Part shown: positions 1-64,000 of the stretch, piece after piece
Position numbering within the stretch: the first letter of the stretch is position 1
How the letters are laid out: each line of letters begins with the position of its first letter
From: a virus
Taxonomy: Duplodnaviria; Heunggongvirae; Uroviricota; Caudoviricetes
IMG/VR virus record: IMGVR_UViG_3300032236_001858
Reading direction: 5' to 3' (one strand)
Length of the DNA stretch: 64,000 nucleotides
Translations under genes and position numbers: made by a program
Notes under the pieces: generated by a model
What the model was told of the DNA's origin: nothing
Databases searched by the model: none
Seen by the model: the letters and a program-made list of their open reading frames with translations, nothing else

Positions 1-275
1 GAGATACTTCGATACAAATATCAATTACTATGACAGCCAAAGTGCCGAGCCGACAGCAAAGCTACCACCGACAAGTGTCACACTTGTAGGTTCAATCTCT
101 AACGAGTTTGGTAAAATGGTGAAAAGTCCGAAAAGCAACCACGTTAAAGGTCTAAGGAATTCAGAAACTTCCTTTAAATAAAGAACTGAGTGAGATAGTC
201 ACTATAACCATCGGCAAAGTTTCGGGAGAATTCTTTGTAACGCTTAGGCTAAATTTACTTGTTTGCGATAATTAT
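1..275 (+). ncRNA. Candidate structured ncRNA/leader upstream of Ro60 (possibly Y RNA-like); 5' end may lie outside the window
   Basis: No ORF; visibly more GC-rich than other intergenic DNA; stems ACAAGTG/CACTTGT (71-87), AAGGAA/TTCCTT (154-174), AGTGA/TCACT (189-203); possible long-range TGCCGA(43-48)/TCGGCA(211-216); T-loop-like GGTTCAATC (89-97); GTCCGA at 126-131; adjacent to TROVE gene. Confidence 0.55.
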
Positions 276-318
276 AAAAGACCAGATTAACAGAAATGTT
301 ATCTGGTCTTTTTTTTTT
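276..318 (+). terminator. Intrinsic terminator directly upstream of the Ro60 gene
   Basis: AAAAGACCAGATTAACA-GAAA-TGTTATCTGGTCTTTT stem followed by a run of T. Confidence 0.85.
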
Positions 319-352
319 GTAAAAAAATTAATAAAAATTAAAAATATAGATT

Positions 353-1804
353 ATGTCAAAATTTAACACAACAATGCCAAAGGCAAAGACTTTAACTGAA
401 AACTTAGCAGGTGGACAAGCTTATTCACAATCTGATGAATTGGCTTTGGTATCACTATTATTAACATCATTTGTTAATGACCAGTTTTATAGAAATGCTC
501 AAACATCATTAGATGAGTTGAGAAGACTTTCTGCTAAAGTGAAAGATAAAGAGTTTGTTGCTAAGGCGGCTATCTTTGCTCGTGACCGTTTCGGTATGAG
601 AAGTATTACTCATGCTCTTGCTGGTGAATTAACTTCACAACTATCGGGTGCTGAGTGGGGTAAAAACTTCTACGACAAAGTAGTTGTTCGTGTTGATGAT
701 ATGACTGAAATCATGTCATACTACTTAGCTTATAAGACTTCTAAAGATAGTCCTAAGTTTCCAAACGCCTTGAAGAAAGGTTTTGCTAAGGCTTTTGATA
801 AGTTTGATGGTTACCAATTAGCTAAGTACAAAGGTGACAACAAAGAAGTGAAACTTGTTGACTTGGTTAACATTGTTCACCCAGTTCCTACCTTTAGAAA
901 CAAAGCGGCTCTTGAGTCACTTGTTAAAGGTGAGTTGAAAAACACACAAACTTGGGAATCTATGTTGTCTCAAGCTGGTCAAGTAGCTGAGTCTGAAGAA
1001 GACTTGACTAAATTGAAGTCTGATGCTTGGTCTGAATTGATTTCTACTAAGAAGATTGGTTACTTTGCGCTTCTTAGAAACTTGAGAAACATTATCACTC
1101 AAGCCCCAACAGCTGTTAAATCAGCTTGTGAAATGTTAGTTGATGAAAAGTTGATTAAGAACTCAAGAGTTCTTCCATTCCGTTTCTCAACTGCTTATGA
1201 AGAAATCAGTAAGATTGGTTCTTCTAAAGAAGTAAGAGATGTTCTTATGGCAATTAACCAAGCGCTTGATATTTCTGTTGCTAACGTACCAGTATTTGAC
1301 GGTGAAACACTTGTTGTTATGGACGTCTCTGGTTCTATGAGTGGTAGACCATCTGAGATTGCGTCATTGTTTGGTGCTATCTTGGCTAAAGTTAATAACT
1401 GTGATGTTATGACTTTCTCTACTGATGCTAAGTATATGTCTTATAATCCAATGGATTCTGTAATGACTATTAGAAATAGCTTCAGATTCTCTGGTGGTGG
1501 AACAAACTTCCGTTCTATCTTCCAGAAGGCTAACAAGAAGTATGACAGAGTTATTATCTTGTCAGACATGCAAGGTTGGGTGGGTTATACTAGTCCATCT
1601 GCGGACTTTTCTCAGTATAAAAAGAAATACAGTGCTAACCCATTTGTATATTCTTGGGATCTTGCTGGTTACTCTACACTTCAATTCCCAGAACAAAATG
1701 TCTTTGCTTTGGCTGGATTCAGTGATAAGGTTTTTCAAATAATGTCTCTTCTTGAAGAAGATAAACAAGCATTATTGAATGAAGTCAGAAGCATAAAAAT
1801 ATAA
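353..1804 (+). CDS. rsr: TROVE-domain RNA-binding protein (Ro60/Rsr family) with C-terminal vWA domain
   Basis: AIFARDRFGMRS, KKGFAKAFDKFDGYQLAKY, TWESMLS, YFALLRNLRNI; vWA MIDAS DVSGSM, GGGTN, ILSDMQ. Confidence 0.92.
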   Translation: MSKFNTTMPKAKTLTENLAGGQAYSQSDELALVSLLLTSFVNDQFYRNAQTSLDELRRLSAKVKDKEFVAKAAIFARDRFGMRSITHALAGELTSQLSGAEWGKNFYDKVVVRVDDMTEIMSYYLAYKTSKDSPKFPNALKKGFAKAFDKFDGYQLAKYKGDNKEVKLVDLVNIVHPVPTFRNKAALESLVKGELKNTQTWESMLSQAGQVAESEEDLTKLKSDAWSELISTKKIGYFALLRNLRNIITQAPTAVKSACEMLVDEKLIKNSRVLPFRFSTAYEEISKIGSSKEVRDVLMAINQALDISVANVPVFDGETLVVMDVSGSMSGRPSEIASLFGAILAKVNNCDVMTFSTDAKYMSYNPMDSVMTIRNSFRFSGGGTNFRSIFQKANKKYDRVIILSDMQGWVGYTSPSADFSQYKKKYSANPFVYSWDLAGYSTLQFPEQNVFALAGFSDKVFQIMSLLEEDKQALLNEVRSIKI

Positions 1805-2269
1805 TTATGCTTCTGGTTTTCTAACCTCATTATTTTCATGTCTTTTTATCCAATTACAATTATGACATAATATTTGATAAGTGTTATCGGTATCCGATAA
1901 CACTTTTTTGTAATATGAAAAAACAGATGAACGACTTTTAAGCTCTTTATAACCACCTCCATTTATATGATCTATACATAAAGCTCTCTTGTCTTCAAAT
2001 CCACATCTTGAACAAGAGTGTCCTAGTTTGTCAAATATTTTTTCTTTAATATCACCTAATTTGTCTTTAGACCATTCTTTTTGATATACTCTTCTATAAT
2101 CCTTATTATTTTCCTTCCACTCTTTTTGTTTCTCTTTCTTTCTTAAAATTCTTTCAGGATTTTCCAATTTATCCTTTTCATATTTTTTTTTATTTAGAGC
2201 TTTAATTTTTTCTGGATTATTTTTTCTCCATTGTCTAATATATTCTCTTTTTTCTTCTATTGTTTTCAT
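1805..2269 (-). CDS. HNH endonuclease with basic N-terminal helical repeats
   Basis: CSRCG...LCIDHINGGG...YQILCHNCNWIKRH. Confidence 0.8.
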   Translation of the reverse strand: MKTIEEKREYIRQWRKNNPEKIKALNKKKYEKDKLENPERILRKKEKQKEWKENNKDYRRVYQKEWSKDKLGDIKEKIFDKLGHSCSRCGFEDKRALCIDHINGGGYKELKSRSSVFSYYKKVLSDTDNTYQILCHNCNWIKRHENNEVRKPEA

Positions 2270-2410
2270 TTACTTATTATCATTTTTTATATCAATGTAG
2301 ATATATCTACCTGATGGAAGTGTTTCTACTTTTATCCATCCTTTTTTAACCCAATTACTAAGAGTATTTCTTGTAATGTTGTATTTTTCCATTATTTCTT
2401 TTGCTTTCAT
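2270..2410 (-). CDS. 46-aa MerR/Xis-type helix-turn-helix protein (not in ORF track)
   Basis: Manual translation MKAKEIMEKYNITRNTLSNWVKKGWIKVETLPSGRYIYIDIKNDNK; TAATG overlap with the HNH start; TAATATATA 4 nt upstream. Confidence 0.75.
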   Translation of the reverse strand: MKAKEIMEKYNITRNTLSNWVKKGWIKVETLPSGRYIYIDIKNDNK

Positions 2411-2507
2411 AATTTATATATTAAATCAGAAAAATCATTTTTGTATATTTTTGTATATTTAATAACAAGGTCTTAATAAAATAATATATAAAGAAAATAA
2501 AAATGAC

Positions 2508-2795
2508 ATGAAAATAGATAAATTTAATGAATTTGTTAGCTCTGAAATATACACTCTTATAGAAAAATCTGAATCCACGCCATTGTCTGATCCAATAGCT
2601 ATTTCACAAAGAGATTCCTACAAAAAGTTACTATCTATGGGTGATAAAGTACTACCATATATTTTAGAAAGAAAATCATACATATGGAATATAGCTCTTA
2701 AAGAGTTAACCGGTGTTGAACCTATTGGTGATAAGAGTAGTGAGATAATGGAATTTTGGGAAAAATGGTCAATTGAAAATGGTTATAAGAAGTGA
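2508..2795 (+). CDS. Hypothetical protein with capsid-targeting-like leader; resembles the small helical partner commonly found next to DUF7689-type genes
   Basis: MKIDKFNEFVSSE; SYKKLLSMGDKVLPYIL...WNIALKELTG...FWEKW. Confidence 0.6.
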   Translation: MKIDKFNEFVSSEIYTLIEKSESTPLSDPIAISQRDSYKKLLSMGDKVLPYILERKSYIWNIALKELTGVEPIGDKSSEIMEFWEKWSIENGYKK

Positions 2796-3207
2796 TATTG
2801 AATATTGGTTTCCTAATATAGTAGGTAAAAATTTTAAAATAATAAAATCTGAAGGTGATTTTAATTGTGTCTCATATACATTGGATATATATGATGGTTG
2901 GATGTGGACAAATACTGAAATTTGGCCATATGATAAAATACCCAGAGATTCAGGAATTAATGGTTTTAAAAATTTATATAACTTATATGGATATTTTGAG
3001 TGTGAGAATGCAAATTTTGAGGAGGGATTTGAAAAAGTAGCATTTTATTCAAAAAATGGATATCCAACTCATGCTTCTAAACAATTTGGTAATATTTGGC
3101 GCAGTAAACTAGGTCCCTCTGTTATAATAGAGCACGAAAAAAGTAAACTAAAAACCCACTCAATTGAGTGGGCTTTTTTAATCTCTAAAAATATAATCAT
3201 CGATTGA
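2773..3207 (+). CDS. DUF7689-like protein (predicted papain-like fold), possibly C-terminally truncated
   Basis: FNCVSYTL, GFEKVAFY, PTHASKQ, WRSKLG, IIEH; reading frame runs through a terminator into the convergent gene. Confidence 0.55.
   Translation: MKMVIRSDIEYWFPNIVGKNFKIIKSEGDFNCVSYTLDIYDGWMWTNTEIWPYDKIPRDSGINGFKNLYNLYGYFECENANFEEGFEKVAFYSKNGYPTHASKQFGNIWRSKLGPSVIIEHEKSKLKTHSIEWAFLISKNIIID
3150..3179. terminator. Bidirectional intrinsic terminator
   Basis: AAAAA-CCCACTC-AATT-GAGTGGG-CTTTTTT between convergent genes. Confidence 0.75.
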
Positions 3208-3897
3208 GTTGGTTATTTCAATTTCATCTATTGTGAATTGTTTAGTTGTTTTATTATATGATCCTACTCTGTATAAATCATCATTAACGAAAACACCAAC
3301 TTGAATATAGTCTTCATCATCAACGGTATCCATATATCTATCAAAGTCTATATTATCCTCTTTATAAATATCTCTAAGTCTTTTTAATCCAGCTAAATAT
3401 TCTTTATCTTGAAAATTAATATAATCTGTATAAGATTTTTTCAATTCTTCTGTACTTATTTCATTGCTAATAAAATATATTTCAAAAGTATGAACAACTC
3501 TTTCATGTCCGTTTGTTTTATCTATATTATATTCACTTTTTTCAAGTTTTAATCCTTCTTCTTCAACTCTATCTATCATTTCTTCTACAGAAATTTTAAT
3601 AGTATTTAGATTTTCAAGAACCTTATTGAAATTATTTTTACCTGGAACTAAACTGTATTGAATTTGACAAGTGTAAAGTAATCTATATTTTTCATTATCA
3701 TCAACCTCAGTATTAACAGCATGACCTTTTGAGTCAATTAGATATCTGTAGTTATTAACTCTAGCAAAGTCTTTGACATCAACTAAACTATCATTGAATA
3801 TATCGGTTGATATAGCTTTAGATTTTATGAAATCCGAATATTCTTGAGATGTTCCAAAAGACTCTTTAATAAAGTCATTATACCTCTTTAATCTCAT
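3178..3897 (-). CDS. Hypothetical protein with capsid-targeting-like leader
   Basis: 239-aa ORF; N-terminus MRLKRYNDFIKES. Confidence 0.75.
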   Translation of the reverse strand: MRLKRYNDFIKESFGTSQEYSDFIKSKAISTDIFNDSLVDVKDFARVNNYRYLIDSKGHAVNTEVDDNEKYRLLYTCQIQYSLVPGKNNFNKVLENLNTIKISVEEMIDRVEEEGLKLEKSEYNIDKTNGHERVVHTFEIYFISNEISTEELKKSYTDYINFQDKEYLAGLKRLRDIYKEDNIDFDRYMDTVDDEDYIQVGVFVNDDLYRVGSYNKTTKQFTIDEIEITNSIDDYIFRD

Positions 3898-4730
3898 TTG
3901 AATGATTGATTTTTTAATATCATTTTAACATGAGTCGAATGAGTTAAATCTACATTAAAGTCTCTTTTTACTTCTTTTTTCAAATAAGGTAACACAAAAT
4001 CATCTTCATATTGAATTGAATAGTCAGATGGTATTTTAGACTTTAGTGTTTCTAATGTTATTGGTAAATAGTTTTCATTTACTTCTCTTTGCCAGTTGTC
4101 AGTATATTTATACTTTAGTAAGAAATGTATAAAGTTTCTATAATCTGAGTTTATACTACCCCATATGTTTTCAAAAGAAAGAAGATAGTTTTTGTCAGCT
4201 TTTCTTCTTACCTTTTTAGCGTCCTCTTTGAAGTTATTAATCTCATTTCTTGTTAATTGTACAGATGGCATCATATCTCTTATTGTGATATATTTAAAAT
4301 TACCACCAAAAACTTGACTATTCCAAAACTTATTAACCGTTAAACTATTTGAATATGAATAAACCTCATGTATAACAGAACTTAAATTTAGCAAAGGATG
4401 TTTTAATCCTGATAACTCTTTGATTACAATTTGCCAATCGTTAGTTAATATTGCATTCTTTGGTAATTTACCAGAAGCTTTATCTAACATTGTTTGGTCT
4501 AAATCATACCCAATGATTTTAACATTTGGTCTCATCTTAGATACACTTTGTAAAAAAGAACCATCGGCGCAACCAAAGTCAACAATAACATCAAATTTTA
4601 CCTCTTCTAGAAAGAATAACTTATCAGACATGGTTGTATTCATGTCGATGATATACTTATCATAGTTAGATATAGGTTTTTCACCTACTAATTCTTCTAA
4701 AAATAATTGCCAAGATAAAATTCTATTCAT
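3894..4730 (-). CDS. Class I SAM-dependent methyltransferase with capsid-targeting-like leader
   Basis: VIVDFGCADG (motif I), IGYDLD, LSSVIHEVYSY; N-terminus MNRILSWQLFLEE. Confidence 0.8.
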   Translation of the reverse strand: MNRILSWQLFLEELVGEKPISNYDKYIIDMNTTMSDKLFFLEEVKFDVIVDFGCADGSFLQSVSKMRPNVKIIGYDLDQTMLDKASGKLPKNAILTNDWQIVIKELSGLKHPLLNLSSVIHEVYSYSNSLTVNKFWNSQVFGGNFKYITIRDMMPSVQLTRNEINNFKEDAKKVRRKADKNYLLSFENIWGSINSDYRNFIHFLLKYKYTDNWQREVNENYLPITLETLKSKIPSDYSIQYEDDFVLPYLKKEVKRDFNVDLTHSTHVKMILKNQSFK

Positions 4731-4734
4731 AGTG

Positions 4735-4743
4735 TATATATTA
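4735..4743 (-). promoter_or_regulatory. Late-type promoter motif TAATATATA
   Basis: 4 nt before ATG 4730; the same motif and spacing recur before many genes. Confidence 0.65.
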
Positions 4744-4745
4744 AA

Positions 4746-5516
4746 TTATTTCCAAATTTTTTCCAGGTCTATCTTTGAGTTTATATCAATTACTTTATTA
4801 CCTTTCTTTAATGAGTACTTTTGAATAGGTTGGAACATTTTAATTATTTTCTTAACTTTTTTAGCATCAGAATCATCTATATCATAATTAAATATCTGAA
4901 TTAGATTTTCTATCTCATTAAAATTAATACTTTTCTTATTACCTAAAAAGTATATAAAATCATAGTTATACTTATTATATCTAACTGCATCTGGCTCATC
5001 TGATTTACTTATAAGGTAATTAGTTAAACAATTCTCAACACCAATTGATGGTAGACTAAATTTAAAATCTTCAATGATAAACTCTTTTGATTCAGCATTG
5101 TAGCTTTTCATTACATCTTTATCAATCTTGAAGTAATTAAAATAATTTGATGAAAACTCAATATCAGTTTCTTGTCCTTTGTCATCATCAAAATATTTTA
5201 GACTTATAGCTTTTCCTTTTGTAAATCTTACTATTTCTAAGAATAAGAATACTATGTCAATGCTTTTTAGGTCGTTAAATGAGTAGCCATTTAGGAATAT
5301 GGCATTTTTTTCTACAATTTTTTTAAGTTTAGTTATTACTAAACCCAAATCATCTTTGATGTAATTGTACTCGTATTCAATAATGTCCTCAATGTCGGCT
5401 TTTTTAATCACAACTTCAAAGTCATTATTGTAGAATAAACCTTGAGAAGGAAGTGATTTAGTATCTACTTTCTTTTGAAGATTTAATAACCCCTTTAATA
5501 GATTAGATAGATTCAT
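4746..5516 (-). CDS. Probable baseplate hub protein (T4 gp26-like)
   Basis: LPSQGLFY N-terminal motif, then IKK..IEDI..Y and LKSIDIVFLFLEIVRFTKG; size about 256 aa. Confidence 0.55.
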   Translation of the reverse strand: MNLSNLLKGLLNLQKKVDTKSLPSQGLFYNNDFEVVIKKADIEDIIEYEYNYIKDDLGLVITKLKKIVEKNAIFLNGYSFNDLKSIDIVFLFLEIVRFTKGKAISLKYFDDDKGQETDIEFSSNYFNYFKIDKDVMKSYNAESKEFIIEDFKFSLPSIGVENCLTNYLISKSDEPDAVRYNKYNYDFIYFLGNKKSINFNEIENLIQIFNYDIDDSDAKKVKKIIKMFQPIQKYSLKKGNKVIDINSKIDLEKIWK

Positions 5517-5579
5517 ATTTTACTGGTTATTTTTTATTATATATTATTTTTATGAAGGTCATGTTGTCGAATATATACT

Positions 5580-6299
5580 TTGATGATTTTACAAGGTGAT
5601 TGTTTTGAATTAATAAAAAATGTTGAAAGTAAGTCTGTGGATTTGATTTTAGTCGATCCACCTTATTTAATTTCAAGAGATTCAAACTTCAAAAGTTATT
5701 CAGATGATGCTTCAAAAGAACTAATAACTAAGTATGGTAAAGTATCAATAGACTTTGGTGACTGGGATAAAGGTGAGTTAGATTGGGATTTTTTATTCAA
5801 AGAATACAATCGTATTTTAAAAGACGGTGGTACTTTAATTATCTTTTATGATGTTTGGAAATCAACCGAGATTAAGGCTATGGCTGATAAATACAAATTC
5901 AAACAACCAAGAGTTTGTCAATGGCAGAAATCAAATCCAGTTCCTATTAATTCTAAATTGAATTACTTATCAAATGCTATTGAATTCTTTTTCACTTTTG
6001 TAAAAGGAAAGAAACCTACTTTTCATTCAGTTTATGATAATGGTGTTTATAAATATCCAATTTGTCACGGTAAAGAAAGATATGAACATCCAACTCAAAA
6101 GCCATTACAACTGATATCAGACATTATAAACAAACATTCAAATCCGGGTGATGTGGTGCTTGATAATTTTGCTGGTACTGGTACAACAGCACATGCTTGT
6201 ATATTAAATGATAGAAGATATATAGTTATTGAAAGAGATGAGAAGTATTTTGAAATAATAAAATCAAGAATTGATGGTTTAGTAGAACCAATAAAATAA
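5580..6299 (+). CDS. Solitary DNA amino-methyltransferase (N6A/N4C, beta class)
   Basis: DLILVDPPY, HPTQKP, VLDNFAGTGTT, IERDEKY. Confidence 0.92.
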   Translation: MMILQGDCFELIKNVESKSVDLILVDPPYLISRDSNFKSYSDDASKELITKYGKVSIDFGDWDKGELDWDFLFKEYNRILKDGGTLIIFYDVWKSTEIKAMADKYKFKQPRVCQWQKSNPVPINSKLNYLSNAIEFFFTFVKGKKPTFHSVYDNGVYKYPICHGKERYEHPTQKPLQLISDIINKHSNPGDVVLDNFAGTGTTAHACILNDRRYIVIERDEKYFEIIKSRIDGLVEPIK

Positions 6300-6310
6300 A
6301 ATATAAAATT

Positions 6311-6706
6311 ATGTCTATTGTAGTAAGAAACTCAGATTTAAATGAAGAAACGTTAGCCGCTTTAAATAAATTGGTTGATGTTGATATTAATGCCTCGGTT
6401 GCTTTTAAGTTAATGAGAATTATTAAAGAAATTACATCTATTGTTGATGATAAAACTAAAATGGAACAACGCCTTATTAATAAACACGCCGAAAAAGATG
6501 AAGATGGTAATGTTATTAGAGTTCAAGATGATAATGGTAATCCAGTTGGTGTTAATATTAAAAATATGGATGCTTACTCAGCTGATATGGCTAATCTAAT
6601 GGAGATTGAAAATGAAATAGGTTATGAAAAGATTAACTTTGAAGACTTAAATCTAAAGACAGCAAGAGTAAAGGATTTAATAAGATTAGAATTTCTTTTT
6701 AATTAA
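6311..6706 (+). CDS. Small helical phage protein (DUF1617-like)
   Basis: LAALNKL...VAFKLMRIIKEI...LINKHAEKDEDG...LMEIENEI pattern. Confidence 0.5.
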   Translation: MSIVVRNSDLNEETLAALNKLVDVDINASVAFKLMRIIKEITSIVDDKTKMEQRLINKHAEKDEDGNVIRVQDDNGNPVGVNIKNMDAYSADMANLMEIENEIGYEKINFEDLNLKTARVKDLIRLEFLFN

Positions 6707-6758
6707 TCCAATAAATAGTCTTGTCTTTTTAATATATACAAAAAAAGATTACGACTAA

Positions 6759-8354
6759 ATGCCAGCTACATATAGTATAAATGTTGGAACTCCAACAGAA
6801 GCTTTAAGAAAGCAAGATATTAATAGTGTACTATTAGATTTACCTGATAATACTCAAAAACTAATATCCCCTAAAGATGTTAGAGATGCTTTTCTATCAG
6901 CTTGGGCTACGTCAGCTTTTAAACAAACAATTGGTCAGGCAAGTATAGAATATCTTGGTATTGATTCAGGTAATCCTGATAATAGAGATATTAAAGAAAA
7001 GATTTTCATTGGTAAGAGAAGTTATACTGGATTGGATATAATGAACAATTCTCTTCTTGGTGATAGTAACAACGATATTTATATTTATAATACTAAGCCG
7101 GACTCGGCTACTCAGAGTACTAAAATTGTTATTTTAGCTGGCACTAACTCATCATTACATGTTAATGCTCCTTATATTCAATCAAGCTCTGTAAATTCTA
7201 GCACAGCACTTGATTTAAATTTAGTTAACCCTTCTTTATTTTCAGGTCCTATTAACATTTATAGTAATACTGGTAGAGTGGCTATCAATGGTATAACTTT
7301 TCCAACCGTTGCTGAAACATCAGCATCAGCATCAAATGGTAAAATTTTAAAGTATTATGGTTCTTATCCAAATGGTGTTCTTAAATGGGCTGATCCATCT
7401 GTAAGTATAGCTTCTATTGGTACGCCTGGTTCACCAACAAACATTTATGGTAGTCCAAGTAATGTAAATGGTCACTCATTAGAGTTTGTTGATAATACAA
7501 TAGTTCCTTTAAGTGTTGGTGGTGTTCAACAAGGAAGTTCTTTTTCAGCTGGTTCTTATCAAGGTCAGAATTGGCCTTTATCAGAGGTTATTAGAAAGCT
7601 ATTATACCCTTATGTTCCACCAACCTTGTCTTGTAGTGTGACAAATACACAAAATAGTACAAATTATTTTTCAACCGGATTAACATATTCTTCAGGTTAT
7701 CCAGGTGCTTTATTTAGATATTCAATTACCAGATATTCAAGTGATATTAGTAGTTATAATATAAGTGGTACAACATATTCAGGCTTATCATTTTCAGGAA
7801 ATGTAGGTAGTCAATTAGTTGCTACTTTTAGTTCTGCTATTTATAGTAATACTGCTGGTACTCAAAGTTATGTTTTAAATGTTAGAGATAACAATGTACT
7901 TATGACATTTTCATATAGTGCTACTGCTTCCGCTGTATTTGTTCATCCTTCTTTTTATAGCTTTAACTCAACCTATATTGACTTTTTTGGAGGAATACCA
8001 TCAACTGTTTCTGCTCAAGTTGGTGCTTTAATGAATTCTTCAACTAGATTGGCTTTTCCTTATATAGCATCGAATTCTATATTTCATAGACAAGATATAT
8101 CTCTGAACTATGTAGGTAGTGGTTACATATATTTTGTAATTCCATCTTCGTATCAATTATCACAGATTAAGGATCCTAATGGATTTATAGTACATGACTA
8201 TACAAGAGTAGGTTCATCGGCGTTTACTTATTCAAATCCTATTACTCCAACGGGTGGTAATAATTTACCAACTCCACCTACAACATGGGTGGTGTATAGA
8301 ACAATAGCAACTTGTAGTTATACAGGTGGTGGTAATTTTGAATTTATATTTTAA
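6759..8354 (+). CDS. Putative virion structural protein (paralog of 8358..9857)
   Basis: S/T/G-rich beta-type composition; shares ISPKDVRDA, SAFKQT, YIQS, LLYPYVPP with the next gene. Confidence 0.65.
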   Translation: MPATYSINVGTPTEALRKQDINSVLLDLPDNTQKLISPKDVRDAFLSAWATSAFKQTIGQASIEYLGIDSGNPDNRDIKEKIFIGKRSYTGLDIMNNSLLGDSNNDIYIYNTKPDSATQSTKIVILAGTNSSLHVNAPYIQSSSVNSSTALDLNLVNPSLFSGPINIYSNTGRVAINGITFPTVAETSASASNGKILKYYGSYPNGVLKWADPSVSIASIGTPGSPTNIYGSPSNVNGHSLEFVDNTIVPLSVGGVQQGSSFSAGSYQGQNWPLSEVIRKLLYPYVPPTLSCSVTNTQNSTNYFSTGLTYSSGYPGALFRYSITRYSSDISSYNISGTTYSGLSFSGNVGSQLVATFSSAIYSNTAGTQSYVLNVRDNNVLMTFSYSATASAVFVHPSFYSFNSTYIDFFGGIPSTVSAQVGALMNSSTRLAFPYIASNSIFHRQDISLNYVGSGYIYFVIPSSYQLSQIKDPNGFIVHDYTRVGSSAFTYSNPITPTGGNNLPTPPTTWVVYRTIATCSYTGGGNFEFIF

Positions 8355-8357
8355 GAT

Positions 8358-9857
8358 ATGATGACATTTAGTATTAATATAGGAACTTCTACCGAAGCAT
8401 CAAACTACAACATAATTGGTGCTACAGCTGTTGATTTATCACCGGTGCTAAATGTTCTATATGATAACACAGATAAAGAGATAAATCCAAAAGATATAAG
8501 AGATGCTGTTTTGACCTCTTGGTCAAGCTCATCATTTAAGCAAACATTAGCAACACAATCCTCAATAAGCTATATTGGTATTGATAATGATAATACTGAC
8601 TATTCAAATAAAGATGTTAAAAGTAAATTTTTAATAGGTAAAAGGTCTTATTTAAATACCGACATAATGTCACCTTCTTTATTAAATTCTGATGGTGATA
8701 TATTTTTGTATAATACTAAAAAAGATACCGTTTCTAATAGTAAAACAAGAATTTCTATTTTATCTGGTACTAACTCTTCTTTATATTCATACTCCCCTTA
8801 TATACAATCACAAATAATTACGGTTGGTACTTATTCATCCTTATCTTTGGATATAGTAAACCCTACTTTAACTGGTGGAACTGCGACAACTATTAACTTA
8901 AATAGTAGTTATGGTACTGTTTCAATTAATAATATATCATTCCCTACTAATCAAGAATCTGGTCTATCTGCTTCTGATGGTAGAGTTTTAGCTTGGAATA
9001 ACGGCAAATTAACTTGGAGTGATATTACTTTTTCGGGTAGTAATTATATTGGTACTACTGGTAGTGCTATAAATATCTACGGTACTCCTGTTAGTGTAAA
9101 TGGTCATCCGTTTGAGTTTACTTCTACTGATCCTTGTACAGTGGCAATCGGTGATATTAATTTAGGAGAAACTTTTAATTCAGTTTCAATTGTTGATATG
9201 TTGAGAAGAATTGTTTATCCTTATTTACCACCTTTGTGTAGTTTATCAATTTTACCACCATACTCTTCGGGGTATGTTGAAGTTGGTTCGGCTCCTATAG
9301 TAAGTTTGTCATATACTATTAACAAAAGAAGTTTACCTACATTAACAACTTCATTATCTTATATGATACCAAGTAGCTATCCACCTATAAGTAGCTCAGG
9401 TCAATCTACTATTTCAGGTACGGCTAATGGTGTTGTTATAACTCCGGTTACCTCAGCAACTTCATCTTTTACTATAACAGTTACTGATGGTACACAATCA
9501 AACTCTTCAACTGCTACTCTTACTGGTGTTTATCCTTATTTTTATGGATTTAGTTCGTTACCAACAATGACAACAGCTGGTTTGGCTTCTTTAACAAAGA
9601 TTATTGAACCAAAAAGTGATAAATCTGTAGATATTTATGGAAGTGGTAATTTATATTTTATTTATGATAGTAGTTACCCTGCGTTGAGTAATATTTACGA
9701 TGAACATAATAATGTAATTTCAAGTTCTTTTTCATCAAGTTTGTTGACTTTATCATCACCGACAGGTCTTTGGGCTTCAAAACAATTTAGAGTTTATCAG
9801 TGGAATGGAGTTCCTTTAATTGGACCACCATCGGTAATTTACCAATTCAAATATTAA
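8358..9857 (+). CDS. Putative virion structural protein (paralog of 6759..8354)
   Basis: INPKDIRDA, SSFKQT, IVYPYLPP; S/T-rich. Confidence 0.65.
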   Translation: MMTFSINIGTSTEASNYNIIGATAVDLSPVLNVLYDNTDKEINPKDIRDAVLTSWSSSSFKQTLATQSSISYIGIDNDNTDYSNKDVKSKFLIGKRSYLNTDIMSPSLLNSDGDIFLYNTKKDTVSNSKTRISILSGTNSSLYSYSPYIQSQIITVGTYSSLSLDIVNPTLTGGTATTINLNSSYGTVSINNISFPTNQESGLSASDGRVLAWNNGKLTWSDITFSGSNYIGTTGSAINIYGTPVSVNGHPFEFTSTDPCTVAIGDINLGETFNSVSIVDMLRRIVYPYLPPLCSLSILPPYSSGYVEVGSAPIVSLSYTINKRSLPTLTTSLSYMIPSSYPPISSSGQSTISGTANGVVITPVTSATSSFTITVTDGTQSNSSTATLTGVYPYFYGFSSLPTMTTAGLASLTKIIEPKSDKSVDIYGSGNLYFIYDSSYPALSNIYDEHNNVISSSFSSSLLTLSSPTGLWASKQFRVYQWNGVPLIGPPSVIYQFKY

Positions 9858-9862
9858 AAAAT

Positions 9863-9871
9863 TTATATATA
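9863..9871 (+). promoter_or_regulatory. Late-type promoter motif TTATATATA
   Basis: 4 nt before ATG 9876. Confidence 0.6.
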
Positions 9872-9875
9872 CACT

Positions 9876-11015
9876 ATGTCAATACAAATTATAGATGGTT
9901 TTCAAGTAAATACAGCCTTACCAATAGATAATAGAATCGTAGCTTCTGGTTCAGTGGCTAGAAATGCTATACCTTATAAATATGAGGGTTTAAGAGTATT
10001 TGATACTTTTGATGGTATTCCTTATGTTTGGTTAAATGGTGCTTGGGTTGGTGAAAATGCTTCAGGTGTTGCAGGTGCTGGTTCAGCAAGTCATATTCCT
10101 TTGTACACCTCGTCTAATGTTATTGGTAATAGTTTATTATATCAATCAGGTTATAACATTCTTACTGTTGACGCGGGTGGTGGTGCTAATAAAATCTCAA
10201 TGAATGCAAATAACGGTTTAATCATTGCTGCTTTTAGTGGTAATGGTGCCCAAGTTACTAATATTGATGCTGGTAATATATCAAGTGGTCAATTGAGTCT
10301 TAGTAGATTAACTAACGGTTCTACTAATTATATTCTAACAGGTGGTTCAGGTGCTCCAGTATATACAGATCCAAGTCAAGTTACGGTTGGTACTGCTTCG
10401 GTTGCTGTTGTTGCTAATGTTGCAACCAGTGCTAATGTTTTGAATAATGTGTCAAATACTACAAACTATTTAACTTTTGTTTCTGGTACTTCATCTCAAA
10501 ATATTAAAATAAATTCTTCTGGCTTATCATATAATCCATCGACTGGTGTTTTAAATACTAATGGTGGTGATATTTATTTATCAGCATCTGCTAATGGATA
10601 TGTTATAAATAGTTGTCGTAATTATTCAGCTAGTGGTATAGGTTATGTATCTGGAAACATAATGATAGCTAGTGTTGTTGTTCCTTCTCTTGCTTCTATA
10701 ACTGTTGAAGTAACATTTACTGGTAATATCAAAGAATATTCTGGATTCTCAATTGTTGGTTCTCAATATAGAAGTGCTAAATTTGTTGCAGCTTATAGCA
10801 CAAGTAATACTGGTGTTATAACACAATCTGGATCAACAAATACAATTTTGGATGTTGCTTCTTTGGGTTCTGGTTCCGCAACTTTAAGTACCGGTACAAT
10901 AAATATATCAACTGCTGGTGTAATAAAGTTCTATCAAGGTTATACAGGTCCTTCTACTAGTGGACATACAGGTGCTGTGAATCTTACGGTTGATTACAAA
11001 ATAACTATTAGTTAA
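9876..11015 (+). CDS. Putative tail fibre/structural protein
   Basis: ALPIDNR...KYEGLRVF N-terminal module; NIDAGNISSGQLSLSRL fibre-like repeat; S/T/G-rich. Confidence 0.6.
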   Translation: MSIQIIDGFQVNTALPIDNRIVASGSVARNAIPYKYEGLRVFDTFDGIPYVWLNGAWVGENASGVAGAGSASHIPLYTSSNVIGNSLLYQSGYNILTVDAGGGANKISMNANNGLIIAAFSGNGAQVTNIDAGNISSGQLSLSRLTNGSTNYILTGGSGAPVYTDPSQVTVGTASVAVVANVATSANVLNNVSNTTNYLTFVSGTSSQNIKINSSGLSYNPSTGVLNTNGGDIYLSASANGYVINSCRNYSASGIGYVSGNIMIASVVVPSLASITVEVTFTGNIKEYSGFSIVGSQYRSAKFVAAYSTSNTGVITQSGSTNTILDVASLGSGSATLSTGTINISTAGVIKFYQGYTGPSTSGHTGAVNLTVDYKITIS

Positions 11016-11701
11016 TCTTCTATTTTCTCAAACCACCAATTAAAGTAGATATAATTGTCACCGACTAGATTATAATAATCTGTTTCGTATTTAACAATTA
11101 TTTTATTATCATGTGCTCTAACTACTTCAATTTCGATTCCTTTTTCCATTTTTAATTGTTTACCAGTTTCTGTTGAATAACAATATAGTTCATCGTTTAG
11201 TAGTTTATACATACCTGGTTCAGGTTTTAACCAAGTTTTTATTGTTTTAATAACAAGACCTTTTATTTTAATAACCCATTCTTTACTTTGATGTAGGTCA
11301 AAGTCTTTAAAAACTTCTGATGTAAATTCAGGATTAGCACTCATAATATTTTCAACAACGCCCCAATACTCTTCACCATCAATGATAAAAGTAATATAAA
11401 CATCATAAAAAATACTATTTGATTTAACTATTCTAAGAATTTTCATCTTTTGGATATCTTGATGCTCTAGTGCTAGTTTGCTTCTTAAATTTCTATAAGC
11501 ATTTGTACCAGAAAGGTTATAAAGAATGTCATTAATTCTTGACATTGCTTGTCTAATACCATCAGCATATCTATCAAACGCGTTTGTAGACAAAGTAGGA
11601 TCATTTACCTGACCACCAATTGCACCAGCTGCTGAGTCCGGATTCATTCTTTGTAAATTAAATTCTGTGAATTCTAAGATAAGTTTATTCCTGCGTTTCA
11701 T
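11012..11701 (-). CDS. Hypothetical protein (probable head-associated)
   Basis: 229-aa ORF; KLILEFTEFN leader; AATATATATATT palindrome upstream serving both strands. Confidence 0.7.
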   Translation of the reverse strand: MKRRNKLILEFTEFNLQRMNPDSAAGAIGGQVNDPTLSTNAFDRYADGIRQAMSRINDILYNLSGTNAYRNLRSKLALEHQDIQKMKILRIVKSNSIFYDVYITFIIDGEEYWGVVENIMSANPEFTSEVFKDFDLHQSKEWVIKIKGLVIKTIKTWLKPEPGMYKLLNDELYCYSTETGKQLKMEKGIEIEVVRAHDNKIIVKYETDYYNLVGDNYIYFNWWFEKIED

Positions 11702-11737
11702 AATTAAATATATATATTAAAATATCAAACTATTATT

Positions 11738-12055
11738 ATGAAAATTAGAAGATTTAATGAAGATGAACAAGTAGATATCTCATCTGAAAGAATTAGTGAA
11801 ATAAATGACCAATTAAAAGATTTTGCTGCTACTATGTTAGATAAGTCAAAATATGTTGAATCTCTTCTAAACGAACTTAATAACTATAAGAGTGATTCTA
11901 CAAAGGGCAATGACCAGATAGATGATTCTATTGCTGCTTTACAAGTTATTAAAAAAGACGTAGATGATTGTAATGATAAGATTGATACTGTTATTAATAA
12001 TCTAACTGATTATAATGATGGTGGAAGAAAATATATGTACACTGAAAACAAGTAG
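11738..12055 (+). CDS. Coiled-coil hypothetical protein with capsid-targeting-like leader
   Basis: MKIRRFNEDE; heptad pattern. Confidence 0.7.
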   Translation: MKIRRFNEDEQVDISSERISEINDQLKDFAATMLDKSKYVESLLNELNNYKSDSTKGNDQIDDSIAALQVIKKDVDDCNDKIDTVINNLTDYNDGGRKYMYTENK

Positions 12056-12076
12056 TTAGATTTTTAATATAAATTT

Positions 12077-12241
12077 ATGGCTATTTGGGAAAATATTCCT
12101 TTGATTAAAAGAGAATCTATAAAAAAATCTTTATATAGATTTGATAGAATACAAAGCAGGAAAAAGAAAATTATCAATTTGTTATGTCATTTGCAAGAGG
12201 TTGGGGTAAAGACGGCTGGAAACACAGACAAGAAGATTTAA
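12077..12241 (+). CDS. 54-aa ORF carrying an R-x3-I-x2-L-L motif (not in ORF track)
   Basis: Manual translation MAIWENIPLIKRESIKKSLYRFDRIQSRKKKIINLLCHLQEVGVKTAGNTDKKI; overlaps the next ORF by 58 nt. Confidence 0.45.
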   Translation: MAIWENIPLIKRESIKKSLYRFDRIQSRKKKIINLLCHLQEVGVKTAGNTDKKI

Positions 12242-12342
12242 TGAAGGAATCTTGGGAGATTTTCAGAATAACAAATAGAAAAAGAATAAGAAAATCTAAA
12301 ATTAATAACATATTTAATGAAGTTAGGAAAGAAGTCAAGTGA
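12184..12342 (+). CDS. 52-aa ORF carrying an R-x3-I-x2-I-F motif (not in ORF track)
   Basis: Manual translation MSFARGWGKDGWKHRQEDLMKESWEIFRITNRKRIRKSKINNIFNEVRKEVK. Confidence 0.55.
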   Translation: MSFARGWGKDGWKHRQEDLMKESWEIFRITNRKRIRKSKINNIFNEVRKEVK

Positions 12343-12577
12343 TTTAGAACCAGGTTATGTTTATGTTCCTTATATTCCAATAACAACATCACAAGTTATA
12401 GTTGGTTATGGTTCTAAAAACATAAATAGAAAAAGAAAGATTAATAAAATATTTGATTTAGGTTTAGATATTAAAGATGAATTCTCACCAAGTAAATCAA
12501 TTATGAGTAGATACTCAACAAAGAATATAAATAGTAAATATTACGGAACTATAGAAATAAAAAATCCCACTTTATAA
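12317..12577 (+). CDS. Small protein resembling the C-terminal segment of T4-like major capsid protein, with an inserted RKRKINKIF motif
   Basis: PGYVYVPYIP ... FSPSKSIMSRY..K.IN.KYYGTIEI, versus gp23-type GxxYAPY..L...F.P..G..TRY. Confidence 0.6.
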   Translation: MKLGKKSSDLEPGYVYVPYIPITTSQVIVGYGSKNINRKRKINKIFDLGLDIKDEFSPSKSIMSRYSTKNINSKYYGTIEIKNPTL

Positions 12578-12587
12578 GTGGGATTTT
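12561..12587. terminator. Bidirectional intrinsic terminator
   Basis: AAAATCCCACTT-TAT-AAGTGGGATTTT at a convergent junction. Confidence 0.8.
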
Positions 12588-12589
12588 AG

Positions 12590-13489
12590 TTAAATTTCAT
12601 CCATGAATAATGAATCTAAGTAGTCAATTGTTTCTTTATAACCACCATTTAATTCCCAATTGTCTTCTAAGTAACCAGCAATTTCTGTTGATTTTTCCTC
12701 AACTGATAAATTATCATCATTTGCTACTTCCATGAATTTATTGTAAAGGTCTTCTTTACCATCATATAATTCAAAATCTTTTTCATTTAACCAATCTTGA
12801 AATTTATTCCAATGTGATTCGTATCCATTTGAATCAAACTCTTCATTAAATCTTTTAAGATTCTTTAATTTCTTACTTTCACCAATTGACCAGATTTCTC
12901 TACCTTGTTCATCTTCACCTTTTTTCTTCATCTTTAATTGATTCATTTTATCTAATGCTGCATCAATTTCTTCTTCTGATAAACCACCGGCAATTGCATT
13001 TAACTCTTCTTCTGAGAAAGTGGCCATTAATTCCATTGCTTGTTTGATTTGAATTATTTGATCATAATCTTCTTGAGTTAAAAGATTTTCACCACACTCA
13101 GGACAAGGTTTATTAATTGACTTTTCATAGTCACTAAATGGAACTGACATATCACTCCAATTGCAATTAGGATTATCACACTTCAATCCGTGTACATCTA
13201 AACCTTCTGGTAAATCATGATTCTCAGATAGGAATTTTTCACCATCTAAATTTTTATTAGAAGGTTTGTTAGGTTTTCTTAAATTAACTTTAGGGTCAGC
13301 TAAGAATTTCTCACCATCTAATTTTTTATTAGAAGGCTTAGATGTTTTCATTGAAACATCCGCATCACTTAAAGATTTATCTGCATCTAATTTTTTATTA
13401 GATTGTGGTTTAACATGATCTTGTTTTTTCATATCCTTTGATAAATTTGATAATTTATCATTAACTGGATGTTTCTTAATGTGCTTCAT
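12590..13489 (-). CDS. Modular hypothetical protein: three KP(Q)SNK(K/N)LD repeats, zinc ribbon, internal second leader
   Basis: KPQSNKKLDADK / KPSNKKLDGEKFL / KPSNKNLDGEKFL; CDNPNC...CPECG; internal KKLKNLKRFNEE. Confidence 0.7.
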   Translation of the reverse strand: MKHIKKHPVNDKLSNLSKDMKKQDHVKPQSNKKLDADKSLSDADVSMKTSKPSNKKLDGEKFLADPKVNLRKPNKPSNKNLDGEKFLSENHDLPEGLDVHGLKCDNPNCNWSDMSVPFSDYEKSINKPCPECGENLLTQEDYDQIIQIKQAMELMATFSEEELNAIAGGLSEEEIDAALDKMNQLKMKKKGEDEQGREIWSIGESKKLKNLKRFNEEFDSNGYESHWNKFQDWLNEKDFELYDGKEDLYNKFMEVANDDNLSVEEKSTEIAGYLEDNWELNGGYKETIDYLDSLFMDEI

Positions 13490-13490
13490 A

Positions 13491-14057
13491 TTATTTATTG
13501 TAGGTTAATTTGTAGATAGTTCTATATAACAAGGCTACTACCTCGTCTACTAAATTATGTAGATGTGTATCTTTCTCATCAAAGCATTTTCTTTCTGCTC
13601 TTATCCATTCAACAACTTCTTTGAAGTAGTCTAATTTATCTTTAGATTTAGTATCTGTTGTATCAATTTCGTCATATCCTTCAAGTAGACCATATTGACC
13701 TTGATAAACCTCAACAATTTCATCAATATGTTCAATTACGCCTTCATAGTAAGCTTCTAAAGCTAGGTGAGCAGCGTGTGAACCCATATCACCTTTAACT
13801 GTCCAGTGATAAACTTGAGCCATTTCTCTTGATTGTAATAATTTAGACATGAATTTAACAACGGTTACATCACCTGTTGTTTCTGTTTTTTCTTCTTCGG
13901 CCTCATCTTTATTATCTTCGGCTTCTTTAGTCTTAGATTGACCAGCCATTAACTTAATCAATTCTTCTTTTGACATATCTTCATAGTTTTCAGGAAGATT
14001 AGCTTCTGATTCGAATATCTTCTTTTTAACTGGTTTAAAATCTGAAAATTTTTTCAT
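13491..14057 (-). CDS. Ferritin/Dps-like four-helix protein (DUF5856-type) with leader
   Basis: MAQVYHW...SHAAHLALEAYYE...IDEIVEVYQGQYG...DEVVALLYRTIYKL; N-terminus MKKFSDF. Confidence 0.75.
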   Translation of the reverse strand: MKKFSDFKPVKKKIFESEANLPENYEDMSKEELIKLMAGQSKTKEAEDNKDEAEEEKTETTGDVTVVKFMSKLLQSREMAQVYHWTVKGDMGSHAAHLALEAYYEGVIEHIDEIVEVYQGQYGLLEGYDEIDTTDTKSKDKLDYFKEVVEWIRAERKCFDEKDTHLHNLVDEVVALLYRTIYKLTYNK

Positions 14058-14093
14058 TTTTAATTTTTAATTTTTATAAAGTATATATTACTT

Positions 14094-14306
14094 TTATAAA
14101 TCCGATATTCTTTCATCGGTTTGTTCAATATTATCTATTGTATAGTTAGAACCGTTTTCAATTGATGACAAAGCTGAATCTGCTAAGTATCCTGCTTCAC
14201 CTTCATTTTCGGCTGGTATGATTAACTCAACTTGAGCAATTACTTTGTAGTATTTCTGATTTGAGTTATTTTCTAGTATTTTACTGAATTTCTTCATTTT
14301 TATCAT
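14094..14306 (-). CDS. Small hypothetical protein with leader (probable start 14297)
   Basis: MKKFSKILEN. Confidence 0.65.
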   Translation of the reverse strand: MIKMKKFSKILENNSNQKYYKVIAQVELIIPAENEGEAGYLADSALSSIENGSNYTIDNIEQTDERISDL

Positions 14307-15402
14307 TTATTATTTTTGATATTTTCTTTTTAATGTTGTCACCATTTTTATTGAACTGTCTACCCCAATACTCAATAAACTGTTTACAACTCATTTTTCT
14401 GAAAGTATCTAAAGGTATAATTGGTTTTGCATTTTGGTCTTTTACTTCTTTTTCATAAACTTCAACCCACATTTGTTTTAACTTATCAGCAACTTCTTTT
14501 TCATCTTTACAACCAGCTAGAAGCTCATTACTCGTATCTTTCCAATTGTAGTGAGCCGATATTTCATTAATTAGATATACATAAAACATATCAGCATCAA
14601 ATTTTTGCATCTTATCAAATGTTTGCCAAATTTTAAATTCTTTAACATCCTTCTCAGGATATTTTGTAATAAAGTATTTAATTTCTTGAACATTGGCGTT
14701 CATCTCGTGTGATTCACTCATATAAATATACTTTAGAAATTCACTATTCCATTTTTGCCAAATAGCTTTAGGGAATTTCCATTTGTTATTTTCAGCGTAT
14801 GTAAGAGATGTGTTAAAGCTTCTATCATAAATAGGTCTATACTCACCTCTTTTTGTTCCTTTTTTAGTTCTTTTATAGTGTTCGTAACAGTGATTTAACT
14901 CATGATATAAAGTAGAAGCTATCCCATCTATTATAGATTCTTTATGTTCTGGTTTATTTATATCAAAATTAATTTTATCAATATCAATACCAACAGATAA
15001 TTGAATAATAAGTCCGTGATCTGTAACTTGTTTTACTGGTTTAACAATTTTAGAATAATTTTTCCAGTTTTTATTACCAAATCCTGAGGCATAACCACCT
15101 ATGGCTGTGTAATTTGCATAACCATATAAAGAATTAAATTTTAAAGGCATCATTTTTTTGAAATCTAATATTAGTTCAAATCCAACTACTGGGAAGTCAG
15201 CATATAATTGTTTATCCTTTATATAAGGAACTAATGTTCTGTATTTTATCTCAACTCTTTCGTCTAATTTTGTTTCTTTTGAATTTAAAAAATCTATAAA
15301 ACTATAGTATGTTTTATTCTCAAGAACATCAACAAACATTAAACTTGATTCGGAAACACCATGTCTTTCTAGTAGAAACTGTTTAAAATTAAAAATCCCC
15401 AT
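14281..15402 (-). CDS. Putative zincin metallopeptidase with capsid-targeting-like leader
   Basis: TLYHELNHCYEH (HExxH) and downstream HEMNANVQE; N-terminus MGIFNFKQFLLE. Confidence 0.65.
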   Translation of the reverse strand: MGIFNFKQFLLERHGVSESSLMFVDVLENKTYYSFIDFLNSKETKLDERVEIKYRTLVPYIKDKQLYADFPVVGFELILDFKKMMPLKFNSLYGYANYTAIGGYASGFGNKNWKNYSKIVKPVKQVTDHGLIIQLSVGIDIDKINFDINKPEHKESIIDGIASTLYHELNHCYEHYKRTKKGTKRGEYRPIYDRSFNTSLTYAENNKWKFPKAIWQKWNSEFLKYIYMSESHEMNANVQEIKYFITKYPEKDVKEFKIWQTFDKMQKFDADMFYVYLINEISAHYNWKDTSNELLAGCKDEKEVADKLKQMWVEVYEKEVKDQNAKPIIPLDTFRKMSCKQFIEYWGRQFNKNGDNIKKKISKIINDKNEEIQ

Positions 15403-15433
15403 AAGTCTATATATTAAAAACCTATGGGGATTT
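15393..15433 (-). promoter_or_regulatory. Hairpin sequestering the AUG of 15402, with the late promoter inside its loop
   Basis: 11-bp perfect inverted repeat AAATCCCCATA (15393-15403) / TATGGGGATTT (15423-15433); TAATATATA at 15408-15416 on the minus strand. Confidence 0.7.
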
Positions 15434-15448
15434 ATTTAATTTATTAAA

Positions 15449-15886
15449 TTAGTTTTTACTATCTAATACGTCACTGAGTTGTTTGTTTCTTAAAGATTGA
15501 ATATCAATATCAGTTTCAACATACTCAAAGAAATCTAATTCTACCATTTCTCTGTATTTTTTTGATTCTTCTTCATTGGCCATGTTGTGTAGTCTATTTT
15601 CAACTGACTCCCATTTATTTTTAGCCTCTGGTTTACCATATTTTTTATTGAGAGATTCATTGAATTTTTCATATTCTTCGATGCTGACTCTTAGGATATC
15701 TTCCATTTCATATGTGTACTCACTAATAGAACACTCCTTAAACTCTTTAGTGTTCAGTTCATCAACTTTTTGTTGAGCTTCTTCTTTTGAAAAAACTATT
15801 AGATTTGGATTCCCACCTTCTGTTGGGTTGTAAATGTTATCATCATATTCAAATCCTTTTCTTAAAATTACATACGCTTTTTTCAT
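15449..15886 (-). CDS. Hypothetical protein with C-terminal R-x3-L-x2-V-L motif
   Basis: Ends SLRNKQLSDVLDSKN. Confidence 0.75.
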   Translation of the reverse strand: MKKAYVILRKGFEYDDNIYNPTEGGNPNLIVFSKEEAQQKVDELNTKEFKECSISEYTYEMEDILRVSIEEYEKFNESLNKKYGKPEAKNKWESVENRLHNMANEEESKKYREMVELDFFEYVETDIDIQSLRNKQLSDVLDSKN

Positions 15887-15887
15887 A

Positions 15888-16373
15888 TTACTTTATTTCT
15901 ATATTAGTTAACCATTTATTTACTTGATGTTCCGCCATATCACAAATTTGTTCCTTTGTGAAGCCCATATTTGTCATTATATCAAATATCATTATTAAAC
16001 AATCGGTTGATTCTAATAAGATATTTTCTTTTATTTTTTCTTTACTTTCGTTACTTCTTTTATACTCAATTAGTTTAAGGATTTCTGCTGATAACTCACC
16101 ATACTCTTCTCCTAATTTTAAACCTCTTTCTAAAAGACCGTGTTTTTCATACTTAGAAGCATTTGTAACTAAGTCATATACATAGTCTATCAGTGGTTCT
16201 GTTGTTATATCTTCTTTTGTTGGGTTTCCTTTTCTTTCAAATTCTTCCATTAGAATTTCTAAAATTTCAACATTGTTGGATTCTTCTTCGTTTAGCTCAC
16301 TATGGAAGATTGATTCTAAGTATTTCTGAGCTTGATTGTAATCGTATAGTGTTCTAATTGGTTTTATTTTCAT
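15888..16373 (-). CDS. Fusion of a HigA-antitoxin-like N-terminal segment and a MazG-like NTP pyrophosphohydrolase
   Basis: IKPIRTLYDYNQA...EILEILMEEFE; KLGEEYGELSAEI...LESTDCLIMIFD (ExxE...ExxD). Confidence 0.6.
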   Translation of the reverse strand: MKIKPIRTLYDYNQAQKYLESIFHSELNEEESNNVEILEILMEEFERKGNPTKEDITTEPLIDYVYDLVTNASKYEKHGLLERGLKLGEEYGELSAEILKLIEYKRSNESKEKIKENILLESTDCLIMIFDIMTNMGFTKEQICDMAEHQVNKWLTNIEIK

Positions 16374-16432
16374 AAAAAGTTAATTTCTTGAGTGTGAAAA
16401 ATAATATATACTACAAATATAATTGTTTATAC

Positions 16433-16678
16433 ATGAAATTAATAAAAAAGTTTGAAGAATTTGTTTACGGTGCTGGTTCACCTGCTCCTTCTACAAATCC
16501 TACTACAGCACCTACAAAGCCTGCTACAAGACCTTCTACAAAGCCTGGTAAACCTAGTCCAATTAGAAGAGATAAGCCAGCTGTTGAACCAGCTCCTAAA
16601 GCTGAGAAGAAATTAAAAACAGCTACAATGGAAGAGGTAATTCATAAGTTTGCGGACTTAACAAATCAAAAATACTAA
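16433..16678 (+). CDS. Small Pro/Thr-rich protein with capsid-targeting-like leader (track start 16388; ATG 16433 more likely)
   Basis: MKLIKKFEEFVY; PAPSTNPTTAPTKPATRPSTKPGKP. Confidence 0.7.
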   Translation: MKLIKKFEEFVYGAGSPAPSTNPTTAPTKPATRPSTKPGKPSPIRRDKPAVEPAPKAEKKLKTATMEEVIHKFADLTNQKY

Positions 16679-16679
16679 T

Positions 16680-18197
16680 ATGAAAGATTTTAAAAAATTC
16701 TTAGAAGAAGTAACTATAAAAGGCAACCCTGGTGTTCCAAACGAAGGTGATAAAAGACCTGGTGATAAAGACTATCTTAAAGATACTGAAGCAAGAGCTA
16801 AGGCTCGTTTAGGTTTATCTGGTCGTGAACACCCTATGCAAATTGGCCCTAGATTAATGCAGTTGGTTGATCAATCTCAACAAGCAACTCGTGGACACGA
16901 AGAAGAGTTAGAAAACTTAGCTAAGGAAATTATTACACAAAATTATGGTGAGATTCTTGATGGTGTTGAACTTGATATTAAATTATTAAGATCTGGTTCT
17001 CAAATTGCTCAATTTATGCAAGACTGTGAAGAAGAACAAGATGAAGAAAAAGAAGCTCCAAAGTTTAGACAAATTCAAGATCCTGCTACAATTAATAAAA
17101 TACACAAGGCTAAATTAGGTAATAATATTATTCAAGGTGAAGCTAAAAACACTAAACATATTATTGCTACTGAAGAAGTTAAGAATGGTTTGATTGATAT
17201 TTTTGGACCAAAAGCTGATCAGATTTTAAATATGTGGAAAGAAATTAGTAATCTAGCTGATAAAATGGATTGGATTATTCCTATTGAAGTTAAGGCTGAT
17301 ATGATGGAAAGAGCTCCACAAGGTATGGCTGGTGCTGTTTCTGTTGATTGGAAACCTAAACAAAAAGAAGAAGAGGAAGAAAAAGAAGAAAGTGATGAAG
17401 ACTTTGCTACTAGAATTCTTAATGACTTAGCAAATAGTGAAGAACCAAATGAAGAGGATAAAGAAGAATTTGGTGAAGAAGTTCAAGGTGCTACTCCAAG
17501 AATTAGAGCTCGTGGTATTGACTTTCCAATGTTGATTCATGAAACTGTTAAAGGTATTTATGAATTGATTGCTTCAATTCAATTTCCAGCTGAAGGTTCT
17601 TCAGAAGAAGAAGTTAAAATGGCACAAACTGTTAAATTAAATGTTTCTTCATTTGAAGATGAAGCTGAGGATTTCAGAACAGGTCCAGAGATTGCTGCTG
17701 ACTTTAGAGATTTTATCAATGAGAATCCAAATGTTGAACATCCAAATATGAGAGCATTTATTTTTGGTAAATTAATGGATTCAAATTACATTTCTGATGC
17801 TGACTTCTTAAAATTATTTAGAGGTATCTTAAATAAAACTCCAGAGGCTCGTAGAAAAATCGATGAGATGATTGATGAGATTAATCAAGAGTTAAATAGA
17901 TATGAATTGGGTCAAGTTCTTGATGTTGAAGAACCATATGAACAAGAGCATGAAGAAGATGATGATACTATGATGCCAGGTAAAGCTGAGCAAGAGGTTC
18001 CTCAAAAAGCGGCTGAAGTAGATTATTCTGAATTGACTCAAAGAGAATTACAAGAATTAATTGATGATGCTTTGGATGAAGGTGATTATGATAAAGTTAG
18101 AATGTTATCTCAATATATGAAAGAAGGTAAAGAAATTTATCTAAAAGAATTAGAAAGAATTAATGAAGGTCATAACTTTCATACAAGAAGAAAATAA
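16680..18197 (+). CDS. Acidic hypothetical protein with leader and C-terminal UvrB/UvrC-like helical motif
   Basis: MKDFKKFLEE; poly-E tracts; LQELIDDALDEGDYDKVRML. Confidence 0.7.
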   Translation: MKDFKKFLEEVTIKGNPGVPNEGDKRPGDKDYLKDTEARAKARLGLSGREHPMQIGPRLMQLVDQSQQATRGHEEELENLAKEIITQNYGEILDGVELDIKLLRSGSQIAQFMQDCEEEQDEEKEAPKFRQIQDPATINKIHKAKLGNNIIQGEAKNTKHIIATEEVKNGLIDIFGPKADQILNMWKEISNLADKMDWIIPIEVKADMMERAPQGMAGAVSVDWKPKQKEEEEEKEESDEDFATRILNDLANSEEPNEEDKEEFGEEVQGATPRIRARGIDFPMLIHETVKGIYELIASIQFPAEGSSEEEVKMAQTVKLNVSSFEDEAEDFRTGPEIAADFRDFINENPNVEHPNMRAFIFGKLMDSNYISDADFLKLFRGILNKTPEARRKIDEMIDEINQELNRYELGQVLDVEEPYEQEHEEDDDTMMPGKAEQEVPQKAAEVDYSELTQRELQELIDDALDEGDYDKVRMLSQYMKEGKEIYLKELERINEGHNFHTRRK

Positions 18198-18206
18198 TTA
18201 TAAAAA

Positions 18207-20162
18207 ATGAAATTATTTAAGTATAACCAATTTTTAGGTGATAAGCCATTAAATGAGAATCTAGACAAAGCTAAAAAGTTCTTGAAAGATAGATTTTTAT
18301 TAAAGACTGCTGCTACTGATCTTGGATTTGTTCAAGGTGAGTTAAAAGCTCAGTTAGATCATAAAGAAAAAAGAAGCTTAGTTTTAGGTGATTTTACACC
18401 AGAACAACAAGAAGAGATAAAAGGTAAACTAAGAACTCTTAAATTAAAAGATGATGAAGTAAGAACTATTGAGAGAGATCCTGAGTTCTTAAAAATCAGA
18501 GAAGCTTTAGGTCAGCAATATATTGGTTGGACTTATCCTTTTACTTATTTCTACTTTGTTGAGATGGTTTCTATGGATGAACTATTCACAAATGAAGGAA
18601 GTATATTCAATAAACTTATTGAGTATAAAGGTTTGTTAGATAAACTACCTAAGAAATTTGACCAAAACTTTATTGACACAAATATTCCTAACAATGCTGA
18701 GGTTTTAATTGATGGATTAGATTCTTTAGAAGATTATAGAAAGATTAAGAAGGTAATTGATAAGTTAACACCGGTTCTTAAAAAAGACTATATGGATTCA
18801 CCAGAAGTTATTAAAGGACAATTTGCCGATGTTTGTAGAGGTTTTGACCAATTAGGTGGTGAAGATGAAGTTAAAAAAGAAAAACTATGGAAGTCATTCT
18901 TTGGTGAAGTTAGAACTATTGATACTGACCAAGTTATTCACGGTAAAGCTTATAAGAAAGGTGATAAAAGATATTTTGGACCACTTAACAGATATACTAA
19001 CATTAGAGAGTTTATTAAAGCGGCTCAAAATTATTTAAAATCATCTGAGAATGAAACGGTTCTTGCTTTCTATGATAAGATTAATGCTTGTAACGAAAAA
19101 TATGGTACACAAGGCGCTGATACAGTATTTGAAGAAAATGGTATTTTAATTATTGAAGTTAAATCTTTCCAAGCTAATCAATTCTTAAATGGTCACACAA
19201 GACACTGTATTAAAGATTACTCTTCACAATGGGAAAACTATGTGGCTTCACATAACAATAAACAATATTATATTTATAACTTTAATATTCCTCAATATGA
19301 TAACCTCTCAACTATTGGTATCACAATTGAACCTGGTCAAAAAATTAGAGCTTGTCACCTTAAAGATGATGCTGGATATTCGAGTAGTATTAAATCTACT
19401 TTGTCTAAATGGCAAAAAGAATATGATATTAAAGAAGACCTTTTTGCTCAACTTAAACCTATGACTGAAGAAGAAATTAGAAGAAGAGAAAGAGCTAAAC
19501 TTGCTGAAAGAGAAATTATTAAGAAAGGTTTATCAATTGAACAAATTAAACAATATGTTAGAGAAGATGGTGCTAATATCAATAAAGATAATTGTGTAGC
19601 TCTTTTACATGCTGTTGAAGAAAACAACCACGAGAAAGCTAAAGTTATTTTAGAATTAGGTGGTTCTCCAAACTTGAGAAGTAAAGCAGATGCTATTATT
19701 AATAAGGCACAAGACTTAGATATGATTAAACTACTTGTTGCTAATGGTTCTGAATTAACAGGTGAGGTATTTAATAACATTTGTAATGACCTTGAGGCAG
19801 TTGAATATTGCTTAAAACAAGGATTAGATCCAAACTTTGATAACTCACTTCCAATCAGAAGATGTTGTAAAGGTGGTTGGAAATCTAAAGATGATATTGG
19901 TGAAGGTTATTTTGATGTATTCCAGTTACTTGTTAAATATGGTGCTAGATTAGCAGACGAGGGTGGTAGAAATATGGCTATCAAATGGGCGGCTGAATAT
20001 GGTAGATTAAACTTTATTGATTATATGATTAGTAAAGGTGTTAAAACAGGTTTCAAAGCAGCTTTATCTTGGTTAAATCATAGTAGAAAAACACCAGATA
20101 ATGTTAAGAAAACAACGGTTGCTTATCTTGAAGATAAAATTAAACAATACGGTGATGTATAA
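18207..20162 (+). CDS. Ankyrin-repeat protein with capsid-targeting-like leader
   Basis: MKLFKYNQFLGD; ALLHAVEENNHEKAKVILELGGSPN, YCLKQGLDPN, AIKWAAEYGRLNFIDYMISKG. Confidence 0.8.
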   Translation: MKLFKYNQFLGDKPLNENLDKAKKFLKDRFLLKTAATDLGFVQGELKAQLDHKEKRSLVLGDFTPEQQEEIKGKLRTLKLKDDEVRTIERDPEFLKIREALGQQYIGWTYPFTYFYFVEMVSMDELFTNEGSIFNKLIEYKGLLDKLPKKFDQNFIDTNIPNNAEVLIDGLDSLEDYRKIKKVIDKLTPVLKKDYMDSPEVIKGQFADVCRGFDQLGGEDEVKKEKLWKSFFGEVRTIDTDQVIHGKAYKKGDKRYFGPLNRYTNIREFIKAAQNYLKSSENETVLAFYDKINACNEKYGTQGADTVFEENGILIIEVKSFQANQFLNGHTRHCIKDYSSQWENYVASHNNKQYYIYNFNIPQYDNLSTIGITIEPGQKIRACHLKDDAGYSSSIKSTLSKWQKEYDIKEDLFAQLKPMTEEEIRRRERAKLAEREIIKKGLSIEQIKQYVREDGANINKDNCVALLHAVEENNHEKAKVILELGGSPNLRSKADAIINKAQDLDMIKLLVANGSELTGEVFNNICNDLEAVEYCLKQGLDPNFDNSLPIRRCCKGGWKSKDDIGEGYFDVFQLLVKYGARLADEGGRNMAIKWAAEYGRLNFIDYMISKGVKTGFKAALSWLNHSRKTPDNVKKTTVAYLEDKIKQYGDV

Positions 20163-20163
20163 T

Positions 20164-20192
20164 AAAAAACCCACTTAATTAAGTGGGTTTTT
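20164..20192. terminator. Bidirectional intrinsic terminator
   Basis: AAAAACCCACTT-AATT-AAGTGGGTTTTT. Confidence 0.85.
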
Positions 20193-20246
20193 AATTTTAA
20201 ATACTTGAGAATATTTATTTCTGAATACAAATATACGGAATATTTT

Positions 20247-20966
20247 TTATCTCTCCCTATTCCCTTTGAGGATTTGATATAAAAGCCACCCATCATTTAT
20301 ATCTTCATATGGTTTAGGTATTGTTGAAACAGCCATAAGTTCATCTTTTATAGATTTACAATGCTTAGACCAGAAGTCATTTATTTTATCATTTTCAATT
20401 ATTGAAAGGGCCATGTCATTTTTGGTAAATTTACCACCAGGTATGCCTAACTTATTTCTATATTCTTCAACTATCTTAATCTTTTTGATACCAGTTTCTT
20501 TTCTAATTGGTTCATATGCCAGCTTACAAGCTTCTAATTTAAGAGTTGATGGAGACATAACTAAAATGTCTTCAGACACCTGGTCAAACAATTTTTTTCT
20601 CAAAAGTGTTGAGAAAGTTACTAAGTCAATAAGGTCACCTACTTGAGCACCAAAGTTATAACCTTCAATGCCTATTTTAGTTTCTTTATTAGGGTCAATA
20701 TTTGCTAAGATATCTTCAATTATTTGATCAGTTATTGCATCATAATCTTTTAACTTAGTTAATTCACCTTCTGAATAATCCTCAAATTCTCTATACTCAA
20801 TGAACTTATAAGTTACATATTGTTCAGCGGATTTGAACCATTTAGTGATTCCTTTTTTACCAAATACTTTAGATTCTCTACAATAGTTGTAGATTTTAAA
20901 ACTATCACCAGAACTTACTACAAGTGCGGTTGATATTAATGAAGGGTCAATTGCTACTATATTCAT
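20247..20966 (-). CDS. RuvC/RNase H-fold Holliday junction resolvase-like protein (track start 20984)
   Basis: IVAIDPSLISTALVV, IGIEGYNFG, SPSTLK, EDINDGW. Confidence 0.7.
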   Translation of the reverse strand: MNIVAIDPSLISTALVVSSGDSFKIYNYCRESKVFGKKGITKWFKSAEQYVTYKFIEYREFEDYSEGELTKLKDYDAITDQIIEDILANIDPNKETKIGIEGYNFGAQVGDLIDLVTFSTLLRKKLFDQVSEDILVMSPSTLKLEACKLAYEPIRKETGIKKIKIVEEYRNKLGIPGGKFTKNDMALSIIENDKINDFWSKHCKSIKDELMAVSTIPKPYEDINDGWLLYQILKGNRER

Positions 20967-20991
20967 AATTCTATATAGTAACAATTCATGT

Positions 20992-21393
20992 CTACCACTC
21001 TCTTTCTTTATCTTTTGGTTTGTGTCCTATTTTAGATATTACTAATTCATAGTAGGCATCAGTTTGACCAAAATCTGAAGAATACACATATAAATTAAAC
21101 TCTTTTAGATGTTCATTTACATCATTAATTAGTTCAAATATCTTTGGTTCAACATAATGTAAAACAGATAAATCAATCATAGATTCATATCCGGACTCAT
21201 TAAATACAATAATAAAACAATTATCATCTTTTTCAATTAAAGATGATTGTAAAGAATCTTCTACATAGTATTCTAATTTAGGGAACTCATCAGTTATATG
21301 ATAAAGTATCTCACTTAAATCTTGATATGATATATCAAAATCATTTTGTAGTGAAAATCTTTCTGTTATAAATTGATTGTATTTCTTTATCAT
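20992..21393 (-). CDS. Hypothetical protein with capsid-targeting-like leader
   Basis: MIKKYNQFITE. Confidence 0.75.
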   Translation of the reverse strand: MIKKYNQFITERFSLQNDFDISYQDLSEILYHITDEFPKLEYYVEDSLQSSLIEKDDNCFIIVFNESGYESMIDLSVLHYVEPKIFELINDVNEHLKEFNLYVYSSDFGQTDAYYELVISKIGHKPKDKEREW

Positions 21394-21395
21394 AA

Positions 21396-21869
21396 TTAAA
21401 CTAAGCTAAGGACTATAGTTCTCAAATCTTTCATCCCTACGTTCATTTTTGTTTTTTCTTTGTATTCACCTTTAAGATACTGTTCAAGTTCTTCCCAGGA
21501 TAAGAGTTTATCACTTAGTCCACCAAATGATTTTTCAATATAGTATAACATTTTTACTCCTGATATTTCTTTTTCAGATATAAGATATTTTATTCTAGGT
21601 GTTACGAAGTCAATAAACTTATCATATTTTGACTTTATTTCATCTATATTATACTCATCTTTTAAACGTCTTCTATTATACTCTTCTGAATCATGATATA
21701 TCTTGTCAATTAAAGCAAATACTATTGATGGTCCACGATCACTAAAGTTTTTAGAATAGTAGCAAACAGGAATACCAAAGTATTCATTGATATCCTCAAT
21801 AAGGTCAACAACTAATATTTCTAAATCATCTTTAGATTCGTTTAGAAATTGATTATATTTCTTTATCAT
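21396..21869 (-). CDS. Hypothetical protein with capsid-targeting-like leader
   Basis: MIKKYNQFLNES; TAATATATA at 21874-21882. Confidence 0.75.
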   Translation of the reverse strand: MIKKYNQFLNESKDDLEILVVDLIEDINEYFGIPVCYYSKNFSDRGPSIVFALIDKIYHDSEEYNRRRLKDEYNIDEIKSKYDKFIDFVTPRIKYLISEKEISGVKMLYYIEKSFGGLSDKLLSWEELEQYLKGEYKEKTKMNVGMKDLRTIVLSLV

Positions 21870-21907
21870 AAAGTATATATTAATTTTGACAATTCAAGTA
21901 TTTTCTT

Positions 21908-21915
21908 TATCTTTG
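21908..21915 (+). promoter_or_regulatory. Bacteroidota-type -7 promoter element TATCTTTG
   Basis: Matches TAnnTTTG; TTTTGAC about 24 nt upstream; precedes ATG 21934. Confidence 0.6.
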
Positions 21916-21933
21916 TATTATAAATCACTACAA

Positions 21934-22386
21934 ATGCAAGGTCGTAAGTTAAAAAATTCAGATGCTCTTAAATTTATGTTTGCTGGTAAATCTATTGTTA
22001 CTTTTTTGAATACCAAAACCGGCAATCGTTTTACTTTTAAGATAAAAGCCGCTAAAGACTCTAATATGTTTTTTGTTAGTATTTTGAATGGTCCTGAAAA
22101 CTTTACTTATATTGGAACTTGCATTGAAGGTAAGTTTAGACACGGTAGCAAATCTAATATATCAGCTGATGCTCAGTCTGTAAAAGTATTTGATTTTGTT
22201 TTAACTAAGCTTGTATTAGGAACTTTACCAGAGTTTGTTGAAGTTTGGCACGAGGGTCATTGTGGTAAATGTGGTAAAAGATTAACAGTTCCTTCTTCTA
22301 TTAAAAATGGCTTAGGACCGGAGTGTATTAAAACTCTTACTAAGATGGAAAAAAGAGATAAATTTTTACAATTGATACTATCATGA
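21934..22386 (+). CDS. DUF6011-like zinc-finger protein with C-terminal R-x3-L-x2-I-L motif (track start 21886)
   Basis: HEGHCGKCGKRLTVPSSIKNGLGPEC; ends KRDKFLQLILS. Confidence 0.75.
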   Translation: MQGRKLKNSDALKFMFAGKSIVTFLNTKTGNRFTFKIKAAKDSNMFFVSILNGPENFTYIGTCIEGKFRHGSKSNISADAQSVKVFDFVLTKLVLGTLPEFVEVWHEGHCGKCGKRLTVPSSIKNGLGPECIKTLTKMEKRDKFLQLILS

Positions 22387-22862
22387 TTGTAGCTTTAATG
22401 CCTTTTATTTTTATTGCTTATTATATTTTTCTAATTAAAAAAAGAAAGAGTATTTCATATGATCTTAAACATGGTTTAAGATGCTTTTCTTGTAAAGAAG
22501 AAATAGAAATGAGTGATATTGATAAATATAATCTACTATCTGATATACTTAATAAGTTAAAAAATAATGAAGATGCAAAGAAATTTACCATTTGTAAATC
22601 CTGTGAGCGAAATCAAAAATTAGATGATTTAGTTACACACAAAGGAGTATCAAGAATTAATAAATTAAAAATATTTCTTATATCTGAAAAATCAAATAAA
22701 TTAAATTTATGGTTAATATTTGGCTTAGTTTTATTTCTGTTAATAGATGTCTTTTTTAGGATATTTTTTAAAATTAACTTTTTCAGCTATATTTATAATA
22801 TCTATCTGTGCTTTTACTGGTGTATTATGATATACAAACAAAAAATTACTTCAATAAAATAA
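22383..22862 (+). CDS. Membrane protein with central CxxC...CxxC zinc ribbon
   Basis: N-terminal and two C-terminal hydrophobic segments; CFSC...CKSCERNQKLDDLV. Confidence 0.65.
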   Translation: MIVALMPFIFIAYYIFLIKKRKSISYDLKHGLRCFSCKEEIEMSDIDKYNLLSDILNKLKNNEDAKKFTICKSCERNQKLDDLVTHKGVSRINKLKIFLISEKSNKLNLWLIFGLVLFLLIDVFFRIFFKINFFSYIYNIYLCFYWCIMIYKQKITSIK

Positions 22863-22897
22863 AAAAAACCTCTGAAAATTAATTCAGAGGTTTTTTT
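22861..22897. terminator. Bidirectional intrinsic terminator
   Basis: A8-CCTCTGAA-AATTAA-TTCAGAGG-T7. Confidence 0.85.
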
Positions 22898-22898
22898 A

Positions 22899-22934
22899 GG
22901 GCCGACTGGATTTGACTCCCTTCCGCATCCACCA
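22899..22934 (+). pseudogene. tmRNA-like remnant: 5' end joined directly to 3' end
   Basis: GGGCCGACTGGATTTGAC resembles a tmRNA 5' end; TTTGACTCCCTTCCGCATCCACCA resembles a T-arm/acceptor 3' end with CCA; no body between them. Confidence 0.45.
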
Positions 22935-22936
22935 CC

Positions 22937-23155
22937 TTATTTTTCTAAACAAGGAAACTTATTCGTTTCGATATAACTAATTATACCTCTTATGAATAAT
23001 TCTTTTATCACAGACTCACAAGTGTATGTTTTATCTGAATAAAATTCAATGTTATTTCTAACATTATCCATTCCAATCTTATATAGGACATCATCTGGAA
23101 AGTTTTTAGTTTCCACATTTCTTTCTAATAATAATTGTCTTATCATCTGTTTCAT
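22937..23155 (-). CDS. Hypothetical protein
   Basis: 72-aa ORF co-directional with recA. Confidence 0.55.
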   Translation of the reverse strand: MKQMIRQLLLERNVETKNFPDDVLYKIGMDNVRNNIEFYSDKTYTCESVIKELFIRGIISYIETNKFPCLEK

Positions 23156-23171
23156 TGGAATGTTATTTTTT

Positions 23172-23342
23172 TTACTTTTTACCTTCTTCAGTAGATGCTG
23201 CTCTGTAAGGAGTAACTAATTTCTTAATTTCACCTAAAGCTTTTCTTGCTCTTGAATCAGACACTTTGCTAGTAGCATTGTGATTTTTTTCAAATTCATC
23301 CCAAAGTTGTTTCAATTGATCAAAAATTTCTTACTTTGTCAT
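23172..23342 (-). pseudogene. Histone H1-like (Hc1 family) nucleoid protein with an in-frame TAA at codon 4
   Basis: Manual translation MTK*EIFDQLKQLWDEFEKNHNATSKVSDSRARKALGEIKKLVTPYRAASTEEGKK; RARK.L.E..KL...YR..S signature. Confidence 0.7.
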
Positions 23343-23390
23343 TTTATTTTATTTTATTTTTGTAATCCCTTAGTATTAAAGGGATTTAGT

Positions 23391-24617
23391 TTATCCGAAA
23401 ATATCGTCAGCGTCAGATGAGTCAGTGAAACCATTTGAATCATCTTCTTCGCCTATCATTTCATTAAATTGACTCTCTACTTTATCCATCTCATCAATTG
23501 ACTTAAATCTAAAGTAATCGTTTACAATCGGAGCCATTTTTTGTAAAACTTCTGGTGTGAAAACATCAGAGTTAAATAATTGTTTAGTTGTTACTGTTTT
23601 ATCTAAATGAGAAACATACCAACGATTTCCACCAGGAACAAATGTCATTTCACCTGTTTTTTTATCAACATCCATTTTACCTTGCGCAATACCAATTTGA
23701 TTAAAGTATTCAGGACGACAAAAAGCATCTAAACCAGTATATGGATTAAGACCATTTAAGAAAGAGATATCAAATCTAATTTTCTTAGGTTTAGCTAAAC
23801 GATTCTTTTGAGTTTTGAAAAGAACTGAAATACCTGATTGACCTAAGTCCATATCATCTTCTTCTCCAGTTTTTAATTTAGATTTAGAAAGAAATCCTAA
23901 AACTGATGCTGAGTAAACAAGACCCATACCACCTTTAGAAATCTCTTTTGGAAATAAATCCTGTGTTAAATAAGTGTGGTTACAACAAACCATTGGAATA
24001 TCAAGATAACCTAAGTCAGAACTAATACTTCTGAAAAGAGCATTTAATTGTTTAGCTCTTGTCATATCTTGTTTGATATCACCTTTTAATAAGTCAGCTT
24101 TTTCTTTGTTAGATGACATCATACCAATAGAGTCAAGTACTACTAAGATTTTTGGAATTTCAAATCCACCCATTTTAGCTTCTTTTAATTCATCTAATAG
24201 TTGAGTTAAAGAGATATTAATATCTTCAACTTTGTTAGATCTAATTAATCTAAATTTGTTTGTATCATTGTCAATACCCATTTTAGTAATACCTTCTAAG
24301 TCAATAGAGTTTTCTGTGTCAATATAGATAACTGAGTAGCCATCTTTTTGAGCTGATTTACATATTGAGTAGGCAATAAATGATTTACCTGCTCCTGATT
24401 CACCTAATAGACCGAAAATACGACCTGCTAAGATACCACCACCTACTAGTTTAGCTGATAGAGCGGCATCTAATAAATAAACACCTGTAGAGATGTAACT
24501 TCTTTCTTTAATTTCTTTTTCAATTTGAATTGGAACTGACTTTGCTATGTTGTCCAAAATAGTCCCTACTTTACTGAATTCAAACTTCTTCGTTTCTTTT
24601 CCTGTTGCTTTTGCCAT
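23391..24617 (-). CDS. uvsX: RecA/UvsX-like recombinase
   Basis: ISTGVYLLDAALS, Walker A GESGAGKS, YIDTEN, VVLDSIG, CCNHTY, SKGGMGLVYSAS. Confidence 0.9.
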   Translation of the reverse strand: MAKATGKETKKFEFSKVGTILDNIAKSVPIQIEKEIKERSYISTGVYLLDAALSAKLVGGGILAGRIFGLLGESGAGKSFIAYSICKSAQKDGYSVIYIDTENSIDLEGITKMGIDNDTNKFRLIRSNKVEDINISLTQLLDELKEAKMGGFEIPKILVVLDSIGMMSSNKEKADLLKGDIKQDMTRAKQLNALFRSISSDLGYLDIPMVCCNHTYLTQDLFPKEISKGGMGLVYSASVLGFLSKSKLKTGEEDDMDLGQSGISVLFKTQKNRLAKPKKIRFDISFLNGLNPYTGLDAFCRPEYFNQIGIAQGKMDVDKKTGEMTFVPGGNRWYVSHLDKTVTTKQLFNSDVFTPEVLQKMAPIVNDYFRFKSIDEMDKVESQFNEMIGEEDDSNGFTDSSDADDIFG

Positions 24618-24661
24618 TTTAATAATTTTTATTTTATAATTTATATATTAAGAAACTTACT

Positions 24662-24700
24662 CCCCCTTTCAAAAAAAATTAAAATAATTTTGAAAGGGGG
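24662..24700. repeat. 13-bp inverted repeat between divergent recA and endonuclease-like genes
   Basis: CCCCCTTTCAAAA-N13-TTTTGAAAGGGGG. Confidence 0.8.
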
Positions 24701-24723
24701 TTAGGATTTTTTATATATACTTT

Positions 24724-25407
24724 ATGACAAGATTTGAATTCTTAGAAAAAGCAAGAAATATACACGCTTATAAATACAATTATTTAGATTTGTCGTTTAA
24801 GATAACCTTAAATGACAAGATTAATATTGAGTATAAAGGTGAAGTATATACTCAAACTGTTTCTAAACATTTAATGGGTAGATGTCCAGAAAAAGCAACT
24901 AAAAGAAAAACAACACAAGAATTTATTTCAGAAGCCAAGAATATATGGGGTGATAAATATGACTATTCAATTACTGAATATACCGGTGCTTTGAATGATA
25001 TTAAAGTTATTTATAATGGCATTGTTTATGAACAAAGAGCCAGTTCTCACTTATTAGGTCTTGCTCCTGAATTTAGAAATAATGAAGATAGTTTATTAAG
25101 AGATAAAGTAAATCAATCAGATAAAGAAGGAATTAATGATATTAAAGAGTTCTTAAAAAAGTATCAGATTGAATACGAAGTGAATAAAAGCCTATATAAT
25201 AATATATTTCAGTTTTATTTACCAAATAGAAGAACTGTAATAGAATACCTAAGTAAAGAACATTATCTAATTAAAGAATTAGATAAAAAGAAAGAAGACT
25301 ACTGTGAGGATAACTATATTGATTTAATTAAAATTAACTACAACCAGTTTGATGATATTTATAGAATACTTTGGGATAACCTAATTAAAACAAAAAAGAC
25401 TAGTTAA
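24724..25407 (+). CDS. Homing-endonuclease-like protein: DUF723-type repeats plus a degenerate Vsr/PD-(D/E)XK domain
   Basis: FLEKARNIHAYKYNY / FISEAKNIWGDKYDYS repeats; QFYLPNRRTVIEYLSKEHY...DLIKINY. Confidence 0.65.
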   Translation: MTRFEFLEKARNIHAYKYNYLDLSFKITLNDKINIEYKGEVYTQTVSKHLMGRCPEKATKRKTTQEFISEAKNIWGDKYDYSITEYTGALNDIKVIYNGIVYEQRASSHLLGLAPEFRNNEDSLLRDKVNQSDKEGINDIKEFLKKYQIEYEVNKSLYNNIFQFYLPNRRTVIEYLSKEHYLIKELDKKKEDYCEDNYIDLIKINYNQFDDIYRILWDNLIKTKKTS

Positions 25408-25420
25408 AACTAGTCTTTTT
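25392..25420. terminator. Bidirectional intrinsic terminator
   Basis: AAAAAGACTAGTT-AA-AACTAGTCTTTTT. Confidence 0.8.
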
Positions 25421-25422
25421 AA

Positions 25423-25809
25423 TTAAATATAATCATCATCATCAAAGTCATGAAATGTTTTTAGATTAATGAAGTATTTTTTACCATCTTCAGTTTCTAT
25501 ATTAAGCAGATGACTAATACTTTCATCATCATCTTCGATAGTTACATACATATCAGTAACATCTTTTTTATTTTCGTTTAATAAAGATTCTTCAACCTTT
25601 CCAGGTATTTCTAAATATTGATCCAATACTTCTTTAGTTTGATGATCAGTTTCATCAAATTTAACCTCATTATCATAAAGGCTAACTTTCTTATCAGCAA
25701 TCAACTTTTGTAAAAGCGGCTCGCTTGTAAATAAACTCACTTCTTCTGGAGTAAGTTTTACTGATTTTGAGTGTGATTCCTTAATGAAATCTGCGTATTT
25801 CTTTATCAT
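25423..25809 (-). CDS. Two-module hypothetical protein with capsid-targeting-like leader
   Basis: MIKKYADFIKES; internal VEESLLNE junction. Confidence 0.7.
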   Translation of the reverse strand: MIKKYADFIKESHSKSVKLTPEEVSLFTSEPLLQKLIADKKVSLYDNEVKFDETDHQTKEVLDQYLEIPGKVEESLLNENKKDVTDMYVTIEDDDESISHLLNIETEDGKKYFINLKTFHDFDDDDYI

Positions 25810-34587: not shown

Positions 34588-35070
34588 ATGATTAAATTTA
34601 GTAAAATGGTAACTGAAAATGCTAGTACATCTGGTTTTAAGTTAGGATTAGATGTTCATGGAGTTATAGATGCTATGCCTGAGTTCTTTGCTTTTCTAAC
34701 TGATTCATTTGTTAAAAATGGTGGTGAAGTTCACCTAATAACTGGTGGTCATTGGAACGAAGGATTTGAAAAACAACTAACTGAATGGGGTATAAAATGG
34801 TCACATAAATTTTCAGTTTATGACCATCTAATTGAAACTGGTGCTAATATTGTTGGTGAAATTCAATTCCCAGATGGAACAATTCAAAAGAAATTTGAAG
34901 ATGGTCTTTGGGACCATGTTAAGTCTGACTATTGTAAACAACATAATATATCATTACATATTGATGATACCTTGGTGTATAATGATTTTTTCCAAACACC
35001 ATTTGCTAGATTATGGTCACATAATCAAAAACCAAAAGCGTCTCATAAAGACCTAAGACACTTAAAATAA
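34588..35070 (+). CDS. HAD-like hydrolase with short leader
   Basis: MIKFSKMVTEN; LGLDVHGVID, LITGG, K...LHIDD; TAATATATA at 34575-34583. Confidence 0.65.
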   Translation: MIKFSKMVTENASTSGFKLGLDVHGVIDAMPEFFAFLTDSFVKNGGEVHLITGGHWNEGFEKQLTEWGIKWSHKFSVYDHLIETGANIVGEIQFPDGTIQKKFEDGLWDHVKSDYCKQHNISLHIDDTLVYNDFFQTPFARLWSHNQKPKASHKDLRHLK

Positions 35071-35498
35071 TGAAAAAATCCGCTGGTGTAGTTATTGTCT
35101 TGAGAAAAGACAAGGTATTTCTTTGTCATCCAACCAACTCAAATTGGTATGGAACTTATTCTTTTCCAAAGGGTGGAGTTGATAAAGATGAAACCACATT
35201 AGATGCTGCTATACGAGAACTAAAAGAAGAAACATCTATTGTAGTTAATACAAAACAAATATCAAATATTAAAGATCCTATTGTTGTTTATTACCAAAAT
35301 AAAAAGGGTATCTTATATAAGAGTATAGCTTTATATACGGTTTATATAAATAGTGTCTCTGAGATTGGTTTAGAGTCAGAAATTCTTCCAAAAGAAAGAC
35401 TTCAATTAGAAGAAGTTGACTGGGCCGGTTTTCTTACAAAAGAAGAAGCTAAATTAAGAATTTTTCATAAGACCGCTTCTGTATTAGAAACAATTTAA
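35070..35498 (+). CDS. Nudix hydrolase
   Basis: PKGGVDKDETTLDAAIRELKEETSI. Confidence 0.9.
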   Translation: MKKSAGVVIVLRKDKVFLCHPTNSNWYGTYSFPKGGVDKDETTLDAAIRELKEETSIVVNTKQISNIKDPIVVYYQNKKGILYKSIALYTVYINSVSEIGLESEILPKERLQLEEVDWAGFLTKEEAKLRIFHKTASVLETI

Positions 35499-35534
35499 TA
35501 CTAATGGTGTATAAATAAAAAATAAACTTTATTT

Positions 35535-35951
35535 ATGCCTTTACCTTTTTCCAATAATTTAAATTCTGCTGTTAATACATCAATACCTATAGCAATGATG
35601 TATCAAGGAGAAGAAAAAATTGAAATAAATTTAGACCATCCTATTTTTGTAGTTTATGTTAATACTAAAAATGTAAGTCCTCAAGTAGCTGAGGAGCATT
35701 TATATAAAACAAAAAAGATGTTTGATATCTATAAAAACATTACCGTTTGGGTTTTATCTTCTGATGAAAACAAAGTTGAATGTGTTTATGATGGTCAGTG
35801 TAGACAAAGAGATATGGAAATAAGTGACTTAATAAAAGAAATAAATACAAGAATTGACATTATGTCTAAATCAAACTCTTTTGAAGATTTCAAAATTAAC
35901 ATTAGGGATTGGCGAATAAATGAACTTGTAAATGGCTCTAAAGAAGAATAA
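35535..35951 (+). CDS. Hypothetical protein with C-terminal R-x3-I-x2-L-V motif
   Basis: Ends IRDWRINELVNGSKEE. Confidence 0.7.
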   Translation: MPLPFSNNLNSAVNTSIPIAMMYQGEEKIEINLDHPIFVVYVNTKNVSPQVAEEHLYKTKKMFDIYKNITVWVLSSDENKVECVYDGQCRQRDMEISDLIKEINTRIDIMSKSNSFEDFKINIRDWRINELVNGSKEE

Positions 35952-36303
35952 AACAGAAATACTTGATAAGATAATAACCAATGAAGAACTTGGTTATTAT
36001 CATTGGAGTTGGTTGGATGATGATGATTGGGATTATCATGATGGTTATTGTGATTGCTATATGTGTATGCCTGTTGACTATGATTACTTACCAGATGAGT
36101 TTCAACCTAAACCAATTGAGCATATTAGTAAGAGAGGTATTAGAGTAACCATAAGTTCATATCAAACAGGTAGATTAATAGATATGACTTCTATTTATTC
36201 TAAAGAAACTCTTAGGCAAAAAAGAATCAACCATATTTTAGGCATAGAATCAATGGAACATTCTCGTCCAACTTTTGCGGATATTTTGAATATTAAAAAA
36301 TAA
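35932..36303 (+). CDS. Hypothetical protein with CxCxxC and R-x3-I-x2-I-L motif
   Basis: GYCDCYMC; LRQKRINHILG. Confidence 0.65.
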   Translation: MALKKNKTEILDKIITNEELGYYHWSWLDDDDWDYHDGYCDCYMCMPVDYDYLPDEFQPKPIEHISKRGIRVTISSYQTGRLIDMTSIYSKETLRQKRINHILGIESMEHSRPTFADILNIKK

Positions 36304-36334
36304 TCCTTATCTTTGTATAACAAAATTAAAAGAT

Positions 36335-36475
36335 ATGGATATAACATTATTAGTTTCAGACGTTCTTGACAATCAGAATTTGGATGTTAATGGTGTAGGT
36401 GATTTTCTTCAGATGGCTGAAGATTATAAATATCAACTTTTAATGGATGAACTCAATGCTGAGTTAAATTCATAA
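36335..36475 (+). CDS. 46-aa acidic ORF (not in ORF track)
   Basis: MDITLLVSDVLDNQNLDVNGVGDFLQMAEDYKYQLLMDELNAELNS; TATCTTTG at 36308-36315. Confidence 0.5.
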   Translation: MDITLLVSDVLDNQNLDVNGVGDFLQMAEDYKYQLLMDELNAELNS

Positions 36476-36481
36476 TAATAA

Positions 36482-36553
36482 GGTCGGGTGACCGAGTGTT
36501 TTAGGTGGAGGCCTGCAAAGCCTTTAACGGTGGTTAGAATCCATCCCCGACCT
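36482..36553 (+). tRNA. tRNA-Cys (GCA), no encoded CCA, variant elbow (U19/A56)
   Basis: Acceptor GGTCGGG/CCCGACC, discriminator T; anticodon arm GAGGC-CTGCAAA-GCCTT; T arm GGTGG-TTAGAAT-CCATC. Confidence 0.9.
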
Positions 36554-36567
36554 CTAATTTTATATTA

Positions 36568-37161
36568 ATGGCAAATTCATATCGTTTAGGTACGGTTCAT
36601 ACCAACTATTTATCAAATGATGAACTAAAAACTGAGTTCAGAGATTACAAGTTAAAAGTTATTAATGGTGACGTAAAGTTTACACCATCTGAAAGGTTCA
36701 TAGAGAAATATAAAGAAACTTTGTATTTCATTTCAGATAAATTTCCTAATGATATTATCAGTGGCTCACTAGCATTGAATTTATTTGGTCTTATTAATCG
36801 AGACACAAATGATATTGATATCATAATTGATGATAAAGATAGATATCCTAAATATCATAAAGACCATTATGATGATGAATTCTCTTCAGTAAACAGATTG
36901 GGTTTTATTGCGTTCAAATATAAAAGAGGTATTTTTACTTCTGAGAAAAAATATAATGTGGATTTCTTCCATAATACTTATGGTGCTTCTTTTATTACAT
37001 TTAATTTCAATGGTAAGGAACTTAAACTTCACAATCCTTTAGAGGTTATGGATTATAAGTTAAATATGGCTATTGATCCAAAAATTAGTAGAACTACTTC
37101 TTTTAAACACAATGAAGATTTGACAAGAATTTTTGGTCAAATGTCTTGGCAATTAATGTAA
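36568..37161 (+). CDS. Pol-beta-fold nucleotidyltransferase
   Basis: IISGSLALNLFG...DTNDIDII (GS...DxD), VDFF, K...KH..DL. Confidence 0.75.
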   Translation: MANSYRLGTVHTNYLSNDELKTEFRDYKLKVINGDVKFTPSERFIEKYKETLYFISDKFPNDIISGSLALNLFGLINRDTNDIDIIIDDKDRYPKYHKDHYDDEFSSVNRLGFIAFKYKRGIFTSEKKYNVDFFHNTYGASFITFNFNGKELKLHNPLEVMDYKLNMAIDPKISRTTSFKHNEDLTRIFGQMSWQLM

Positions 37162-37168
37162 ATTTTAG

Positions 37169-37176
37169 TATCTTTG
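37169..37176 (+). promoter_or_regulatory. Bacteroidota-type -7 element TATCTTTG
   Basis: 4 nt before ATG 37181. Confidence 0.7.
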
Positions 37177-37180
37177 TGTT

Positions 37181-37816
37181 ATGGCAAAGTACCTCAGTTA
37201 TCGTTATATTTTTCCTCCACGTCCAAAAAACGCAATTCCAGACTCTGAATTATCTTTCTGGGATAATGGATCTTTGATTGCTCAACCAAAATTAAATGGT
37301 TCAAATTGTGTTATCTTTACAAATGGCGAAAAAACTATTGTAATGAACCGTCATAATCAAAGACTTACTAACTTTAATCTATCTGATAATGAAATCAAAG
37401 ATATTTATCATGGTGAAGGCTGGATGATTTTGAACGGAGAGTATATGAATAAGTCTAAGTCTGATGAAAATAGCCAAGTATTCAATCACAAGTTTGTTAT
37501 TTTTGACATTCTTAGTTATAACGGTGAATATCTTGTAGGTAAAACATTTGAAGAAAGAATTAAATTACTTGATAGTCTTTATGGTCAAGTAGATTCTGAA
37601 AAAGAATATCTATTCAAAGTAACAGAAAATGTTTATCGTGTTAAATCTTATGAAGTTGATTTCAAAAATATTTTTGATAAATTAACTCCGATTGATATGA
37701 TTGAAGGCTTGGTGATGAAGCGTAAGAATGCTCGTCTTGAATTAGGTACTTCTGAAAATAATAATACTAAAAGTCAGTTGAAATGCCGCAAAGCAACCAA
37801 AAACTATAAATATTAA
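37181..37816 (+). CDS. ATP-dependent polynucleotide ligase, adenylation domain only
   Basis: Motif I QPKLNG, III LNGEY, IIIa FVIFDIL, IV EGLVMK, V KCRK; no OB fold. Confidence 0.8.
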   Translation: MAKYLSYRYIFPPRPKNAIPDSELSFWDNGSLIAQPKLNGSNCVIFTNGEKTIVMNRHNQRLTNFNLSDNEIKDIYHGEGWMILNGEYMNKSKSDENSQVFNHKFVIFDILSYNGEYLVGKTFEERIKLLDSLYGQVDSEKEYLFKVTENVYRVKSYEVDFKNIFDKLTPIDMIEGLVMKRKNARLELGTSENNNTKSQLKCRKATKNYKY

Positions 37817-37819
37817 TTT

Positions 37820-38047
37820 ATGCCAAGTAACTGGAATCATTTTTGTCCTTATTGTTTAACAACGACAAAACAAAATATTAAATGTGGTACTTGTGGTCAA
37901 GAGACTATGACTATATCAAAACAAGCCAGAGTTCCTAAAAAAGGAGCTAGTAAAAAAGAGTGGAAATTACTTTTTGATACATTTCCCTATATTTTGGCTA
38001 ATGCTCCTAGAACAAAATCTTTAGTTGATTTGGGGTTTCAAAAGTAA
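37820..38047 (+). CDS. Small zinc-finger protein
   Basis: CPYC...CGTCG. Confidence 0.6.
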   Translation: MPSNWNHFCPYCLTTTKQNIKCGTCGQETMTISKQARVPKKGASKKEWKLLFDTFPYILANAPRTKSLVDLGFQK

Positions 38048-38087
38048 TTCTATTAATTTAATATATAAGAAAAACAATCAAGATAAC

Positions 38088-38657
38088 GTGGATAAATTCT
38101 CAAAATTAAAGCCAAAAGACGAATTTGCAGAAGGTAAAGAAAAAGTTCTTTACAAAGATAATCACTTTCAAATTGTTAAATTTGAAGATTGGTCAATCTT
38201 AAAAGAAAGAGATGCGGTTTGTTGCATTCCTTATTTGATTGAAACAAATCAAATAGTTTTGAGATATGAATATGTTCCTACTTTCAAATATGCTGATGGT
38301 CAAGAATATCATGTTACTTTAGTATGTGGTGGTATAGAACAAGGTGAGTCTGTTGAGAAAGCCTTGAGAAGAGAACTTGAAGAAGAAGCTGGTATTGTTA
38401 TAAGAGACGATTTTCAATTTGAAGAAGAAATGAAGCCACTTTTTATCAATAAGGCTACTGCTAATAAATATTATCCATTCCTTATTCCCTTGAATGAAAG
38501 AGATTATCACGAGGTAGTTGCTAAAGGTGATGGATCTAAAGAAGAAGAACTAAGTAAGTCTGTAAAAGTTGATGTTAAATATATCAACTCACTTAATCCA
38601 TCTGATTTAATAACAGATTATATGCTAATGAAACTTAAAGAATATCTTAAACCATAA
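38088..38657 (+). CDS. Nudix hydrolase, ADP-ribose pyrophosphatase-like (track start 38025; GTG 38088 more likely)
   Basis: DAVCCIPY...LRYEY...CGGIEQGESVEKALRRELEEEAGI. Confidence 0.85.
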   Translation: MDKFSKLKPKDEFAEGKEKVLYKDNHFQIVKFEDWSILKERDAVCCIPYLIETNQIVLRYEYVPTFKYADGQEYHVTLVCGGIEQGESVEKALRRELEEEAGIVIRDDFQFEEEMKPLFINKATANKYYPFLIPLNERDYHEVVAKGDGSKEEELSKSVKVDVKYINSLNPSDLITDYMLMKLKEYLKP

Positions 38658-38663
38658 AAAACT

Positions 38664-38690
38664 AAAAACCCACTCTAAAGTGGGTTTTTT
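38664..38690. terminator. Bidirectional intrinsic terminator
   Basis: AAAAACCCACT-CTAA-AGTGGGTTTTTT. Confidence 0.85.
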
Positions 38691-40023
38691 ATTTTAAGTA
38701 TCTTTCTAAGTCAGATTTTATTTCACTATTAAGTAATTTTGAATCTACATCACCATAGTCTGAAAAGTTTGGTTGCATTTCATAGGTAAAATATTGTTCA
38801 CCACACCAGTCCTTGAATATATCAAATAAACTATTATCCTTTAGTCTATCTGCATCTTCGTTATCTATCCAGTCATTGCTATAAGGGATAGTATAAAATG
38901 TATCAAGTTCTTGATACTCTTTTCTTGTTTGATTTCCATCAGCATCTTTAGTTGTATAGTATTTAGTGACTTCTCTTTTTTCTTTTGTATATGTAAATTC
39001 CTTTTCAACTATCTCATCAAACTCATTTAGAATTTCTTGGTAGTTAGCATCAACATGAGCATTCATTTCCCAATCTCCAATAGTTTGTTTAACCTCTTGA
39101 CAGATTTCAGAATTTTTACATAGTTTTTTTAATGTATCATAATATCTTTCTTTTAGTAAATAGTTAATAACTTCTTCTTCTGATTTACCTTCCAAGTTTT
39201 CATTTTCTGATTCTGATATAAAATTTTCTAAACCACCAACTTCTTTAATCATAGCTTTGACTAATAGAATTCCATTTTCTTTATCTAATGTATATTGAAA
39301 CATTGATGATGTATCTGGTTGATAATCAGAACCATAGTAATTATCATACATATTTTCTTCTCCGTTTACTAAAATATCTTTATAACTTGACTTTCTTGAT
39401 AACATAATATCAGACATGTCTTCTAGATTAACTTCAACATAAACTTTACCTTCTTTGATAATAGCATCTGACCAGTTGTAATATTTTACAAGTTCTTCTT
39501 CAGTGAATTCAAATGTATCTTTTGATTTAGCAAAAATAGCAATATAATCATTTGCTTCTAATAATTCAGGCTCACTGGAATTCCAGTTATCTGTAAAAAA
39601 TAAACCACCTTTAATTTCTACACCATCTATATCGCCAATATTACCATCCGCGTCGTGTATTGATACTTCAGCATTTGCTTCTTCTGCTATAATTGAACAA
39701 GCAAATTGAAATGTAGAAGTAACATCATCGTTTTTAATTTTTTGTCCTTTATGAATGCTAATCCAGTAAGAAGGTATAACTTTATCACCAGCTTTTACTT
39801 TATCAGTAAAAACATCTTTTTCACTTTCTACCCATTCTCCATTTTTATAAGCACCTCGTTTAACTTTTTCTGAAAATCCAAATTCTACTGAAACAAAATA
39901 TCCAGCATCTGTTATTTCTAACATATAGTCGGTGATATCTTCTTCGGTTAGTTTCCAAAGAGTTTTCTCTTCTATTTGCTCTTTAATAGATTCTTTAATA
40001 AAGTCTAGATACTTTTTAATCAT
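38689..40023 (-). CDS. Acidic hypothetical protein with capsid-targeting-like leader
   Basis: MIKKYLDFIKES; TTATATATA 4 nt upstream. Confidence 0.75.
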   Translation of the reverse strand: MIKKYLDFIKESIKEQIEEKTLWKLTEEDITDYMLEITDAGYFVSVEFGFSEKVKRGAYKNGEWVESEKDVFTDKVKAGDKVIPSYWISIHKGQKIKNDDVTSTFQFACSIIAEEANAEVSIHDADGNIGDIDGVEIKGGLFFTDNWNSSEPELLEANDYIAIFAKSKDTFEFTEEELVKYYNWSDAIIKEGKVYVEVNLEDMSDIMLSRKSSYKDILVNGEENMYDNYYGSDYQPDTSSMFQYTLDKENGILLVKAMIKEVGGLENFISESENENLEGKSEEEVINYLLKERYYDTLKKLCKNSEICQEVKQTIGDWEMNAHVDANYQEILNEFDEIVEKEFTYTKEKREVTKYYTTKDADGNQTRKEYQELDTFYTIPYSNDWIDNEDADRLKDNSLFDIFKDWCGEQYFTYEMQPNFSDYGDVDSKLLNSEIKSDLERYLK

Positions 40024-40034
40024 AGTCTATATAT

Positions 40035-40067
40035 AAAAAAAGAGAGACTATTTTGTCTCTCTTTTTT
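40035..40067 (-). terminator. Intrinsic terminator of the 40088..41035 transcript
   Basis: A7-GAGAGAC-TATTTT-GTCTCTC-T6. Confidence 0.8.
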
Positions 40068-40087
40068 AACTGTTCGCTTATTTAATT

Positions 40088-41035
40088 TTAGATTTTACTT
40101 AGTAATTCTGCTTTCTTTTCAGAAAACTCTTCATCTGTTAAGATACCTGCTGAATGTAAATCGCCTAATTTTTTGATTAGTTCAATTACTTCATCAGATT
40201 CTTGTTTAAGTATGTCTTTAAGACCTATTTTTTTCACATCTTTAACTTCTGCTGGCTTTCTACTTTCAGGTAAAATTTGGATAATAGTAGAAGCAATATA
40301 ATGCTTTTCAAAGTCTATATCAACTTCAGTGAATTTTTGATTAGAAGCTTCACCTTTTTCTACTCTACCTGTTTCAACGGAATTGATAGGGGTCATATTA
40401 CTTGATAGAGAACCATATGTTTTTGATAAATCAACATCAGAAGTGTAACTACAATTTACAGCATTGTTACTTGAGTAATAAGCATTTGTTGTAGTTGTAG
40501 AGCCTATAATACCTGATCCGTTTGTTGTTAAGCAACCACTATAAGTTGGAGTTGTTGTTCCAAACCAAACACTAGGTCTGTAGTAAGGATAAGACGGATA
40601 GGTTGGGTAATAAACCGGGTACCACTTTTCAACAATGATTTTATCAAATTTTGACTTCCAGTTATCTAAAGTAATAACATCTTCTTTATAGAAGAAAACT
40701 TCTAAAAGACCATTGTTCTGAGTAGCATCTAATGCTTCTCCAGAGTTTTCAATTTCGTAAGTTGAAAATTTGAATTTTTTTCTATCGTCAATAAAGCAGT
40801 CAAGATAAACCCTTTGTCCTGGTTTTACTACTAATCCTGTTTTTGAGATTGATTGACCGTTTAATTTAATATCAGCGAGTACTGAAACGGTTAGTGGGTT
40901 AAATAATTCGATTTCGAATTCGTCTCCATCAGTTAAGAAGACTTTCCCATTTTTAATTGATTTTCTCCCTCTGTCGTTAGGAGATACAATCCAAGCATTT
41001 GGCTTGGAATTGCTACTTGCAATTGTTTTTGCCAT
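40088..41035 (-). CDS. Hypothetical protein with C-terminal SHOCT domain
   Basis: N-terminal beta domain (FEIELFNP...IKLNG...GLVVKPGQRVYLDCF); IKKLGDLHSAGILTDEEFSEKKAELL. Confidence 0.75.
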   Translation of the reverse strand: MAKTIASSNSKPNAWIVSPNDRGRKSIKNGKVFLTDGDEFEIELFNPLTVSVLADIKLNGQSISKTGLVVKPGQRVYLDCFIDDRKKFKFSTYEIENSGEALDATQNNGLLEVFFYKEDVITLDNWKSKFDKIIVEKWYPVYYPTYPSYPYYRPSVWFGTTTPTYSGCLTTNGSGIIGSTTTTNAYYSSNNAVNCSYTSDVDLSKTYGSLSSNMTPINSVETGRVEKGEASNQKFTEVDIDFEKHYIASTIIQILPESRKPAEVKDVKKIGLKDILKQESDEVIELIKKLGDLHSAGILTDEEFSEKKAELLSKI

Positions 41036-41130
41036 AGTTATTCATTTTTATTTTATCCTATATCTTTGATTCATTTCTAAATCTCAAAGGCATCCTGATG
41101 ATACCCGACATAAGTGTAGCGAACAGCTAA
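41036..41130 (-). promoter_or_regulatory. Structured 5' leader of the SHOCT gene, complementary to its 3' UTR
   Basis: GC-rich leader; hairpin GGTATC-ATCAG-GATGCC; TTAGCTGTTCGCT can pair with AGCGAACAGTTAA just before the terminator. Confidence 0.55.
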
Positions 41131-41148
41131 ATTATATATTGAAAAACT

Positions 41149-41682
41149 TTATGCTTGTTGTAAATTTGTTCCACAATTTGGACAAAACTTATAATTATTG
41201 TTGACTGAACCACAATTATAACAATATTTAACATTACTAGCAGTTGGTGAAATGGTAATATTTTCTGTTTTTTCCATATAGATAAAATTTGTATTTGGAT
41301 ATACTTTATCTCTTTTACCTTGTATAGTAATTTCTGGATTGTAGTCTATTCTATACACCCATGGACTTTTTATCCATCTTGTAAAAATATTTGTTTTTTG
41401 GTCTATTTCATTTCTATCATTACCATTTATATAAACTATTATTTTAGAGGCGTTTGTCTTTTCTATCAAACCACCACTACCTGTTAAAATATTGTATAAT
41501 GTACCCATTGTTGAAAATACTTCAGAGTTGTCAGGTGTGCCACTTACTAAATTAAACTCTAAAGTCCATAAACCAGATCCACGAGTAGTCTCAACCAATC
41601 GTATTGAGTATTTAGTTCCGTTATCAGATGTAAAAATTATTACATTTGACCATAAAAGAGATTTATCTATTGTATAAGACAT
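41149..41682 (-). CDS. Hypothetical protein with C-terminal double zinc ribbon
   Basis: YCYNCG...KFCPNCGTNL. Confidence 0.7.
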   Translation of the reverse strand: MSYTIDKSLLWSNVIIFTSDNGTKYSIRLVETTRGSGLWTLEFNLVSGTPDNSEVFSTMGTLYNILTGSGGLIEKTNASKIIVYINGNDRNEIDQKTNIFTRWIKSPWVYRIDYNPEITIQGKRDKVYPNTNFIYMEKTENITISPTASNVKYCYNCGSVNNNYKFCPNCGTNLQQA

Positions 41683-41765
41683 AAATTATATATTAAAAAA
41701 TCAACTCCATTTGTTTTTTACTAATAAATGTTGTATATTTGTATATAATTAATAATTTAGATAAA

Positions 41766-42992
41766 GTGGATATAAAAGAAAATATAATTTTAGAAACCTT
41801 CCTAAGACTTACTAGTCGTACATATCCTCATGGTAGTGAGGATGTGTTGGTAGAATCCATGATTGAACAAGGTATTTTTCCAGTAGATTTACAAAAAGAT
41901 ATACACGGTAACTATTTCTATAAAATAGGTGAGTCAAGAACTATATTTGCTTCACACTTAGATACCGTTAGTAAAGAAGAAACTGAGGTTGTTCATACAT
42001 TTGATGGTGATATTATTGGTACTGATGGTAAGACTACCTTAGGTGCTGATGATAAGGCGGGAGTTACCGTTATGTTACATTTAATGAAGAATGGTATTCC
42101 AGGTCTTTATTACTTTTTTATTGGTGAAGAAGTTGGTTGTATTGGTTCTGGTTTAGCTTCTTCAATGTCTATTCAAGACTTCAAAGGTAAATATGATAGA
42201 ATTATTTCTTTTGATAGAAGGGATGTTGATTCTGTTATTACTTATCAATCATCAACAAGATGTTGTTCTGATGCTTTTGCTGATGCTTTGGCAAAACAAT
42301 TAAATTATTCCGGATTAAAATATAGAAAAGATGAAGGTGGTGTTTATACAGACTCTGCTGAATTTACTTCTATTATACCAGAGTGTACTAACTTATCTGT
42401 AGGTTATTACAAAGAGCATACTTTTAACGAGACTCAAGATATTAAACACCTTGAAAGATTAGCTAATGCTTGTTTATCAGTTGATTGGGAAAATCTTCCA
42501 ACTGAAAGAGACATGACTAAAAAAGAATATCGCTCTTATGGTTCATATAACTATGGTGGTTATAAAAACTATTCTAATTATGCAACACCTGCTACCAAAT
42601 CTAATGATTGGAGAAGAAGAGATTATGGATATCACGATGATTGGTATGACCAAAGCACAAGTAGTTGGGTTACAGATGATGATGCACCAATAGATAATAG
42701 TGTAGATGATATTGACTGGGAAATTGAGTATGGTAAATACAAAAAAACACGCAGAAAAAATAAAGGTAAAACTTATTTTGATAACGGATCTGGTGGTTTA
42801 GTTCCATTCAAAGAAGCAAAATATCCTAACTATCTTGGTGATAAAAATTATTATGATGGTTTGATTGATAAAATTGTCAAAGATGATTTAACAAGAGAAG
42901 ATTTAGAAATTGTTAAAGATCAATATTTAGATATGACTAAAGAAAATGATAGAATGTTTTACCAATATCTTTTAGGAAATATTATCGACTAA
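41766..42992 (+). CDS. M28-family zinc peptidase with Tyr/Asp-rich C-terminal tail (track start 41739)
   Basis: SHLDTV, LGADDKAG, GEEVGCIGS, SFDRR, YTDS, NLSVGYYKEH; TATATTTG at 41734-41741. Confidence 0.85.
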   Translation: MDIKENIILETFLRLTSRTYPHGSEDVLVESMIEQGIFPVDLQKDIHGNYFYKIGESRTIFASHLDTVSKEETEVVHTFDGDIIGTDGKTTLGADDKAGVTVMLHLMKNGIPGLYYFFIGEEVGCIGSGLASSMSIQDFKGKYDRIISFDRRDVDSVITYQSSTRCCSDAFADALAKQLNYSGLKYRKDEGGVYTDSAEFTSIIPECTNLSVGYYKEHTFNETQDIKHLERLANACLSVDWENLPTERDMTKKEYRSYGSYNYGGYKNYSNYATPATKSNDWRRRDYGYHDDWYDQSTSSWVTDDDAPIDNSVDDIDWEIEYGKYKKTRRKNKGKTYFDNGSGGLVPFKEAKYPNYLGDKNYYDGLIDKIVKDDLTREDLEIVKDQYLDMTKENDRMFYQYLLGNIID

Positions 42993-43194
42993 AATCAATA
43001 ATATCAGAAGATTTAATAATTTCATCAGGAGCATTTTTTATTTCAGAATTTGGAACATTATGGCTAACTTTGTAAGAAACTTTAGATATTTTCTCAACAA
43101 TTTTAACAGGAGTAATCATGTCATTGTACCAGTATTCTATAAGAACGATGTCACCTTCTTTATAAAACGATTTAAATTCTAATAAAAACTTCAT
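42982..43194 (-). CDS. Small SH3/KOW-like protein with leader
   Basis: MKFLLEFKSF; EGDIVLIEY...VKIVEK...YKVS. Confidence 0.6.
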   Translation of the reverse strand: MKFLLEFKSFYKEGDIVLIEYWYNDMITPVKIVEKISKVSYKVSHNVPNSEIKNAPDEIIKSSDIIDFSR

Positions 43195-43209
43195 AAAGTA
43201 TATATAAAA

Positions 43210-44163
43210 ATGTCATTACTTATTTTTGATAAAGAAATGCTTGAGTTTCTGAATCTTGCTCAAAGAGATTCAATTATTGCTGCCTTGCTTTTACAAGGTA
43301 ATTCATCACATATTAATGATGAAGGTAATTATATTAAAAGAGTTGATGATGAAATAGATGCTGTTTCATTTTTGCCTAAATCTAAGTATGAAAAAGTTGA
43401 GGATCCTTGGAATCAAGGTCGTGTTAAAATAAAAGTAGGTAGATTTCTTAGAAAATTCCTAACTAGCTTTTCAATTAAAAACTGGACTATAAGTGACGCT
43501 ATGATTGAAAGATTTGTTAATCTTTACAAGTCTTACTTTTCAAGAGATATTTCTAAATTAAAGATTGTTGAGGGTAATGATATTCCTAAGTATTACTTAG
43601 AAGAAAATTATCACACTTTTAATGGTAATACTGCTGGATCTCTTTGGAATTCTTGTATGAGACAAAGAGAAAGAAATAAGTTTATGAAACTTTATGCCAT
43701 CAATCCAGAAAAAGTTAAAATGTTAATTTTCTTTTCTGATGATAATAAAGTAAGAGCAAGAGCACTTCTTTGGCAAGATGTTAAAGATCATAAGGATTCT
43801 ATCAAAAGTTATAAGTTCATGGATAGAATTTATTATGTATATGACCATGATATTAACTTCTTCAAAGATTGGGCTAAAGAAAATGGATATCTTTGTAAAT
43901 GGGAGCAAAGTGCTAAAACTGAAATGTATTTTGATGATGGTAGTGGAAAATCAGTTACAAAAGATTTATATGTTGAGTTAGACTCTAATGGTTTACTTTA
44001 CTTTCCTTACTTAGATACATTTAAGTTCTTTAATGATGGAAAAGGTAGATTTTCAAATTCACAATCATATAATTTTGACTATATTTTAGTTCAAAGTAAT
44101 GGTGCTGTTGAAAGAGAACAAGAGCCTGAACAGGAATGGGATGAATCATATGATGAAGATTAA
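43210..44163 (+). CDS. Conserved phage hypothetical protein
   Basis: IKVGRFLRK, SCMR, RARALLW, FMDRIY, PYLDTF motifs. Confidence 0.7.
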   Translation: MSLLIFDKEMLEFLNLAQRDSIIAALLLQGNSSHINDEGNYIKRVDDEIDAVSFLPKSKYEKVEDPWNQGRVKIKVGRFLRKFLTSFSIKNWTISDAMIERFVNLYKSYFSRDISKLKIVEGNDIPKYYLEENYHTFNGNTAGSLWNSCMRQRERNKFMKLYAINPEKVKMLIFFSDDNKVRARALLWQDVKDHKDSIKSYKFMDRIYYVYDHDINFFKDWAKENGYLCKWEQSAKTEMYFDDGSGKSVTKDLYVELDSNGLLYFPYLDTFKFFNDGKGRFSNSQSYNFDYILVQSNGAVEREQEPEQEWDESYDED

Positions 44164-44189
44164 AAAAACCCACCTATTGGTGGGTTTTT
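44162..44189. terminator. Bidirectional intrinsic terminator
   Basis: AAAAAAACCCACC-TATT-GGTGGGTTTTT. Confidence 0.85.
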
Positions 44190-44192
44190 ATT

Positions 44193-44948
44193 TTATATCT
44201 CTTTTTGTTCTGAACGATATTTATCGTACCTGTTTGCTATTTCAACCAAGAATTTATTTCTAACAATATCCTCATTGTTAAATTCAAACAAACATAGTTC
44301 ATTCATACCATCAACCATTTTAATAAAGTCATTATAACCTGAATCTCTCTTTTTAACATCATATTGTGATGTGTCTCCCATCATAACAGCTTTTGAATCT
44401 TGACCTAAACGAGTTACCCATAACATTAATTGTTTAATTGAAGCGTTCTGACACTCATCAAGAAGCATAATACAATTATCATAAGTAGAACCCCTCATAT
44501 AAGCAAGTGGTTCAAACATTATCTCCTCAGTTGAAAATAAAAATTCAACCGTAGCTTTTCCCAATATTTTACAGAATGTTGTATAATATGATTGACGATA
44601 TGGATCAATCTTTTCATTAACACTACCAGGAAGCGCTCCTAAGTTTTCACCTGATTCTTGAATTGGTTTGGTAATAATTATTTTTTCTATCTTTTTATCA
44701 GCTAAAAGAGCTAAAGCGGTGTAACAAGTTGTGTAGGTTTTTGATGTTCCAGCTGGTCCGTGGACTACGGTTAGTGTGTTGTTTCTAATTCCTTTGTAAA
44801 GTTCGTTTTGTTTATCACTTAGACGAACATTTGATTTTTGAAATTCCTCTTTAGTTAAAGAGTTCTTTTTTCTAAGGTTTTTCTTGTACTCAAATTCTTG
44901 AATTCCTTCTTGAACTTGGCTTCTTAATTCGCTTTTTTGCTTACTCAT
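44193..44948 (-). CDS. phoH: PhoH-family ATPase
   Basis: HGPAGTSKT, LGALPGSVNEKIDPY, PLAYMRGSTY, LLDECQN, GDTSQYD, DIVRN. Confidence 0.93.
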   Translation of the reverse strand: MSKQKSELRSQVQEGIQEFEYKKNLRKKNSLTKEEFQKSNVRLSDKQNELYKGIRNNTLTVVHGPAGTSKTYTTCYTALALLADKKIEKIIITKPIQESGENLGALPGSVNEKIDPYRQSYYTTFCKILGKATVEFLFSTEEIMFEPLAYMRGSTYDNCIMLLDECQNASIKQLMLWVTRLGQDSKAVMMGDTSQYDVKKRDSGYNDFIKMVDGMNELCLFEFNNEDIVRNKFLVEIANRYDKYRSEQKEI

Positions 44949-45053
44949 TTAGAAGATTATTTTCTCTTATATATTGATATTTTTTACCGACCCTTTTCTA
45001 TTTATAAGAGATACTAAAATTTAATATATAAGTCAAACATTACTCTAAAGGAA

Positions 45054-45269
45054 GTGAAAAAGGAGGATGACTTAATTTATGACCTGATTTTCTCAGAAAA
45101 AGAAAAATTCAAAATAGACATATCTGAATATATTGCGGATATATATACCTATGAAGAGTTTATAGAGAAAATAAAAAAGATTTTAAAAAAATCAAAGGTC
45201 ACTATTGTAAGTAGCAGTACTTTAATGAGTAGTAAAACCGTAGTTTGGGAGTTAAAAGTTAAAAAATAA
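45054..45269 (+). CDS. Hypothetical protein (GTG start)
   Basis: 71-aa ORF after TAATATATA, upstream of the structural block. Confidence 0.55.
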   Translation: MKKEDDLIYDLIFSEKEKFKIDISEYIADIYTYEEFIEKIKKILKKSKVTIVSSSTLMSSKTVVWELKVKK

Positions 45270-45272
45270 AAT

Positions 45273-48200
45273 ATGTGGACATACAATAGTGATTACAATA
45301 AATGGTTTGCCAACGATGATTCAATATCTAAAAATGATTTTGATTATCTAAAACAAGAATTAAAAGCTACTAGATATTATTCTAGAATTCTAAGTGGCGC
45401 CACATACTTACCAGTAAACGATCTTACCAATATCTATGATATTTTAGGTGATTATCAGTCAAGAGATTGGTATGTAAGTGCTGATCCTACTACTGGATCT
45501 CTTTATAGTGTTACTGCTATACCACCTCAACATGCTACTTCAATTGATTATAATAGCTATAATGATTATTCAAAGTATTTAACAGAATATGGTTTAACAT
45601 TAAAGAATTTATTTACTCCTTATAGATTGATAAAAGATGCTTCAAAAAACTTTTATTATGTAGATGTTGCTACAACTGAATCAATTGACCTTACTGCAAT
45701 TACTAAAAACTATACAATTGACAACATCTTACTAAAAGAAGGTCATCGTGTTTTAGTCAAAAACCAAGTAACAAATATTGTTTTATTATCAACAGCTGAT
45801 CCAAATACTTACTTTACTGGTAATTACACAATAGTTCAAGATTTGGGTGCTACCATTGAATATCAATATTATAATGAGCAGAATGGTATTTATAAGTATA
45901 TAAATGGTAATTTAGTAAGAGAAGCCGATTTAGATATTTATGATCAATGTGTTAGATATAGTGTTTCTGTTAAATTAGGTAATGTTAATGCTAATAAGCA
46001 ATTTCATTTATCAAGATTATTAAATGGTTACTATCCAACAACTCTTTTAGTACAACCAATCGAATTTATTGAAAGACATAACTGGATATTAAGAAATCGA
46101 GTTGATTATAATAACTTATTTGAAATTAATTATTATGACATCATTAAACACGATTCGCAAACTTATAACTATCAAGGATTTACTTATAGTATTCCTGAAA
46201 GAGCTATAGCTATTGGTGAATTTGGAGTTATCTTAAATACACAAGAAGGTAAATCAAACATAATAAAGAATAAATATAAAGTTAATTTAAGAGGTATTTC
46301 TCAAACAACACAATATTATTGGATTTGTGGTGATGAAAATACGCTTTTAAGAGTTAGGAAGCACGATTTCTTTATTGATAGAATACTACTTGAAGACATA
46401 CCTACAACATTACCTCAGTTGATTAAAACAAATTTAAGCTCTGTTTCTTTCTTTGATGATTTGAATGGTGTTTGTGTTGGTGAGTTAAATAGTGTTTTTT
46501 ATACTAAAAATGGTGGTTTCCTTTGGGAAAGAATAGAGGTTTCTGACTTTAGTGAATACAACTATAATAAAGTTTTATACTCAACAAATTCAAGTTTTTA
46601 TGTTGCTGGTAACACCGGCGTTTTAATTGAATTTGTTAATAGTATATCTGGTTGGACTGCTTATAAAAGAAGAGTCTCTAAGATTGAGGATGCTGTTGAT
46701 GAGTACTTATTGGTTGAAAATATCAATGATTTGTATAAAACTAAAACTTCTTCTTGGAACATTAGTTACAATTATTATACACAATCCATACCAGCTGATA
46801 AAGAATTGCTTTTCTTAGTTACTAATAACAATAATATTATAGCTTATGATATTAATAATTCATTTTCTCAAATAGGTTCAGATTTTATTTACTTTGACTT
46901 TGGTCAAAAATATGGCGATATTAGAAATATTACACAAAAACAAAATAGCAATATTTTTTATTTTACAGGTGTTGACTCAGTTAGTGGACATGATGGTATA
47001 TTTTCTTTTGATATAAATAACTTTAGTACTTTAGGTACTGGTAGCTCTTATTCAAATACTACTATTGGTGATACTGGTGCTACTTTTGAATATACTGGTT
47101 ATGTAAATCAAATATTTGATTATAGTGGTAATGAAATGTTAATTTGTGGTAATACATCTTTATTGGGTGTCTCTACTTATTCTACTTTAAACTTTCAATC
47201 TCTTGATACGACATTTGAAGATAAGTTAAAATCTAAAATGTTGGTTGTTGATTATGATATTGCTTCTAAGTTGAACTTCTTTACTGATGCTGGTGATTAT
47301 AGATTACCTAACTCAATTACATTTAGTAGTGTTATAAGTTCTAATATTGGTTTTAGTCCTATACAACATAATCAAACATCAACAAATAATGGTACATATT
47401 CAGAAACAAACTGGATTACATATTGGACAGATACTCAAAAAACATTTGAATATTTTACTAATACACCTATGGATAATTCAAAGGTAGTTCTAATGTCAAC
47501 TACTTTTTCATATAGTTCTATTAGTGCTTCTAGTTCATTTACAAGTAATTTTATTACATCATCAGCTTCACTTGTTTCCTTATTAGGACCAACCGTTTTA
47601 TATTCTACACAAAGTAGATTTGATTCTACTGGAATGCCTGCTATATCAGCACCATCTGGCTCTTATAAGCTTTTTATTTATGATTATTTATTAGTTTATA
47701 AAGTAAATACTAATTACCCAGTTAATGTTGGTGATGTTATGGCTTTTGAAAGTGATGTTGTTAGTGCTCAACTTGTTGTTAACAAAATAGTTACTATATC
47801 CACATATAAGTATATTTATATGTATAACGATTTTAATGAAAATATAATTACGGATCTTCAACTAACATCGAATAATATAACATTAACTAACTTAAACACA
47901 TATACAACGGCTGATGACTTAAAATATAGATTTAATATTCATCCTATTTCAAATGCTTATAGAATGGATTATTTAGATTCTTATGGTAATATTACATCAT
48001 CAGCTTCAAATGTTTTTCAACTAAGTGGTGTTTTCAATAATCTAACATCTTATTATAATTTACAAACATCTGTTAATCTTGGTTCTACTCAGTCTAATAT
48101 GATTTATACATCAGGTTTCTTGAAATTTGGTTATTCGCCTACATATAACTTAATGGATTATCTAACAGGTTTGAATAATCCTAATGATGTTAATCCTAGA

Positions 48201-50420
48201 TTTTATGCTACTAAAGAATATTTAGCAATGCCTGTCTATAAAGGAATACCTTTGGGTAGCTTGACTGCTTCAAATGCTTATATAGATTATAATGGTATGA
48301 CCGCTTCTTACGATTTAAATTCACAGGGTAATAAAATTTTATTTGGTACAGGTCTTAAACTTGAATACGATACTATATTTATTAATACTTTTGTTGATGT
48401 TGTTATTCACGGTTCATCTGATTATACAACCGAGAAATTGCTTGTATTGAATAAATACTATGATTCTATAAATAATGCTTATGTTATTGAGTTTCATAAA
48501 AGATTAAATTTCTCTTTAGGTGATTCCATTATTGGAAATGGTGGTTCACTAGATATTATATCTAGAAGAACGTTAGCTCAAATAAGTGATGATTTACAAG
48601 AGTTAAATAACATCCAGAGAGCTAAGATGAAATCAAATTCTTGGCAAGGTCAAGGAGTATTTACTTATGACAATTATCAAAATGAATTAAATTTCAAAGT
48701 ACCTACTGACTCATATACTAAAATTTTATTATCAGATTCTGATACGGTTCAACAATTATCAGCCGTTATTTATGTTGATTATAAGAATGAGTTAGCAATG
48801 AATATAACTAGATTGGCTAAAGAATATAATGTACCTATTTTAAATACTATAAATTATACTAATAAGCTTTATATTTCTTGTTCTGAAAAACATGATTTAG
48901 TTACAGGAGAAGGTGTTGTTTTAAGTTTTATTGGTGGTACTGGTTCTTCACAAGAATTAAATCCTCAATATTTTGGTTATCATGTTATTACAAAAATAAA
49001 TGATTATGACTTTTTAACAGATATCGACTATGGTATCACACCAAGTGTTGGTTCTGATATTGGTTATGTTACATATACAAAACAAGATCCTTTCTTAAAT
49101 TATCAACCAATTGACTTAATTGACTTAGGTGTTGATGCTAAGGGTAAAATAGCTTTAGAATTATCTATAGAAAATCTTAAATTAGCAAATAGTGTTTATA
49201 GTTTAATTAATGTTGACTTTGAGAAATATAGATTTAGACTGATTGATGGTCTTAATATAGAAATTGTTAACCTTTATTATGCTTGGTTACTTGAGGCTGA
49301 ATTATCTGGTGCTATTATTGGATTGAATAATAATGATTTAGTTTGGTATGATGGTACTTGGATATACGGTAGATGGTTTGGTGGTACTTGGCACTCTGGT
49401 GTTTGGATGGGTGGTGATTGGTATGGTGGTACTTGGAATGCTAATACGATTACTGATAAAATTTTAACGGTTGATGTTGATACAAAAACTATTAACTTTG
49501 AGCAATCTTTCTGGTATGATGGTAGATGGTATGATGGTACTTGGAATGCTGGTATTTGGAATAATGGTAGATGGTATGGTGGTACTTGGAGTAATGGTAT
49601 GTGGCATAATGGTATTTGGAATGATGGTACTTGGAACAATGGACATTTCGAGGGTGGTATTTGGGTACTTGGTACTTGGAATAGTGGTGTATTTAGTTGT
49701 ACTAATGAACCAGCTTATTGGTTAGATGGTAAATGGTATGGTGGTGATTTTGAAAATGGTATGTGGTATAATGGTTCTTGGGAACAAAGAAATGGTTTAT
49801 CAAGATTTGGTACTAAAGCTTATAACAGCAGAACAGCCAATTGGCAGTCTGGTAAGTGGATAAGCGGGTCTTTCTATTCAGCTATAGATACAGATGATAA
49901 TGGAATTATTATACCATCACTTGTAAATAAATATTCTATATGGAAAACAGGTCAATGGTTATCTGGTGAATGGTATGGTGGTATTGCTTATAATATGGAT
50001 TTTAAAACTGGTACTTGGTATGGTGGTATATTAGAAGAAATTGAAGTTATAGAAATTGATTCTGTAAATAATACTATTACATTAAATGGTGAGTTTTATT
50101 TTAATATAGGAGATACTATTTATATAATTGACAATCAAATAGGTAATGCTAATTCATCTTTGGGTTCTGATTCAAATCCTGGTTCTTATCAAATTTTATA
50201 CTCATCACAAGATGCAACAAATAAGAAAACTATAGTTTATATTGATTATAATATAGTAGGGTTAACACAATCTTCTCCGGTTGATACTGGTTTAAGAGTT
50301 GTTTCTAAATTTAGTAATTTAAATTGGAAAGGTGGTATTTGGACAAATGGTATCTATGATAGTGGACTTTGGGAAGGTGGTATTTGGTATAACGGTGTGT
50401 TCAATGGAACTTGGACATAA
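45273..50420 (+). CDS. Large virion structural protein with propeller-like region and Trp-Gly pentapeptide repeats
   Basis: LKEGHRVLVKNQ fibre-type motif; AIGEFGVI/ICGDENTLL/CVGELNSVFYT/VAGNTGVL blades; (W-x-x-G-x)n from about 49345 to the end. Confidence 0.75.
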   Translation: MWTYNSDYNKWFANDDSISKNDFDYLKQELKATRYYSRILSGATYLPVNDLTNIYDILGDYQSRDWYVSADPTTGSLYSVTAIPPQHATSIDYNSYNDYSKYLTEYGLTLKNLFTPYRLIKDASKNFYYVDVATTESIDLTAITKNYTIDNILLKEGHRVLVKNQVTNIVLLSTADPNTYFTGNYTIVQDLGATIEYQYYNEQNGIYKYINGNLVREADLDIYDQCVRYSVSVKLGNVNANKQFHLSRLLNGYYPTTLLVQPIEFIERHNWILRNRVDYNNLFEINYYDIIKHDSQTYNYQGFTYSIPERAIAIGEFGVILNTQEGKSNIIKNKYKVNLRGISQTTQYYWICGDENTLLRVRKHDFFIDRILLEDIPTTLPQLIKTNLSSVSFFDDLNGVCVGELNSVFYTKNGGFLWERIEVSDFSEYNYNKVLYSTNSSFYVAGNTGVLIEFVNSISGWTAYKRRVSKIEDAVDEYLLVENINDLYKTKTSSWNISYNYYTQSIPADKELLFLVTNNNNIIAYDINNSFSQIGSDFIYFDFGQKYGDIRNITQKQNSNIFYFTGVDSVSGHDGIFSFDINNFSTLGTGSSYSNTTIGDTGATFEYTGYVNQIFDYSGNEMLICGNTSLLGVSTYSTLNFQSLDTTFEDKLKSKMLVVDYDIASKLNFFTDAGDYRLPNSITFSSVISSNIGFSPIQHNQTSTNNGTYSETNWITYWTDTQKTFEYFTNTPMDNSKVVLMSTTFSYSSISASSSFTSNFITSSASLVSLLGPTVLYSTQSRFDSTGMPAISAPSGSYKLFIYDYLLVYKVNTNYPVNVGDVMAFESDVVSAQLVVNKIVTISTYKYIYMYNDFNENIITDLQLTSNNITLTNLNTYTTADDLKYRFNIHPISNAYRMDYLDSYGNITSSASNVFQLSGVFNNLTSYYNLQTSVNLGSTQSNMIYTSGFLKFGYSPTYNLMDYLTGLNNPNDVNPRFYATKEYLAMPVYKGIPLGSLTASNAYIDYNGMTASYDLNSQGNKILFGTGLKLEYDTIFINTFVDVVIHGSSDYTTEKLLVLNKYYDSINNAYVIEFHKRLNFSLGDSIIGNGGSLDIISRRTLAQISDDLQELNNIQRAKMKSNSWQGQGVFTYDNYQNELNFKVPTDSYTKILLSDSDTVQQLSAVIYVDYKNELAMNITRLAKEYNVPILNTINYTNKLYISCSEKHDLVTGEGVVLSFIGGTGSSQELNPQYFGYHVITKINDYDFLTDIDYGITPSVGSDIGYVTYTKQDPFLNYQPIDLIDLGVDAKGKIALELSIENLKLANSVYSLINVDFEKYRFRLIDGLNIEIVNLYYAWLLEAELSGAIIGLNNNDLVWYDGTWIYGRWFGGTWHSGVWMGGDWYGGTWNANTITDKILTVDVDTKTINFEQSFWYDGRWYDGTWNAGIWNNGRWYGGTWSNGMWHNGIWNDGTWNNGHFEGGIWVLGTWNSGVFSCTNEPAYWLDGKWYGGDFENGMWYNGSWEQRNGLSRFGTKAYNSRTANWQSGKWISGSFYSAIDTDDNGIIIPSLVNKYSIWKTGQWLSGEWYGGIAYNMDFKTGTWYGGILEEIEVIEIDSVNNTITLNGEFYFNIGDTIYIIDNQIGNANSSLGSDSNPGSYQILYSSQDATNKKTIVYIDYNIVGLTQSSPVDTGLRVVSKFSNLNWKGGIWTNGIYDSGLWEGGIWYNGVFNGTWT

Positions 50421-50435
50421 TTTATAAATTAAATT

Positions 50436-50444
50436 TAATATATA
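50436..50444 (+). promoter_or_regulatory. Late-type promoter motif TAATATATA
   Basis: 4 nt before ATG 50449. Confidence 0.65.
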
Positions 50445-50448
50445 CATT

Positions 50449-50838
50449 ATGATAAAGAAATATCTACAATTTATAAAAGAAGCTGATGAAACAACAGAGG
50501 CTCAACCTGCTGAAAAATATCAAGATACTGGTAAATATACTGAGCTAAAAGATGAGGTTAAATCAATGATTGAAAAAACCATTGAAAAGAATGGTGGTGA
50601 GTTCAAATCATTTGTAGATAAATTTACAAAATCTCCAGAAGATACTAAGATTGAAGGATTTATTAACGATTCTGATATTTATGAATTTTATTTAAAATTC
50701 AGAAATGATATTGATGAGTTATTAAATAATATTAAGTATTTTAATGAGGTTCCAAGTGACTCAAACACTTTTGGTCTTTATGACTATATCATACATGGAA
50801 CTGAAAAAGCTGTATCAGAAATCGTTAAAGAGTTATAA
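50449..50838 (+). CDS. Hypothetical protein with capsid-targeting-like leader
   Basis: MIKKYLQFIKE. Confidence 0.75.
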   Translation: MIKKYLQFIKEADETTEAQPAEKYQDTGKYTELKDEVKSMIEKTIEKNGGEFKSFVDKFTKSPEDTKIEGFINDSDIYEFYLKFRNDIDELLNNIKYFNEVPSDSNTFGLYDYIIHGTEKAVSEIVKEL

Positions 50839-51280
50839 ACTTCTTCTTTTCTTTTTTCTTTGTTTCTATAAATTCAATACCTTCAATACTTTTTACATTT
50901 TCACCTAATTCAAAGTGGTGTAGCGTATTTAATACTGATATAAATTTTATTTTTTTGTAGTCTTTTTCAATTTTAGCTAGTCTATCCAACATATTGATAA
51001 GTGTTTCACCATCATAGTGGCAAACTAAATTTAACGGATCGATAACAACATAAGATAGTTTGTTTTGAAAAAGTCCACCGTGACTTAATATTTCAAATTC
51101 CAAATCAACTAAAAAAGAATTTTTAAAGGCAGTAACTTCTAAGTTTTTGTTTTTTAACTCTAACGACTTTATACTTTTATCAAAATCTAGCGCAAAGTAT
51201 AAACATTTTTTACTTAAATCTATTAGACTAAGTGCTTTAGAAGATTTTCCGGAATTAGATTCACCATGAATAACTACCAT
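50825..51280 (-). CDS. Minimal RecA/KaiC-like P-loop ATPase
   Basis: VIHGESNSGKSS (Walker A), YFALD, YVVIDP (Walker B); only 151 aa. Confidence 0.65.
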   Translation of the reverse strand: MVVIHGESNSGKSSKALSLIDLSKKCLYFALDFDKSIKSLELKNKNLEVTAFKNSFLVDLEFEILSHGGLFQNKLSYVVIDPLNLVCHYDGETLINMLDRLAKIEKDYKKIKFISVLNTLHHFELGENVKSIEGIEFIETKKKEKKKFITL

Positions 51281-51717
51281 TTTATGTAATGTTTAACTAT
51301 GTTATATGTGTTTTGATGTAAATAAAAGTGATTTACTATCAAATACAAATATAAACATAATCTACTTAATAAAAAAGTAAATGAGAATAATTTGTGAAGT
51401 ATTGAAAACTTAAATGGTTTTAATATGATATTAAGCAAGTATGATATAGATAATACTACACCAAATAAATACCAACTAGTTGTAAAAAATCCACCTATAA
51501 TCCAGAGTAATTCAAATAAGCCAAGTATACCGATTGACTCTGATAAAGAATATTCAGTTTTACTTCTATATTCTTTTTTTGATGGTTTTTTACCGGTGAT
51601 TTTTTCATATTTTTCTTTCCATTCACTTATTGAATAAATTTTTCTAAATTTTAGAATAATTGATAACACAGAAAGTAATACTAAAACGCCTATTAAATAA
51701 TATATATTTCCTAGCAT
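51274..51717 (-). CDS. Membrane protein (about 4 TM segments)
   Basis: Hydrophobic segments at the N-terminus and residues about 60-135. Confidence 0.7.
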   Translation of the reverse strand: MLGNIYYLIGVLVLLSVLSIILKFRKIYSISEWKEKYEKITGKKPSKKEYRSKTEYSLSESIGILGLFELLWIIGGFFTTSWYLFGVVLSISYLLNIILKPFKFSILHKLFSFTFLLSRLCLYLYLIVNHFYLHQNTYNIVKHYIKW

Positions 51718-51810
51718 GATTATTATATTTATTAAATATCGATTGTTTCCTTTTAAGAAACAGAAGGTGTAAATAATTATATATAGATAATAAAATTAAT
51801 TGACAATTAA

Positions 51811-54540
51811 ATGGCATCTACACCTCTTTATAAGTTTTTAAAATCGAACGGAACTTCGTTTTATGCTTTCCCAGGTGCGGCTGAGGATATATCAGCGGCT
51901 TACCAGAACTCGAATTACAAGATGTACTTCTCAAAATTTGTGTTATTAAACTTTCCTAAACAGAACTTAACATCTGGTACAATGTCAAATAAAATAGTAT
52001 TTGACTTTGATAATTCATTCCAAAAGTCAGTTAATGCTACACCACCTCCTACATATAATGAAGCTATTATAGAATCTTTGAGAAACTATGTAGCTAACCA
52101 AGAGGTTGTTATTAGAGAATCAAGATTAAACAATACTAAATATTATTACGATACAAATGCTTTAGAAACACCAACTGAAAAGATATTTTTCAAATGGGCT
52201 AAAAAACTAAATCTTATTGATTTTGAACCAGCTATTCCTGGCGATCAATATTTTAGTAATTTATCAGAGTTTCAAAGAAATAATATTAATGATGACTCTT
52301 ATTTTCCAGAATATTTATGGAGAGAAAGACAAGTTATTGCTTGGGATGCTATTTCATTTTATCAAACAGGTGTTTCTGGTTATAGTCAAAAGTTAGAAAT
52401 TGAATTTAGTGGTACTACTAATTTCAAAGTAGGTGATAAAGTTAATATTTTTAATGTTAGTAATTCAAGCATTTATAACAATGATGGTTATAATACTCAA
52501 CTTGTTGATTCTCAATACTCTACAGGTGTTAATACAAATGTTCTTTATATTATTCCTGCTGGTGCTACACAAGGTCAAAAAATTGTAATGGATATTGATT
52601 CTACAATGTCTCAACATTATGAAACTACTGGTCAAGTAAAATTAGTTTATGATAGATTTGTTCAATATATTGGTGAAATCACAGGTATTTCTAATGTTCA
52701 GGAAGCAAATAGAAACTATACAGAGGTGCAGGCTCTTATTCCTGACCAAGCTGGTGCTACTCCTGATATTTTATTTAGAACTAATTATGATGTTAACTAT
52801 AAACCAAACTTAACATTTCCAATTTTACCAAGTCAATATCAGCCAGAGATTTTAGGTGCTGAGTTATTTACATCCCCTATTGTTAATACTCCTCAGAATT
52901 ATCCTGGTTCTTATTTTGCTCAATTTGATACTCCAGATTTTACTTATGAAACAGCTACTGGTGATTCTTTAAGAAGAAGTGGTGCTTATTTTGGTGTTTC
53001 TGGTGATATTAACAACCCTATTGTTAATGGTTCAACAATTGATGGTGTTGGTGTTGATTTCAATACTAGTCACTATGTTAAGATGAATATTTATAACAGA
53101 ACGCTAACAAACTTTGACCAATTTAACGCTTTGGAAGTTAACAATACACCACCATCCGATTTTGAATATAATGCTATTTTATGGTATTACACCGTTCAAA
53201 AAACTGATTTAACAGGTATTGTTACAACTAAGACAAATCTATATGGTGTTTCTTTCTTGGATAATCCAGATAATAATCCAGTTGATGCTGAAATAGGTAT
53301 TAGATTTCCTATTTATAAGAAAATGGTTTCTAATGGTAAGCAAGATGGTACTTCTTATGCTTATAGCTTAAACTTAAATTTCAATATAGTAAATGATAAC
53401 CCTCAAATGGCTTATAACCCAGAGGCTATTAATTCTTTATTTAGCATGAATTTATTTAATCAGGCTATGTCAAGATTGTCATCTACAAATGATAGTTTTA
53501 TGAATGTTTTATCTAACCAAGGTGTTTTAGAAGATGAATTGAATTCTATAAAACAATTACTTTATACACAAACTGATATTTCAACAATTAATCAAAAAAT
53601 TGCTAACCTTGAAAATCTTTTAAGATTGTATTCTTCAAATCAGTTAGTTAGTACTGATAGTATTTCAGTTGTTACAAATCCTGGAACTCCGGTTTCTATA
53701 TCTTTGTATAATACTGAAACATCATATACGACTATCAATAACATTAATACAACAGACTTGTACAATACAAGTGGTATAATTCCTTTGAATTTAGTTGTTC
53801 CTCAAAATAAAAACTTTTTATTAAATATTGTTAATAACGATTCAGTTGCTTTAACACTTCCTAATAATGATAGATTGACTATTGTTTTAGATACTGACTT
53901 AGCTTATAAACAAAGTGTTGATGTTATGATAACTGGCACACAATTAGCTTCTCAAAATAAAAAGTTAGATATTTATATCAATACAACGGTGCCTTCAACT
54001 ACAACTACGACATCTGCGACTACAACAGAAGCACTTTTAATTGGTAATATTGATTTACCTGTTTATTATAACACAACAACTTCATTACCTAACTCAGCTT
54101 ATTTGTGGTCTGATTTTAACTTTGGTATTGATCTTAATCAAACTATACAATATACGATTGGTAATTTATTAGAAGTTCCTTTGTCTGGTAATACTTTAGT
54201 ATTGAGTAACTCTATTAAAGCAGGTGATAGTTTAAAATTAAATAATTTATTTGTTGGTACGGCTTCTGTGTTTAATTTCTCAGGTCAATATAAAGTTGAC
54301 TCAGTTGTTGGTTCTACAAGTTCATACATTAGATTAGATGCTACTAGCAATCCTGATTTAGTTGCTTATGGTGCTTCATCTTCATTACCTCTTTATATTC
54401 ATGGAACATCTTCAACATTATTATCAAATAATCCTTATTTTAGTTTGAATAAAGGTTTGAAGATAAGAGTAACAAGAATCAATTCTTCAGATGTTTCAAT
54501 TGCTGATAAATATCAAATAGACGTTCAAGATATAAAATAA
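51811..54540 (+). CDS. Large putative virion structural protein
   Basis: 909 aa, N/S/T/Y-rich, short coiled coil LEDELNSIKQLL...IANLENLL; in the structural block. Confidence 0.7.
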   Translation: MASTPLYKFLKSNGTSFYAFPGAAEDISAAYQNSNYKMYFSKFVLLNFPKQNLTSGTMSNKIVFDFDNSFQKSVNATPPPTYNEAIIESLRNYVANQEVVIRESRLNNTKYYYDTNALETPTEKIFFKWAKKLNLIDFEPAIPGDQYFSNLSEFQRNNINDDSYFPEYLWRERQVIAWDAISFYQTGVSGYSQKLEIEFSGTTNFKVGDKVNIFNVSNSSIYNNDGYNTQLVDSQYSTGVNTNVLYIIPAGATQGQKIVMDIDSTMSQHYETTGQVKLVYDRFVQYIGEITGISNVQEANRNYTEVQALIPDQAGATPDILFRTNYDVNYKPNLTFPILPSQYQPEILGAELFTSPIVNTPQNYPGSYFAQFDTPDFTYETATGDSLRRSGAYFGVSGDINNPIVNGSTIDGVGVDFNTSHYVKMNIYNRTLTNFDQFNALEVNNTPPSDFEYNAILWYYTVQKTDLTGIVTTKTNLYGVSFLDNPDNNPVDAEIGIRFPIYKKMVSNGKQDGTSYAYSLNLNFNIVNDNPQMAYNPEAINSLFSMNLFNQAMSRLSSTNDSFMNVLSNQGVLEDELNSIKQLLYTQTDISTINQKIANLENLLRLYSSNQLVSTDSISVVTNPGTPVSISLYNTETSYTTINNINTTDLYNTSGIIPLNLVVPQNKNFLLNIVNNDSVALTLPNNDRLTIVLDTDLAYKQSVDVMITGTQLASQNKKLDIYINTTVPSTTTTTSATTTEALLIGNIDLPVYYNTTTSLPNSAYLWSDFNFGIDLNQTIQYTIGNLLEVPLSGNTLVLSNSIKAGDSLKLNNLFVGTASVFNFSGQYKVDSVVGSTSSYIRLDATSNPDLVAYGASSSLPLYIHGTSSTLLSNNPYFSLNKGLKIRVTRINSSDVSIADKYQIDVQDIK

Positions 54541-54585
54541 GTGTCTTTAATTTTTAATATATAAGTTAAAATAAAAAGATACATT

Positions 54586-55761
54586 ATGGGAGTTACATGT
54601 GGTGCAAGTCTATTCGGTAGTAATAACAACCAATTTATTAAAACTAATGGTGGCGATTTTATAGCTGTTGATGGTTCGGGTACCAGAGAAAGACTTATTC
54701 TGTCAGATTTAAGAATACCTTACAAACAAATTCTAAAAAGTAGAATCATACTTAAAGTAGGACAAACAAATTATTTACTTAATTTTTTAGGATTAGGTGA
54801 TAATGCTACTTTTCTTTGCATGAGAGCAAGGTATGATAGTAAATCTGTTATTGAAGCCGATAATTATATAAACTGGAGTTATGCAGATGATTTAACTAGA
54901 GTTAATTATTTTGCTGATATGATGGTTTTAACAGGCAATTCAACAAATAGAGTTCCTCAATTGTATCTTACAAATCCAAGTACCAAATATGCTGTTTCTA
55001 TTGATATTATGGTTGGTATTATAGATGATTCTTATTCAATATTTACAGACACTTTAAATCAAAGTGGTACATCATTTGTTAATCTTGAATATACTGATAT
55101 TCATAGTCATATTATTGGTGAATCTATTGTTATTAATGATAAGAGTTCTCCTGTAAAACCTTTAATTTATATTAGATTAAGTGATATTAATTCTATTGAA
55201 AGAAGTGGTCAAATTTTAATTATTGACGATTCAAGCTTAGGTATTATTTTCTTACAATTCTTAACATTAAATGATACTTATCAAGCTCACTCGTTATTAA
55301 ACTATGTTTTACAACATCCAAATACAAATATAGATACTTTACAACCAACGGTTGCTGATTACGCGGATCCTGTTCTTTATTTCTATGGAAATGTTGGTAA
55401 TACCGCAAGTGGTGATTATATCACATTTAGTGGTGCTACAACAAGTATTCCTTATAATACATCTCAAGGATTTACATTCTCAACATCTATTTCGTTGGGA
55501 ACATTTGGTACTGGTAGTACTGGTGGTTCAGCAAGTGCTTATTTGGATAAATCACAATTAATTTATTTACTAGTTGATCATATCACAGATAATAGAGATG
55601 GTAGTATGTATATGTTACCTTCTAATATAATAATATCAGGTACTGGTGGAAGTGTTAGTAATATTGCAGCTGCTGGCACTTATTCATTAGCATTTGATTT
55701 CTCTGATATAGCTCATAACTATTTAGATGGTGTAATAGTAAACCTTAATATAACTGCTTAA
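54586..55761 (+). CDS. Putative virion structural protein
   Basis: 391 aa beta-rich; late promoter motif upstream. Confidence 0.65.
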   Translation: MGVTCGASLFGSNNNQFIKTNGGDFIAVDGSGTRERLILSDLRIPYKQILKSRIILKVGQTNYLLNFLGLGDNATFLCMRARYDSKSVIEADNYINWSYADDLTRVNYFADMMVLTGNSTNRVPQLYLTNPSTKYAVSIDIMVGIIDDSYSIFTDTLNQSGTSFVNLEYTDIHSHIIGESIVINDKSSPVKPLIYIRLSDINSIERSGQILIIDDSSLGIIFLQFLTLNDTYQAHSLLNYVLQHPNTNIDTLQPTVADYADPVLYFYGNVGNTASGDYITFSGATTSIPYNTSQGFTFSTSISLGTFGTGSTGGSASAYLDKSQLIYLLVDHITDNRDGSMYMLPSNIIISGTGGSVSNIAAAGTYSLAFDFSDIAHNYLDGVIVNLNITA

Positions 55762-55778
55762 AAAATTAAAATAAAAAG

Positions 55779-57692
55779 ATGATTTTTAGTTACAATACAT
55801 TTTTGAGACCGGTAACACCAACTGATAATAATATTCAAATATTAGATAATAATGGTGTTGTTGTTTATACAATAAACCCATTTTCTATAGGAACTACAAG
55901 AGTTTCAAATAATGTTTTAGAAATATCTTTTAAAAGTGGTAAAACAATACCTCTTCAATTTTCTTCTCAAAATGAAGCTAAAGTGGCTTTAAGTTTACTT
56001 CAGTCACAAATTGATATACTTTTAACAAAGACTCCAACCGTTATTGATACTCAAATTAAAAACTACATTGAATATGTAGTTAGTTTAAGTAGCTCTTCTG
56101 GTACATCAGGTAGCTCAGGTTCAAGTGGTTCTTCAGGTGTTGATGGTACATTTTATGGTTCGTCAGGCTCTTCCGGTATTAATGGTACTTCAGGTATTAA
56201 TGGTACTTCAGGAGTTAATGGCACCTCTGGTCATAATGGTACCTCAGGTGCTAACGGTACATCGGGATCTGATGGTACATCCGGACACAATGGGTTAAAT
56301 GGTAGCTCAGGTACATCGGGGACATCAGGCATTTCTGATATTTTACATGGTACATCTTCTACTTATCTTTCGGTTCCAGATGTTGAAGAGTTTGTATTTT
56401 TAACAACACAACCTGGTTTAGGTTTTTCAACAAATCAAACAGTTGTTGTTTTTGATGATGTTAATGGTTACGCTAACTATTATTATATTGATGGTGATGA
56501 TACTTTAGGTATATTTTATGGTTATATTGACTCTTATGATCAGCAAACAGGTGACATGAGTATTTACACAGCTTTATCTTTTAATGTTGGTTCAACATCA
56601 AGTAATTGGGGTATCAATTTAGCTGGTATACCTGGATCGAGTGGTTCAACTGGTGTATCTGGTACATCTGGTTCAAGTGGCACATCTGGTCACTCTGGTA
56701 CTTCTGGTTCAAGTGGATCATCAGGGACTTCTGGTTTAAATGGCTCTTCGGGTACATCTGGATCAAGTAGCACATCTGGATCAAGCGGCACATCGGGTAG
56801 CTCAGGATCAAGTGGGTCAAGCGGATCATCAGGAACTACATCAACTGGTCCTCAAAACTATACTCAAGTTTTAGGATCAAAAGTAACTGGTGTAACAACC
56901 ACAGGCGTCACTCTTGTTTCTGGTAGTATTACTACAAATGGTGGACCTGTTAGTATTACAGCTACTGGTGATGCAAACCCTCAAGGTGGCACAGCTTGGG
57001 TAAGATTGCAAATATACAGAAATAGCACACCAGTTGGTCAAATAATACAAGCTGAGAATGGTTCAAATTTAAATATACCTTATTGTGTTACATTTATTGA
57101 TACACCAAGTGCAGGTACTTATACCTATTCAATGAGAACTGTTAGTGGTATAGCTGGAACATTGGACTTTGGTGAAGTTAATGGTCCAACACTAACTATG
57201 ATTGAATTAACGGGTTCTGGTACATCTGGATCATCAGGTTCTGCTGGTACATCAGGTAGTTCGGGTACTTCACCATCAACAGATTTAACATTAAGTGGAA
57301 ATTTAGTTGTTAATGGTCAATCAACATTTACAGAGGTAACAGAGGTTATCAATCAAATACCAGCTGGTGCTACTGCTTCAACTGTTACATATGATTTCAG
57401 TAATGGTGATATTTGGTATCATGGAACAGCTTCTCAAAACTTTACAGCTAATTTTATAAATGTACCTACTACAACTTGGAGAACAATTACTACTACAATT
57501 TTAATTAATCAAGGTCCTACTGCTTATATACCAACTACTGTAAAAATAAATGGTACTGCTTCTACTGTAAAATGGGCAGGTGGAACTGCTTCAGGTACAG
57601 CTAATGGAGTTGATATAATTGGATTTAGTTTTATCTATACAAATAGTGGTATTCCTACTCAAGTGTTAGGTCAAATAAATTCATTTAGTTAA
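55779..57692 (+). CDS. Tail-fibre-like protein with Gly-X-Ser triplet (collagen-like) tracts
   Basis: (GTS/GSS/GIN)n blocks at about 56089-56330, 56629-56841, 57217-57270; C-terminal TVKWAGGTASGTANGVDIIGF. Confidence 0.75.
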   Translation: MIFSYNTFLRPVTPTDNNIQILDNNGVVVYTINPFSIGTTRVSNNVLEISFKSGKTIPLQFSSQNEAKVALSLLQSQIDILLTKTPTVIDTQIKNYIEYVVSLSSSSGTSGSSGSSGSSGVDGTFYGSSGSSGINGTSGINGTSGVNGTSGHNGTSGANGTSGSDGTSGHNGLNGSSGTSGTSGISDILHGTSSTYLSVPDVEEFVFLTTQPGLGFSTNQTVVVFDDVNGYANYYYIDGDDTLGIFYGYIDSYDQQTGDMSIYTALSFNVGSTSSNWGINLAGIPGSSGSTGVSGTSGSSGTSGHSGTSGSSGSSGTSGLNGSSGTSGSSSTSGSSGTSGSSGSSGSSGSSGTTSTGPQNYTQVLGSKVTGVTTTGVTLVSGSITTNGGPVSITATGDANPQGGTAWVRLQIYRNSTPVGQIIQAENGSNLNIPYCVTFIDTPSAGTYTYSMRTVSGIAGTLDFGEVNGPTLTMIELTGSGTSGSSGSAGTSGSSGTSPSTDLTLSGNLVVNGQSTFTEVTEVINQIPAGATASTVTYDFSNGDIWYHGTASQNFTANFINVPTTTWRTITTTILINQGPTAYIPTTVKINGTASTVKWAGGTASGTANGVDIIGFSFIYTNSGIPTQVLGQINSFS

Positions 57693-57693
57693 T

Positions 57694-59778
57694 ATGATAT
57701 CAAGAATTAGTAACTTTTCAGGACCTTTATCACCAGCTTTTAGAATACTAGTTGGTGGATTTACAACTGATGGATTAATTTTAAGATATGAAATATCTGA
57801 TAATAATTCATATTCAGGTACTAATATTATTACCGACTTAGCTTTTAATAGTAATGCCACATTATATAATGGTCCAACATATTCTATAAACGGCTACATA
57901 AATTTTGATGGTGCTAATGATTATTTACTTACAAACACATCACTCAATTCTAAATTATCACCGATTAATACATCATCTATAATATCACATTTTATTTGGA
58001 TTTATCCAACTGATAATGGTGTTATTGTTTCTGAACAAGGAAATCCACCATTAAATTCAGGTTGGCATGATTCTCAAATTGAAATAGTTGCTGGAAATTT
58101 AAAATTTGGATTATGGCAATCTCCTGGTGGTGTATCAAGTCTAAACTCATCAATTACAACTCCATTTTATAATTGGTATTATGTTGGTCTTACTTATGAT
58201 GGTGCTATAATGAGAGGTTATGTAAATGGTCAATTTGCTGGTTCTAAATCGGTTTCAAGGTGGACACCATATAATAACGGAGGAGGTGTTGGATTAAACT
58301 ATGCTATTGCTGCTAATGATGTTACAAGTTTAGGTGATGGTAGTCCAGCTAAAATGAAGTTAGGTGCTTTTCATGTTTATAACACAGCTCTTAGTCAGCA
58401 ACAAGTTCTTAATAATTACAATTATACTAAATCTGATTATATTTATACTGGTAGTATGTCTATTTGGCTTGATGCTAATGATCCAGAAAGTTTCTCAGGT
58501 GGTTTAGTTAATGATTTAAGTGGTAATAATTATACACATACTCTAACATCAGGTGCTACTTCATCTACAATATTTGGTTTTAAATCTTTTGACTGTACCA
58601 CTGGACTTAAAAGAATTGAAGTTAATGGTACAGGACCTACACTACCAACAACTGGATATACATATGTTGTATGGGCACGACTTATAAGTGATAATTTCTC
58701 ATCATATAGAACTTTACTTTATACAAACATATCAGGTGATAAATATACACCAATTACTGTTCCCAATGGGACAAATACATTAGGATGGTGGGATAGAAGC
58801 GCCGGTCAGTTCAGATCTTCTGGGTATGGTCTAACATCTTCTGTTGATGTTTGGGTCCAATATGCTGTTGTTGGTGATAGTTCTTCACAAACATACTATA
58901 TAAATGATACACAAGTAGGAAACTCAGTTCCTTACGGTATTAGTGGCACAACTACACATTGGGGATTAGGTAATAATGCTATAGCTGGTCAACCTTTTGG
59001 TTATGTTGGAAATATGATGTTTTATAGTAAGAAACTAGCACTGAGTGAGATTAAACAAAACTATGATGCCTTAAAGCATGTTTATGTTAATGGAAATTTT
59101 GTAATTAATAATTTAAGACTTTATTTTAATCCAGATAGTTATTTAAGTTATCCAGGCTCTGGAACAACTGTTAATGATTTAAGTGGAAATTCATTAAATG
59201 GTACAATTTCAAATATTACTTTTAATAAATCATATTTTACATTTAATGGTTCTAATTCACAAATTGCTATTGCTGATAATGCTTTATTAGAGTCCGGCTC
59301 AGGAGATTGGACTATGGAGTCTTGGTTTAATACTAACACCAGTTCCGGAAGTCAAGTTGTTTTAGGTAAATTTAGTGGAGGTAACTCATCTGATGTTTCT
59401 TATTCTATAAGAATTAGTGGTACATCATTATTCTCTCAAATTGGTAATGGATTGGGTGGTACATTAAATGTAAACTATGCTAATTCTACATCTTATACAA
59501 TAAATACCAATACATGGTATCAAATTGTTTACGTTTATTCAAATAGTACTGATACTTTCAAAACTTATATAAACGGTAGTTTGATAGGTTCTATTTCTTG
59601 TACTATTGGTAACCTACTTAATAACTCAGCAAATTTATACATAGGTTCATTTAATAATGGTCAGTTTGCTCAATATTTTAGTGGTCAAATTGGTATAGTA
59701 AGATTATATAGCTCTGCTTTAAGTGATTCTGATGTTTCTAAAAACTTTGAAGCAAGTAGAAGTATCTATAGTATTTAA
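57694..59778 (+). CDS. Tail-associated protein with three LamG/concanavalin-A-like domains
   Basis: INFDGANDY, WYYVGLTYDG...YVNG, FHVYNTALSQQQV; FNGSNSQI, WYQIVYVY...YING, VRLYSSALS. Confidence 0.8.
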   Translation: MISRISNFSGPLSPAFRILVGGFTTDGLILRYEISDNNSYSGTNIITDLAFNSNATLYNGPTYSINGYINFDGANDYLLTNTSLNSKLSPINTSSIISHFIWIYPTDNGVIVSEQGNPPLNSGWHDSQIEIVAGNLKFGLWQSPGGVSSLNSSITTPFYNWYYVGLTYDGAIMRGYVNGQFAGSKSVSRWTPYNNGGGVGLNYAIAANDVTSLGDGSPAKMKLGAFHVYNTALSQQQVLNNYNYTKSDYIYTGSMSIWLDANDPESFSGGLVNDLSGNNYTHTLTSGATSSTIFGFKSFDCTTGLKRIEVNGTGPTLPTTGYTYVVWARLISDNFSSYRTLLYTNISGDKYTPITVPNGTNTLGWWDRSAGQFRSSGYGLTSSVDVWVQYAVVGDSSSQTYYINDTQVGNSVPYGISGTTTHWGLGNNAIAGQPFGYVGNMMFYSKKLALSEIKQNYDALKHVYVNGNFVINNLRLYFNPDSYLSYPGSGTTVNDLSGNSLNGTISNITFNKSYFTFNGSNSQIAIADNALLESGSGDWTMESWFNTNTSSGSQVVLGKFSGGNSSDVSYSIRISGTSLFSQIGNGLGGTLNVNYANSTSYTINTNTWYQIVYVYSNSTDTFKTYINGSLIGSISCTIGNLLNNSANLYIGSFNNGQFAQYFSGQIGIVRLYSSALSDSDVSKNFEASRSIYSI

Positions 59779-59853
59779 AGTTTTTATCTACTCAAATTGA
59801 TAAAATTATATTTTATAATTTAATATATACCTTATAAAAATAATTAGACAAAA

Positions 59854-62800
59854 ATGGGTTTAGTATTAAGAACTTCACATATGCCTATGCCAATAGGAGC
59901 AACCGTATCTAACCATAGATTAACAGTTGAGCAAATGGATAACAACTTTATCTTTTTGCAAAATTTATCACATAGTATATCACCTTTAACCGTTAGTGAG
60001 GCAAAAGATTTAATGTCTTCATCTGGGGTTGTAACTGGTCAGTTCTATTTAATCACAGATGCTGCTCCTTATTTATATGGCACACAGAGTGATTTTGGGT
60101 TTGGAGATGGTACAAATATAATTGTTCAAGGTTTAGATGAAAATACATTTTCTACAAATGGTTGGGGTAAGTTTTATAACCCTAAATATAACGATTATGA
60201 TGTTTGGGATTACGGAGCTTCTTATAGCGTAAGTTCTATTGTTATTTATGGTGGTCGTGTTTGGCATAAGGCTACCAGTACAGGTAATGATGGTAGTAAT
60301 GATTACTTGAATCTTGATACTGACTGGGTTCCATTGTCTCATCTTGATGAAACATATTATAATGTTGTTTGGGATGAAATCGAACATATTATTGATGCTG
60401 AAGTTTATGGGTATGGTGATCCAATTTCTTTTATATCTTCTAGATATGATGCTAGAAATAATAACTTAGTTAAAAATAATCTTGCTGTTTTATTTTATTA
60501 CTGTCAAATGGATCCTATTCAAGGATTTAGATGGGGTCACGATTTAAATTTGATAGATAATAAAGGTGTTGGTAATTGTGAGGTTATTAACTCATACTTG
60601 GGTTGTTTGAATTTTGTCTCAGGTTCAATTTATGATATTTATTTAACAGGATTTTCTCATATTTATGATATAAATTTAAGATCTTCTTCACTTTACGGTA
60701 TTAAACTAAGTAATAATTCGGGTTTACATAATTTTAGTGTTGTTGATGGTTCAAGTATTTATGGTGTTGAGATAGATAATGATTCTAGCTTTTATAACTT
60801 TGATATAAGTGGTTATATATCAAACGTTAAAATATCCAATAACTCTGATATACATAATTTTGCCTTAGAAGGTTATATGAATGATATAACAGTTGAGAAT
60901 AATTCTGTAATTAATTTAGATAATGAGTTATATGGTACATTTGAATCTATATTGGTTAGTAATTCTTCATCTTTTAATAGTATCTACCTAGATAACAATA
61001 ATTCAATTTCAAATATTACTGTAAGTGATGGCTCGGAATTTTCAAATGTAAGTTTATATGATAATTCATATATTGAATATGTAGAGGTTCGCCTTAATTC
61101 TAATTTTGGATATATGAATTATTATAATGATGCTTATGTTGAGAACATTATATGTGAGAATGAGAGTTCAATAGGTTATGCTAGTCTATATGATACTAAC
61201 TTGGATTCTATTAAAGTTAGTAATGATTCCTATATTGAATTTAATAGTAATTTATATGGTGGTTATTTATATGGAATTGATATGACAAATGACTCTTCAA
61301 TCTATGACTTATCAATGACAGCTTCTTCTTATATTGACACTGTTAGAATGGATAATGGTTTAATTCAAAATATAGAGATGACTAATAGTGGTTATTTGGA
61401 AACATTAACTATAGAAACAAACTCTTATATAGAAAACTTGTACCTTGATAACTCATATATTCAATATGTTAATATTTCTGAAAATTCTAGTATTTCTTAC
61501 TTACAAGATGACTATGGGATGTACAATTCATATTTGACCTATATTGAAATATCAAATAATTCGGCTATTGCTTATACATATATGGATAATTCATATATGG
61601 AATATATTAAACTTACCAATGAATCATATATAGGTGGTTTATTTTTGAATAGAAATAATAGCACATCCGAGTCTTATCTTTCAAATATTGATTTAACAAA
61701 TAACTCATATATATCTGATGATGATGATACTATCTATCTTGATAAAGGTTCTTATTTCCAATATGTAAATTTGGAAAATAACTCATATATAACTGGTTAT
61801 ATGAAATTAATTAGTTCAAATTTAAGTAATATAACACTTACTAATGATTCTTATATTGATGCTGGTTATCATGCTGATGGTGACAATGTTGATAATTATG
61901 GTAATTATAGCTATAAAATGGAGTTACATAACTCTAATATATCTCAGTTAACACTTAATAACAACTCATATGTAGGATATGGTCATATATCTTTAACAGC
62001 TTCATCTGCTATATACAATGTTACTTTAGACAACTTCTCTTATATTAGAAGCTGGATATCATTAGATGATTCTGGTATGGGTCATTTCTCATTAACTAAC
62101 CACTCTAAATTTGGTAAAACAAGTAGCAATGGTTCAATTGAATTATATAATGGTTCGGCTATTGAATACTTAACTATGGATAATGCACTATTAGATGGTT
62201 TTATTTATATGGATAACTCATCTATGATACAAGTTAATTTAAATGGTTTGCCTAATCCAGATGATGGTAATTTTGGTAATAGTAATTATTCAAACTACTA
62301 TGATTTTGATATCAATAGCGCAACATTTGGTGAGGATATTGAATTATATGATTCGTTCTTACAGGATATACAAGTTTCTAATGGTGGTCACTTTGGTGGT
62401 AATTATGGTAGCATTTATCTTGAATCTAACTCATTTATGAGATCTATAAAATTAGATAATGGTTCTATTTTCACAGATGTTTATTTAGGTAAGTCAAGAA
62501 TGGAGTATGTAGAAGTAACTAACGGTTCTTATATCTATAATATAGATTTAGAAGGTACTGATGGTTCATCAATTACATATTTAACCGTTAATAACTATTC
62601 ATATTTTGGTGATTATATTTATTTAGATAATGCTTCAATGCAATTTATTGAAATTGATAATAACTCACAACTACAAGGTAGTAATCACGGTGATGGTGAT
62701 ATTAGTTTGTATAGCGGTTCTTATTTAGAAAATATTAAATTATCTAACTACTCTCAAATTACAGGACCTTTATCTTTACATGACACTTCATATTTTACTT

Positions 62801-64000
62801 TAATTGAGTTAAGTAACTATTCTCAAATTACTGGTGCTAATAACGAAATTCAATTACATAGTGGATCTTACTTTGAAGCAATTAAATTAGATACTGAATC
62901 TGCTATAACAGCATATGATACTGATAATATTTACTTATCATCTTCTGATATTAGTAGTATTGACTTATCAAATCGTTCAACATTCTTTGGAGATGTTTCT
63001 CTTTATGATGGTTCTTATATGAGAAACTTTAATATCACAAATAATTCATCATTTGGTGGTGGTATTTACTTAGGAGATTCTGGTGCTGGTTACATCACTA
63101 ACCTATCAATAGATAACAATAGTCAATTTGTTGGCTATATAGATAATGATAGTATTAATTTATATAATGGCTCTACAATTGATAGTGTTAAATTATCTAA
63201 TGATTCAGCATTTACTGGTTATATAGAAATGGGTGAAGGTTCTTACTTTACAGATATTTCTATTGAAAATAACTCTTATATAAGTGGTGATATTTACATC
63301 TATTTAGGTTCTACCGTTAAAAATATTAATATACTAAATGATTCTTATATCGAGGGTTACATGGATATTTATGGTGGTTATGTTAATGATATTAATATTA
63401 GTAACTACTCATTTATGGGTAATACAACTGAACAAGGTGGTATAAAAGTATATAATAATGCCACATTGGAATATATTACAATTAATAATTATTCAAGATT
63501 TAATAGCGTTTATTTAACTGATTCTAATACTAAGTTTTACTATGTAAGCTTAAATAACTATTCATATATTGACCCTAATACTAATTTTTATGGCAACTCT
63601 TATTTAAATTTGAGTAGTGCCTCTGAGATGAAGTATATTGAGTTAGATAACCACTCTCATATTAAAGGAAATCTTTTGTTATCTGCTTCTTATATTAAGA
63701 GACTACAAATGGCTAACTATTCTAAAATTGATGGTGATAACTATCTTTCTAATTCACATATTCAGTATTTCTCAATGTTGAATGTTAGTGATAACTCTGG
63801 TCAATCTTGCTATGGTCCAGGCTTTAACAATTTCTATTTAAGTAATAGTTATATGGAAGGCATCGATCTTAAATGGTCAACTATGGCTGGTTTAACTATA
63901 GAGAATAGTTCTACAATAGAAGGTTTACAAGTATCTAATAGTGGTATATTTAATACACAATTATATAACAACTCTCATATCTATTCAACCAAGATTAATG
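59854..64000 (+). CDS. Very long beta-solenoid tail fibre/spike, 3' end outside the window (not in ORF track)
   Basis: MGLVLRTSH...LTVEQMDNNFIFL fibre head motif; YSVSSIVIYGGRVW; repeats like NIxLxNxSxI; the ATG 59854 frame is in phase with LYNNSHIYSTKIN at the window end; interior not read codon by codon. Confidence 0.85.
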   Translation, partial: MGLVLRTSHMPMPIGATVSNHRLTVEQMDNNFIFLQNLSHSISPLTVSEAKDLMSSSGVVTGQFYLITDAAPYLYGTQSDFGFGDGTNIIVQGLDENTFSTNGWGKFYNPKYNDYDVWDYGASYSVSSIVIYGGRVWHKATSTGNDGSNDYLNLDTDWVPLSHLDETYYNVVWDEIEHIIDAEVYGYGDPISFISSRYDARNNNLVKNNLAVLFYYCQMDPIQGFRWGHDLNLIDNKGVGNCEVINSYLGCLNFVSGSIYDIYLTGFSHIYDINLRSSSLYGIKLSNNSGLHNFSVVDGSSIYGVEIDNDSSFYNFDISGYISNVKISNNSDIHNFALEGYMNDITVENNSVINLDNELYGTFESILVSNSSSFNSIYLDNNNSISNITVSDGSEFSNVSLYDNSYIEYVEVRLNSNFGYMNYYNDAYVENIICENESSIGYASLYDTNLDSIKVSNDSYIEFNSNLYGGYLYGIDMTNDSSIYDLSMTASSYIDTVRMDNGLIQNIEMTNSGYLETLTIETNSYIENLYLDNSYIQYVNISENSSISYLQDDYGMYNSYLTYIEISNNSAIAYTYMDNSYMEYIKLTNESYIGGLFLNRNNSTSESYLSNIDLTNNSYISDDDDTIYLDKGSYFQYVNLENNSYITGYMKLISSNLSNITLTNDSYIDAGYHADGDNVDNYGNYSYKMELHNSNISQLTLNNNSYVGYGHISLTASSAIYNVTLDNFSYIRSWISLDDSGMGHFSLTNHSKFGKTSSNGSIELYNGSAIEYLTMDNALLDGFIYMDNSSMIQVNLNGLPNPDDGNFGNSNYSNYYDFDINSATFGEDIELYDSFLQDIQVSNGGHFGGNYGSIYLESNSFMRSIKLDNGSIFTDVYLGKSRMEYVEVTNGSYIYNIDLEGTDGSSITYLTVNNYSYFGDYIYLDNASMQFIEIDNNSQLQGSNHGDGDISLYSGSYLENIKLSNYSQITGPLSLHDTSYFTLIELSNYSQITGANNEIQLHSGSYFEAIKLDTESAITAYDTDNIYLSSSDISSIDLSNRSTFFGDVSLYDGSYMRNFNITNNSSFGGGIYLGDSGAGYITNLSIDNNSQFVGYIDNDSINLYNGSTIDSVKLSNDSAFTGYIEMGEGSYFTDISIENNSYISGDIYIYLGSTVKNINILNDSYIEGYMDIYGGYVNDINISNYSFMGNTTEQGGIKVYNNATLEYITINNYSRFNSVYLTDSNTKFYYVSLNNYSYIDPNTNFYGNSYLNLSSASEMKYIELDNHSHIKGNLLLSASYIKRLQMANYSKIDGDNYLSNSHIQYFSMLNVSDNSGQSCYGPGFNNFYLSNSYMEGIDLKWSTMAGLTIENSSTIEGLQVSNSGIFNTQLYNNSHIYSTKIN

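What the first reader, a model, noticed from the sequence alone, without database searches (positions are those of the whole stretch)
1..1804. Phage Ro60 gene preceded by a structured RNA that ends in a terminator 34 nt before the start codon
Seen: a 275+ nt non-coding, GC-enriched, multi-stem region, then a strong terminator (276-318), then TROVE. Neither promoter motif used elsewhere in the window lies in the 34-nt gap. It contains a T-loop-like GGTTCAATC and GTCCGA (126-131), the sequence found in the Ro-binding strand of animal Y RNAs. Known: bacterial Ro60 (Rsr) genes are usually flanked by tRNA-like Y RNAs and act in RNA degradation and repair. Inference: this is either a divergent phage Y RNA or an attenuator-type leader through which Ro60 senses its own RNA ligand or damaged tRNA. 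An autoregulated phage Ro60 RNP of that kind is not something I know to be described.
Basis: partly seen in the sequence, partly recalled or inferred. Interest (0 to 1): 0.8.

Follow-up and report, generated by a model that had tools for sequence, protein, structure and literature searches.

The report
Giant Y RNA beside phage Ro60
The stretch before this huge phage's Ro60 gene is not a leader but two small-RNA genes of the Y-RNA kind (Ro60's usual RNA partners), one of them about three times the usual size, with a large folded domain where bacterial Y RNAs carry a tRNA look-alike.

Summary
The non-coding region is about 600 nt, not 352, and holds two tandem RNA genes plus an intrinsic terminator.

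M1 is a 70-nt hairpin lying just outside the window. M2 is about 290 nt (window about -19 to 267). Its 5' and 3' ends form a stem with the same plan as M1: an outer helix, a bulged U, AGYGA pairing with UUACU, a 3-nt bulge, a 9-10 bp helix, and an invariant UACUUCG.

The same stem ("handle") sits upstream of distant phage TROVE genes. There it encloses tRNA-like modules that give full-length, sub-threshold Rfam YrlA hits. It also occurs in this genome's tRNA arrays.

M2's stem and its ~230-nt cargo both covary across 26 phage contigs. The cargo has no tRNA-like part and no Rfam match.

GGTTCAATC lies in an insertion unique to this phage. GTCCGA lies in the cargo, not in the stem.

The Y-RNA reading is supported. 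The attenuator reading is not favoured.

Phage Y RNAs are already known, and this scan has noted phage Ro60/Y-like modules in many other genomes. One unfollowed note describes the same layout in a relative. The giant non-tRNA cargo appears undescribed, so I class it as a new variant of a known kind.

The parts
1..267 (+). Giant Y-family RNA 'M2', the part inside the window. The RNA starts at about window -28 to -19; the 5' strand of its closing stem is CGCAAGCA-U-AGCGA-UAGUUUGAG at window -19..3.
   Evidence: Closing stem H1-H3: 22 pairs, 89% paired against 24-52% when partners are slid, 12 pairs with compensatory changes, 0/500 shuffles as good. RNAalifold recovers it independently. It is conserved in 26 distinct phage contigs. 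No ORF is conserved there.
5..11 (+). UACUUCG, invariant junction motif between the stem and the cargo. It is also present in M1 at window -79..-73.
   Evidence: Invariant in all 26 M2 and all 18 M1 sequences. It is present 1-4 times upstream of distant TROVE genes, against about 0.04 expected. Its UUAC aligns with the conserved YUAY of YrlA in the Rfam alignment.
42..66 (+). Cargo hairpin P3, with a loop holding the conserved GCGACAGC.
   Evidence: Inner 4 pairs: 79% paired, all 4 with compensatory changes.
67..117 (+). Lineage-specific insertion inside variable hairpin P4, which is closed by 64-66/118-120.
   Evidence: Absent from all other aligned relatives. Those carry unrelated short hairpins at this spot. 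P4 closing pairs are 92% paired, 2 of 3 compensatory.
118..131 (+). Conserved single-stranded block GGUGAAAAGUCCGA.
   Evidence: GGTGAAA-AAGT is near-invariant and CCG is semi-conserved. It lies in the cargo, not in the terminal stem.
154..174 (+). Cargo hairpin P6 (AAGGAA/UUCCUU), present in only part of the clade.
   Evidence: 90% paired where present; missing in L006-L010 and L027.
189..203 (+). Cargo hairpin P7 (AGUGA-GAUAG-UCACU). Its loop may pair with CAUC at 209-212, which would form a pseudoknot.
   Evidence: P7: 78% paired, 4 of 5 pairs compensatory. RNAalifold predicts the loop-to-downstream pairing, with compensatory changes.
212..242 (+). Cargo hairpin P8 (CG + GCAAAG/CUUUGU, with an inner UUC-GGGA-GAA).
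   Evidence: P8: 83% paired, 4 of 6 pairs compensatory, for example AUAGAG/CUCUAU in L027.
243..267 (+). 3' strand of the M2 handle: CUUAGGCUA (H3), AAU bulge, UUACU (H2), UGUUUGCG (H1).
   Evidence: It pairs with window -19..3. The layout is identical to M1's 3' strand ACACUUUGAU-AAC-UUACU-CUGG.
276..318 (+). Intrinsic terminator: stem-loop 280-308, then U10 at 309-318.
   Evidence: -18.7 kcal/mol, z = -5.7. Present in every M2 locus, with a nearly invariant GACCAG/CUGGUC stem. A relative's RNA contig ends 5 U into the run.
319..352 (+). AT-rich gap before the TROVE gene.
   Evidence: 21-53 nt in nearly all relatives, but 121 nt in L019 and 245 nt in L127. It contains neither recurrent promoter-like motif.
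353..1804 (+). Ro60 ortholog (TROVE + vWA), 483 aa.
   Evidence: Pfam TROVE E = 6.7e-18; vWA_Ro60 26.9 bits. PDB: phiLo Ro60 9KOP/9L5Y E = 1.2e-22 over residues 12-476; also human Ro60, D. radiodurans Rsr and Xenopus Ro60.
1879..1905 (+). Terminator-like hairpin after the Ro60 gene.
   Evidence: 12-bp stem plus a T run, found by the consensus scan.

Best explanation
The DNA upstream of the phage Ro60 gene encodes two non-coding RNAs of the Y-RNA family.

M1 is a 70-nt hairpin at window -101..-32, outside the window. M2 is a roughly 290-nt RNA at window about -19 to 267. Both are probably transcribed together from a promoter-like motif at window -145..-119 and end at the intrinsic terminator at 276-318 (inferred).

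Each RNA pairs its 5' and 3' ends into a conserved 'handle'. The handle consists of an outer helix, a bulged U, AGYGA pairing with UUACU with one fixed mismatch, a 3-nt bulge on the 3' strand, a 9-10 bp helix free to covary, and then an invariant unpaired UACUUCG.

By analogy with Y RNAs, the handle is the part that Ro60 binds, and the distal end recruits or gates something else (inferred). In M1 the distal end is a small A-rich loop, as in the YrlB/Yrn2 class. In M2 it is a ~230-nt multi-hairpin domain at the place where YrlA carries its tRNA mimic. M2 would therefore tether Ro60 to a partner other than the tRNA-recognising ones. What that partner is, is unknown.

The Ro60 mRNA is made either by read-through of the terminator or from a weak start in the gap. 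The terminator would chiefly set an excess of Y RNA over Ro60 mRNA.

Shown here: the structure, covariation, synteny, shared handle, and presence in RNA libraries. Inferred: Ro60 binding, co-transcription, and the role of the cargo.
For: (1) Same-strand adjacency to a genuine Ro60 ortholog. The RNA block travels with TROVE while the upstream neighbour gene changes. All loci with TROVE at least about 70% identical carry M1-M2-terminator, with 21-53 nt to the ATG in nearly all.

(2) M1: 95.9% of cells paired against 28-50% when slid. 8 of 10 inner pairs are compensatory, and the outer helix is sequence-invariant.

(3) M2 stem: 22 pairs, 89% paired against 24-52% slid, 12 compensatory. Cargo: 29 pairs, 83.5% against 33-48%, 17 compensatory; 0/500 shuffles for both. 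RNAalifold finds the closing stem on its own.

(4) Distant TROVE loci (47-57% identity) carry arrays of units with the same 5' strand (GGUAGUGA-N7-GUUACUUCG) and 3' strand (UUUUCUCUCC). Several enclose V/T/AS/D modules that hit Rfam YrlA over the full model below threshold: L030 E = 3e-6, L022 E = 2e-4, L025 E = 5e-3.

(5) A covariance model built only from M1 finds 39 full-length units outside the clade. These lie next to distant TROVE genes, in tRNA arrays, and in this genome's own YrlA-layout unit. It finds none in the chance coding matches. Those units are 89.1% paired, with 16 of 19 pairs compensatory (the alignment is fitted to the model).

(6) With PSSMs from those out-of-clade units, M2's 5' strand ranks 6th among about 952,000 genome positions. 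The five sites above it all carry the same 5'-strand motif; four are handle units I examined or that the model detects, and the fifth (257.5 kb) I inspected by eye only.

(7) The layout of two Y RNAs upstream of Ro60, one of them a short hairpin, matches M. smegmatis and phage phiLo.

(8) Conserved M1/M2 segments of relatives occur in metatranscriptome contigs. I laid four runs; 22 RNA runs from 19 studies were listed as holding part of the stretch. One contig spans only M2, up to 5 U into the terminator. One X1 contig bridges M1 and M2.
Against: No Rfam YrlA or Y_RNA hit for M1 or M2, even at E <= 10.

The literal YrlA 5' motif GNCGAAN0-1G is not present; RGUAGYGA stands at the aligned place.

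The M1-derived model does not detect M2. M2's 3' strand scores weakly on sequence (4.8 bits), so M2's membership rests on its 5' strand, identical spacing, and pairing.

One relative (L052) has the cassette with no TROVE behind it, although that contig is only about 18% of a genome.

Binding to Ro60 has not been shown for any RNA with this handle.

The RNA evidence comes from assembled contigs of relatives, in libraries that may also hold DNA.
Confidence: 0.75

Rival explanations
1. Cis-regulatory leader or attenuator. M2 plus the terminator would be the 5' UTR of the Ro60 mRNA. Binding of Ro60 or of a damaged RNA to the leader would decide between termination at 318 and read-through. This could coexist with M2 also acting in trans.
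For: A strong terminator lies only 34 nt before the ATG, and no recurrent promoter-like motif lies in the gap. The arrangement is conserved, with a 21-53 nt gap. The terminator stem GACCAG/CUGGUC is almost invariant and resembles M1's outer helix CCAG/CUGG; in L096 both change together to UCAG/CUGA. That would allow M1's 3' strand to pair with the terminator's 5' strand.
Against: The cassette occurs without TROVE behind it (L052), or with 121-245 nt inserted (L019, L127). In L113, M1 alone carries the same terminator. The L096 co-variation is a single event and is contradicted by L027 and L052, where M1 changes to ACCG/CGGU but the terminator does not. The same handle is found on free-standing RNAs far from TROVE. 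TROVE contigs in three RNA runs begin at window 350-367, separate from the M2 contig; this is only a weak hint.
Confidence: 0.1
2. M2 is an independent large structured RNA of huge phages, an 'ornate' RNA like GOLLD or ROOL. It would merely neighbour Ro60, and its closing stem would resemble the Y handle through local duplication of M1's flanks, not through shared Ro60 binding.
For: M2's size and multi-hairpin cargo are unlike any described Y RNA. The M1-derived model does not detect M2. There is no Rfam match. L052 lacks TROVE downstream. Another unclassified ~405-nt RNA was noted elsewhere in this genome by an earlier agent.
Against: M2 keeps exactly the handle positions that are sequence-constrained family-wide: the bulged U, AG.GA, the fixed mismatch, UUACU and UACUUCG, at identical spacing. 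Its 5' strand ranks 6th of about 952,000 genome positions. M2 is found only next to TROVE, apart from the L052 fragment. M2 has no similarity to any other part of the genome, including the other ornate RNA.
Confidence: 0.12
3. The region is coding: either the 3' end of a gene starting outside the window, or the 60-aa ORF at window -2..181.
For: An open frame runs from the window start to position 181.
Against: The frame starts only 2 nt before the window, and the real upstream gene ends 250 nt earlier. The ORF is absent from close relatives and has no Pfam match. Substitutions follow base-pairing, not codons.
Confidence: 0.01

Closest known systems
YrlA / YrlB Y RNAs of bacteria and mycobacteriophages (Rfam RF02553; Chen et al. 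2014, PMC4201824; Wang et al. 2018, bioRxiv 10.1101/312249)
   Same: Encoded close to, and on the same strand as, a Ro60 ortholog. The 5' and 3' ends pair into a stem with a conserved 5'-strand motif followed by YUAY. There are two or more Y RNAs per locus, one of them a plain hairpin. Distant relatives of this very locus carry V/T/AS/D tRNA-like modules inside the same handle, and these hit the YrlA model over its full length.
   Different: M1 and M2 get no YrlA hit. The 5' motif is RGUAGYGA, not GNCGAAN0-1G. M2 has no T or D arm: a ~230-nt covarying multi-hairpin domain stands in their place, making the RNA about three times the usual Y RNA length.
Yrl1 / Yrl2 of Thermus phage phiLo with phiRo60 (PMC12135203; PDB 9KOP, 9L5Y)
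   Same: This is the closest solved relative of the protein (E = 1.2e-22). It has two Y-like RNAs in the non-coding region directly upstream of a phage Ro60 gene, with a stem-bulge-stem plan.
   Different: The phiLo RNAs were picked out by a CGAA motif, and as described they follow the ordinary stem-bulge-stem Y-RNA plan. No large cargo domain and no UACUUCG handle are reported there. I did not compare the RNA sequences.
D. radiodurans Yrn1 in the Ro60-Y RNA-PNPase machine (RYPER; cited in PMC4201824)
   Same: It gives the working model used here: the stem binds Ro60, and the distal module tethers an effector.
   Different: Yrn1 is a short Y RNA (about 120 nt, from my own knowledge) and keeps a T-arm-like element. 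No partner is known for M2, and this phage genome encodes no RtcB. I did not search it for PNPase.
Large 'ornate' phage-associated RNAs (GOLLD, ROOL)
   Same: They are several-hundred-nt, multi-hairpin non-coding RNAs found in phages near RNA genes, and their function is unknown.
   Different: There is no Rfam match to either. M2 is smaller and is closed by a Y-type handle. In the loci fetched here it lies beside Ro60 and not in a tRNA array.

Membership tests
Y RNA (Ro60-associated ncRNA), YrlA/YrlB sense of Chen et al. 2014 | Encoded within 4 kb of a Ro60 ortholog, on the same strand | tested here: met
   M2 ends 34 nt before the TROVE ATG, and M1 ends 384 nt before it, both on the + strand. 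The same holds in about 30 related contigs.
Y RNA (Ro60-associated ncRNA), YrlA/YrlB sense of Chen et al. 2014 | 5' and 3' ends pair to form a long, bulged terminal stem | tested here: met
   M1: 19 pairs, 95.9% paired. M2: 22 pairs, 89% paired, 12 compensatory, confirmed by RNAalifold.
Y RNA (Ro60-associated ncRNA), YrlA/YrlB sense of Chen et al. 2014 | Conserved 5'-strand motif GNCGAAN0-1G (the proposed Ro60 contact) | tested here: not met
   The literal motif is absent. A different invariant motif (R)G-U-AG(U/C)GA occupies the aligned model positions. Whether Ro60 reads it is unknown.
YrlA proper (Rfam RF02553) | tRNA-like module with conserved T and D stem-loops | tested here: not met
   ARAGORN and the Rfam tRNA model find nothing in M1 or M2. 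The only T-loop-like string lies in an insertion unique to this phage.
YrlA proper (Rfam RF02553) | Score at or above the Rfam gathering threshold (69 bits) | tested here: not met
   No hit for M1 or M2 at E <= 10. Units in distant TROVE loci reach 30.6-41.8 bits and other handle units about 25-26 bits.
Phage 'handle' family defined here (model R1) | Full-length match to the covariance model built from M1 | tested here: inconclusive
   M1 is a seed sequence. M2 is not detected even with filters off, as expected for a ~250-nt insertion. However, M2's 5' strand ranks 6th of about 952,000 genome positions with an out-of-clade PSSM, while its 3' strand is weak at 4.8 bits.
Y RNA (any) | Physical association with Ro60 | not testable with these tools
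   This needs EMSA, RIP or a structure. Complex prediction handles only protein partners.
Transcription attenuator / leader | Terminator mutually exclusive with a conserved antiterminator, and obligately coupled to the regulated ORF | tested here: inconclusive
   The terminator is present. No conserved alternative pairing was found except the single L096 co-variation, and I did not search for one exhaustively. Coupling is broken in L052, L019, L127 and L113.
Ro60 / Rsr protein | TROVE (HEAT-repeat ring) domain followed by a vWA domain | tested here: met
   Pfam TROVE 65.5 bits; vWA_Ro60 26.9 bits, just under the cut-off. Full-length match to phiLo Ro60, plus Rsr and vertebrate Ro60.

The most novel reading that the evidence does not exclude
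The Y-RNA handle may be a portable docking module that huge aquatic phages attach to very different RNA cargoes. These include plain loops, T-arms, permuted tRNA mimics, whole tRNAs in two further topologies, and, beside Ro60 itself, a ~230-nt folded domain (M2). M2 would then be a new class of giant Y RNA that couples Ro60 to a partner outside the tRNA world. It may exist partly as a circle: one metatranscriptome contig closes on itself from 5 U into the terminator back to about 9 nt before the stem.
Probability: 0.35. Interest if true: 0.75.

Novelty: new variant of a known kind. Interest (0 to 1): 0.62.

Why it matters
Ro60 and Y RNAs are conserved from bacteria to humans, and Ro60 is a major lupus and Sjogren autoantigen. 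What the variable end of a Y RNA does is still largely open.

Here, closely related Ro60 genes are paired either with tRNA-mimic Y RNAs or with a much larger, unrelated but equally conserved domain on the same handle. This natural cargo swap separates the Ro60-docking part from the effector part, and it offers a defined RNA with which to fish for a new Ro60 partner.

It also shows that Rfam's YrlA model misses a widespread phage branch of the family, so Ro60-encoding huge phages look 'Y-less' in annotation when they are not.

One phage Ro60-like protein, Bas63 gp130, was reported to counter the ppl defence (bioRxiv 10.1101/2024.10.10.617714). These RNPs may therefore matter in phage-host conflict.

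Tried and rejected
Rfam. Gathering-threshold searches of the window and 17 loci, and E-value searches of the region, gave no Y RNA or YrlA hit and no other family for M1 or M2. The weak hits were driven by the terminator.

ARAGORN found no tRNA or tmRNA adjacent to TROVE in this clade.

First collection scan. My pattern was one base out of register for the main clade. It returned mostly chance matches, but it did yield L038, L052 and L065.

statistics are invalid. I defined P3 and P4 with two shared bases, which broke the bracket nesting. I redid this.

The M1-derived model R1 did not find M2, with or without filters.

BLAST of M2 against the rest of the genome found nothing, including the ~405-nt RNA noted by an earlier agent.

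RtcB (PF01139) was not found in the 476-kb genome, while the control genomes gave hits. There is therefore no phage-encoded RtcB to explain a circular form.

TROVE was not found on the L052 contig, but that contig is only about 18% complete, so this says little.

RNA runs. No cover over window about 23-140 in any of the four runs. This is expected, because the contigs come from relatives with different variable hairpins, and it shows nothing. Shares of 0.10-0.17 are too small to name a habitat or strain.

I considered RNase P RNA, because GGUGAAAAGUCCG resembles the CR-I block as I recall it. I rejected it: no RNase P model hit at E <= 10, and the matching 3' element is part of the Y stem.

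I considered an alternative pairing of AUAGUU with AACUAU after the first hairpin. It is not conserved in L007-L009 or L027.

The review PMC10870794 is not held.
Full report
WHERE THE WINDOW LIES

The window is bases 96490-160489 of a 476,236-bp virus record, 29.9% GC, rated 97% complete. The finding sits at the very start of the window, so I fetched 1.5 kb more upstream as L001 (window position = L001 position - 1500).

CHECK OF THE OBSERVATION

The sequence is as described.
- ORF 353..1804 is a TROVE domain (E = 6.7e-18) followed by a Ro60-type vWA domain.
- Its best solved relative is the Ro60 of Thermus phage phiLo (9KOP/9L5Y, E = 1.2e-22, residues 12-476). Human Ro60, Deinococcus Rsr and Xenopus Ro60 follow.
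- The hairpin at 280-308 followed by ten U folds at -18.7 kcal/mol, z = -5.7.
- Window 1-275 is 38.5% GC, against 29.9% for the genome and 18% for the stretch just upstream.

That is settled. The open frame 2..181 is a 60-aa TTG ORF that starts two bases before the window. The real upstream gene ends 250 nt earlier. The ORF is missing even in close relatives.

COMPARATIVE EVIDENCE

A protein-guided scan of viral contigs returned 31 loci with TROVE 47-94% identical. In every locus with TROVE of about 70% identity or more, roughly 450-500 nt upstream is conserved at the DNA level, although the preceding gene differs between loci.

The alignment shows invariant blocks separated by hairpins whose sequence changes while pairing is kept. 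GTCCGA lies in a semi-conserved single-stranded block of the interior. Neither is evidence for a Y RNA.

TWO RNAs WITH ONE STEM PLAN

The 7-mer TACTTCG occurs twice in every relative, about 85 nt apart.

The first copy belongs to M1 (L001 1399-1468, window -101..-32). Its layout is CCAG, a bulged U, AGUGA, a 10-bp helix, UACUUCG, a short variable stretch, AAAAAAC, the return strand of the helix, an AAC bulge, UUACU, CUGG. It folds this way in all 18 distinct sequences. On the alignment:
- 95.9% of cells pair, against 28-50% when partners are slid.
- 8 of the 10 inner pairs show compensatory changes.
- The outer helix does not vary at all, as expected of a protein-recognition site.

The second copy belongs to M2. 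Its 5' strand is CGCAAGCA-U-AGCGA-UAGUUUGAG-A-UACUUCG (window -19..11). It pairs with CUUAGGCUA-AAU-UUACU-UGUUUGCG (window 243-267). This is the same plan with the same spacing, but about 230 nt lie between the strands. Over 26 distinct contigs:
- The stem is 89% paired (24-52% when slid), with 12 of 22 pairs compensatory. For example, GAGGACA/UGUCCUC in the L014 group replaces CGCAAGC/GUUUGCG.
- Five to six cargo hairpins are 83.5% paired (33-48% when slid), with 17 of 29 pairs compensatory.
- No shuffle of 500 reached these values. One search was a scripting error and should be ignored.
- RNAalifold, run blind on the same alignment, returns the closing stem and the terminator. It also suggests that the P7 loop pairs with a downstream CAUC, which would make a pseudoknot.

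LINK TO Y RNAs

The distant TROVE loci (47-57% identity: L022-25, L030, L031, L065, L110, L125, L144) share no BLAST similarity with the window upstream of the gene. They nevertheless carry one to four TACTTCG motifs.

Read directly, these are tandem units with a 5' strand (G)GUAGUGA-N7-GUUACUUCG and a 3' strand UUUUCUCUCC. Some are plain hairpins. Others enclose a variable arm, a T-arm (GGUUCGAAUCC), a closed 'acceptor' hairpin and a D-arm, which is the YrlA layout.

Rfam's YrlA model matches three of these units over its whole length, below threshold: L030 41.8 bits, E = 3e-6; L022 35.4 bits, E = 2e-4; L025 30.6 bits, E = 5e-3. In that alignment, GAGUAGUG stands where YrlA has its GNCGAAN0-1G motif, and UUAC stands where YrlA has its conserved YUAY.

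A covariance model made only from the M1 alignment found 39 full-length units outside the window's clade. These lie beside distant TROVE genes, inside tRNA arrays, and at L157 664-806 in the window's own genome. It found none in the five chance matches in coding sequence. Those units are 89.1% paired, with 16 of 19 pairs compensatory. They show the same fixed mismatch in the middle of AG(U/C)GA as M1 and M2 (this alignment is fitted to the model).

The model cannot bridge M2's cargo and does not report M2. As a substitute, I made position-specific scores from the out-of-clade units and scanned both strands of the genome. M2's 5' strand ranks 6th of about 952,000 positions. The five sites above it all carry the same 5'-strand motif: M1, the unit at 233.5 kb, the two at 220.3 and 221.1 kb, and one at 257.5 kb that I inspected by eye only. 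M2's 3' strand is weak on sequence (4.8 bits), though it pairs.

THE HANDLE CARRIES MANY CARGOES

A scan for AGTAGTGA-N6-10-GTTACTTCG gave 61 loci. About half have TROVE 240-750 nt downstream on the same strand. Many of the rest lie in tRNA arrays. Between the two strands I found:
- short loops (L131, L111);
- a lone T-arm (L123; own genome at 257.5 kb);
- permuted tRNA mimics (L103);
- complete tRNAs called by ARAGORN that start right after UACUUC(G): Pro-UGG in L097 and L104, Asn-GUU and Gln-UUG in L116.

The unit at genome 220.3 kb, and by an earlier agent's reading the one at 221.1 kb, are the reverse permutation: a tRNA with open acceptor ends whose anticodon stem is replaced by a loop-closed handle. 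L129 on a related contig appears to be the counterpart of the 220.3-kb unit. Earlier agents of this scan had described these two as 'tRNA carrying a Y-RNA arm'. Wang et al. had already remarked that YrlA looks like a circularly permuted tRNA.

In the window's clade the tRNA-type units sit 124-161 kb away. Beside Ro60 stand M1 and M2.

TRANSCRIPTION (mostly inferred)

About 20-30 nt before M1 lies AAACTTTTT-N12-TATATAAAA (window -145..-119). Similar motifs stand in other intergenic regions, two of them nearly identical (genome 218383 and 255445). Further up, TAAAnAATCCAC...TATATAC (window -227..-185) recurs at genome 59804 and 62048. Neither motif is in the 34-nt gap.

The terminator-to-ATG distance is 21-53 nt in nearly all loci, but there are exceptions:
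- L019 has 121 nt.
- L127 has 245 nt, with what looks by eye like a small ORF.
- L096 has about 115 nt.
- L052 has the whole cassette followed by an unrelated minus-strand gene.
- L113 has M1 followed directly by the terminator.

The RNA cassette is therefore a unit in its own right.

RNA EVIDENCE (weak but consistent)

Twenty-two RNA runs from 19 studies, with aquatic labels, were listed as holding 10-17% of the sampled words. I laid four of them. Contigs of relatives (mostly 90-95% alike) cover the conserved parts of M1 and M2 and the TROVE gene.

In one lake metatranscriptome, a 365-nt contig with a depth figure of 226 spans only M2, from L001 1476 to 1813, which is five U into the terminator run. 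The TROVE contig there has a depth figure of 11.8 and begins at L001 1850. In another run, a contig bridges M1 and M2. Contig depth cannot rank genes rigorously, and DNA may be present in such libraries.

UNEXPLAINED

That 365-nt contig joins position 1813 straight back to 1472, and its two ends share 30 nt (k-1). It is therefore a closed cycle of about 335 nt in the assembly graph. Possible explanations are a circular M2, tandem M2 copies in that relative's DNA, or a library concatemer. The genome encodes no RtcB. I could not lay more runs.

WHAT IT IS AND HOW IT PROBABLY WORKS

The best reading (about 0.75) is a pair of Y-family RNAs that partner the adjacent Ro60. The sequence-constrained handle would be the Ro60 site. 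The distal end would be the effector or gate, as in the model established for Deinococcus Yrn1 and proposed for YrlA (PMC4201824). M1 corresponds to the short-hairpin class (YrlB, Yrn2). M2 is a variant in which the tRNA mimic is replaced by a large folded domain of unknown partner.

The attenuator reading (about 0.1) and an unrelated ornate RNA (about 0.12) are not excluded. Coding sequence is excluded.

COMPARISON WITH WHAT IS KNOWN

Y RNAs next to phage Ro60 are known. Chen et al. identified YrlA-related sequences in 22 bacteriophages, among them mycobacteriophages that encode Ro60 (PMC4201824). Yrl1 and Yrl2 lie upstream of phiLo Ro60 and were shown to bind it (PMC12135203). TROVE proteins were noted in some jumbo phages (PMC7824862).

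I found no description of this handle variant, of a Y RNA with a ~230-nt non-tRNA cargo, or of whole tRNAs inside Y stems. That search covers only the held library.

Within this scan, phage Ro60/Y-like modules with a conserved handle have been reported many times in other genomes. One unfollowed note describes the same ~380-nt RNA, terminator and TROVE layout in a relative.

One functional lead: Bas63 gp130, a structural Ro60 look-alike next to a tRNA array, counters the ppl defence (bioRxiv 10.1101/2024.10.10.617714).

VERDICT

This is a real feature, correctly suspected to be a Y RNA, though for the wrong reasons. It is a new variant of a known kind. Interest 0.62.

Noticed in passing
L001:1472-1813 (window -28..313), run X4 record 20: A 365-nt metatranscriptome contig of a relative covers exactly M2 and joins its 3' end (5 U into the terminator) back to its 5' end, with a 30-nt overlap between the contig ends. 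This is a closed cycle. It could be a circular RNA, a tandem DNA repeat or a concatemer.
   Followed up: partly
L097:1791-1887(-), L104:4756-4891(-), L116:724-857 and 1086-1184: Complete tRNAs called by ARAGORN (Pro-UGG, Asn-GUU, Gln-UUG) start immediately after the UACUUC(G) of a Y-type 5' strand and are followed by the matching 3' strand. These are whole tRNAs embedded in Y handles, inside phage tRNA arrays.
   Followed up: partly
own genome 220261-220404, 221075-221200, 233455-233615, 257505-257625 (outside the window): Four more handle-bearing units lie in the genome's tRNA arrays: one, and by an earlier agent's reading a second, tRNA-Y hybrid with the permuted topology (open acceptor, loop-closed handle); one unit with the YrlA layout; and one with only a T-arm as cargo.
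   Followed up: partly
L052:5500-6030: A relative carries the complete upstream element, M1, M2 and terminator cassette, but a minus-strand ORF follows instead of TROVE. A GIY-YIG/NUMOD3 homing-endonuclease-like gene lies just upstream. No TROVE is on the 103-kb contig, which is about 18% of a genome.
   Followed up: partly
window -227..-185 (genome 96262-96304); also genome 59804 and 62048: The element TAAAnAATCCAC(C)-N26-30-(G)TNATATATAC recurs three times in the genome. Its arms CCACCUUUG/UAGAGGUUG change in a compensatory way by eye in several relatives, but not in L128. It may be a promoter, an operator or a hairpin.
   Followed up: partly
window 280-308 versus window -99..-32: The terminator stem GACCAG/CUGGUC is almost invariant across 26 loci, which is unusual for a terminator, and it resembles M1's outer helix CCAG/CUGG. 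In L096 both change to UCAG/CUGA. In L027 and L052 only M1 changes.
   Followed up: partly
L113:7614-7740: A relative has M1 followed directly by the same terminator hairpin, with no M2 and no TROVE in the 1.5 kb that follow.
   Followed up: no
window 189-212: RNAalifold pairs the P7 loop GAUGG with the downstream CAUC, with compensatory changes. Together with P7 this would form an H-type pseudoknot in the M2 cargo.
   Followed up: no
L156:1276-1406 and L157:118-195: Sub-threshold Rfam tmRNA hits (31 and 21.8 bits) lie in the own-genome tRNA arrays. The first spans the second tRNA-Y hybrid, so it is probably a tRNA-like domain and not a tmRNA.
   Followed up: no

What the first reader, a model, noticed from the sequence alone, without database searches (positions are those of the whole stretch)
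2508..50838. About 23 unrelated proteins share a T4 capsid-targeting-like N-terminal tag: a large ejected-protein cargo system
Seen: MKIDKFNEFVSSE (2508), MRLKRYNDFIKES (3897), MNRILSWQLFLEE (4730), KLILEFTEF (11701), MKIRRFNEDE (11738), MKKFSDF (14057), MKKFSKILEN (14297), MGIFNFKQFLLE (15402), MKLIKKFEEF (16433), MKDFKKFLEE (16680), MKLFKYNQFL (18207), MIKKYNQFITE (21393), MIKKYNQFLNES (21869), MIKKYADFIKES (25809), MKKVKTYQQFLKS (26560), MKNLKTYEGF (27093), MKNIKKFDEFQINEE (28584), MKHLKSYNEGF (29399), MIKFSKMVTEN (34588), MIKKYLDFIKES (40023), MKFLLEFKSF (43194), MIKKYLQFIKE (50449), plus an internal copy in 13489. Known: T4 internal proteins carry an N-terminal capsid targeting sequence (recalled as MKTYQEFIAE) removed by the prohead protease after I/L-x-E. 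Inference: this phage uses a portable tag to load dozens of enzymes (MTase, ferritin, zincin, ankyrin, HAD, transporter) into the head for injection, far more than T4.
Basis: partly seen in the sequence, partly recalled or inferred. Interest (0 to 1): 0.88.

Follow-up and report, generated by a model that had tools for sequence, protein, structure and literature searches.

The report
T4-like capsid-targeting tags, huge phage
About one in eight proteins of this 476-kb uncultured phage starts with the same short tag that phage T4 uses to load proteins into its head, so the phage probably packs (and may inject) dozens of unrelated proteins, though no virion data exist to prove it.

Summary
The window is part of a 476,236-bp huge phage related to the 634-735-kb "uncultured phage" genomes.

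- **Frequency:** 59 of 622 ORFs genome-wide begin with M-[KR]-x-[LI]-K-[KTR]-[YF]-x-x-F-[IL]-x-E. About 0.5 are expected by chance. Looser or unsupervised counts give about 80.
of 22 N-termini, 13 are strong, 4 weak and 5 unsupported. The methyltransferase and the HAD-like protein are among the unsupported.
- **Tag properties:** the tagged proteins are mutually unrelated. The tag is conserved as peptide, not as DNA.
- **T4 cross-check:** a matrix trained only on this phage picks ipI, ipII and ipIII out of 271 T4 ORFs. It finds almost nothing in three other phages.
- **Head machinery:** the phage has a T4-type head module. Its S77 protease is fused to a scaffold with about 11 repeats of YSEY[IL]AENLDKNI, which share the tag's core.
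- **Expression:** tagged genes are enriched for the promoter-like motif that precedes the capsid, portal, protease and sheath genes.
- **Cultured relative:** phage PAU carries a sister tag on proteins annotated as internal capsid proteins.

Capsid loading with protease trimming is the best explanation (about 0.6) but is unproven. This scan noted similar tags before in other huge phages.

The parts
2508..2795 (+). Tagged ORF, 95 aa, MKIDKFNEFVSSE; promoter-like motif at 2483-2491
   Evidence: PWM 15.5; motif; no Pfam hit
3178..3897 (-). Tagged ORF, 239 aa, MRLKRYNDFIKES (F-I-K-E|S site)
   Evidence: PWM 23.9; no Pfam or PHROG hit
11738..12055 (+). Weakly tagged ORF, 105 aa, MKIRRFNEDE; promoter-like motif at 11707-11715
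   Evidence: PWM 8.1; member of the unsupervised cluster; motif
13491..14057 (-). Tagged ORF, 188 aa, MKKFSDFKPV, with a DUF5856 domain
   Evidence: PWM 13.9; PF19174 E=9.6e-17; motif at 14081-14089
14281..15402 (-). Tagged ORF, 373 aa, MGIFNFKQFLLER, with HExxH at residue 167; promoter-like motif 5 nt before the ATG
   Evidence: PWM 14.7; HExxH; no Pfam or PHROG hit; motif at 15407-15415
16433..16678 (+). Tagged ORF, 81 aa, MKLIKKFEEFVYG, followed by a Pro/Thr-rich stretch
   Evidence: PWM 17.3; motif at 16403-16411
16680..18197 (+). Weakly tagged ORF, 505 aa, MKDFKKFLEE
   Evidence: PWM 7.3; member of the unsupervised cluster; no Pfam or PHROG hit
18207..20162 (+). Tagged ORF, 651 aa, MKLFKYNQFLGD, with C-terminal ankyrin repeats
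   Evidence: PWM 16.2; Ank_2 E=5.8e-7
20992..21393 (-). Tagged ORF, 133 aa, MIKKYNQFITER
   Evidence: PWM 23.7; no Pfam or PHROG hit
21396..21869 (-). Tagged ORF, 157 aa, MIKKYNQFLNES; promoter-like motif 4 nt before the ATG
   Evidence: PWM 23.9; motif at 21873-21881
25423..25809 (-). Tagged ORF, 128 aa, MIKKYADFIKES
   Evidence: PWM 22.0
25781..26560 (-). Weakly tagged ORF (GTG start), 259 aa, (M)KKVKTYQQFLKS, PQ-loop membrane protein with 3 predicted TM segments
   Evidence: PWM 8.9 and TM segments; PF04193 E=1.6e-11; motif 5 nt before the GTG
26572..27093 (-). Tagged ORF, 173 aa, MKNLKTYEGFFDF
   Evidence: PWM 13.7; motif at 27100-27108
27688..28584 (-). Tagged ORF, 298 aa, MKNIKKFDEFQINE, then a hydrophobic segment and an OmpA-like peptidoglycan-binding domain
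   Evidence: PWM 15.8; PF00691 E=1.3e-7; motif at 28589-28597
28596..29399 (-). Weakly tagged ORF, 267 aa, MKHLKSYNEGF
   Evidence: PWM 6.7; member of the unsupervised cluster; motif at 29405-29413
38689..40023 (-). Tagged ORF, 444 aa, MIKKYLDFIKES
   Evidence: PWM 21.6; no Pfam, PHROG or Atlas lead; motif at 40029-40037
50449..50838 (+). Tagged ORF, 129 aa, MIKKYLQFIKEA; promoter-like motif 4 nt before the ATG
   Evidence: PWM 22.8; motif at 50437-50445

Best explanation
The shared N-terminus is a capsid-targeting and propeptide tag of the T4 type. It is a 10-14-residue amphipathic peptide with core [LI]-K-x-[YF]-x-x-F-[IL]-x-E. Late in infection it docks unrelated proteins onto the prohead core. 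That core is built by the phage's own protease-scaffold fusion protein, whose 14-residue repeats (YSEY[IL]AENLDKNI) share the tag's core. After shell assembly, the S77 (gp21-type) protease cuts after the Glu, as it cuts the scaffold repeats and the capsid protein. The cargo stays in the head and is available for ejection with the DNA. **Shown:** the tag, its statistics and modularity, its match to the T4 tag, the T4-type head machinery, and the shared promoter-like motif. **Inferred:** docking, cleavage, retention in the head and ejection.
For: 1. **Enrichment.** 59 of 622 N-termini against about 0.5 expected. About 80 by looser or unsupervised counts. Almost exclusively N-terminal.
2. **Unrelated bodies.** The 59 tagged proteins form 58 BLASTP components. 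Pfam hits are diverse: RNA ligase, PolyA_pol-head nucleotidyltransferase, NUDIX, DeoC, Toprim-like, ankyrin, OmpA, PQ-loop, DUF5856. In the PHROG scan of 20 tagged proteins, 18 had no family.
3. **Selection on the peptide.** Synonymous codons inside the tag follow genome usage.
4. **A discrete module.** Orthologues in 80 related contigs differ by presence or absence of the tag with a sharp junction (MKHLRKFEEL + D/N + YSTY against M[NK]YSTY), or carry different tag subtypes in front of one conserved body (...E|[SG]KKDKFP). In a distant relative the RNA ligase, CCA-type enzyme and NUDIX orthologues lack the tag.
5. **Cross-recognition.** The matrix trained here gives 5 hits among 271 T4 ORFs, including ipI, ipII and ipIII. 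Control phages give 1 of 215, 0 of 296 and 0 of 630.
6. **Machinery.** Portal, S77/phrog_207 protease fused to scaffold, and gp23-type capsid protein. The protease is homologous to those of T4-like phages.
7. **Shared core.** The pattern [YF]xx[YF][ILV]xE occurs 73 times against 20.7 +/- 4.7 expected: 21 at N-termini and 11 in the scaffold. The T4 gp23 cleavage site FGSFLTE|A has the same core. 43 of 59 tags hold [LIVMF]-x-E against 20-29% in controls, and the next residue is Ser in 17 of 43.
8. **Expression.** The motif [AT][AT]TATATA precedes the capsid, portal, protease and sheath genes. It precedes 27 of 59 tagged genes against 118 of 563 untagged genes (Fisher p=6.7e-5). It is absent before the DNA polymerase, helicase, ligase and SbcC genes. 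In the window, 12 of 17 tagged genes have it directly upstream.
9. **Cultured relative.** Phage PAU, whose host is a Bacteroidetes bacterium, has a sister tag MKT[LI]SKLYE[AS]KLNE on about 20 proteins around its head genes. Two are annotated internal capsid protein and one scaffolding.
10. **Literature.** The T4 tag suffices to load foreign proteins into the core and is cut off by gp21 (PMC8442874; PMC9958956). T-even internal proteins are diverse defence proteins that share only this tag (PMC3012670).
Against: - There are no virion proteomics, N-terminal sequences or expression data for this phage or any close relative.
- 16 of 59 tags lack a [LIVMF]-x-E site, and only 28 have strict L/I-x-E.
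- Tagged proteins are on average acidic (net charge -0.05 per residue against -0.01, p=8e-8), unlike the basic T4 IPII and IPIII.
- Some cargo is metabolic (DeoC aldolase, NUDIX) or membrane-embedded (PQ-loop), which is not obvious head content.
- Orthologous enzymes work without the tag in relatives.
- The promoter-like motif also precedes the ribonucleotide reductase and UvsX genes, so 'late' is not established.
- Loading 60-80 protein species would exceed anything documented.
Confidence: 0.6

Rival explanations
1. The tag is a docking or sorting signal for a different partner, not for capsid retention. Candidates are a phage chaperone, a protease that times activation or degradation of late proteins (a propeptide removed in the cytoplasm or at the assembling prohead without packaging), or a membrane or assembly-site localisation signal.
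For: - The tag sits on metabolic and RNA-repair enzymes, and on proteins with TM segments or an OmpA domain.
- Tagged proteins are acidic.
- About a quarter of the tags lack a canonical cleavage site.
- Relatives' orthologues lack the tag.
Against: - The tag is specifically recognised as the T4 capsid targeting sequence.
- Its core recurs in the head scaffold and in capsid cleavage sites.
- The sister tag in PAU sits on annotated internal capsid proteins and on the scaffold.
- No alternative partner gene was identified.
Confidence: 0.22
2. The shared start is a by-product of gene birth and shuffling. A mobile promoter-plus-start cassette is spread by recombination, as proposed for T-even internal-protein loci. 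The peptide then has little function of its own on most carriers.
For: - Many tagged genes carry the promoter-like motif only 4-7 nt before the ATG.
- Tagged proteins are mostly orphans and turn over fast: 18 of the 20 scanned against PHROGs had no family, and only 7 of 59 have homologues in the distant relatives.
Against: - Codons inside the tag vary synonymously at genome frequencies, so nothing is conserved at the DNA level beyond the peptide.
- 47 of 65 genes with the close-spaced promoter motif have no tag, and 32 tagged genes have no motif directly upstream.
- The tag consensus is kept in relatives whose protease is only 45-56% identical.
- In one orthologue family the tag columns are as conserved as the folded body (0.72 against 0.63 for the linker).
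Confidence: 0.1
3. The motif reflects an RNA-level or translation-initiation constraint on leaderless, AT-rich late mRNAs, or simply K/F/E-rich composition, and is not a protein signal.
For: - The genome is 30% G+C.
- Lys at position 2 is common in all ORFs.
- Many tagged genes look leaderless.
Against: - Shuffled N-termini give 0.7 hits against 59 observed.
- PAU, at 31% G+C, gives 0 of 296.
- Codon choice is free.
- Most leaderless-type genes have other N-termini.
- Conserved aromatic and Glu positions are not explained by RNA features.
Confidence: 0.03

Closest known systems
[quoted passage not shown]
   Same: - It is an N-terminal peptide of about 10 residues with the same core (K-x-Y/F-x-x-F-I/L-x-E) on otherwise unrelated proteins.
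- It ends in a hydrophobic-x-Glu site.
- The phage has a homologous S77 protease, gp23-type capsid protein and gp20-type portal.
- The matrix from this phage recovers all three T4 internal proteins.
   Different: - There are about 60-80 carriers (10-13% of ORFs) against 3-4 in T4.
- The tag is extended by 1-3 residues at its N-terminus (M-K-x-L/I-K...).
- Carriers include enzymes of up to 651 aa and are acidic on average.
- The protease and scaffold are one polypeptide with 14-residue repeats that share the tag's core.
- Function is untested here.
N-terminal tag of phage PAU head proteins (MKT[LI]SKLYE[AS]KLNE), including gp142 and gp154 'internal capsid protein' and gp152 'scaffolding'
   Same: - PAU is a jumbo phage with a Bacteroidetes host (PMC3738902) and an S77-type protease.
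- About 20 of its 296 ORFs share one N-terminal tag with the frame Y-E-S-x-L-x-E.
- The PAU capsid protein loses about 65 residues near ALME|N, which I lined up by eye with SINE|N here on the shared downstream G-M-G stretch.
   Different: - The consensus differs: Lys replaces the second aromatic residue, so the matrix from this phage scores PAU tags below threshold.
- PAU carriers cluster around the head genes, whereas here they are scattered genome-wide.
- I found no paper that describes the PAU tag.
Long propeptides of phiKZ/SPN3US-type giant phage head and ejection proteins
   Same: A gp21-related protease processes many head proteins, and the propeptides are proposed to target proteins into the prohead (PMC5694885).
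   Different: Most of those propeptides are about 80-130 residues long (one is 20) and share no short common tag. Here the tag is 10-14 residues long and shared.
Cargo-loading peptides of encapsulins (HK97-fold nanocompartments)
   Same: A short portable peptide directs unrelated enzymes into an HK97-fold shell (general knowledge).
   Different: Encapsulin peptides are mostly C-terminal, bind the shell itself and are not cleaved. There is no homology.

Membership tests
T4-type capsid targeting sequence system | An N-terminal peptide of about 10 residues that matches the CTS consensus (MKTYQEFIAE) | tested here: met
   T4's CTS scores 13.7 bits (threshold 10) on the matrix trained here. The matrix recovers ipI, ipII and ipIII among 271 T4 ORFs. 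The T4 sequence is confirmed in PMC8442874.
T4-type capsid targeting sequence system | The tag sits at the free N-terminus of otherwise unrelated proteins | tested here: met
   59 N-terminal hits against 7 truly internal hits in 136,100 positions. The 59 bodies form 58 BLASTP components.
T4-type capsid targeting sequence system | The tag ends in the prohead-protease site (L/I-x-Glu, cut after Glu) | tested here: inconclusive
   28 of 59 have L/I-x-E, 15 more have V/M/F-x-E and 16 have none. Controls give 20-29%. Cleavage itself is not testable here.
T4-type capsid targeting sequence system | The phage encodes a gp21-type (Peptidase_S77) protease, a scaffolding core, a gp23-type capsid protein and a gp20-type portal | tested here: met
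   PF03420 match (E=1.2e-5, below the curated cut-off) and phrog_207 at E=1.2e-31. Capsid protein phrog_138 and portal phrog_213. tblastn hits to T4-like, Lak and Rak2-like proteases.
T4-type capsid targeting sequence system | Tagged genes are expressed late, together with head genes | tested here: inconclusive
   The promoter-like motif shared with the capsid, portal, protease and sheath genes is enriched 2.2-fold on tagged genes (p=6.7e-5). It also precedes the RNR and UvsX genes. No transcript data.
T4-type capsid targeting sequence system | The tag is sufficient for encapsidation and is removed in the prohead | not testable with these tools
   Needs virion proteomics or reporter fusions. 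The complex prediction gave no verdict.
phiKZ/SPN3US-type long propeptides | Propeptides of about 80-130 residues without a short common tag | tested here: not met
   The tag is 10-14 residues long and shared. Orthologue junctions place the body start right after it.
Sec, Tat or lipoprotein signal peptides | A hydrophobic core of 10 or more residues after a basic N-region | tested here: not met
   The tag is charged and amphipathic. True signal-peptide-like N-termini form a separate cluster of 18. Only 2 of 59 tagged proteins have TM segments at the threshold used.
Paralogous family with a common N-terminal domain | Homology that extends beyond the shared start | tested here: not met
   58 singleton components at BLASTP E<1e-3 once the tag is removed. 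Pfam domains are heterogeneous.

The most novel reading that the evidence does not exclude
This clade of huge Bacteroidota phages pre-loads its capsid with 60-80 different proteins through one T4-like tag that mimics a repeat unit of the scaffold. The cargo would include a tRNA-repair pair (RNA ligase plus CCA-adding-type enzyme), NUDIX, ankyrin-repeat, peptidoglycan-binding and membrane proteins, and dozens of fast-evolving orphans. These would be injected as a ready-made counter-defence and take-over kit. That would be the largest packaged proteome known for any phage, and the tag alone would let injected proteins be read off uncultivated genomes.
Probability: 0.35. Interest if true: 0.85.

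Novelty: new variant of a known kind. Interest (0 to 1): 0.7.

Why it matters
- **Prediction from sequence.** If the tag works as in T4, the virion-packaged and probably injected proteins of uncultivated huge phages can be predicted from sequence alone.
- **A function for large capsids.** These phages would invest a tenth of their genes in pre-made cargo. That offers a concrete role for oversized capsids and for many orphan genes: first-minute counter-defence such as tRNA repair, and take-over of the host.
- **Evolution of the system.** It would extend the T4 capsid-targeting principle from a three-protein curiosity to an ancient, expandable loading system of T4-type heads. T4, PAU and this clade would each carry a lineage-specific dialect.
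- **A testable mechanism.** The tag's likeness to the scaffold repeat suggests that cargo co-assembles with the scaffold and is released by the same protease.
- **Practical use.** It offers new, naturally diversified tags for loading proteins into phage capsids.

Tried and rejected
- **Complex prediction.** I folded the protease domain (residues 1-215) with the first 40 residues of the tagged 444-aa protein. Score 0.01, no verdict, so it is neither support nor evidence against.
- **Function of the orphans.** A PHROG scan of 20 tagged proteins left 18 without a family. Atlas look-ups of two tagged orphans returned only hypothetical viral clusters, with weak zincin-like leads (SprT-like, LPD23 at 0.82-0.85) for the HExxH protein.
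- **Tag/scaffold covariation.** This was not informative. Both the tag core and the scaffold repeat are conserved even in relatives with 45-56% identical protease, so they are co-conserved but do not covary.
- **960-aa protein.** This protein, upstream of the sheath operon, holds two internal tag-like motifs. It has no PHROG family and no homologue in the fetched parts of two relatives.
- **Exact-variant scan.** A degenerate DNA scan of IMG/VR for MIKKYxxFIKE found only 19 stretches. At least two lie on contigs already recovered as relatives, so it adds little on breadth.
- **Literature.** Among the top-ranked hits I found no open-access paper that links capsid targeting sequences with huge, jumbo or metagenomic phages. 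The jumbophage capsid paper does not describe the PAU tag.
- **Rejected readings.** Signal peptide, paralogue family and composition artefact (see the membership tests and rival explanations).
Full report
**Context.** The window is bases 96490-160489 of a 476,236-bp virus record with 30% G+C, estimated 97% complete. Its nearest public relatives are the 634-735-kb "uncultured phage" genomes LR745206, LR756502, LR756501 and LR756504. My simple ORF call gives 622 ORFs of at least 50 aa that cover 93% of the genome.

- I built a position weight matrix from N-termini and scored a 10-residue core that excludes the initiator Met. It hits the N-terminus of 59 of 622 proteins.
- The same matrix hits 10 of 136,100 internal positions, which predicts 0.4 N-terminal hits. 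Three of those ten follow an internal Met directly and look like mis-called starts.
- Shuffling residues 2-25 of every protein gives a mean of 0.7 hits and a maximum of 4.
- The consensus is M-[KR]-x-[LI]-K-[KTR]-[YF]-x-x-F-[IL/x]-x-E-[S]. There are two main dialects, MIKKYxxFIKES and MK[HY]LK[TK][YF]xxF.E.
- To remove circularity I trained a matrix only outside the window. It finds 11 of 73 window ORFs and no internal position among 19,077.
- Unsupervised clustering of N-terminal 14-mers gives one cluster of 81 proteins. Internal control segments give a largest cluster of 3.
- Lowering the threshold to 5 bits gives 82 hits against 3.2 expected. So about 60-80 proteins, 10-13% of the proteome, carry the tag.
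The claimed internal copy was not found.

**What kind of thing is it?**
- With the tag removed, the 59 proteins fall into 58 BLASTP components.
- Pfam finds unrelated domains on a minority:
  - in the window, ankyrin repeats, an OmpA-like domain, a PQ-loop membrane domain and DUF5856;
  - elsewhere, a T4-type RNA ligase, a PolyA_pol-head (CCA-adding-type) nucleotidyltransferase, NUDIX, a DeoC-type aldolase and a Toprim-like domain.
- Of 20 tagged proteins scanned against PHROGs, 18 had no family.
- Inside the tag, synonymous codons are used at genome-wide frequencies. Selection therefore acts on the peptide and not on the DNA.
- Eighty related IMG/VR contigs (protease 71-91% identical) show that the tag is a discrete module.
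  - One family next to the portal gene exists with the tag (MKHLRKFEEL, then D/N, then YSTY...) and without it (M[NK]YSTY...).
  - A family after the capsid gene carries several tag dialects, all joined to the same body at ...E|[SG]KKDKFP.
- In a distant relative (LR756504), the orthologues of the tagged RNA ligase, nucleotidyltransferase and NUDIX enzymes start without the tag.
- The tag itself persists in LR756504 and LR756500, whose proteases are 56% and 45% identical. It is on 21 of 588 and 22 of 532 ORFs in 400 kb of each genome.

**Link to T4.**
- The T4 capsid targeting sequence is MKTYQEFIAE. It is cut off once the protein is in the prohead, and it carries foreign proteins into the head (PMC8442874; PMC9958956). 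T-even internal proteins are a diverse set of defence proteins that share only this tag (PMC3012670).
- I fetched the T4 genome and scored its 271 ORFs with the matrix trained on the huge phage. Five N-termini pass: gp61.1, ipII, ipIII, a mis-positioned hit in regA, and ipI. The annotation confirms the three internal virion proteins.
- The same matrix gives 1 of 215 in cyanophage Syn9, 0 of 296 in PAU (31% G+C) and 0 of 630 in CBB. All three have S77-type proteases. So the resemblance is specific and is not an effect of composition.

**Head machinery.**
- Upstream of the window the genome has a portal (54435-56162), a 720-aa protein (59876-62038) and a gp23-type capsid protein (62115-63809). 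The first ~200 residues of the 720-aa protein are a gp21-type protease: phrog_207 at E=1e-31 and a sub-threshold PF03420 match.
- After the protease domain come about 11 tandem 42-bp (14-residue) repeats, YSEY[IL]AENLDKNI. All 80 relatives keep them, and so do the three distant genomes.
- The repeat core Y-x-x-Y-[IL]-A-E is the tag core [YF]-x-x-F-[IL]-x-E, and it resembles T4's Y-Q-E-F-I-A-E.
- The four-position pattern [YF]xx[YF][ILV]xE occurs 73 times in the proteome against 20.7 +/- 4.7 expected. Of these, 21 are at N-termini and 11 are in the scaffold.
- T4's capsid protein is cut after FGSFLTE, which has the same core (65-residue removal per PMC9958956).
- This phage's capsid protein has SINE|NAY. 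I lined this up by eye with PAU's ALME|NYQ on the shared G-M-G stretch that follows. N-terminal sequencing shows that PAU's capsid protein loses about 65 residues.
- 43 of 59 tags hold [LIVMF]-x-E against 20-29% in controls, and the following residue is most often Ser.

**Expression.**
- A motif [AT][AT]TATATA(C) lies upstream of the capsid, portal, protease, sheath and other large structural-type genes. It is absent upstream of the DNA polymerase, two helicase genes, the ligase, SbcC and a helicase-methyltransferase gene. It does precede the ribonucleotide reductase and UvsX genes.
- It precedes 27 of 59 tagged genes against 118 of 563 untagged genes (p=6.7e-5).
- In the window, 12 of 17 tagged genes have it. 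By position, the other five lie directly downstream of genes that carry it.
- Its distance to the ATG is bimodal, 4-7 nt or 19-26 nt. The short class suggests leaderless mRNAs. However, 47 of 65 genes in that class have no tag, so the tag is not a by-product of leaderless starts.

**A cultured parallel.** Phage PAU's host is a Sphingobacterium, a member of the Bacteroidetes (PMC3738902). PAU has its own N-terminal tag, MKT[LI]SKLYE[AS]KLNE, on about 20 of 296 ORFs, mostly around the head genes. The carriers include gp142 and gp154, annotated "internal capsid protein", and gp152, annotated "scaffolding". I found no paper that describes this tag.

**Mechanism proposed, with shown and inferred steps kept apart.**
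- Shown: a portable, N-terminal, peptide-level-conserved tag that matches the T4 tag; a T4-type head module; a scaffold whose repeat shares the tag core; protease-type sites at the tag's end; and a shared promoter-like motif.
- Inferred: the amphipathic tag (hydrophobic at -3, 0, +3 and +4) packs onto the scaffold's coiled-coil repeats during core assembly. The protease then cuts scaffold, capsid protein and tags after Glu. The cargo stays with the DNA and can be ejected.
- The peptidoglycan-binding and membrane proteins among the carriers would suit an ejection apparatus. The RNA ligase and CCA-type enzyme would suit immediate repair of host-cleaved tRNAs.

**Evidence against and limits.**
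- There are no proteomic or transcript data.
- A quarter of the tags lack a canonical cleavage site.
- The cargo is acidic on average.
- Some carriers are metabolic enzymes.
- Tagless orthologues exist in relatives.
- The complex prediction gave no verdict.
- I put capsid targeting with trimming at about 0.6. Another docking or propeptide role is at about 0.2, a shuffling cassette with little peptide function at about 0.1, and an RNA or composition artefact at about 0.03.

**Novelty.**
- The T4 capsid targeting sequence and the diversity of T-even internal proteins are long known.
- New here are the same tag in a distant clade of huge phages, its scale (60-80 carriers, including enzymes) and its likeness to the repeat of a fused protease-scaffold.
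- Among the top-ranked hits of my literature search, no open-access paper links capsid targeting sequences with huge or metagenomic phages.
- This scan has flagged similar tags in other huge phages, so the phenomenon looks widespread rather than unique to this genome.

Noticed in passing
Genome 59876-62038 (outside the window, about 34 kb upstream); L005:876-3038: The prohead protease and scaffold are one 720-aa protein. It has an S77-type domain, then about 11 tandem 14-residue repeats YSEY[IL]AENLDKNI, then a His/Glu/Asp-rich stretch with two CGPM motifs (residues ~470-540) that may bind metal.
   Followed up: partly
Window 21873-21881, 28589-28597, 50437-50445 and about 140 further sites genome-wide: The promoter-like motif (T)AATATATAC has a bimodal distance to the start codon, 4-7 nt or 19-26 nt. 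The short class implies leaderless mRNAs for about 65 genes. The motif resembles the T4 late promoter TATAAATA.
   Followed up: partly
T4 genome NC_000866, 18966-19130 (gene 61.1): The 54-aa hypothetical protein gp61.1 of T4 starts MKTFKEFIKED. It scores higher on the tag matrix (21.4) than the known internal proteins. It may be an unrecognised protein carrying the capsid targeting sequence.
   Followed up: no
Phage PAU NC_019521, about 100-114 kb: About 20 PAU proteins share the N-terminus MKT[LI]SKLYE[AS]KLNE. They include two annotated internal capsid proteins and the scaffolding protein. I found no paper describing this.
   Followed up: partly
Genome 31915-34797 (-), L003:11915-14797: A 960-aa orphan protein heads the operon that continues with a tagged 186-aa protein and the tail sheath. 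It contains two internal tag-like motifs (LKKFREFLNE, FRYFDFINE), possibly internal protease sites.
   Followed up: partly
Window 6759-11015 (+): Three consecutive proteins of 531, 499 and 379 aa; the first two share an N-terminal start (M..T[YF]SIN[VI]GT.TEA). The one scanned, the 531-aa protein, has no PHROG family. The first is preceded by the promoter-like motif. They may be structural or fibre proteins.
   Followed up: no
Window 353-1804 (+): A Ro60-like RNA-binding protein (phrog_850). This fits the earlier notes on Y-RNA-like and tRNA-like genes in this genome.
   Followed up: no
Window 27147-27662 (+) and 17 other genes genome-wide: A separate cluster of 18 N-termini looks like ordinary signal or lipoprotein signal peptides (for example MRTVLFIILMIINSIGFAQ). 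It is distinct from the tag.
   Followed up: no
Genome 63890-64576 (just after the capsid gene): This protein resembles a DUF814/NFACT-R-type domain, judged by eye only and not run through Pfam. In many relatives the protein starts with the tag, joined at ...E|[SG]KKDKFP. In this genome it instead has a ~105-residue N-terminal extension, with a degenerate tag (MNFKLFTE) inside it.
   Followed up: partly

What the first reader, a model, noticed from the sequence alone, without database searches (positions are those of the whole stretch)
12077..37161. A second shared tag, R-x3-(I/L)-x2-(I/L)-(L/F/V), in about 13 small non-virion proteins
Seen near the C-terminus: IRKSKINNIF (12184), LRNKQLSDVL (15449), KRDKFLQLIL (21934), TRKEKIKRIF (30977), NRELLIRKIL (32040), MRDKKIKSIL (33794), KRESSLKNIL (34191), IRDWRINELV (35535). 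Seen internally: SRKKKIINLL (12077), NRKRKINKIF (12317), ERNQKLDDLV (22383), LRQKRINHIL (35932), and partially FRDYKLKVIN (36568). The carriers are otherwise unrelated, none has the N-terminal head tag, and several follow host-type promoters. The i, i+4, i+7, i+8 spacing gives one face of an amphipathic helix. Inference: a short linear docking motif that recruits many accessory proteins to one hub (a phage or host complex, a membrane site, or a protease adaptor). That would be a second addressing code, complementary to the head tag. I know of no description of it.
Basis: partly seen in the sequence, partly recalled or inferred. Interest (0 to 1): 0.87.

Follow-up and report, generated by a model that had tools for sequence, protein, structure and literature searches.

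The report
Shared C-terminal tag on huge-phage proteins
About one in five proteins of this 476-kb phage, almost all small and otherwise unrelated, end in the same ten-residue arginine-anchored helix. It behaves like an address label read by one partner that I could not identify, and I found no description of it in the papers searched.

Summary
Genome-wide, 123 of about 630 predicted proteins (19.5%) end in R-[DE]-x-K-[IL]-x-x-[IL]-[LFI]-x-stop or R-[DE]-x-K-L-x-x-L-G-I-stop, against fewer than 1 expected in shuffled proteins.

- **Selection acts on the peptide.** Codons at the conserved positions follow genome usage, I and L interchange, Arg outnumbers Lys 112 to 9, and the tag persists in relatives with 24-37% GC.
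- **Carriers.** They are small, soluble and unrelated in sequence, and are enriched in operons behind host-type promoter-like sites.
- **The tag is an add-on.** Homologues of one carrier in cultured phages phiM9 and CcrColossus lack it. AlphaFold2 models it as an unpacked terminal helix.
- **Distribution.** Three related huge-phage genomes and a 40-kb stretch of the published 635-kb record LR745206.1 carry it. Two distant huge phages lack it.

Best reading: a docking tag for one common reader, possibly for collective turnover by the phage's own ClpC/ClpP. No reader was identified, and the one complex prediction gave no verdict. Generic membrane binding and DNA- or RNA-level signals are disfavoured. 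This scan noted analogous tags with different sequences in other large phages, but not this one.

The parts
22354..22380 (+). Tag RDKFLQLIL (+1 residue) ending the 150-aa DUF6011 protein 21934-22386
   Evidence: Invariant in 120 homologues. Absent from the phiM9 and CcrColossus homologues. AF2 models it as an unpacked helix at residues 137-149, pLDDT about 45.
15464..15490 (-). Tag RNKQLSDVL (+4) ending the 145-aa protein 15449-15886
   Evidence: Orthologues in L001-L004 end in REKKITEILN, REKQISQILN, RENQINEILN and REKQVSSILDK.
31109..31135 (+). Basic-variant tag RKEKIKRIF (+3) ending the 56-aa protein 30977-31147
   Evidence: Similar endings in relatives: RKEKIKRIFNG and RKEKINRIFNV.
32265..32291 (+). 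Tag RELLIRKIL (+1) ending the 85-aa protein 32040-32297
   Evidence: L001 has REILLKKILE.
34133..34159 (+). Tag RDKKIKSIL (+1) ending the 123-aa protein 33794-34165. Best consensus match in the window.
   Evidence: (PSSM 22.1 bits).
34542..34568 (+). Tag RESSLKNIL (+2) ending the 128-aa protein 34191-34577
35904..35930 (+). Tag RDWRINELV (+6) ending the 138-aa protein 35535-35951. The next ORF's ATG (35932) follows directly.
   Evidence: L006-L008 have RDWRIGK[IL]FNE.
12289..12315 (+). Basic-variant tag RKSKINNIF (+8) in the 52-aa ORF 12184-12342. A probable member.
   Evidence: The ORF overlaps its neighbours and was not kept by my gene caller.
12158..12184 (+). RKKKIINLL inside ORF 12077-12241, 18 residues from its end. 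The next ORF's ATG (12184) overlaps the last motif codon. Possibly a former tag plus stop/start overlap (TTATGT where TTATGA would give a stop).
   Evidence: The 'former overlap' reading is inference from the sequence.
12428..12454 (+). RKRKINKIF internal in the 86-aa ORF 12317-12577, 40 residues from the end. Membership uncertain.
36214..36240 (+). RQKRINHIL, 20 residues before the end of the 123-aa protein 35932-36303. Membership uncertain.
22608..22634 (+). RNQKLDDLV, mid-protein in 22383-22862. Probably a chance match.
   Evidence: Strict internal matches are near the shuffle expectation.
36640..36666 (+). RDYKLKVIN near the N-terminus of 36568-37161. A partial match, probably chance.

Best explanation
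The motif is a modular C-terminal peptide tag: a short helix, R-[DE]-x-K-[IL]-x-x-[IL]-[LFI]-(N/K) or ...L-G-I, usually with the Arg ten residues from the end. It has been appended to about 120 unrelated small soluble proteins of this huge Bacteroidota-type phage, mostly products of probably early operons behind host-type promoter-like sites.

- **Shown:** the tag is selected as a peptide, is specific for Arg, is conserved across a phage clade, and is absent from homologous domains in other phages.
- **Inferred:** one common reader with a hydrophobic groove and an Arg-binding acidic site recognises the face R0-Phi4-Phi7-Phi8 and handles all carriers as a class.
- **Speculative:** the outcome I consider most likely is collective turnover or unfolding of the accessory proteome by the phage's own proteostasis machinery. 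That machinery includes an N-domain-less ClpC that keeps the VGF loop for docking ClpP, a catalytically intact ClpP lying inside a tagged gene array, DnaK, and J-proteins (the last from an earlier scan note, not checked here).

For: - **Enrichment:** 123 of about 630 proteins against fewer than 1 in shuffles.
- **Peptide-level selection:** codon choice at R, K, I and L follows genome usage (R: AGA 48, CGT 12, other 8) and I and L swap. The tag is kept in genomes of 24%, 30% and 37% GC.
- **Arg specificity:** 112 R against 9 K at the anchor position among 222 C-termini with Phi-x-x-Phi-Phi. Background frequencies are R 3.4% and K 8.9%.
- **Unrelated carriers:** one BLASTP pair among 68. Only 11 of 121 have any Pfam hit, in 9 different families.
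- **Purifying selection on the pattern:** 47 of 57 divergent orthologue pairs keep a tag. R is 100% identical, Phi positions 60-70%, x positions 28-36%, flanks 30-47%. The ILx and LGI endings interchange between orthologues.
- **Modularity:** DUF6011 homologues in phiM9 and CcrColossus stop before the tag.
- **Exposure:** the AF2 helix at 137-149 has pLDDT about 45 and is not packed on a confident domain.
- **Probably early operons:** tagged fraction 35% against 15%, p = 6e-7.
- **Candidate machinery in the genome:** ClpC lacking its N-domain, ClpP with PF00574 E = 1.8e-55 and Ser/His/Asp present, lying within the 433-474 kb tagged arrays, and DnaK.
Against: - No reader was identified. The single complex prediction (DUF2201/VWA protein with a tag-bearing tail) gave no verdict.
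- ClpC lacking its N-domain and ClpP also occur in two huge phages that lack the tag. The Clp pair is therefore not tag-specific.
- The distance from the tag to the C-terminus varies (0-8 residues after the motif). This argues against recognition of the free carboxylate as in ssrA-type degrons.
- No expression timing, stability or localisation data exist.
- Early expression is inferred only from promoter-like consensus matches.
Confidence: 0.55

Rival explanations
1. Self-association handle. The tags bind each other rather than a separate hub. Arg and D/E would form inter-helix salt bridges and Phi4/7/8 a small core. The result would be oligomerised carriers or mixed assemblies or condensates of accessory proteins.
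For: R and D/E are adjacent and conserved, and the hydrophobic positions follow a heptad-like i, i+4, i+7/8 stripe that continues upstream at -4. No separate reader was found.
Against: Nine to ten residues is short for a stable coiled coil. AF2 gives no packing. Nothing was tested directly.
Confidence: 0.1
2. Cargo-loading peptide. The tag docks small proteins to the inside of the giant capsid or scaffold, like encapsulin C-terminal loading peptides. This would be a second packaging route beside the N-terminal head tag.
For: The tag is a short, conserved C-terminal helix on unrelated cargo-like proteins. The phage has a separate N-terminal tag class, and the two are mutually exclusive. Two tagged proteins give weak Gp23 (capsid) Pfam hits.
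Against: Carriers are enriched in operons behind host-type (probably early) promoter-like sites and lie in accessory-gene arrays, not morphogenesis modules. 123 different cargo species would be unusual.
Confidence: 0.08
3. Generic membrane-targeting amphipathic helix of the MinD/FtsA type.
For: It is a C-terminal short helix. The basic sub-variant R-K-x-K-I-K-R-[IL]-F resembles the E. coli MinD tail LKRLF (recalled from memory, not tested).
Against: - R:K is 112:9, whereas charge-driven lipid binding accepts either.
- Mean hydrophobic moment is 0.32 against 0.30 for random internal 11-mers.
- Mean hydrophobicity is below the proteome average.
- 43 of 123 tags have net charge of 0 or less.
- There are only three hydrophobic residues.
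Confidence: 0.06
4. Translational role of the nascent tail. The last roughly 10 residues would act in the ribosome exit tunnel at termination, slowing release and promoting re-initiation on the tightly overlapping next gene.
For: Tagged genes are unusually tightly coupled. 30 of 89 overlap the next start by ATGA, 72% lie within 5 nt of it (48% for untagged small genes), and the TGA stop is over-used. Arg sits a modal 10 residues from the stop.
Against: The spacing from Arg to the stop ranges from 9 to 17 residues, unlike arrest peptides. 17 of 106 tagged genes have no same-strand downstream gene, and about 29 more have the next start more than 15 nt away. The tag differs between phage clades that would use similar ribosomes.
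Confidence: 0.06
5. Nucleic-acid-level signal (promoter, initiation region or recombination site for cassette shuffling) that merely happens to be translated.
For: The motif lies 26-32 nt upstream of the next ATG in 53 of 89 cases. The L-G-I ending often carries AGGA or AGGT five nt before an overlapping ATG. There is a mild ATA excess at position 7.
Against: - Synonymous sites follow genome codon usage, and Arg uses both AGA and CGN.
- I (ATH) and L (TTA/CTN) interchange.
- The motif is always in the upstream gene's frame, although overlaps vary in phase.
- It is conserved as a peptide across 24-37% GC.
- It is present where no downstream gene follows.
Confidence: 0.04
6. Clamp-binding (PIP-box-like) peptide. 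The tag would tether accessory proteins to the phage or host sliding clamp.
For: The spacing [DE]1-x-x-[IL]4-x-x-[IL]7-[LF]8 near a C-terminus equals the PIP-box spacing Q1-x-x-h4-x-x-a7-a8 (from knowledge of PCNA clients). The phage has a T4-type clamp-loader-like AAA+ protein.
Against: The recognisable replication proteins examined (PolB fragment, UvsX-like protein, ligase, RNase H-like protein, clamp-loader-like ATPase) do not end in the tag. No gp45-type clamp was detected by Pfam. There are no aromatic residues at positions 7 and 8, and no Q. Carriers are ORFans in accessory arrays.
Confidence: 0.05

Closest known systems
C-terminal degrons of Clp proteases (ssrA tag; MuA-type basic/aliphatic 'C-motif 2' recognised by ClpX)
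   Same: A short C-terminal peptide that can be placed on any protein and marks it for one machine. It has basic plus aliphatic character. The phage encodes its own ClpC-like unfoldase and ClpP.
   Different: The sequence is different, and the distance to the free C-terminus is variable. It is helical with an invariant Arg. No degradation was shown. ClpC/ClpP also occur in tagless relatives.
Encapsulin cargo-loading peptides and bacterial-microcompartment encapsulation peptides
   Same: Short, conserved terminal peptides, helical in the microcompartment case, shared by unrelated cargo proteins and read by one shell protein. Encapsulin shells share the HK97 fold with phage capsids.
   Different: There is no sequence resemblance. 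Carriers lie in probably early accessory arrays, not beside capsid genes. The number of carriers (about 120) is far larger.
T4 capsid-targeting sequence (N-terminal) of internal proteins
   Same: A phage-encoded address peptide on otherwise unrelated proteins. This genome appears to have such an N-terminal class as well (about 24 proteins).
   Different: It sits at the opposite terminus, has a different sequence, is mutually exclusive with the N-terminal tag, and there is no sign of a cleavage site.
PIP-box / clamp-binding peptides
   Same: The hydrophobic spacing is the same (4, 7, 8) and it lies near a C-terminus. One hub serves many clients.
   Different: There is no Q and no aromatic pair. 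The replisome proteins of this phage that I examined lack it.
Analogous clade-specific C-terminal tags noted by this scan in other large phages (e1-1616325, e1-1618766, e1-4772764, e1-831089)
   Different: The sequences differ (...V-M-E-S; [ST]-R-[YF]-E-R...V-I; P-E-x-x-L; N-W-[KR]-x-[VI]-L). Those notes are unverified by me.

Membership tests
ssrA / ClpX-ClpA C-terminal degrons | Recognition element at the extreme C-terminus including the free carboxylate (..LAA-COOH or RRKKAI-COOH) | tested here: not met
   0-8 variable residues follow the motif, and the last residue is variable (N, K, I, G, S...).
ssrA / ClpX-ClpA C-terminal degrons | Tag-dependent degradation by a Clp protease | not testable with these tools
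   Only the presence of phage ClpC lacking its N-domain and of ClpP is shown.
ssrA / ClpX-ClpA C-terminal degrons | A phage tmRNA whose tag peptide resembles the motif (this would link the tag to a degron) | tested here: not met
   ARAGORN finds no tmRNA in the whole genome. Rfam finds none in 160-300 kb.
Membrane-targeting amphipathic helix (MinD/FtsA type) | High hydrophobic moment, net positive charge, K and R interchangeable | tested here: not met
   Hydrophobic moment 0.32 against 0.30 background. 43 of 123 tags have net charge of 0 or less. R:K is 112:9.
PIP-box / clamp-binding motif | Q-x-x-[ILM]-x-x-[FYW]-[FYW], or the bacterial QL[SD]LF | tested here: not met
   The logo has D/E rather than Q, and I/L plus L/F/I/G rather than an aromatic pair. 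Only the spacing matches.
PIP-box / clamp-binding motif | Present on the replicative polymerase and other replisome clients | tested here: not met
   The C-termini of the PolB fragment, UvsX-like protein, ligase, RNase H-like protein and clamp-loader-like ATPase lack it. The C-terminal part of the polymerase was not located.
Encapsulin / microcompartment targeting peptides | Carriers encoded with, and packaged into, a shell.
   Carriers lie in accessory arrays behind host-type promoter-like sites. No virion proteome is available.
PDZ / tail-specific-protease ligands | A PDZ-domain reader encoded by the phage | tested here: not met
   No PF13180 match in the genome. Other PDZ models and host proteins were not searched.
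pArg-dependent ClpC degradation (McsB system) | McsB-type arginine kinase, and a ClpC N-domain with pArg sites | tested here: not met
   No PF00217 match. The phage ClpC aligns to B. subtilis ClpC only from residue 149 and so lacks the N-domain.
Single divergent paralogous family | Detectable similarity or a common fold outside the tag | tested here: not met
   One BLASTP pair among 68. Nine different Pfam families among 11 annotated carriers. Lengths range from 45 to 581 aa. The tag is absent from DUF6011 homologues elsewhere.

The most novel reading that the evidence does not exclude
Huge phages of the clade related to the published 635-kb record LR745206.1 run a proteome-wide addressing code. 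A ten-residue Arg-anchored C-terminal helix marks roughly a fifth of all phage proteins (the fast-evolving, probably early accessory set) for one dedicated phage- or host-encoded reader. The whole class can then be localised, chaperoned or destroyed together. The tag co-evolves by clade (R-[DE]-x-K-Phi-x-x-Phi-Phi here, R-K-x-K-L-x-x-Phi-N-x-Phi in a 24%-GC relative). Together with different tags noted by this scan in other large phages, this would be a general and undescribed organising principle of large viral proteomes.
Probability: 0.45. Interest if true: 0.88.

Novelty: new variant of a known kind. Interest (0 to 1): 0.78.

Why it matters
Most genes of huge phages are small ORFans with no handle for study. 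A shared, transferable tag on about 120 of them means they are treated as one class by some machine. It would also give a portable tag for engineering in Bacteroidota and their phages, and a sequence signature for recognising this class of accessory genes in metagenomes. If the analogous tags noted in other large phages work the same way, this is a general feature of how large viruses organise their proteomes.

Tried and rejected
**Complex prediction**
- The single job paired the DUF2201_N/VWA-like protein (L024:4935-6515) with the last 44 residues of window:33794-34162, plus Mg. It gave no verdict (score 0.00, partner pLDDT below 50). It is not evidence either way.

**Reader hunting by presence and absence**
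- I looked for proteins shared by the four tag-bearing genomes and missing from the two tagless ones.
- This left 17 proteins: a sigma70-like factor, a rhomboid, the DUF2201 metallopeptidase/VWA protein, a weak MoxR-like AAA+ protein, RecA-like, S1, ligase, collagen-like, RNase H-like and DUF7487 proteins, and unknowns.
- The tagless genomes share almost no proteins with G000 by BLASTP, so the test has little resolving power.
- ClpC/ClpP as a tag-specific reader: both are also present in the tagless G003 and G005.

**Searches of this genome that found nothing**
- PDZ_2, Lon_C and McsB.
- gp45-type clamp families PF02916 and PF09116.
- tmRNA.

**Other checks**
- PDB sequence searches of the MoxR-like and VWA proteins gave no hits.
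- The protein just upstream of ClpC (115 aa, tag-like RREEILDKVL plus 9 residues) looked like a possible adaptor. The Atlas gives an Hcp/tail-tube-like fold (TM 0.74), not ClpS or MecA. The lead was left open.
- De novo search for another C-terminal motif in the tagless G003 found nothing strong.

**Literature**
- Five full-text searches, plus term look-ups in Al-Shayeb et al. 2020 (PMC7162821), found no description of such a tag.
- The look-up of this scan's earlier notes for look-alike stretches found none.

Full report
**1. What is in the window**

- Eight lie 1-8 residues from a C-terminus: ORFs 12184, 15449(-), 21934, 30977, 32040, 33794, 34191 and 35535.
- Five are internal: ORFs 12077, 12317, 22383, 35932 and 36568.
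- The window has 28-33% GC.
- It is part of a single 476,236-bp viral contig with 29.9% GC, which IMG/VR classes as a provirus. The search tool gives CheckV completeness as 97%.

**2. Is it more than chance?**

I called about 630 ORF-based genes on the whole contig (ATG starts, greedy longest non-overlapping, 93% coverage).
- The strict motif R-x3-[IL]-x2-[IL]-[LFV] occurs 101 times, 68 of them within 8 residues of the C-terminus.
- 300 per-protein shuffles give 23.8 +/- 4.7 in total and 1.3 +/- 1.1 near the C-terminus (maximum 5).
- The reversed motif gives 15 in total and 0 near the C-terminus.
- The K/I/L-rich composition therefore does not explain it.
- Strict internal matches (33 against about 22) are near chance. 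High-scoring PSSM matches more than 8 residues from the end number about 27 and exceed shuffles.

An iterated position matrix restricted to the last 20 residues converges on 123 proteins (19.5%), against 0.85 per shuffled proteome. Almost nothing scores between 7 and 11 bits.

| Position | Residues (of 123) |
|---|---|
| 0 | R 120 |
| 1 | D 52, E 31, N 12 |
| 3 | K 84 |
| 4 | L 64, I 58 |
| 5 | N, K, D or E |
| 7 | I 67, L 47, V 9 |
| 8 | L 60, G 27, F 15, I 14 |
| 9 | I, N, K, or the end |

- When position 8 is G, position 9 is I or L and the protein ends there. This gives a second ending...R-D-x-K-L-x-x-L-G-I-stop.
- The Arg is most often exactly 10 residues from the end: 46 of 106 cases, range 9-17.

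**3. Peptide or nucleic acid?**

Several results point to selection on the peptide.
- Synonymous codons at the conserved positions follow genome usage. R is AGA 48, CGT 12 and others 8, against 53 and 7.9 expected for AGA and CGT. K, D, E, N and F are also as expected.
- I (ATH) and L (TTA/CTN) interchange. The only deviation is a mild ATA excess at position 7.
- The motif is always in the frame of the upstream gene, although stop/start overlaps occur in several phases.
- It is present on 17 genes with no same-strand downstream neighbour, and on about 29 whose next start is well separated.
- It is retained as a peptide in relatives with 24%, 30% and 37% GC.
- Among 57 divergent orthologue pairs (22-71% identity), 47 keep a tag. 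In these pairs R is 100% identical, the hydrophobic positions 60-70% (I/L swaps count as mismatches), the x positions 28-36% and the flanking protein 30-47%.
- Orthologues switch freely between the ...ILx and ...LGI endings.

An unbiased tabulation of all 222 C-termini with a Phi-x-x-Phi-Phi pattern shows 112 Arg and only 9 Lys four residues upstream. Lys is 2.6 times commoner than Arg in the proteome.

**4. Who carries it?**

- Carriers are 45-581 aa long and make up 30% of all proteins under 160 aa.
- They are almost all soluble: 8 of 123 have a TM-like segment.
- They are unrelated to one another: one BLASTP pair among 68 once the tag is removed.
- Only 11 of 121 have any Pfam hit, spread over nine families: DUF1660, Gp23-like fragments, Cse60, DUF6011, DUF2158, TacA1-like, PP-binding_2, DUF2793 and TackOD1.
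- They form long co-directional arrays, for example 355-364 kb and 433-474 kb, where up to 11 consecutive genes are tagged.
- The arrays are tightly packed. 30 of 89 genes overlap the next start by ATGA.
- Bacteroidota-type promoter-like sites (TTG-N17-21-TAnnTTTG) number 129, against 71 +/- 10 in shuffles. 54 of them fall in the 7% of the genome that is non-coding.
- Genes within six positions downstream of such a site are tagged in 35% of cases, against 15% elsewhere (odds ratio 3.0, p = 6e-7). This fits early, host-RNA-polymerase-driven accessory genes. Timing is inferred, not measured.
- True carriers never have the N-terminal MK[HY]LKRFNE-type tag, found on about 24 proteins.

**5. The tag is an add-on and is exposed**

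- The 150-aa carrier at window 21934-22386 belongs to DUF6011 / phrog_20259, whose profiles end before the tag.
- Its 120 closest metagenomic homologues (at least 67% identity) all end in R-D-[KNE]-F-L-x-x-I-L-x.
- The homologues in cultured Sinorhizobium phage phiM9 and Caulobacter phage CcrColossus align up to the conserved GPEC motif and then stop. They lack the eleven-residue extension.
- AlphaFold2 with a 39-sequence alignment gives a confident domain for residues 1-110 (pLDDT mostly 78-94).
- It models the tag as a separate helix at 137-149 with pLDDT about 45, not packed against the domain. R141, D142, F144, L145, I148 and L149 are nevertheless invariant in the alignment.
- High conservation without structural embedding is typical of a binding motif.

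**6. Distribution**

| Genome | Size | Tagged genes | Note |
|---|---|---|---|
| G000 (this contig) | 476 kb | 123/630 | |
| G001 | 483 kb | 61/623 | |
| G002 | 344 kb | 105/494 | 36.6% GC |
| G004 | 235-kb fragment | 55/392 | 24% GC; variant R-K-x-K-L-x-x-[IL]-N-x-[IL] |
| G003 | 308 kb | 1/390 | complete, direct terminal repeats |
| G005 | 288 kb | 2/357 | |

- Eight IMG/VR relatives found with a marker protein (45-90% identity) carry the tag on orthologous and non-orthologous genes.
- G003 shows no other strongly enriched C-terminal pattern.
- A 40-kb stretch of the published 634,780-bp uncultured phage LR745206.1 has 6 tagged genes of 54.
- In Al-Shayeb et al. 2020 (PMC7162821), all genomes above 634 kb are Mahaphages predicted to infect Bacteroidetes. 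The main text never uses 'C-terminal', and its single use of 'motif' concerns Shine-Dalgarno sites.
- Four further full-text searches found no description of such a tag.

**7. How it most likely works**

Shown: a peptide-level, Arg-specific, modular, exposed C-terminal helix shared by a fifth of the proteome.

Inferred: one common reader binds the face R0-Phi4-Phi7-Phi8, probably through a hydrophobic groove with an acidic residue for the Arg.

I favour collective turnover or unfolding because the phage invests in its own proteostasis machinery.
- It has a ClpC-type double AAA+ unfoldase, well conserved with B. subtilis ClpC (phmmer E = 4e-240) from residue 149 onward. It lacks the adaptor- and pArg-binding N-domain but keeps the M-domain (UVR) and the VGF loop that docks ClpP.
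- It has a ClpP with Ser, His and Asp in place, lying inside a tagged array.
- It has a full DnaK.
- An earlier scan note reports J-proteins.

This is circumstantial. The same ClpC/ClpP pair exists in the tagless G003 and G005. The variable tail after the motif also argues against ssrA-like recognition of the carboxylate.

**8. Rivals**

- **Generic membrane helix.** Disfavoured by the R:K ratio, by a hydrophobic moment no higher than background (0.32 against 0.30), by low hydrophobicity, and by 43 of 123 tags with net charge of 0 or less.
- **DNA- or RNA-level signal.** Disfavoured by section 3.
- **Nascent-chain effect on termination or re-initiation.** It fits the tight coupling. It does not fit the variable spacing, the uncoupled carriers or the clade-specific variants.
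- **Capsid cargo loading.** Possible, but the carriers look like early accessory genes.
- **PIP-like clamp binding.** It shares only the 4-7-8 spacing. The replication proteins examined lack the tag and no gp45-type clamp was detected.
- **Self-association of tags.** Cannot be excluded.

**9.

- Presence and absence across four tag-bearing and two tagless genomes left 17 candidates. They include a DUF2201_N metallopeptidase/VWA-like protein that sits just after tagged arrays in three genomes, a weak MoxR-like AAA+ protein, a sigma70-like factor and a rhomboid.
- The tagless genomes are too distant for this test to discriminate.
- One complex prediction (VWA protein plus a tagged tail) returned no verdict.

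**10. Verdict**

The docking-tag interpretation is the best supported, but it is unproven without a reader. This scan noted analogous tags with different sequences in other large phages. Its look-up for look-alike stretches returned none.

Noticed in passing
G000 284643-286775 (L020:4643-6772, +), G000 440754-441512 (-), G000 328751-330532 (+): The phage encodes its own proteostasis set. It has a ClpC-type unfoldase lacking the N-terminal adaptor/pArg domain but keeping the M-domain and the VGF ClpP loop. It also has a ClpP with an intact Ser-His-Asp triad and a full-length DnaK. N-domain-less ClpC plus ClpP recur in five other huge-phage records.
   Followed up: partly
True carriers of it never have the C-terminal tag.
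   Followed up: partly
window 12077-12577 (+): Three overlapping mini-ORFs (54, 52 and 86 aa) each contain the basic variant R-K-x-K-I-x-x-[IL]-[FL]. For the first two, the next ORF's ATG starts on or right after the motif. At 12181-12186 the sequence is TTATGT where TTATGA would give the usual stop/start overlap. This may be a decaying or mis-assembled mini-gene array.
   Followed up: partly
G000 364935-366518 (L024:4935-6515, +) and G000 387168-388301 (L025:7168-8298, +): A DUF2201_N putative metallopeptidase fused to a VWA-like domain, and a weakly MoxR-like (AAA_3/AAA_5) ATPase. BLASTP finds both in all four tag-bearing genomes and not in the two distant tagless ones. In G004 they cluster within about 7 kb with a sigma70-like factor and a rhomboid protease.
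   Followed up: partly
G000 284277-284624 (L020:4277-4621, +): The 115-aa protein just upstream of ClpC ends in a tag-like RREEILDKVL plus nine residues. It is syntenic in G001, and no counterpart lies beside ClpC in the tagless G003. The ESM Atlas model resembles Hcp/TssD tail-tube folds (TM 0.74).
   Followed up: partly
G004 (L174-L185), e.g. L091-L094 and L097: A 24%-GC relative uses a shifted tag, R-K-x-K-L-x-x-[IL]-N-x-[IL], on 55 of 392 genes. It could be used to look for a co-varying reader.
   Followed up: no
G000 85954-86436 within 84859-86385 (+): The family-B DNA polymerase match covers only model positions 18-177 and runs through a TAA. The rest of the polymerase was not located. 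It may be a split or interrupted gene.
   Followed up: no
Genome-wide, e.g. G000 435493-437764 (-): The L-G-I ending is usually encoded TTA-GG[AT]-ATA-TGA. It carries AGGA or AGGT five nt before an ATG that overlaps the stop. The Gly variant may be a compromise between the tag and a Shine-Dalgarno-like element for the next gene.
   Followed up: partly
window 36482-36554 (G000 132971-133043, +): A lone tRNA-Cys(GCA) gene sits between the tagged ORFs, far from the main tRNA islands.
   Followed up: no
Among the 121 tagged proteins of alignment A2 (members not identified): Two tagged small proteins give weak Pfam hits to the major capsid protein family Gp23 (best E = 1e-4).
   Followed up: no

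What the first reader, a model, noticed from the sequence alone, without database searches (positions are those of the whole stretch)
12317..12577. Stand-alone mimic of the major capsid protein C-terminus with the docking motif spliced into it
PGYVYVPYIP...FSPSKSIMSRY..K.IN..YYGTIEI follows the order and spacing of the C-terminal gp23-family segment (recalled T4 gp23: AGIYYAPYVAL...NFQPVMGFKTRY). An insert containing RKRKINKIF lies between the two conserved halves. An 86-aa protein cannot form an HK97 fold. Inference: a decoy for host defences that sense capsid protein (as CapRel and Lit do), or an assembly modulator. It is the last of three overlapping micro-ORFs (12077-12577) that all carry the motif.
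Basis: partly seen in the sequence, partly recalled or inferred. Interest (0 to 1): 0.75.

Follow-up and report, generated by a model that had tools for sequence, protein, structure and literature searches.

The report
Tagged mini-copy of capsid protein tail
A 476-kb phage carries a conserved 86-residue gene that copies only the last stretch of a T4-type capsid protein, with a short basic helix spliced into it. It belongs to a set of similarly tagged mini-copies of core phage proteins, and what any of them does is unknown.

Summary
Window 12317-12577 (+) is a real gene under purifying selection, with hundreds of close metagenomic homologs. Its two halves are homologous and collinear with the last ~60 residues of gp23-family major capsid proteins (MCPs). 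A profile of the family hits the extreme C-termini of full-length PF07068 MCPs at E 1e-9 to 1e-6 library-wide. A 23-25-residue insert (residues 31-53/55) carries RKRKINKIF and is the only confidently predicted helix.

New points:
- The core is nearer to canonical gp23 proteins (40-49% identity) than to the phage's own divergent MCP (31%).
- The genome holds at least four other small MCP-piece ORFs plus a 258-residue truncated MCP-like ORF. Most of these recur in related huge phages.
- The motif marks about 17 micro-ORFs, including mimics of the tail-sheath N-terminus, the TerL Walker A and PolB motif B. It is a basic variant of a C-terminal tag on about 7-9% of this phage's genes.
- ORF1 and ORF2 carry the tag but show no MCP similarity.

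Function is untested. My best reading is a late-expressed, intrinsically unfolded MCP-derived micro-protein that pairs by strand complementation with a gp23-fold partner and is addressed by the tag. A decoy for capsid sensors remains open. I found no paper describing this. Earlier notes of this scan had flagged the tag and the PolB micro-ORF on this same genome.

The parts
11706..11720 (+). TAAATATATATATTA box in the 36-nt divergent intergenic region ahead of the 105-aa gene; candidate late-type promoter of the unit
   Evidence: Similar TATATATA-type boxes lie 20-35 nt upstream of the ATG of the MCP, tail sheath and TerL genes. Function as a promoter is inferred, not tested.
11738..12055 (+). 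105-aa predicted helical protein; first gene of the unit and syntenic with the micro-ORFs in relatives
   Evidence: It is present upstream of the micro-ORFs in L008 and L010-L013. It has no significant Pfam or PHROG family.
12077..12241 (+). ORF1, 54 aa, tag SRKKKIINLL at 12155-12184. The ATG of ORF2 starts on the last base of the tag.
   Evidence: Its N-terminal 36 residues are conserved in L010-L013. The motif HMM scores 15.6 bits. It shows no MCP similarity and no Atlas hit.
12184..12342 (+). ORF2, 52 aa, tag IRKSKINNIF at 12286-12315. The ATG of ORF3 starts one base after the tag.
   Evidence: It is conserved in L011 and L012 and absent in L010 and L013, where ORF1 abuts ORF3. The motif HMM scores 18.1 bits. 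It shows no significant MCP similarity.
12317..12577 (+). ORF3, 86 aa: the stand-alone gp23 C-terminus derivative (the finding)
   Evidence: It has 364 homologs of 82-123 aa; the 120 listed share 74-99% identity. dN/dS is 0.20-0.78. Homology to MCP C-termini rests.
12323..12406 (+). First MCP-like half, residues 3-30 (LGKKSSDLEPGYVYVPYIPITTSQVIVG)
   Evidence: It aligns with own MCP 498-525 and with T4 gp23 ~437-458 by way of the own MCP. G13, P18 and Y19 are at least 90% conserved across the wide alignment A3.
12407..12475 (+). Insert, residues 31-53, absent from MCPs. It contains the tag helix K34-F46 (12416-12454), core RKRKINKIF.
   Evidence: It corresponds to a 23-residue gap in hhalign. 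AF2 predicts helix 34-46, the block with the highest pLDDT at about 94. R38, K41, I42, I45, L48 and L50 are invariant among close homologs.
12476..12562 (+). Second MCP-like half, residues 54-82 (DEFSPSKSIMSRYSTKNINSKYYGTIEIK)
   Evidence: It aligns with own MCP 526-557 and with canonical MCPs ..DDFTPRKGVMTRYAKKMVNNRFYG.I... R65 and Y66 are at least 90% conserved in A3.
12561..12587 (.). Bidirectional terminator hairpin with a 12-bp stem. The ORF3 stop codon lies in its loop, and the 5' arm encodes the C-terminal ..KNPT.
   Evidence: It was found on both strands by the terminator scan and is visible in the sequence.
30977..31147 (+). Sister micro-ORF in the same window: 56 aa with PolB motif B (KMILNSSYG) followed by the tag TRKEKIKRIF
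   Evidence: The motif HMM scores 16.7 bits. It holds the only in-frame K...NS.YG match in the genome. It has no Pfam hit.

Best explanation
SHOWN:
- ORF3 is a conserved protein-coding gene.
- Its body is the last ~60 residues of a gp23-type major capsid protein.
- A 23-25-residue insert forms a basic amphipathic helix (RKRKINKIF).
- That helix belongs to a tag family found at or near the C-terminus of about 17 micro-ORFs, and in a looser form on about 7-9% of all genes of this phage.
- On its own the protein is predicted to be one helix with extended, unpaired flanks.

INFERRED:
- By HK97-fold topology, which I take from established knowledge and did not test here, the body is the long strand running out of the A domain, the return strand of the P domain and the final strand.
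- It is made late, from the same kind of TATATATA box as the MCP, sheath and TerL genes.
- The residues it keeps (G-Y..P-Y, S-R-Y, Y-G) are the ones that are near-invariant in real MCPs. So it most likely works by offering these strands for beta-strand complementation with a gp23-fold partner in the capsid assembly pathway. That partner would be the phage's own MCP or prohead, or the co-conserved set of other MCP-piece micro-proteins.
- The tag helix addresses or tethers it to the hub that recognises the tag.
- The net effect would be that of a microProtein: a modulator, cap or accessory of capsid protein folding or assembly, not a shell subunit.
For: Real gene: 364 homologs; dN/dS 0.2-0.78 in 28 pairs; 397 clusters at 50% identity reached by the profile at E <= 0.001, full-length MCPs included.

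MCP origin. The Atlas lists 70 of the 100 nearest clusters under one family set; the two shown are ~80-aa 'Gp23 domain-containing' clusters.

Same residues kept as in MCPs: the only columns at least 90% conserved in A3 are G13, P18, Y19, R65 and Y66.

Unfolded alone, tag helical.

Set of MCP pieces in this genome, by Pfam Gp23:
- profile 26-47: 144 aa
- profile 132-172: 66 aa
- profile 162-194: 75 aa
- profile 222-260: 56 aa
- profile 184-305: 258 aa
- profile 308-347: the target
Most of the same pieces recur in G001-G004 and LR745206.

Natural fusions: the upstream micro-ORF and ORF3 form one 125-aa ORF in three sequences on several contigs (P0260 cluster).

Late context: the gene lies between tail-fibre-like genes and genes that earlier notes of this scan (unchecked here) call head-cargo genes, and it has the shared TATATATA box.
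Against: - The core is closer to canonical gp23 (40-49% identity) than to the phage's own MCP (31%). Pieces L018, L023 and L025 show the same pattern. Co-evolution with the own MCP would predict the opposite.
- Sister tagged micro-ORFs copy TerL Walker A and PolB motif B, which are catalytic motifs and not assembly interfaces. A capsid-assembly role therefore cannot explain the class as a whole.
- The MCP pieces overlap one another and lie at six loci on both strands, so they are not a clean partition of one protein.
- The hub that reads the tag is unknown.
Confidence: 0.4

Rival explanations
1. Anti-defence decoy or sponge. ORF3 and its sisters display the most conserved motifs of the core phage proteome (MCP, sheath, TerL, PolB, tail fibre) as tagged peptides. 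These peptides would occupy or mislead host sensors that recognise those proteins, and the tag would sequester or dispose of the bound sensor.
For: - The class covers hallmark proteins of the kind bacterial STAND/Avs receptors sense. MCP, terminase, tail proteins and polymerases are named (the polymerases there are family A); tail sheath is raised only as a possible further target (PMC13581612, read).
- The fragments resemble canonical gp23, that is the general pattern, more than the phage's own MCP.
- The enzyme-motif fragments fit a 'pattern display' better than an assembly role.
- Short gp23 peptides can engage a defence: Gol/Lit, from my own knowledge.
Against: - The Avs sensors described recognise folded core domains over large surfaces (PMC13581612). 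ORF3 is predicted unfolded and carries residues that are buried in the MCP fold.
- A binder that mimics the trigger would be expected to activate a sensor, not block it.
- I found no phage-encoded fragment decoy in the literature searches.
- No defence system of the unknown host could be examined.
Confidence: 0.22
2. Weapon against competing T4-type phages. A dominant-negative fragment of canonical gp23 would poison capsid assembly of co-infecting phages with canonical MCPs. The huge phage's own divergent MCP would be immune.
For: ORF3 and pieces L018, L023 and L025 match canonical gp23 better than the own MCP, which is only 20-26% identical to canonical MCPs.
Against: - It does not explain the Walker A or PolB motif B fragments.
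- There is no evidence of co-infection.
- The N-arm piece is as close to the own MCP as to canonical ones.
- Slower evolution of an old paralog explains the same identities.
Confidence: 0.08
3. Piece of a split mini-capsid protein. The MCP-piece micro-proteins (N-arm, E-loop/spine helix, A-domain unit, C-terminal strands) would reassemble in trans into a reduced HK97-like protein, for example a descendant of a gp24-type paralog, with the tag helices acting as connectors.
For: - Most of the set is co-conserved across genomes.
- Fused versions exist: the P0260 cluster; single sequences P0270 (A-domain piece + tag + ORF3-like) and P0361 (N-arm piece + C-terminal piece).
- Fold-core residues are retained.
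Against: - The pieces overlap: two spine-helix pieces exist, and the 258-aa ORF covers the same ground.
- The pieces are scattered and lie in different operons.
- P0270 and P0361 are singletons.
- No structural test was possible.
Confidence: 0.12
4. No function of its own. On this reading ORF3 is a captured gene fragment carried along by a recombining 'tag + restart ATG' cassette, or a mere operon-end ORF.
For: - The layout is cassette-like. The next ORF's ATG begins at or one base after the tag at both junctions.
- ORF2 is present or absent between ORF1 and ORF3 in relatives, and ORF3 sits in different neighbourhoods in L009, L014 and L016.
- A MUG113/T5orf172 gene lies next to another fragment array.
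Against: - There is purifying selection, and MCP-specific residues are kept across clusters below 50% identity.
- There are hundreds of intact homologs.
- There is no DNA identity to the parent genes beyond chance, so the fragments are old yet still intact.
Confidence: 0.08

Closest known systems
C-terminal segment of gp23-family major capsid proteins (Pfam PF07068; T4 gp23 residues ~437-479 and onward, PDB 6uzc/7vs5/5vf3)
   Same: It is homologous and collinear, with the same near-invariant residues: G-Y..P-Y, F.P, S/T-R-Y and Y-G. Identity to canonical MCP C-termini is 40-49% once the insert is removed.
   Different: It covers only the last ~60 residues of a 450-640-residue fold. It has a 23-25-residue tag helix inserted between the halves, it is a separate gene, and it is predicted unfolded alone.
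microProteins (miPs) of plants and animals, e.g. LITTLE ZIPPER and Id proteins (own knowledge)
   Same: It is a small protein that derives from one piece of a larger protein. Such a protein is expected to act by pairing with the parent or its partners.
   Different: miPs keep a whole interaction domain, whereas this keeps a few strands of a fold core. Binding to the parent is not shown here. It is viral, and it comes as one of a panel with a shared tag.
Gol peptide of T4 gp23 and the Lit protease; MCP sensing by CapRel and Avs7/8/10 (own knowledge; PMC13581612 for Avs)
   Same: Parts of the capsid protein are what these defence systems read, so a free capsid fragment could in principle interfere with them.
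   Different: Gol lies near the N-terminus, in the region copied by another micro-ORF (C1:165780-166211), not in the C-terminal segment. No sensor, binding or effect was tested.
Small phage or satellite proteins that redirect capsid assembly (P4 Sid, SaPI CpmB) and the basic C-terminal helices of scaffolding proteins (own knowledge)
   Same: These are small late proteins that act on the capsid protein lattice. A basic amphipathic helix is a possible docking element.
   Different: None of those is derived from the MCP itself. The tag here also sits on about 40-60 mostly non-structural small proteins.

Membership tests
Gp23 major capsid protein family (PF07068) | Sequence match to the family profile above Pfam's gathering score | tested here: not met
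   This protein scores 15.4 bits against a cut-off of 24.4 (E 0.013). A few close homologs carry a precomputed PF07068 hit. Atlas clusters of ~80-aa relatives carry it on 76-97% of members.
Gp23 major capsid protein family (PF07068) | Homology to the family, shown by profile search | tested here: met
   The profile of 51 homologs hits the C-termini of full-length PF07068 proteins at E 4e-10 to 3e-6 against 1.84 billion sequences. hhalign against the own MCP scores about 6 sd above shuffles.
Gp23 major capsid protein family (PF07068) | Complete HK97-type fold (N-arm, E-loop, P and A domains) able to form capsomers | tested here: not met
   The 86 residues cover only profile positions ~300-350. 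AF2 gives one helix and extended flanks. It is a derivative of the family, not a capsid protein.
Tagged micro-ORF family of this phage (R-K-x-K-I-x-x-I-F) | Match to the motif model built from the instances | tested here: met
   The score is 14.9 bits. There are 17 genome hits at 10 bits or more against 1 in reversed sequences, and 6 of the training instances came from this genome.
Tagged micro-ORF family of this phage (R-K-x-K-I-x-x-I-F) | Tag at the extreme C-terminus | tested here: not met
   In ORF3 the tag is internal, 39 residues from the end. The LR745206 ortholog and clusters such as P0316 and P0328 have it at the C-terminus, and P0261, P0267, P0271 and P0338 have both positions.
Decoy for capsid-sensing defence systems | Binds a host sensor of the MCP and alters its activation | not testable with these tools
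   The host and its defence systems are unknown, and no binding or activity assay is available.
microProtein acting on its parent | Physical association with the parent protein (MCP) | not testable with these tools
   This needs pull-down or co-assembly experiments.

The most novel reading that the evidence does not exclude
This clade of huge phages encodes a panel of tagged peptide mimics of the most conserved motifs of the core phage proteome. The panel includes at least four gp23 elements, the sheath N-terminus, TerL Walker A, PolB motif B and a tail-fibre N-terminal motif. It would act as a general counter-measure against host pattern-recognition immunity (or against rival phages), with the shared R-K-x-K-I-x-x-I-F helix delivering whatever is bound to a common sink.
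Probability: 0.2. Interest if true: 0.9.

Novelty: new variant of a known kind. Interest (0 to 1): 0.66.

Why it matters
Capsid proteins, terminases, sheaths and polymerases are the proteins that bacterial immune receptors are now known to read. They are also the parts whose assembly huge phages must control at unusual scale. A conserved, selected family of free-standing, tagged fragments of exactly these proteins has not been described, as far as my literature searches show.

Whichever reading holds (assembly microProteins, decoys, or pieces of a split capsid-like protein), the panel gives a concrete, small and easily synthesised set of genes to test. The shared tag also points to an unknown addressing system used by 7-9% of this phage's genes.

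Tried and rejected
- Complex prediction of the own MCP (A2) with ORF3 (A1) gave no verdict: score 0.00 against a mark of 0.32. It counts neither for nor against binding.
- Profile and single-sequence searches of ORF3 against PDB sequences gave only chance-level hits. The own-MCP profile found nothing at E <= 0.001. Only phmmer of the own MCP reached T4 gp23, at E 0.011.
- PHROGs has no family for ORF1, ORF2 or ORF3.
- tblastn of ORF3 against 50,697 deposited phage genomes found no match at E <= 1e-3.
- The first AF2 run, with a shallow alignment, was uninformative at pLDDT 50. The second run, with the diverse alignment, gave only the helix.
- ORF1, ORF2 and the upstream micro-ORFs of relatives score within the shuffle range against the MCP profile. 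The Atlas gave nothing for ORF1 or ORF2.
- I rejected the idea that the fragments act at the DNA level, as recombination donors for the MCP gene or as decoy homing sites. The longest exact matches to the parent genes are 9-14 nt, which is no more than shuffled controls give.
- I set aside programmed frameshifting that would join ORF1, ORF2 and ORF3. The frame steps differ (-1, then +1), there is no canonical slippery heptamer, and ORF3 stands alone behind unrelated genes in L014 and L016. This was not tested.
- The homolog search of the fused protein P0270 found it to be a singleton, so it is weak evidence.
- Resemblances of the tag that I recalled from memory were considered but could not be tested. 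They are the MinD membrane-targeting helix, the MuA-type ClpX signal, clamp-binding tails and scaffolding-protein C-termini.

Full report
WHAT IS THERE

The window is part of a 476,236-bp huge-phage record, at G000:C1:96490-160489. It is about 29% G+C and CheckV rates it 97% complete. The only DNA-level relatives among deposited phages are uncultured 462-642-kb genomes.

The finding is an 86-codon ORF at 12317-12577 (+). It is the last of three overlapping small ORFs (12077-12241, 12184-12342, 12317-12577) that follow a 105-aa gene. The unit starts after a 36-nt divergent intergenic region and ends at a 12-bp bidirectional terminator at 12561-12587. The loop of that terminator holds the ORF3 stop codon.

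IS IT A GENE?

Yes.
- A word-seeded search of 5.8 billion proteins returned 364 homologs of 82-123 residues. The 120 listed share 74-99% identity, and some sit on contigs of up to several hundred kb.
- Eight loci from IMG/VR gave dN/dS of 0.20-0.78 in all 28 pairs.
- A profile of 51 homologs found 397 clusters (50% identity level) at E <= 0.001 among 1.84 billion representatives, full-length MCPs among them.

IS IT A COPY OF THE CAPSID PROTEIN'S C-TERMINUS?

- The single sequence gives only a weak Pfam Gp23 hit (E 0.013) and a short BLASTP match to the phage's own 564-aa MCP at C1:62115-63806 (E 3e-4).
- Profile against profile, the family aligns collinearly with own-MCP positions 492-555. One 23-residue gap falls exactly where RKRKINKIF sits. 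In a re-run without realignment the score is 30.4, against 14.4 +/- 2.6 (maximum 22.8) for 200 column shuffles.
- The family profile hits the last 30-60 residues of proteins of 487-642 aa at library-wide E-values of 4e-10 to 3e-6. All ten I tested are PF07068 at E 1e-47 to 1e-78.
- With residues 31-55 removed, the remaining 61 residues align to canonical MCP C-termini at 40-49% identity over 53-62 residues.
- The own MCP aligns with T4 gp23 425-479 in solved structures.
- In the ESM Atlas, 70 of the 100 nearest clusters fall in one family set. The two shown are ~80-residue viral clusters named 'Gp23 domain-containing'.

ANATOMY

- Residues 3-30 (..EPGYVYVPYIPITTSQVIVG) and 54-82 (DEFSPSKSIMSRYSTKNINSKYYGTIEIK) are the MCP-like halves.
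- In a 72-sequence alignment that includes real MCP C-termini, the only columns conserved at 90% or more are G13, P18, Y19, R65 and Y66. These are the residues shared with MCPs.
- By HK97-fold topology (established knowledge, not tested here), these are the strand leaving the A domain, the return strand of the P domain and the final strand. On that reading the insert sits at the turn between the two long strands.
- AF2 with a shallow alignment gave pLDDT 50. With the diverse alignment it gave pLDDT 74.5, a helix at 34-46 (block pLDDT about 94) and extended flanks.
- The protein therefore does not fold on its own. Only the tag is a defined element.

UNEXPECTED: NEARER TO CANONICAL gp23 THAN TO ITS OWN MCP

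- The own MCP is 20-26% identical to canonical gp23-type MCPs.
- ORF3's core is 40-49% identical to those MCPs but only 31% identical to the own MCP.
- Three other pieces (see below) behave the same way.
- Either they descend from an old, slowly evolving paralog or an acquired canonical gene, or they are selected to look like the general gp23 pattern.

THE TAG AND THE CLASS

- A motif model built from 15 instances finds 17 stop-to-stop frames at 10 bits or more, against 1 in reversed sequences. Nearly all are in 47-95-residue ORFs, and most lie 0-6 residues from the stop.
- At both junctions of the target array, the next ORF's ATG begins on or one base after the tag.
- ORF2 is present or absent between ORF1 and ORF3 in relatives. 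In one well-sampled cluster the upstream micro-ORF and ORF3 are fused in frame.
- In LR745206 the ortholog has contiguous halves, and its tag is at the C-terminus.
- A looser form, R-[DEK]-x-K-[IL]-x-x-[IL]-[FLI], sits in the last 22 residues of 42-58 of 633 crudely called genes. The same pattern occurs at 0 N-termini, in 5-7 mid-protein windows and in 1 reversed control. This agrees with two earlier notes of this scan on this genome.

The bodies of the tagged micro-ORFs are often fragments of hallmark proteins:
- four more gp23 pieces matching Pfam profile 26-47, 132-172, 162-194 and 222-260, plus a 258-aa truncated MCP-like ORF;
- the N-terminus of the 1296-aa tail sheath, with the tag lying in a 15-residue gap, the same design as ORF3;
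- the Walker A of TerL, SRQTGKS against SRQVGKT;
- a DUF2793 tail-fibre motif;
- PolB motif B.

Most of the MCP-piece set recurs in four IMG/VR relatives and in LR745206. None of the fragments shares DNA identity with its parent gene beyond chance.

HOW IT MOST LIKELY WORKS

The gene, its origin, the insert, the helix and the class are shown. The function is inferred.

A protein that is unfolded alone yet keeps exactly the fold-core residues of its parent should need a gp23-fold partner to pair with. The gene lies in a late-looking unit: its TATATATA box resembles those before the MCP, sheath and TerL genes.

I therefore favour a microProtein that complements strands of a gp23-fold partner during capsid protein folding or assembly. 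The partner would be the own MCP, the prohead or the other MCP pieces. The tag would address the protein to an unknown hub. I give this a confidence of 0.4.

Against it stand two facts. ORF3 is closer to canonical gp23 than to the own MCP. And the class includes enzyme-motif fragments.

Both facts fit the decoy reading better (0.22). That reading is topical, because STAND/Avs receptors sense MCPs, terminases, tail proteins and polymerases (PMC13581612). However, those sensors read folded domains, and a mimic of a trigger should trigger.

Other readings are a weapon against canonical T4-type rivals (0.08), a split mini-capsid protein (0.12) and a functionless captured fragment (0.08).

WHAT IS KNOWN

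Five literature searches found no description of stand-alone MCP fragments or of this tag. Automatic naming of ~80-residue 'Gp23 domain-containing' clusters exists.

ORF3 is a derivative of PF07068, not a member in the functional sense. It fails the gathering score and lacks the fold.

LIMITS

- The complex prediction gave no verdict.
- The host is unknown.
- The gene census is crude.
- Promoter and fold-topology statements are inference.

Noticed in passing
G000:C1 whole genome; in the window e.g. 30977-31147, 33794 region: A C-terminal tag R-[DEK]-x-K-[IL]-x-x-[IL]-[FLI] lies in the last 22 residues of 42 (strict) to 58 (loose) of 633 crudely called genes. The same pattern is found at 0 N-termini, in 5-7 mid-protein windows and in 1 reversed control. 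Its binding partner is unknown.
   Followed up: partly
G000:C1:84859-86382 (+), and window 30977-31147: The family B DNA polymerase gene (508 aa, exonuclease domain plus motif A YDFASLYPT) stops at a terminator in the first fingers helix, before motif B. No ORF of 150 aa or more has K...NS.YG or a clear motif C. The only in-frame motif B in the genome is in the 56-aa tagged micro-ORF. The C-terminal half of the polymerase was not located.
   Followed up: partly
G000:C1:165780-166751: An array of three genes: a 144-aa copy of the MCP N-terminus (KKWAPVLE.., LLPIAMRVA..) with a 45-residue insertion; an overlapping 66-aa tail-sheath N-terminus mimic with an internal tag; and a 110-aa MUG113/T5orf172 (GIY-YIG superfamily) gene. 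From memory, the MCP N-terminus copy spans the region equivalent to the T4 Gol peptide.
   Followed up: partly
G000:C1:75556-76329 (-): A 258-aa truncated MCP-like ORF (Pfam Gp23 profile 184-305, 26.8 bits, above the cut-off) that lacks the N-arm and E-loop. It is conserved in G003 and G004.
   Followed up: no
G000:C1:434189-434657 (-) and 50580-50744 (+): An array of three overlapping tagged micro-ORFs. Its first member and a paralog at 50580 share NIK.FD.V...P.G...SS....ITILPSR. No parent protein was found for them.
   Followed up: no
window 12561-12587; also L008 and G000:C1:50559-50744: The conserved C-terminal ..KNPT/..ENPT/..KNPL of several micro-ORFs is encoded by the 5' arm (AAAATCCCAC) of a terminator hairpin, so these residues may be conserved for RNA reasons.
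   Followed up: no
G000:C1:61247-62038 (+): The 263-aa ORF just upstream of the MCP has a long Asp/Glu/His-rich N-terminal half (repeats of ..HEEEGHED..EEDCGPM..) and no Pfam or PHROG family. Its position suggests a scaffold-type protein and a possible electrostatic partner for basic tags.
   Followed up: no
proteins P0304, P0305 (metagenomic): Some 'small' hits without the tag look like 3' parts of interrupted canonical MCP genes. P0305, for example, begins like a serine recombinase (my own recognition, untested) and ends as an MCP C-terminus. Not every short hit is therefore a stand-alone micro-protein.
   Followed up: no
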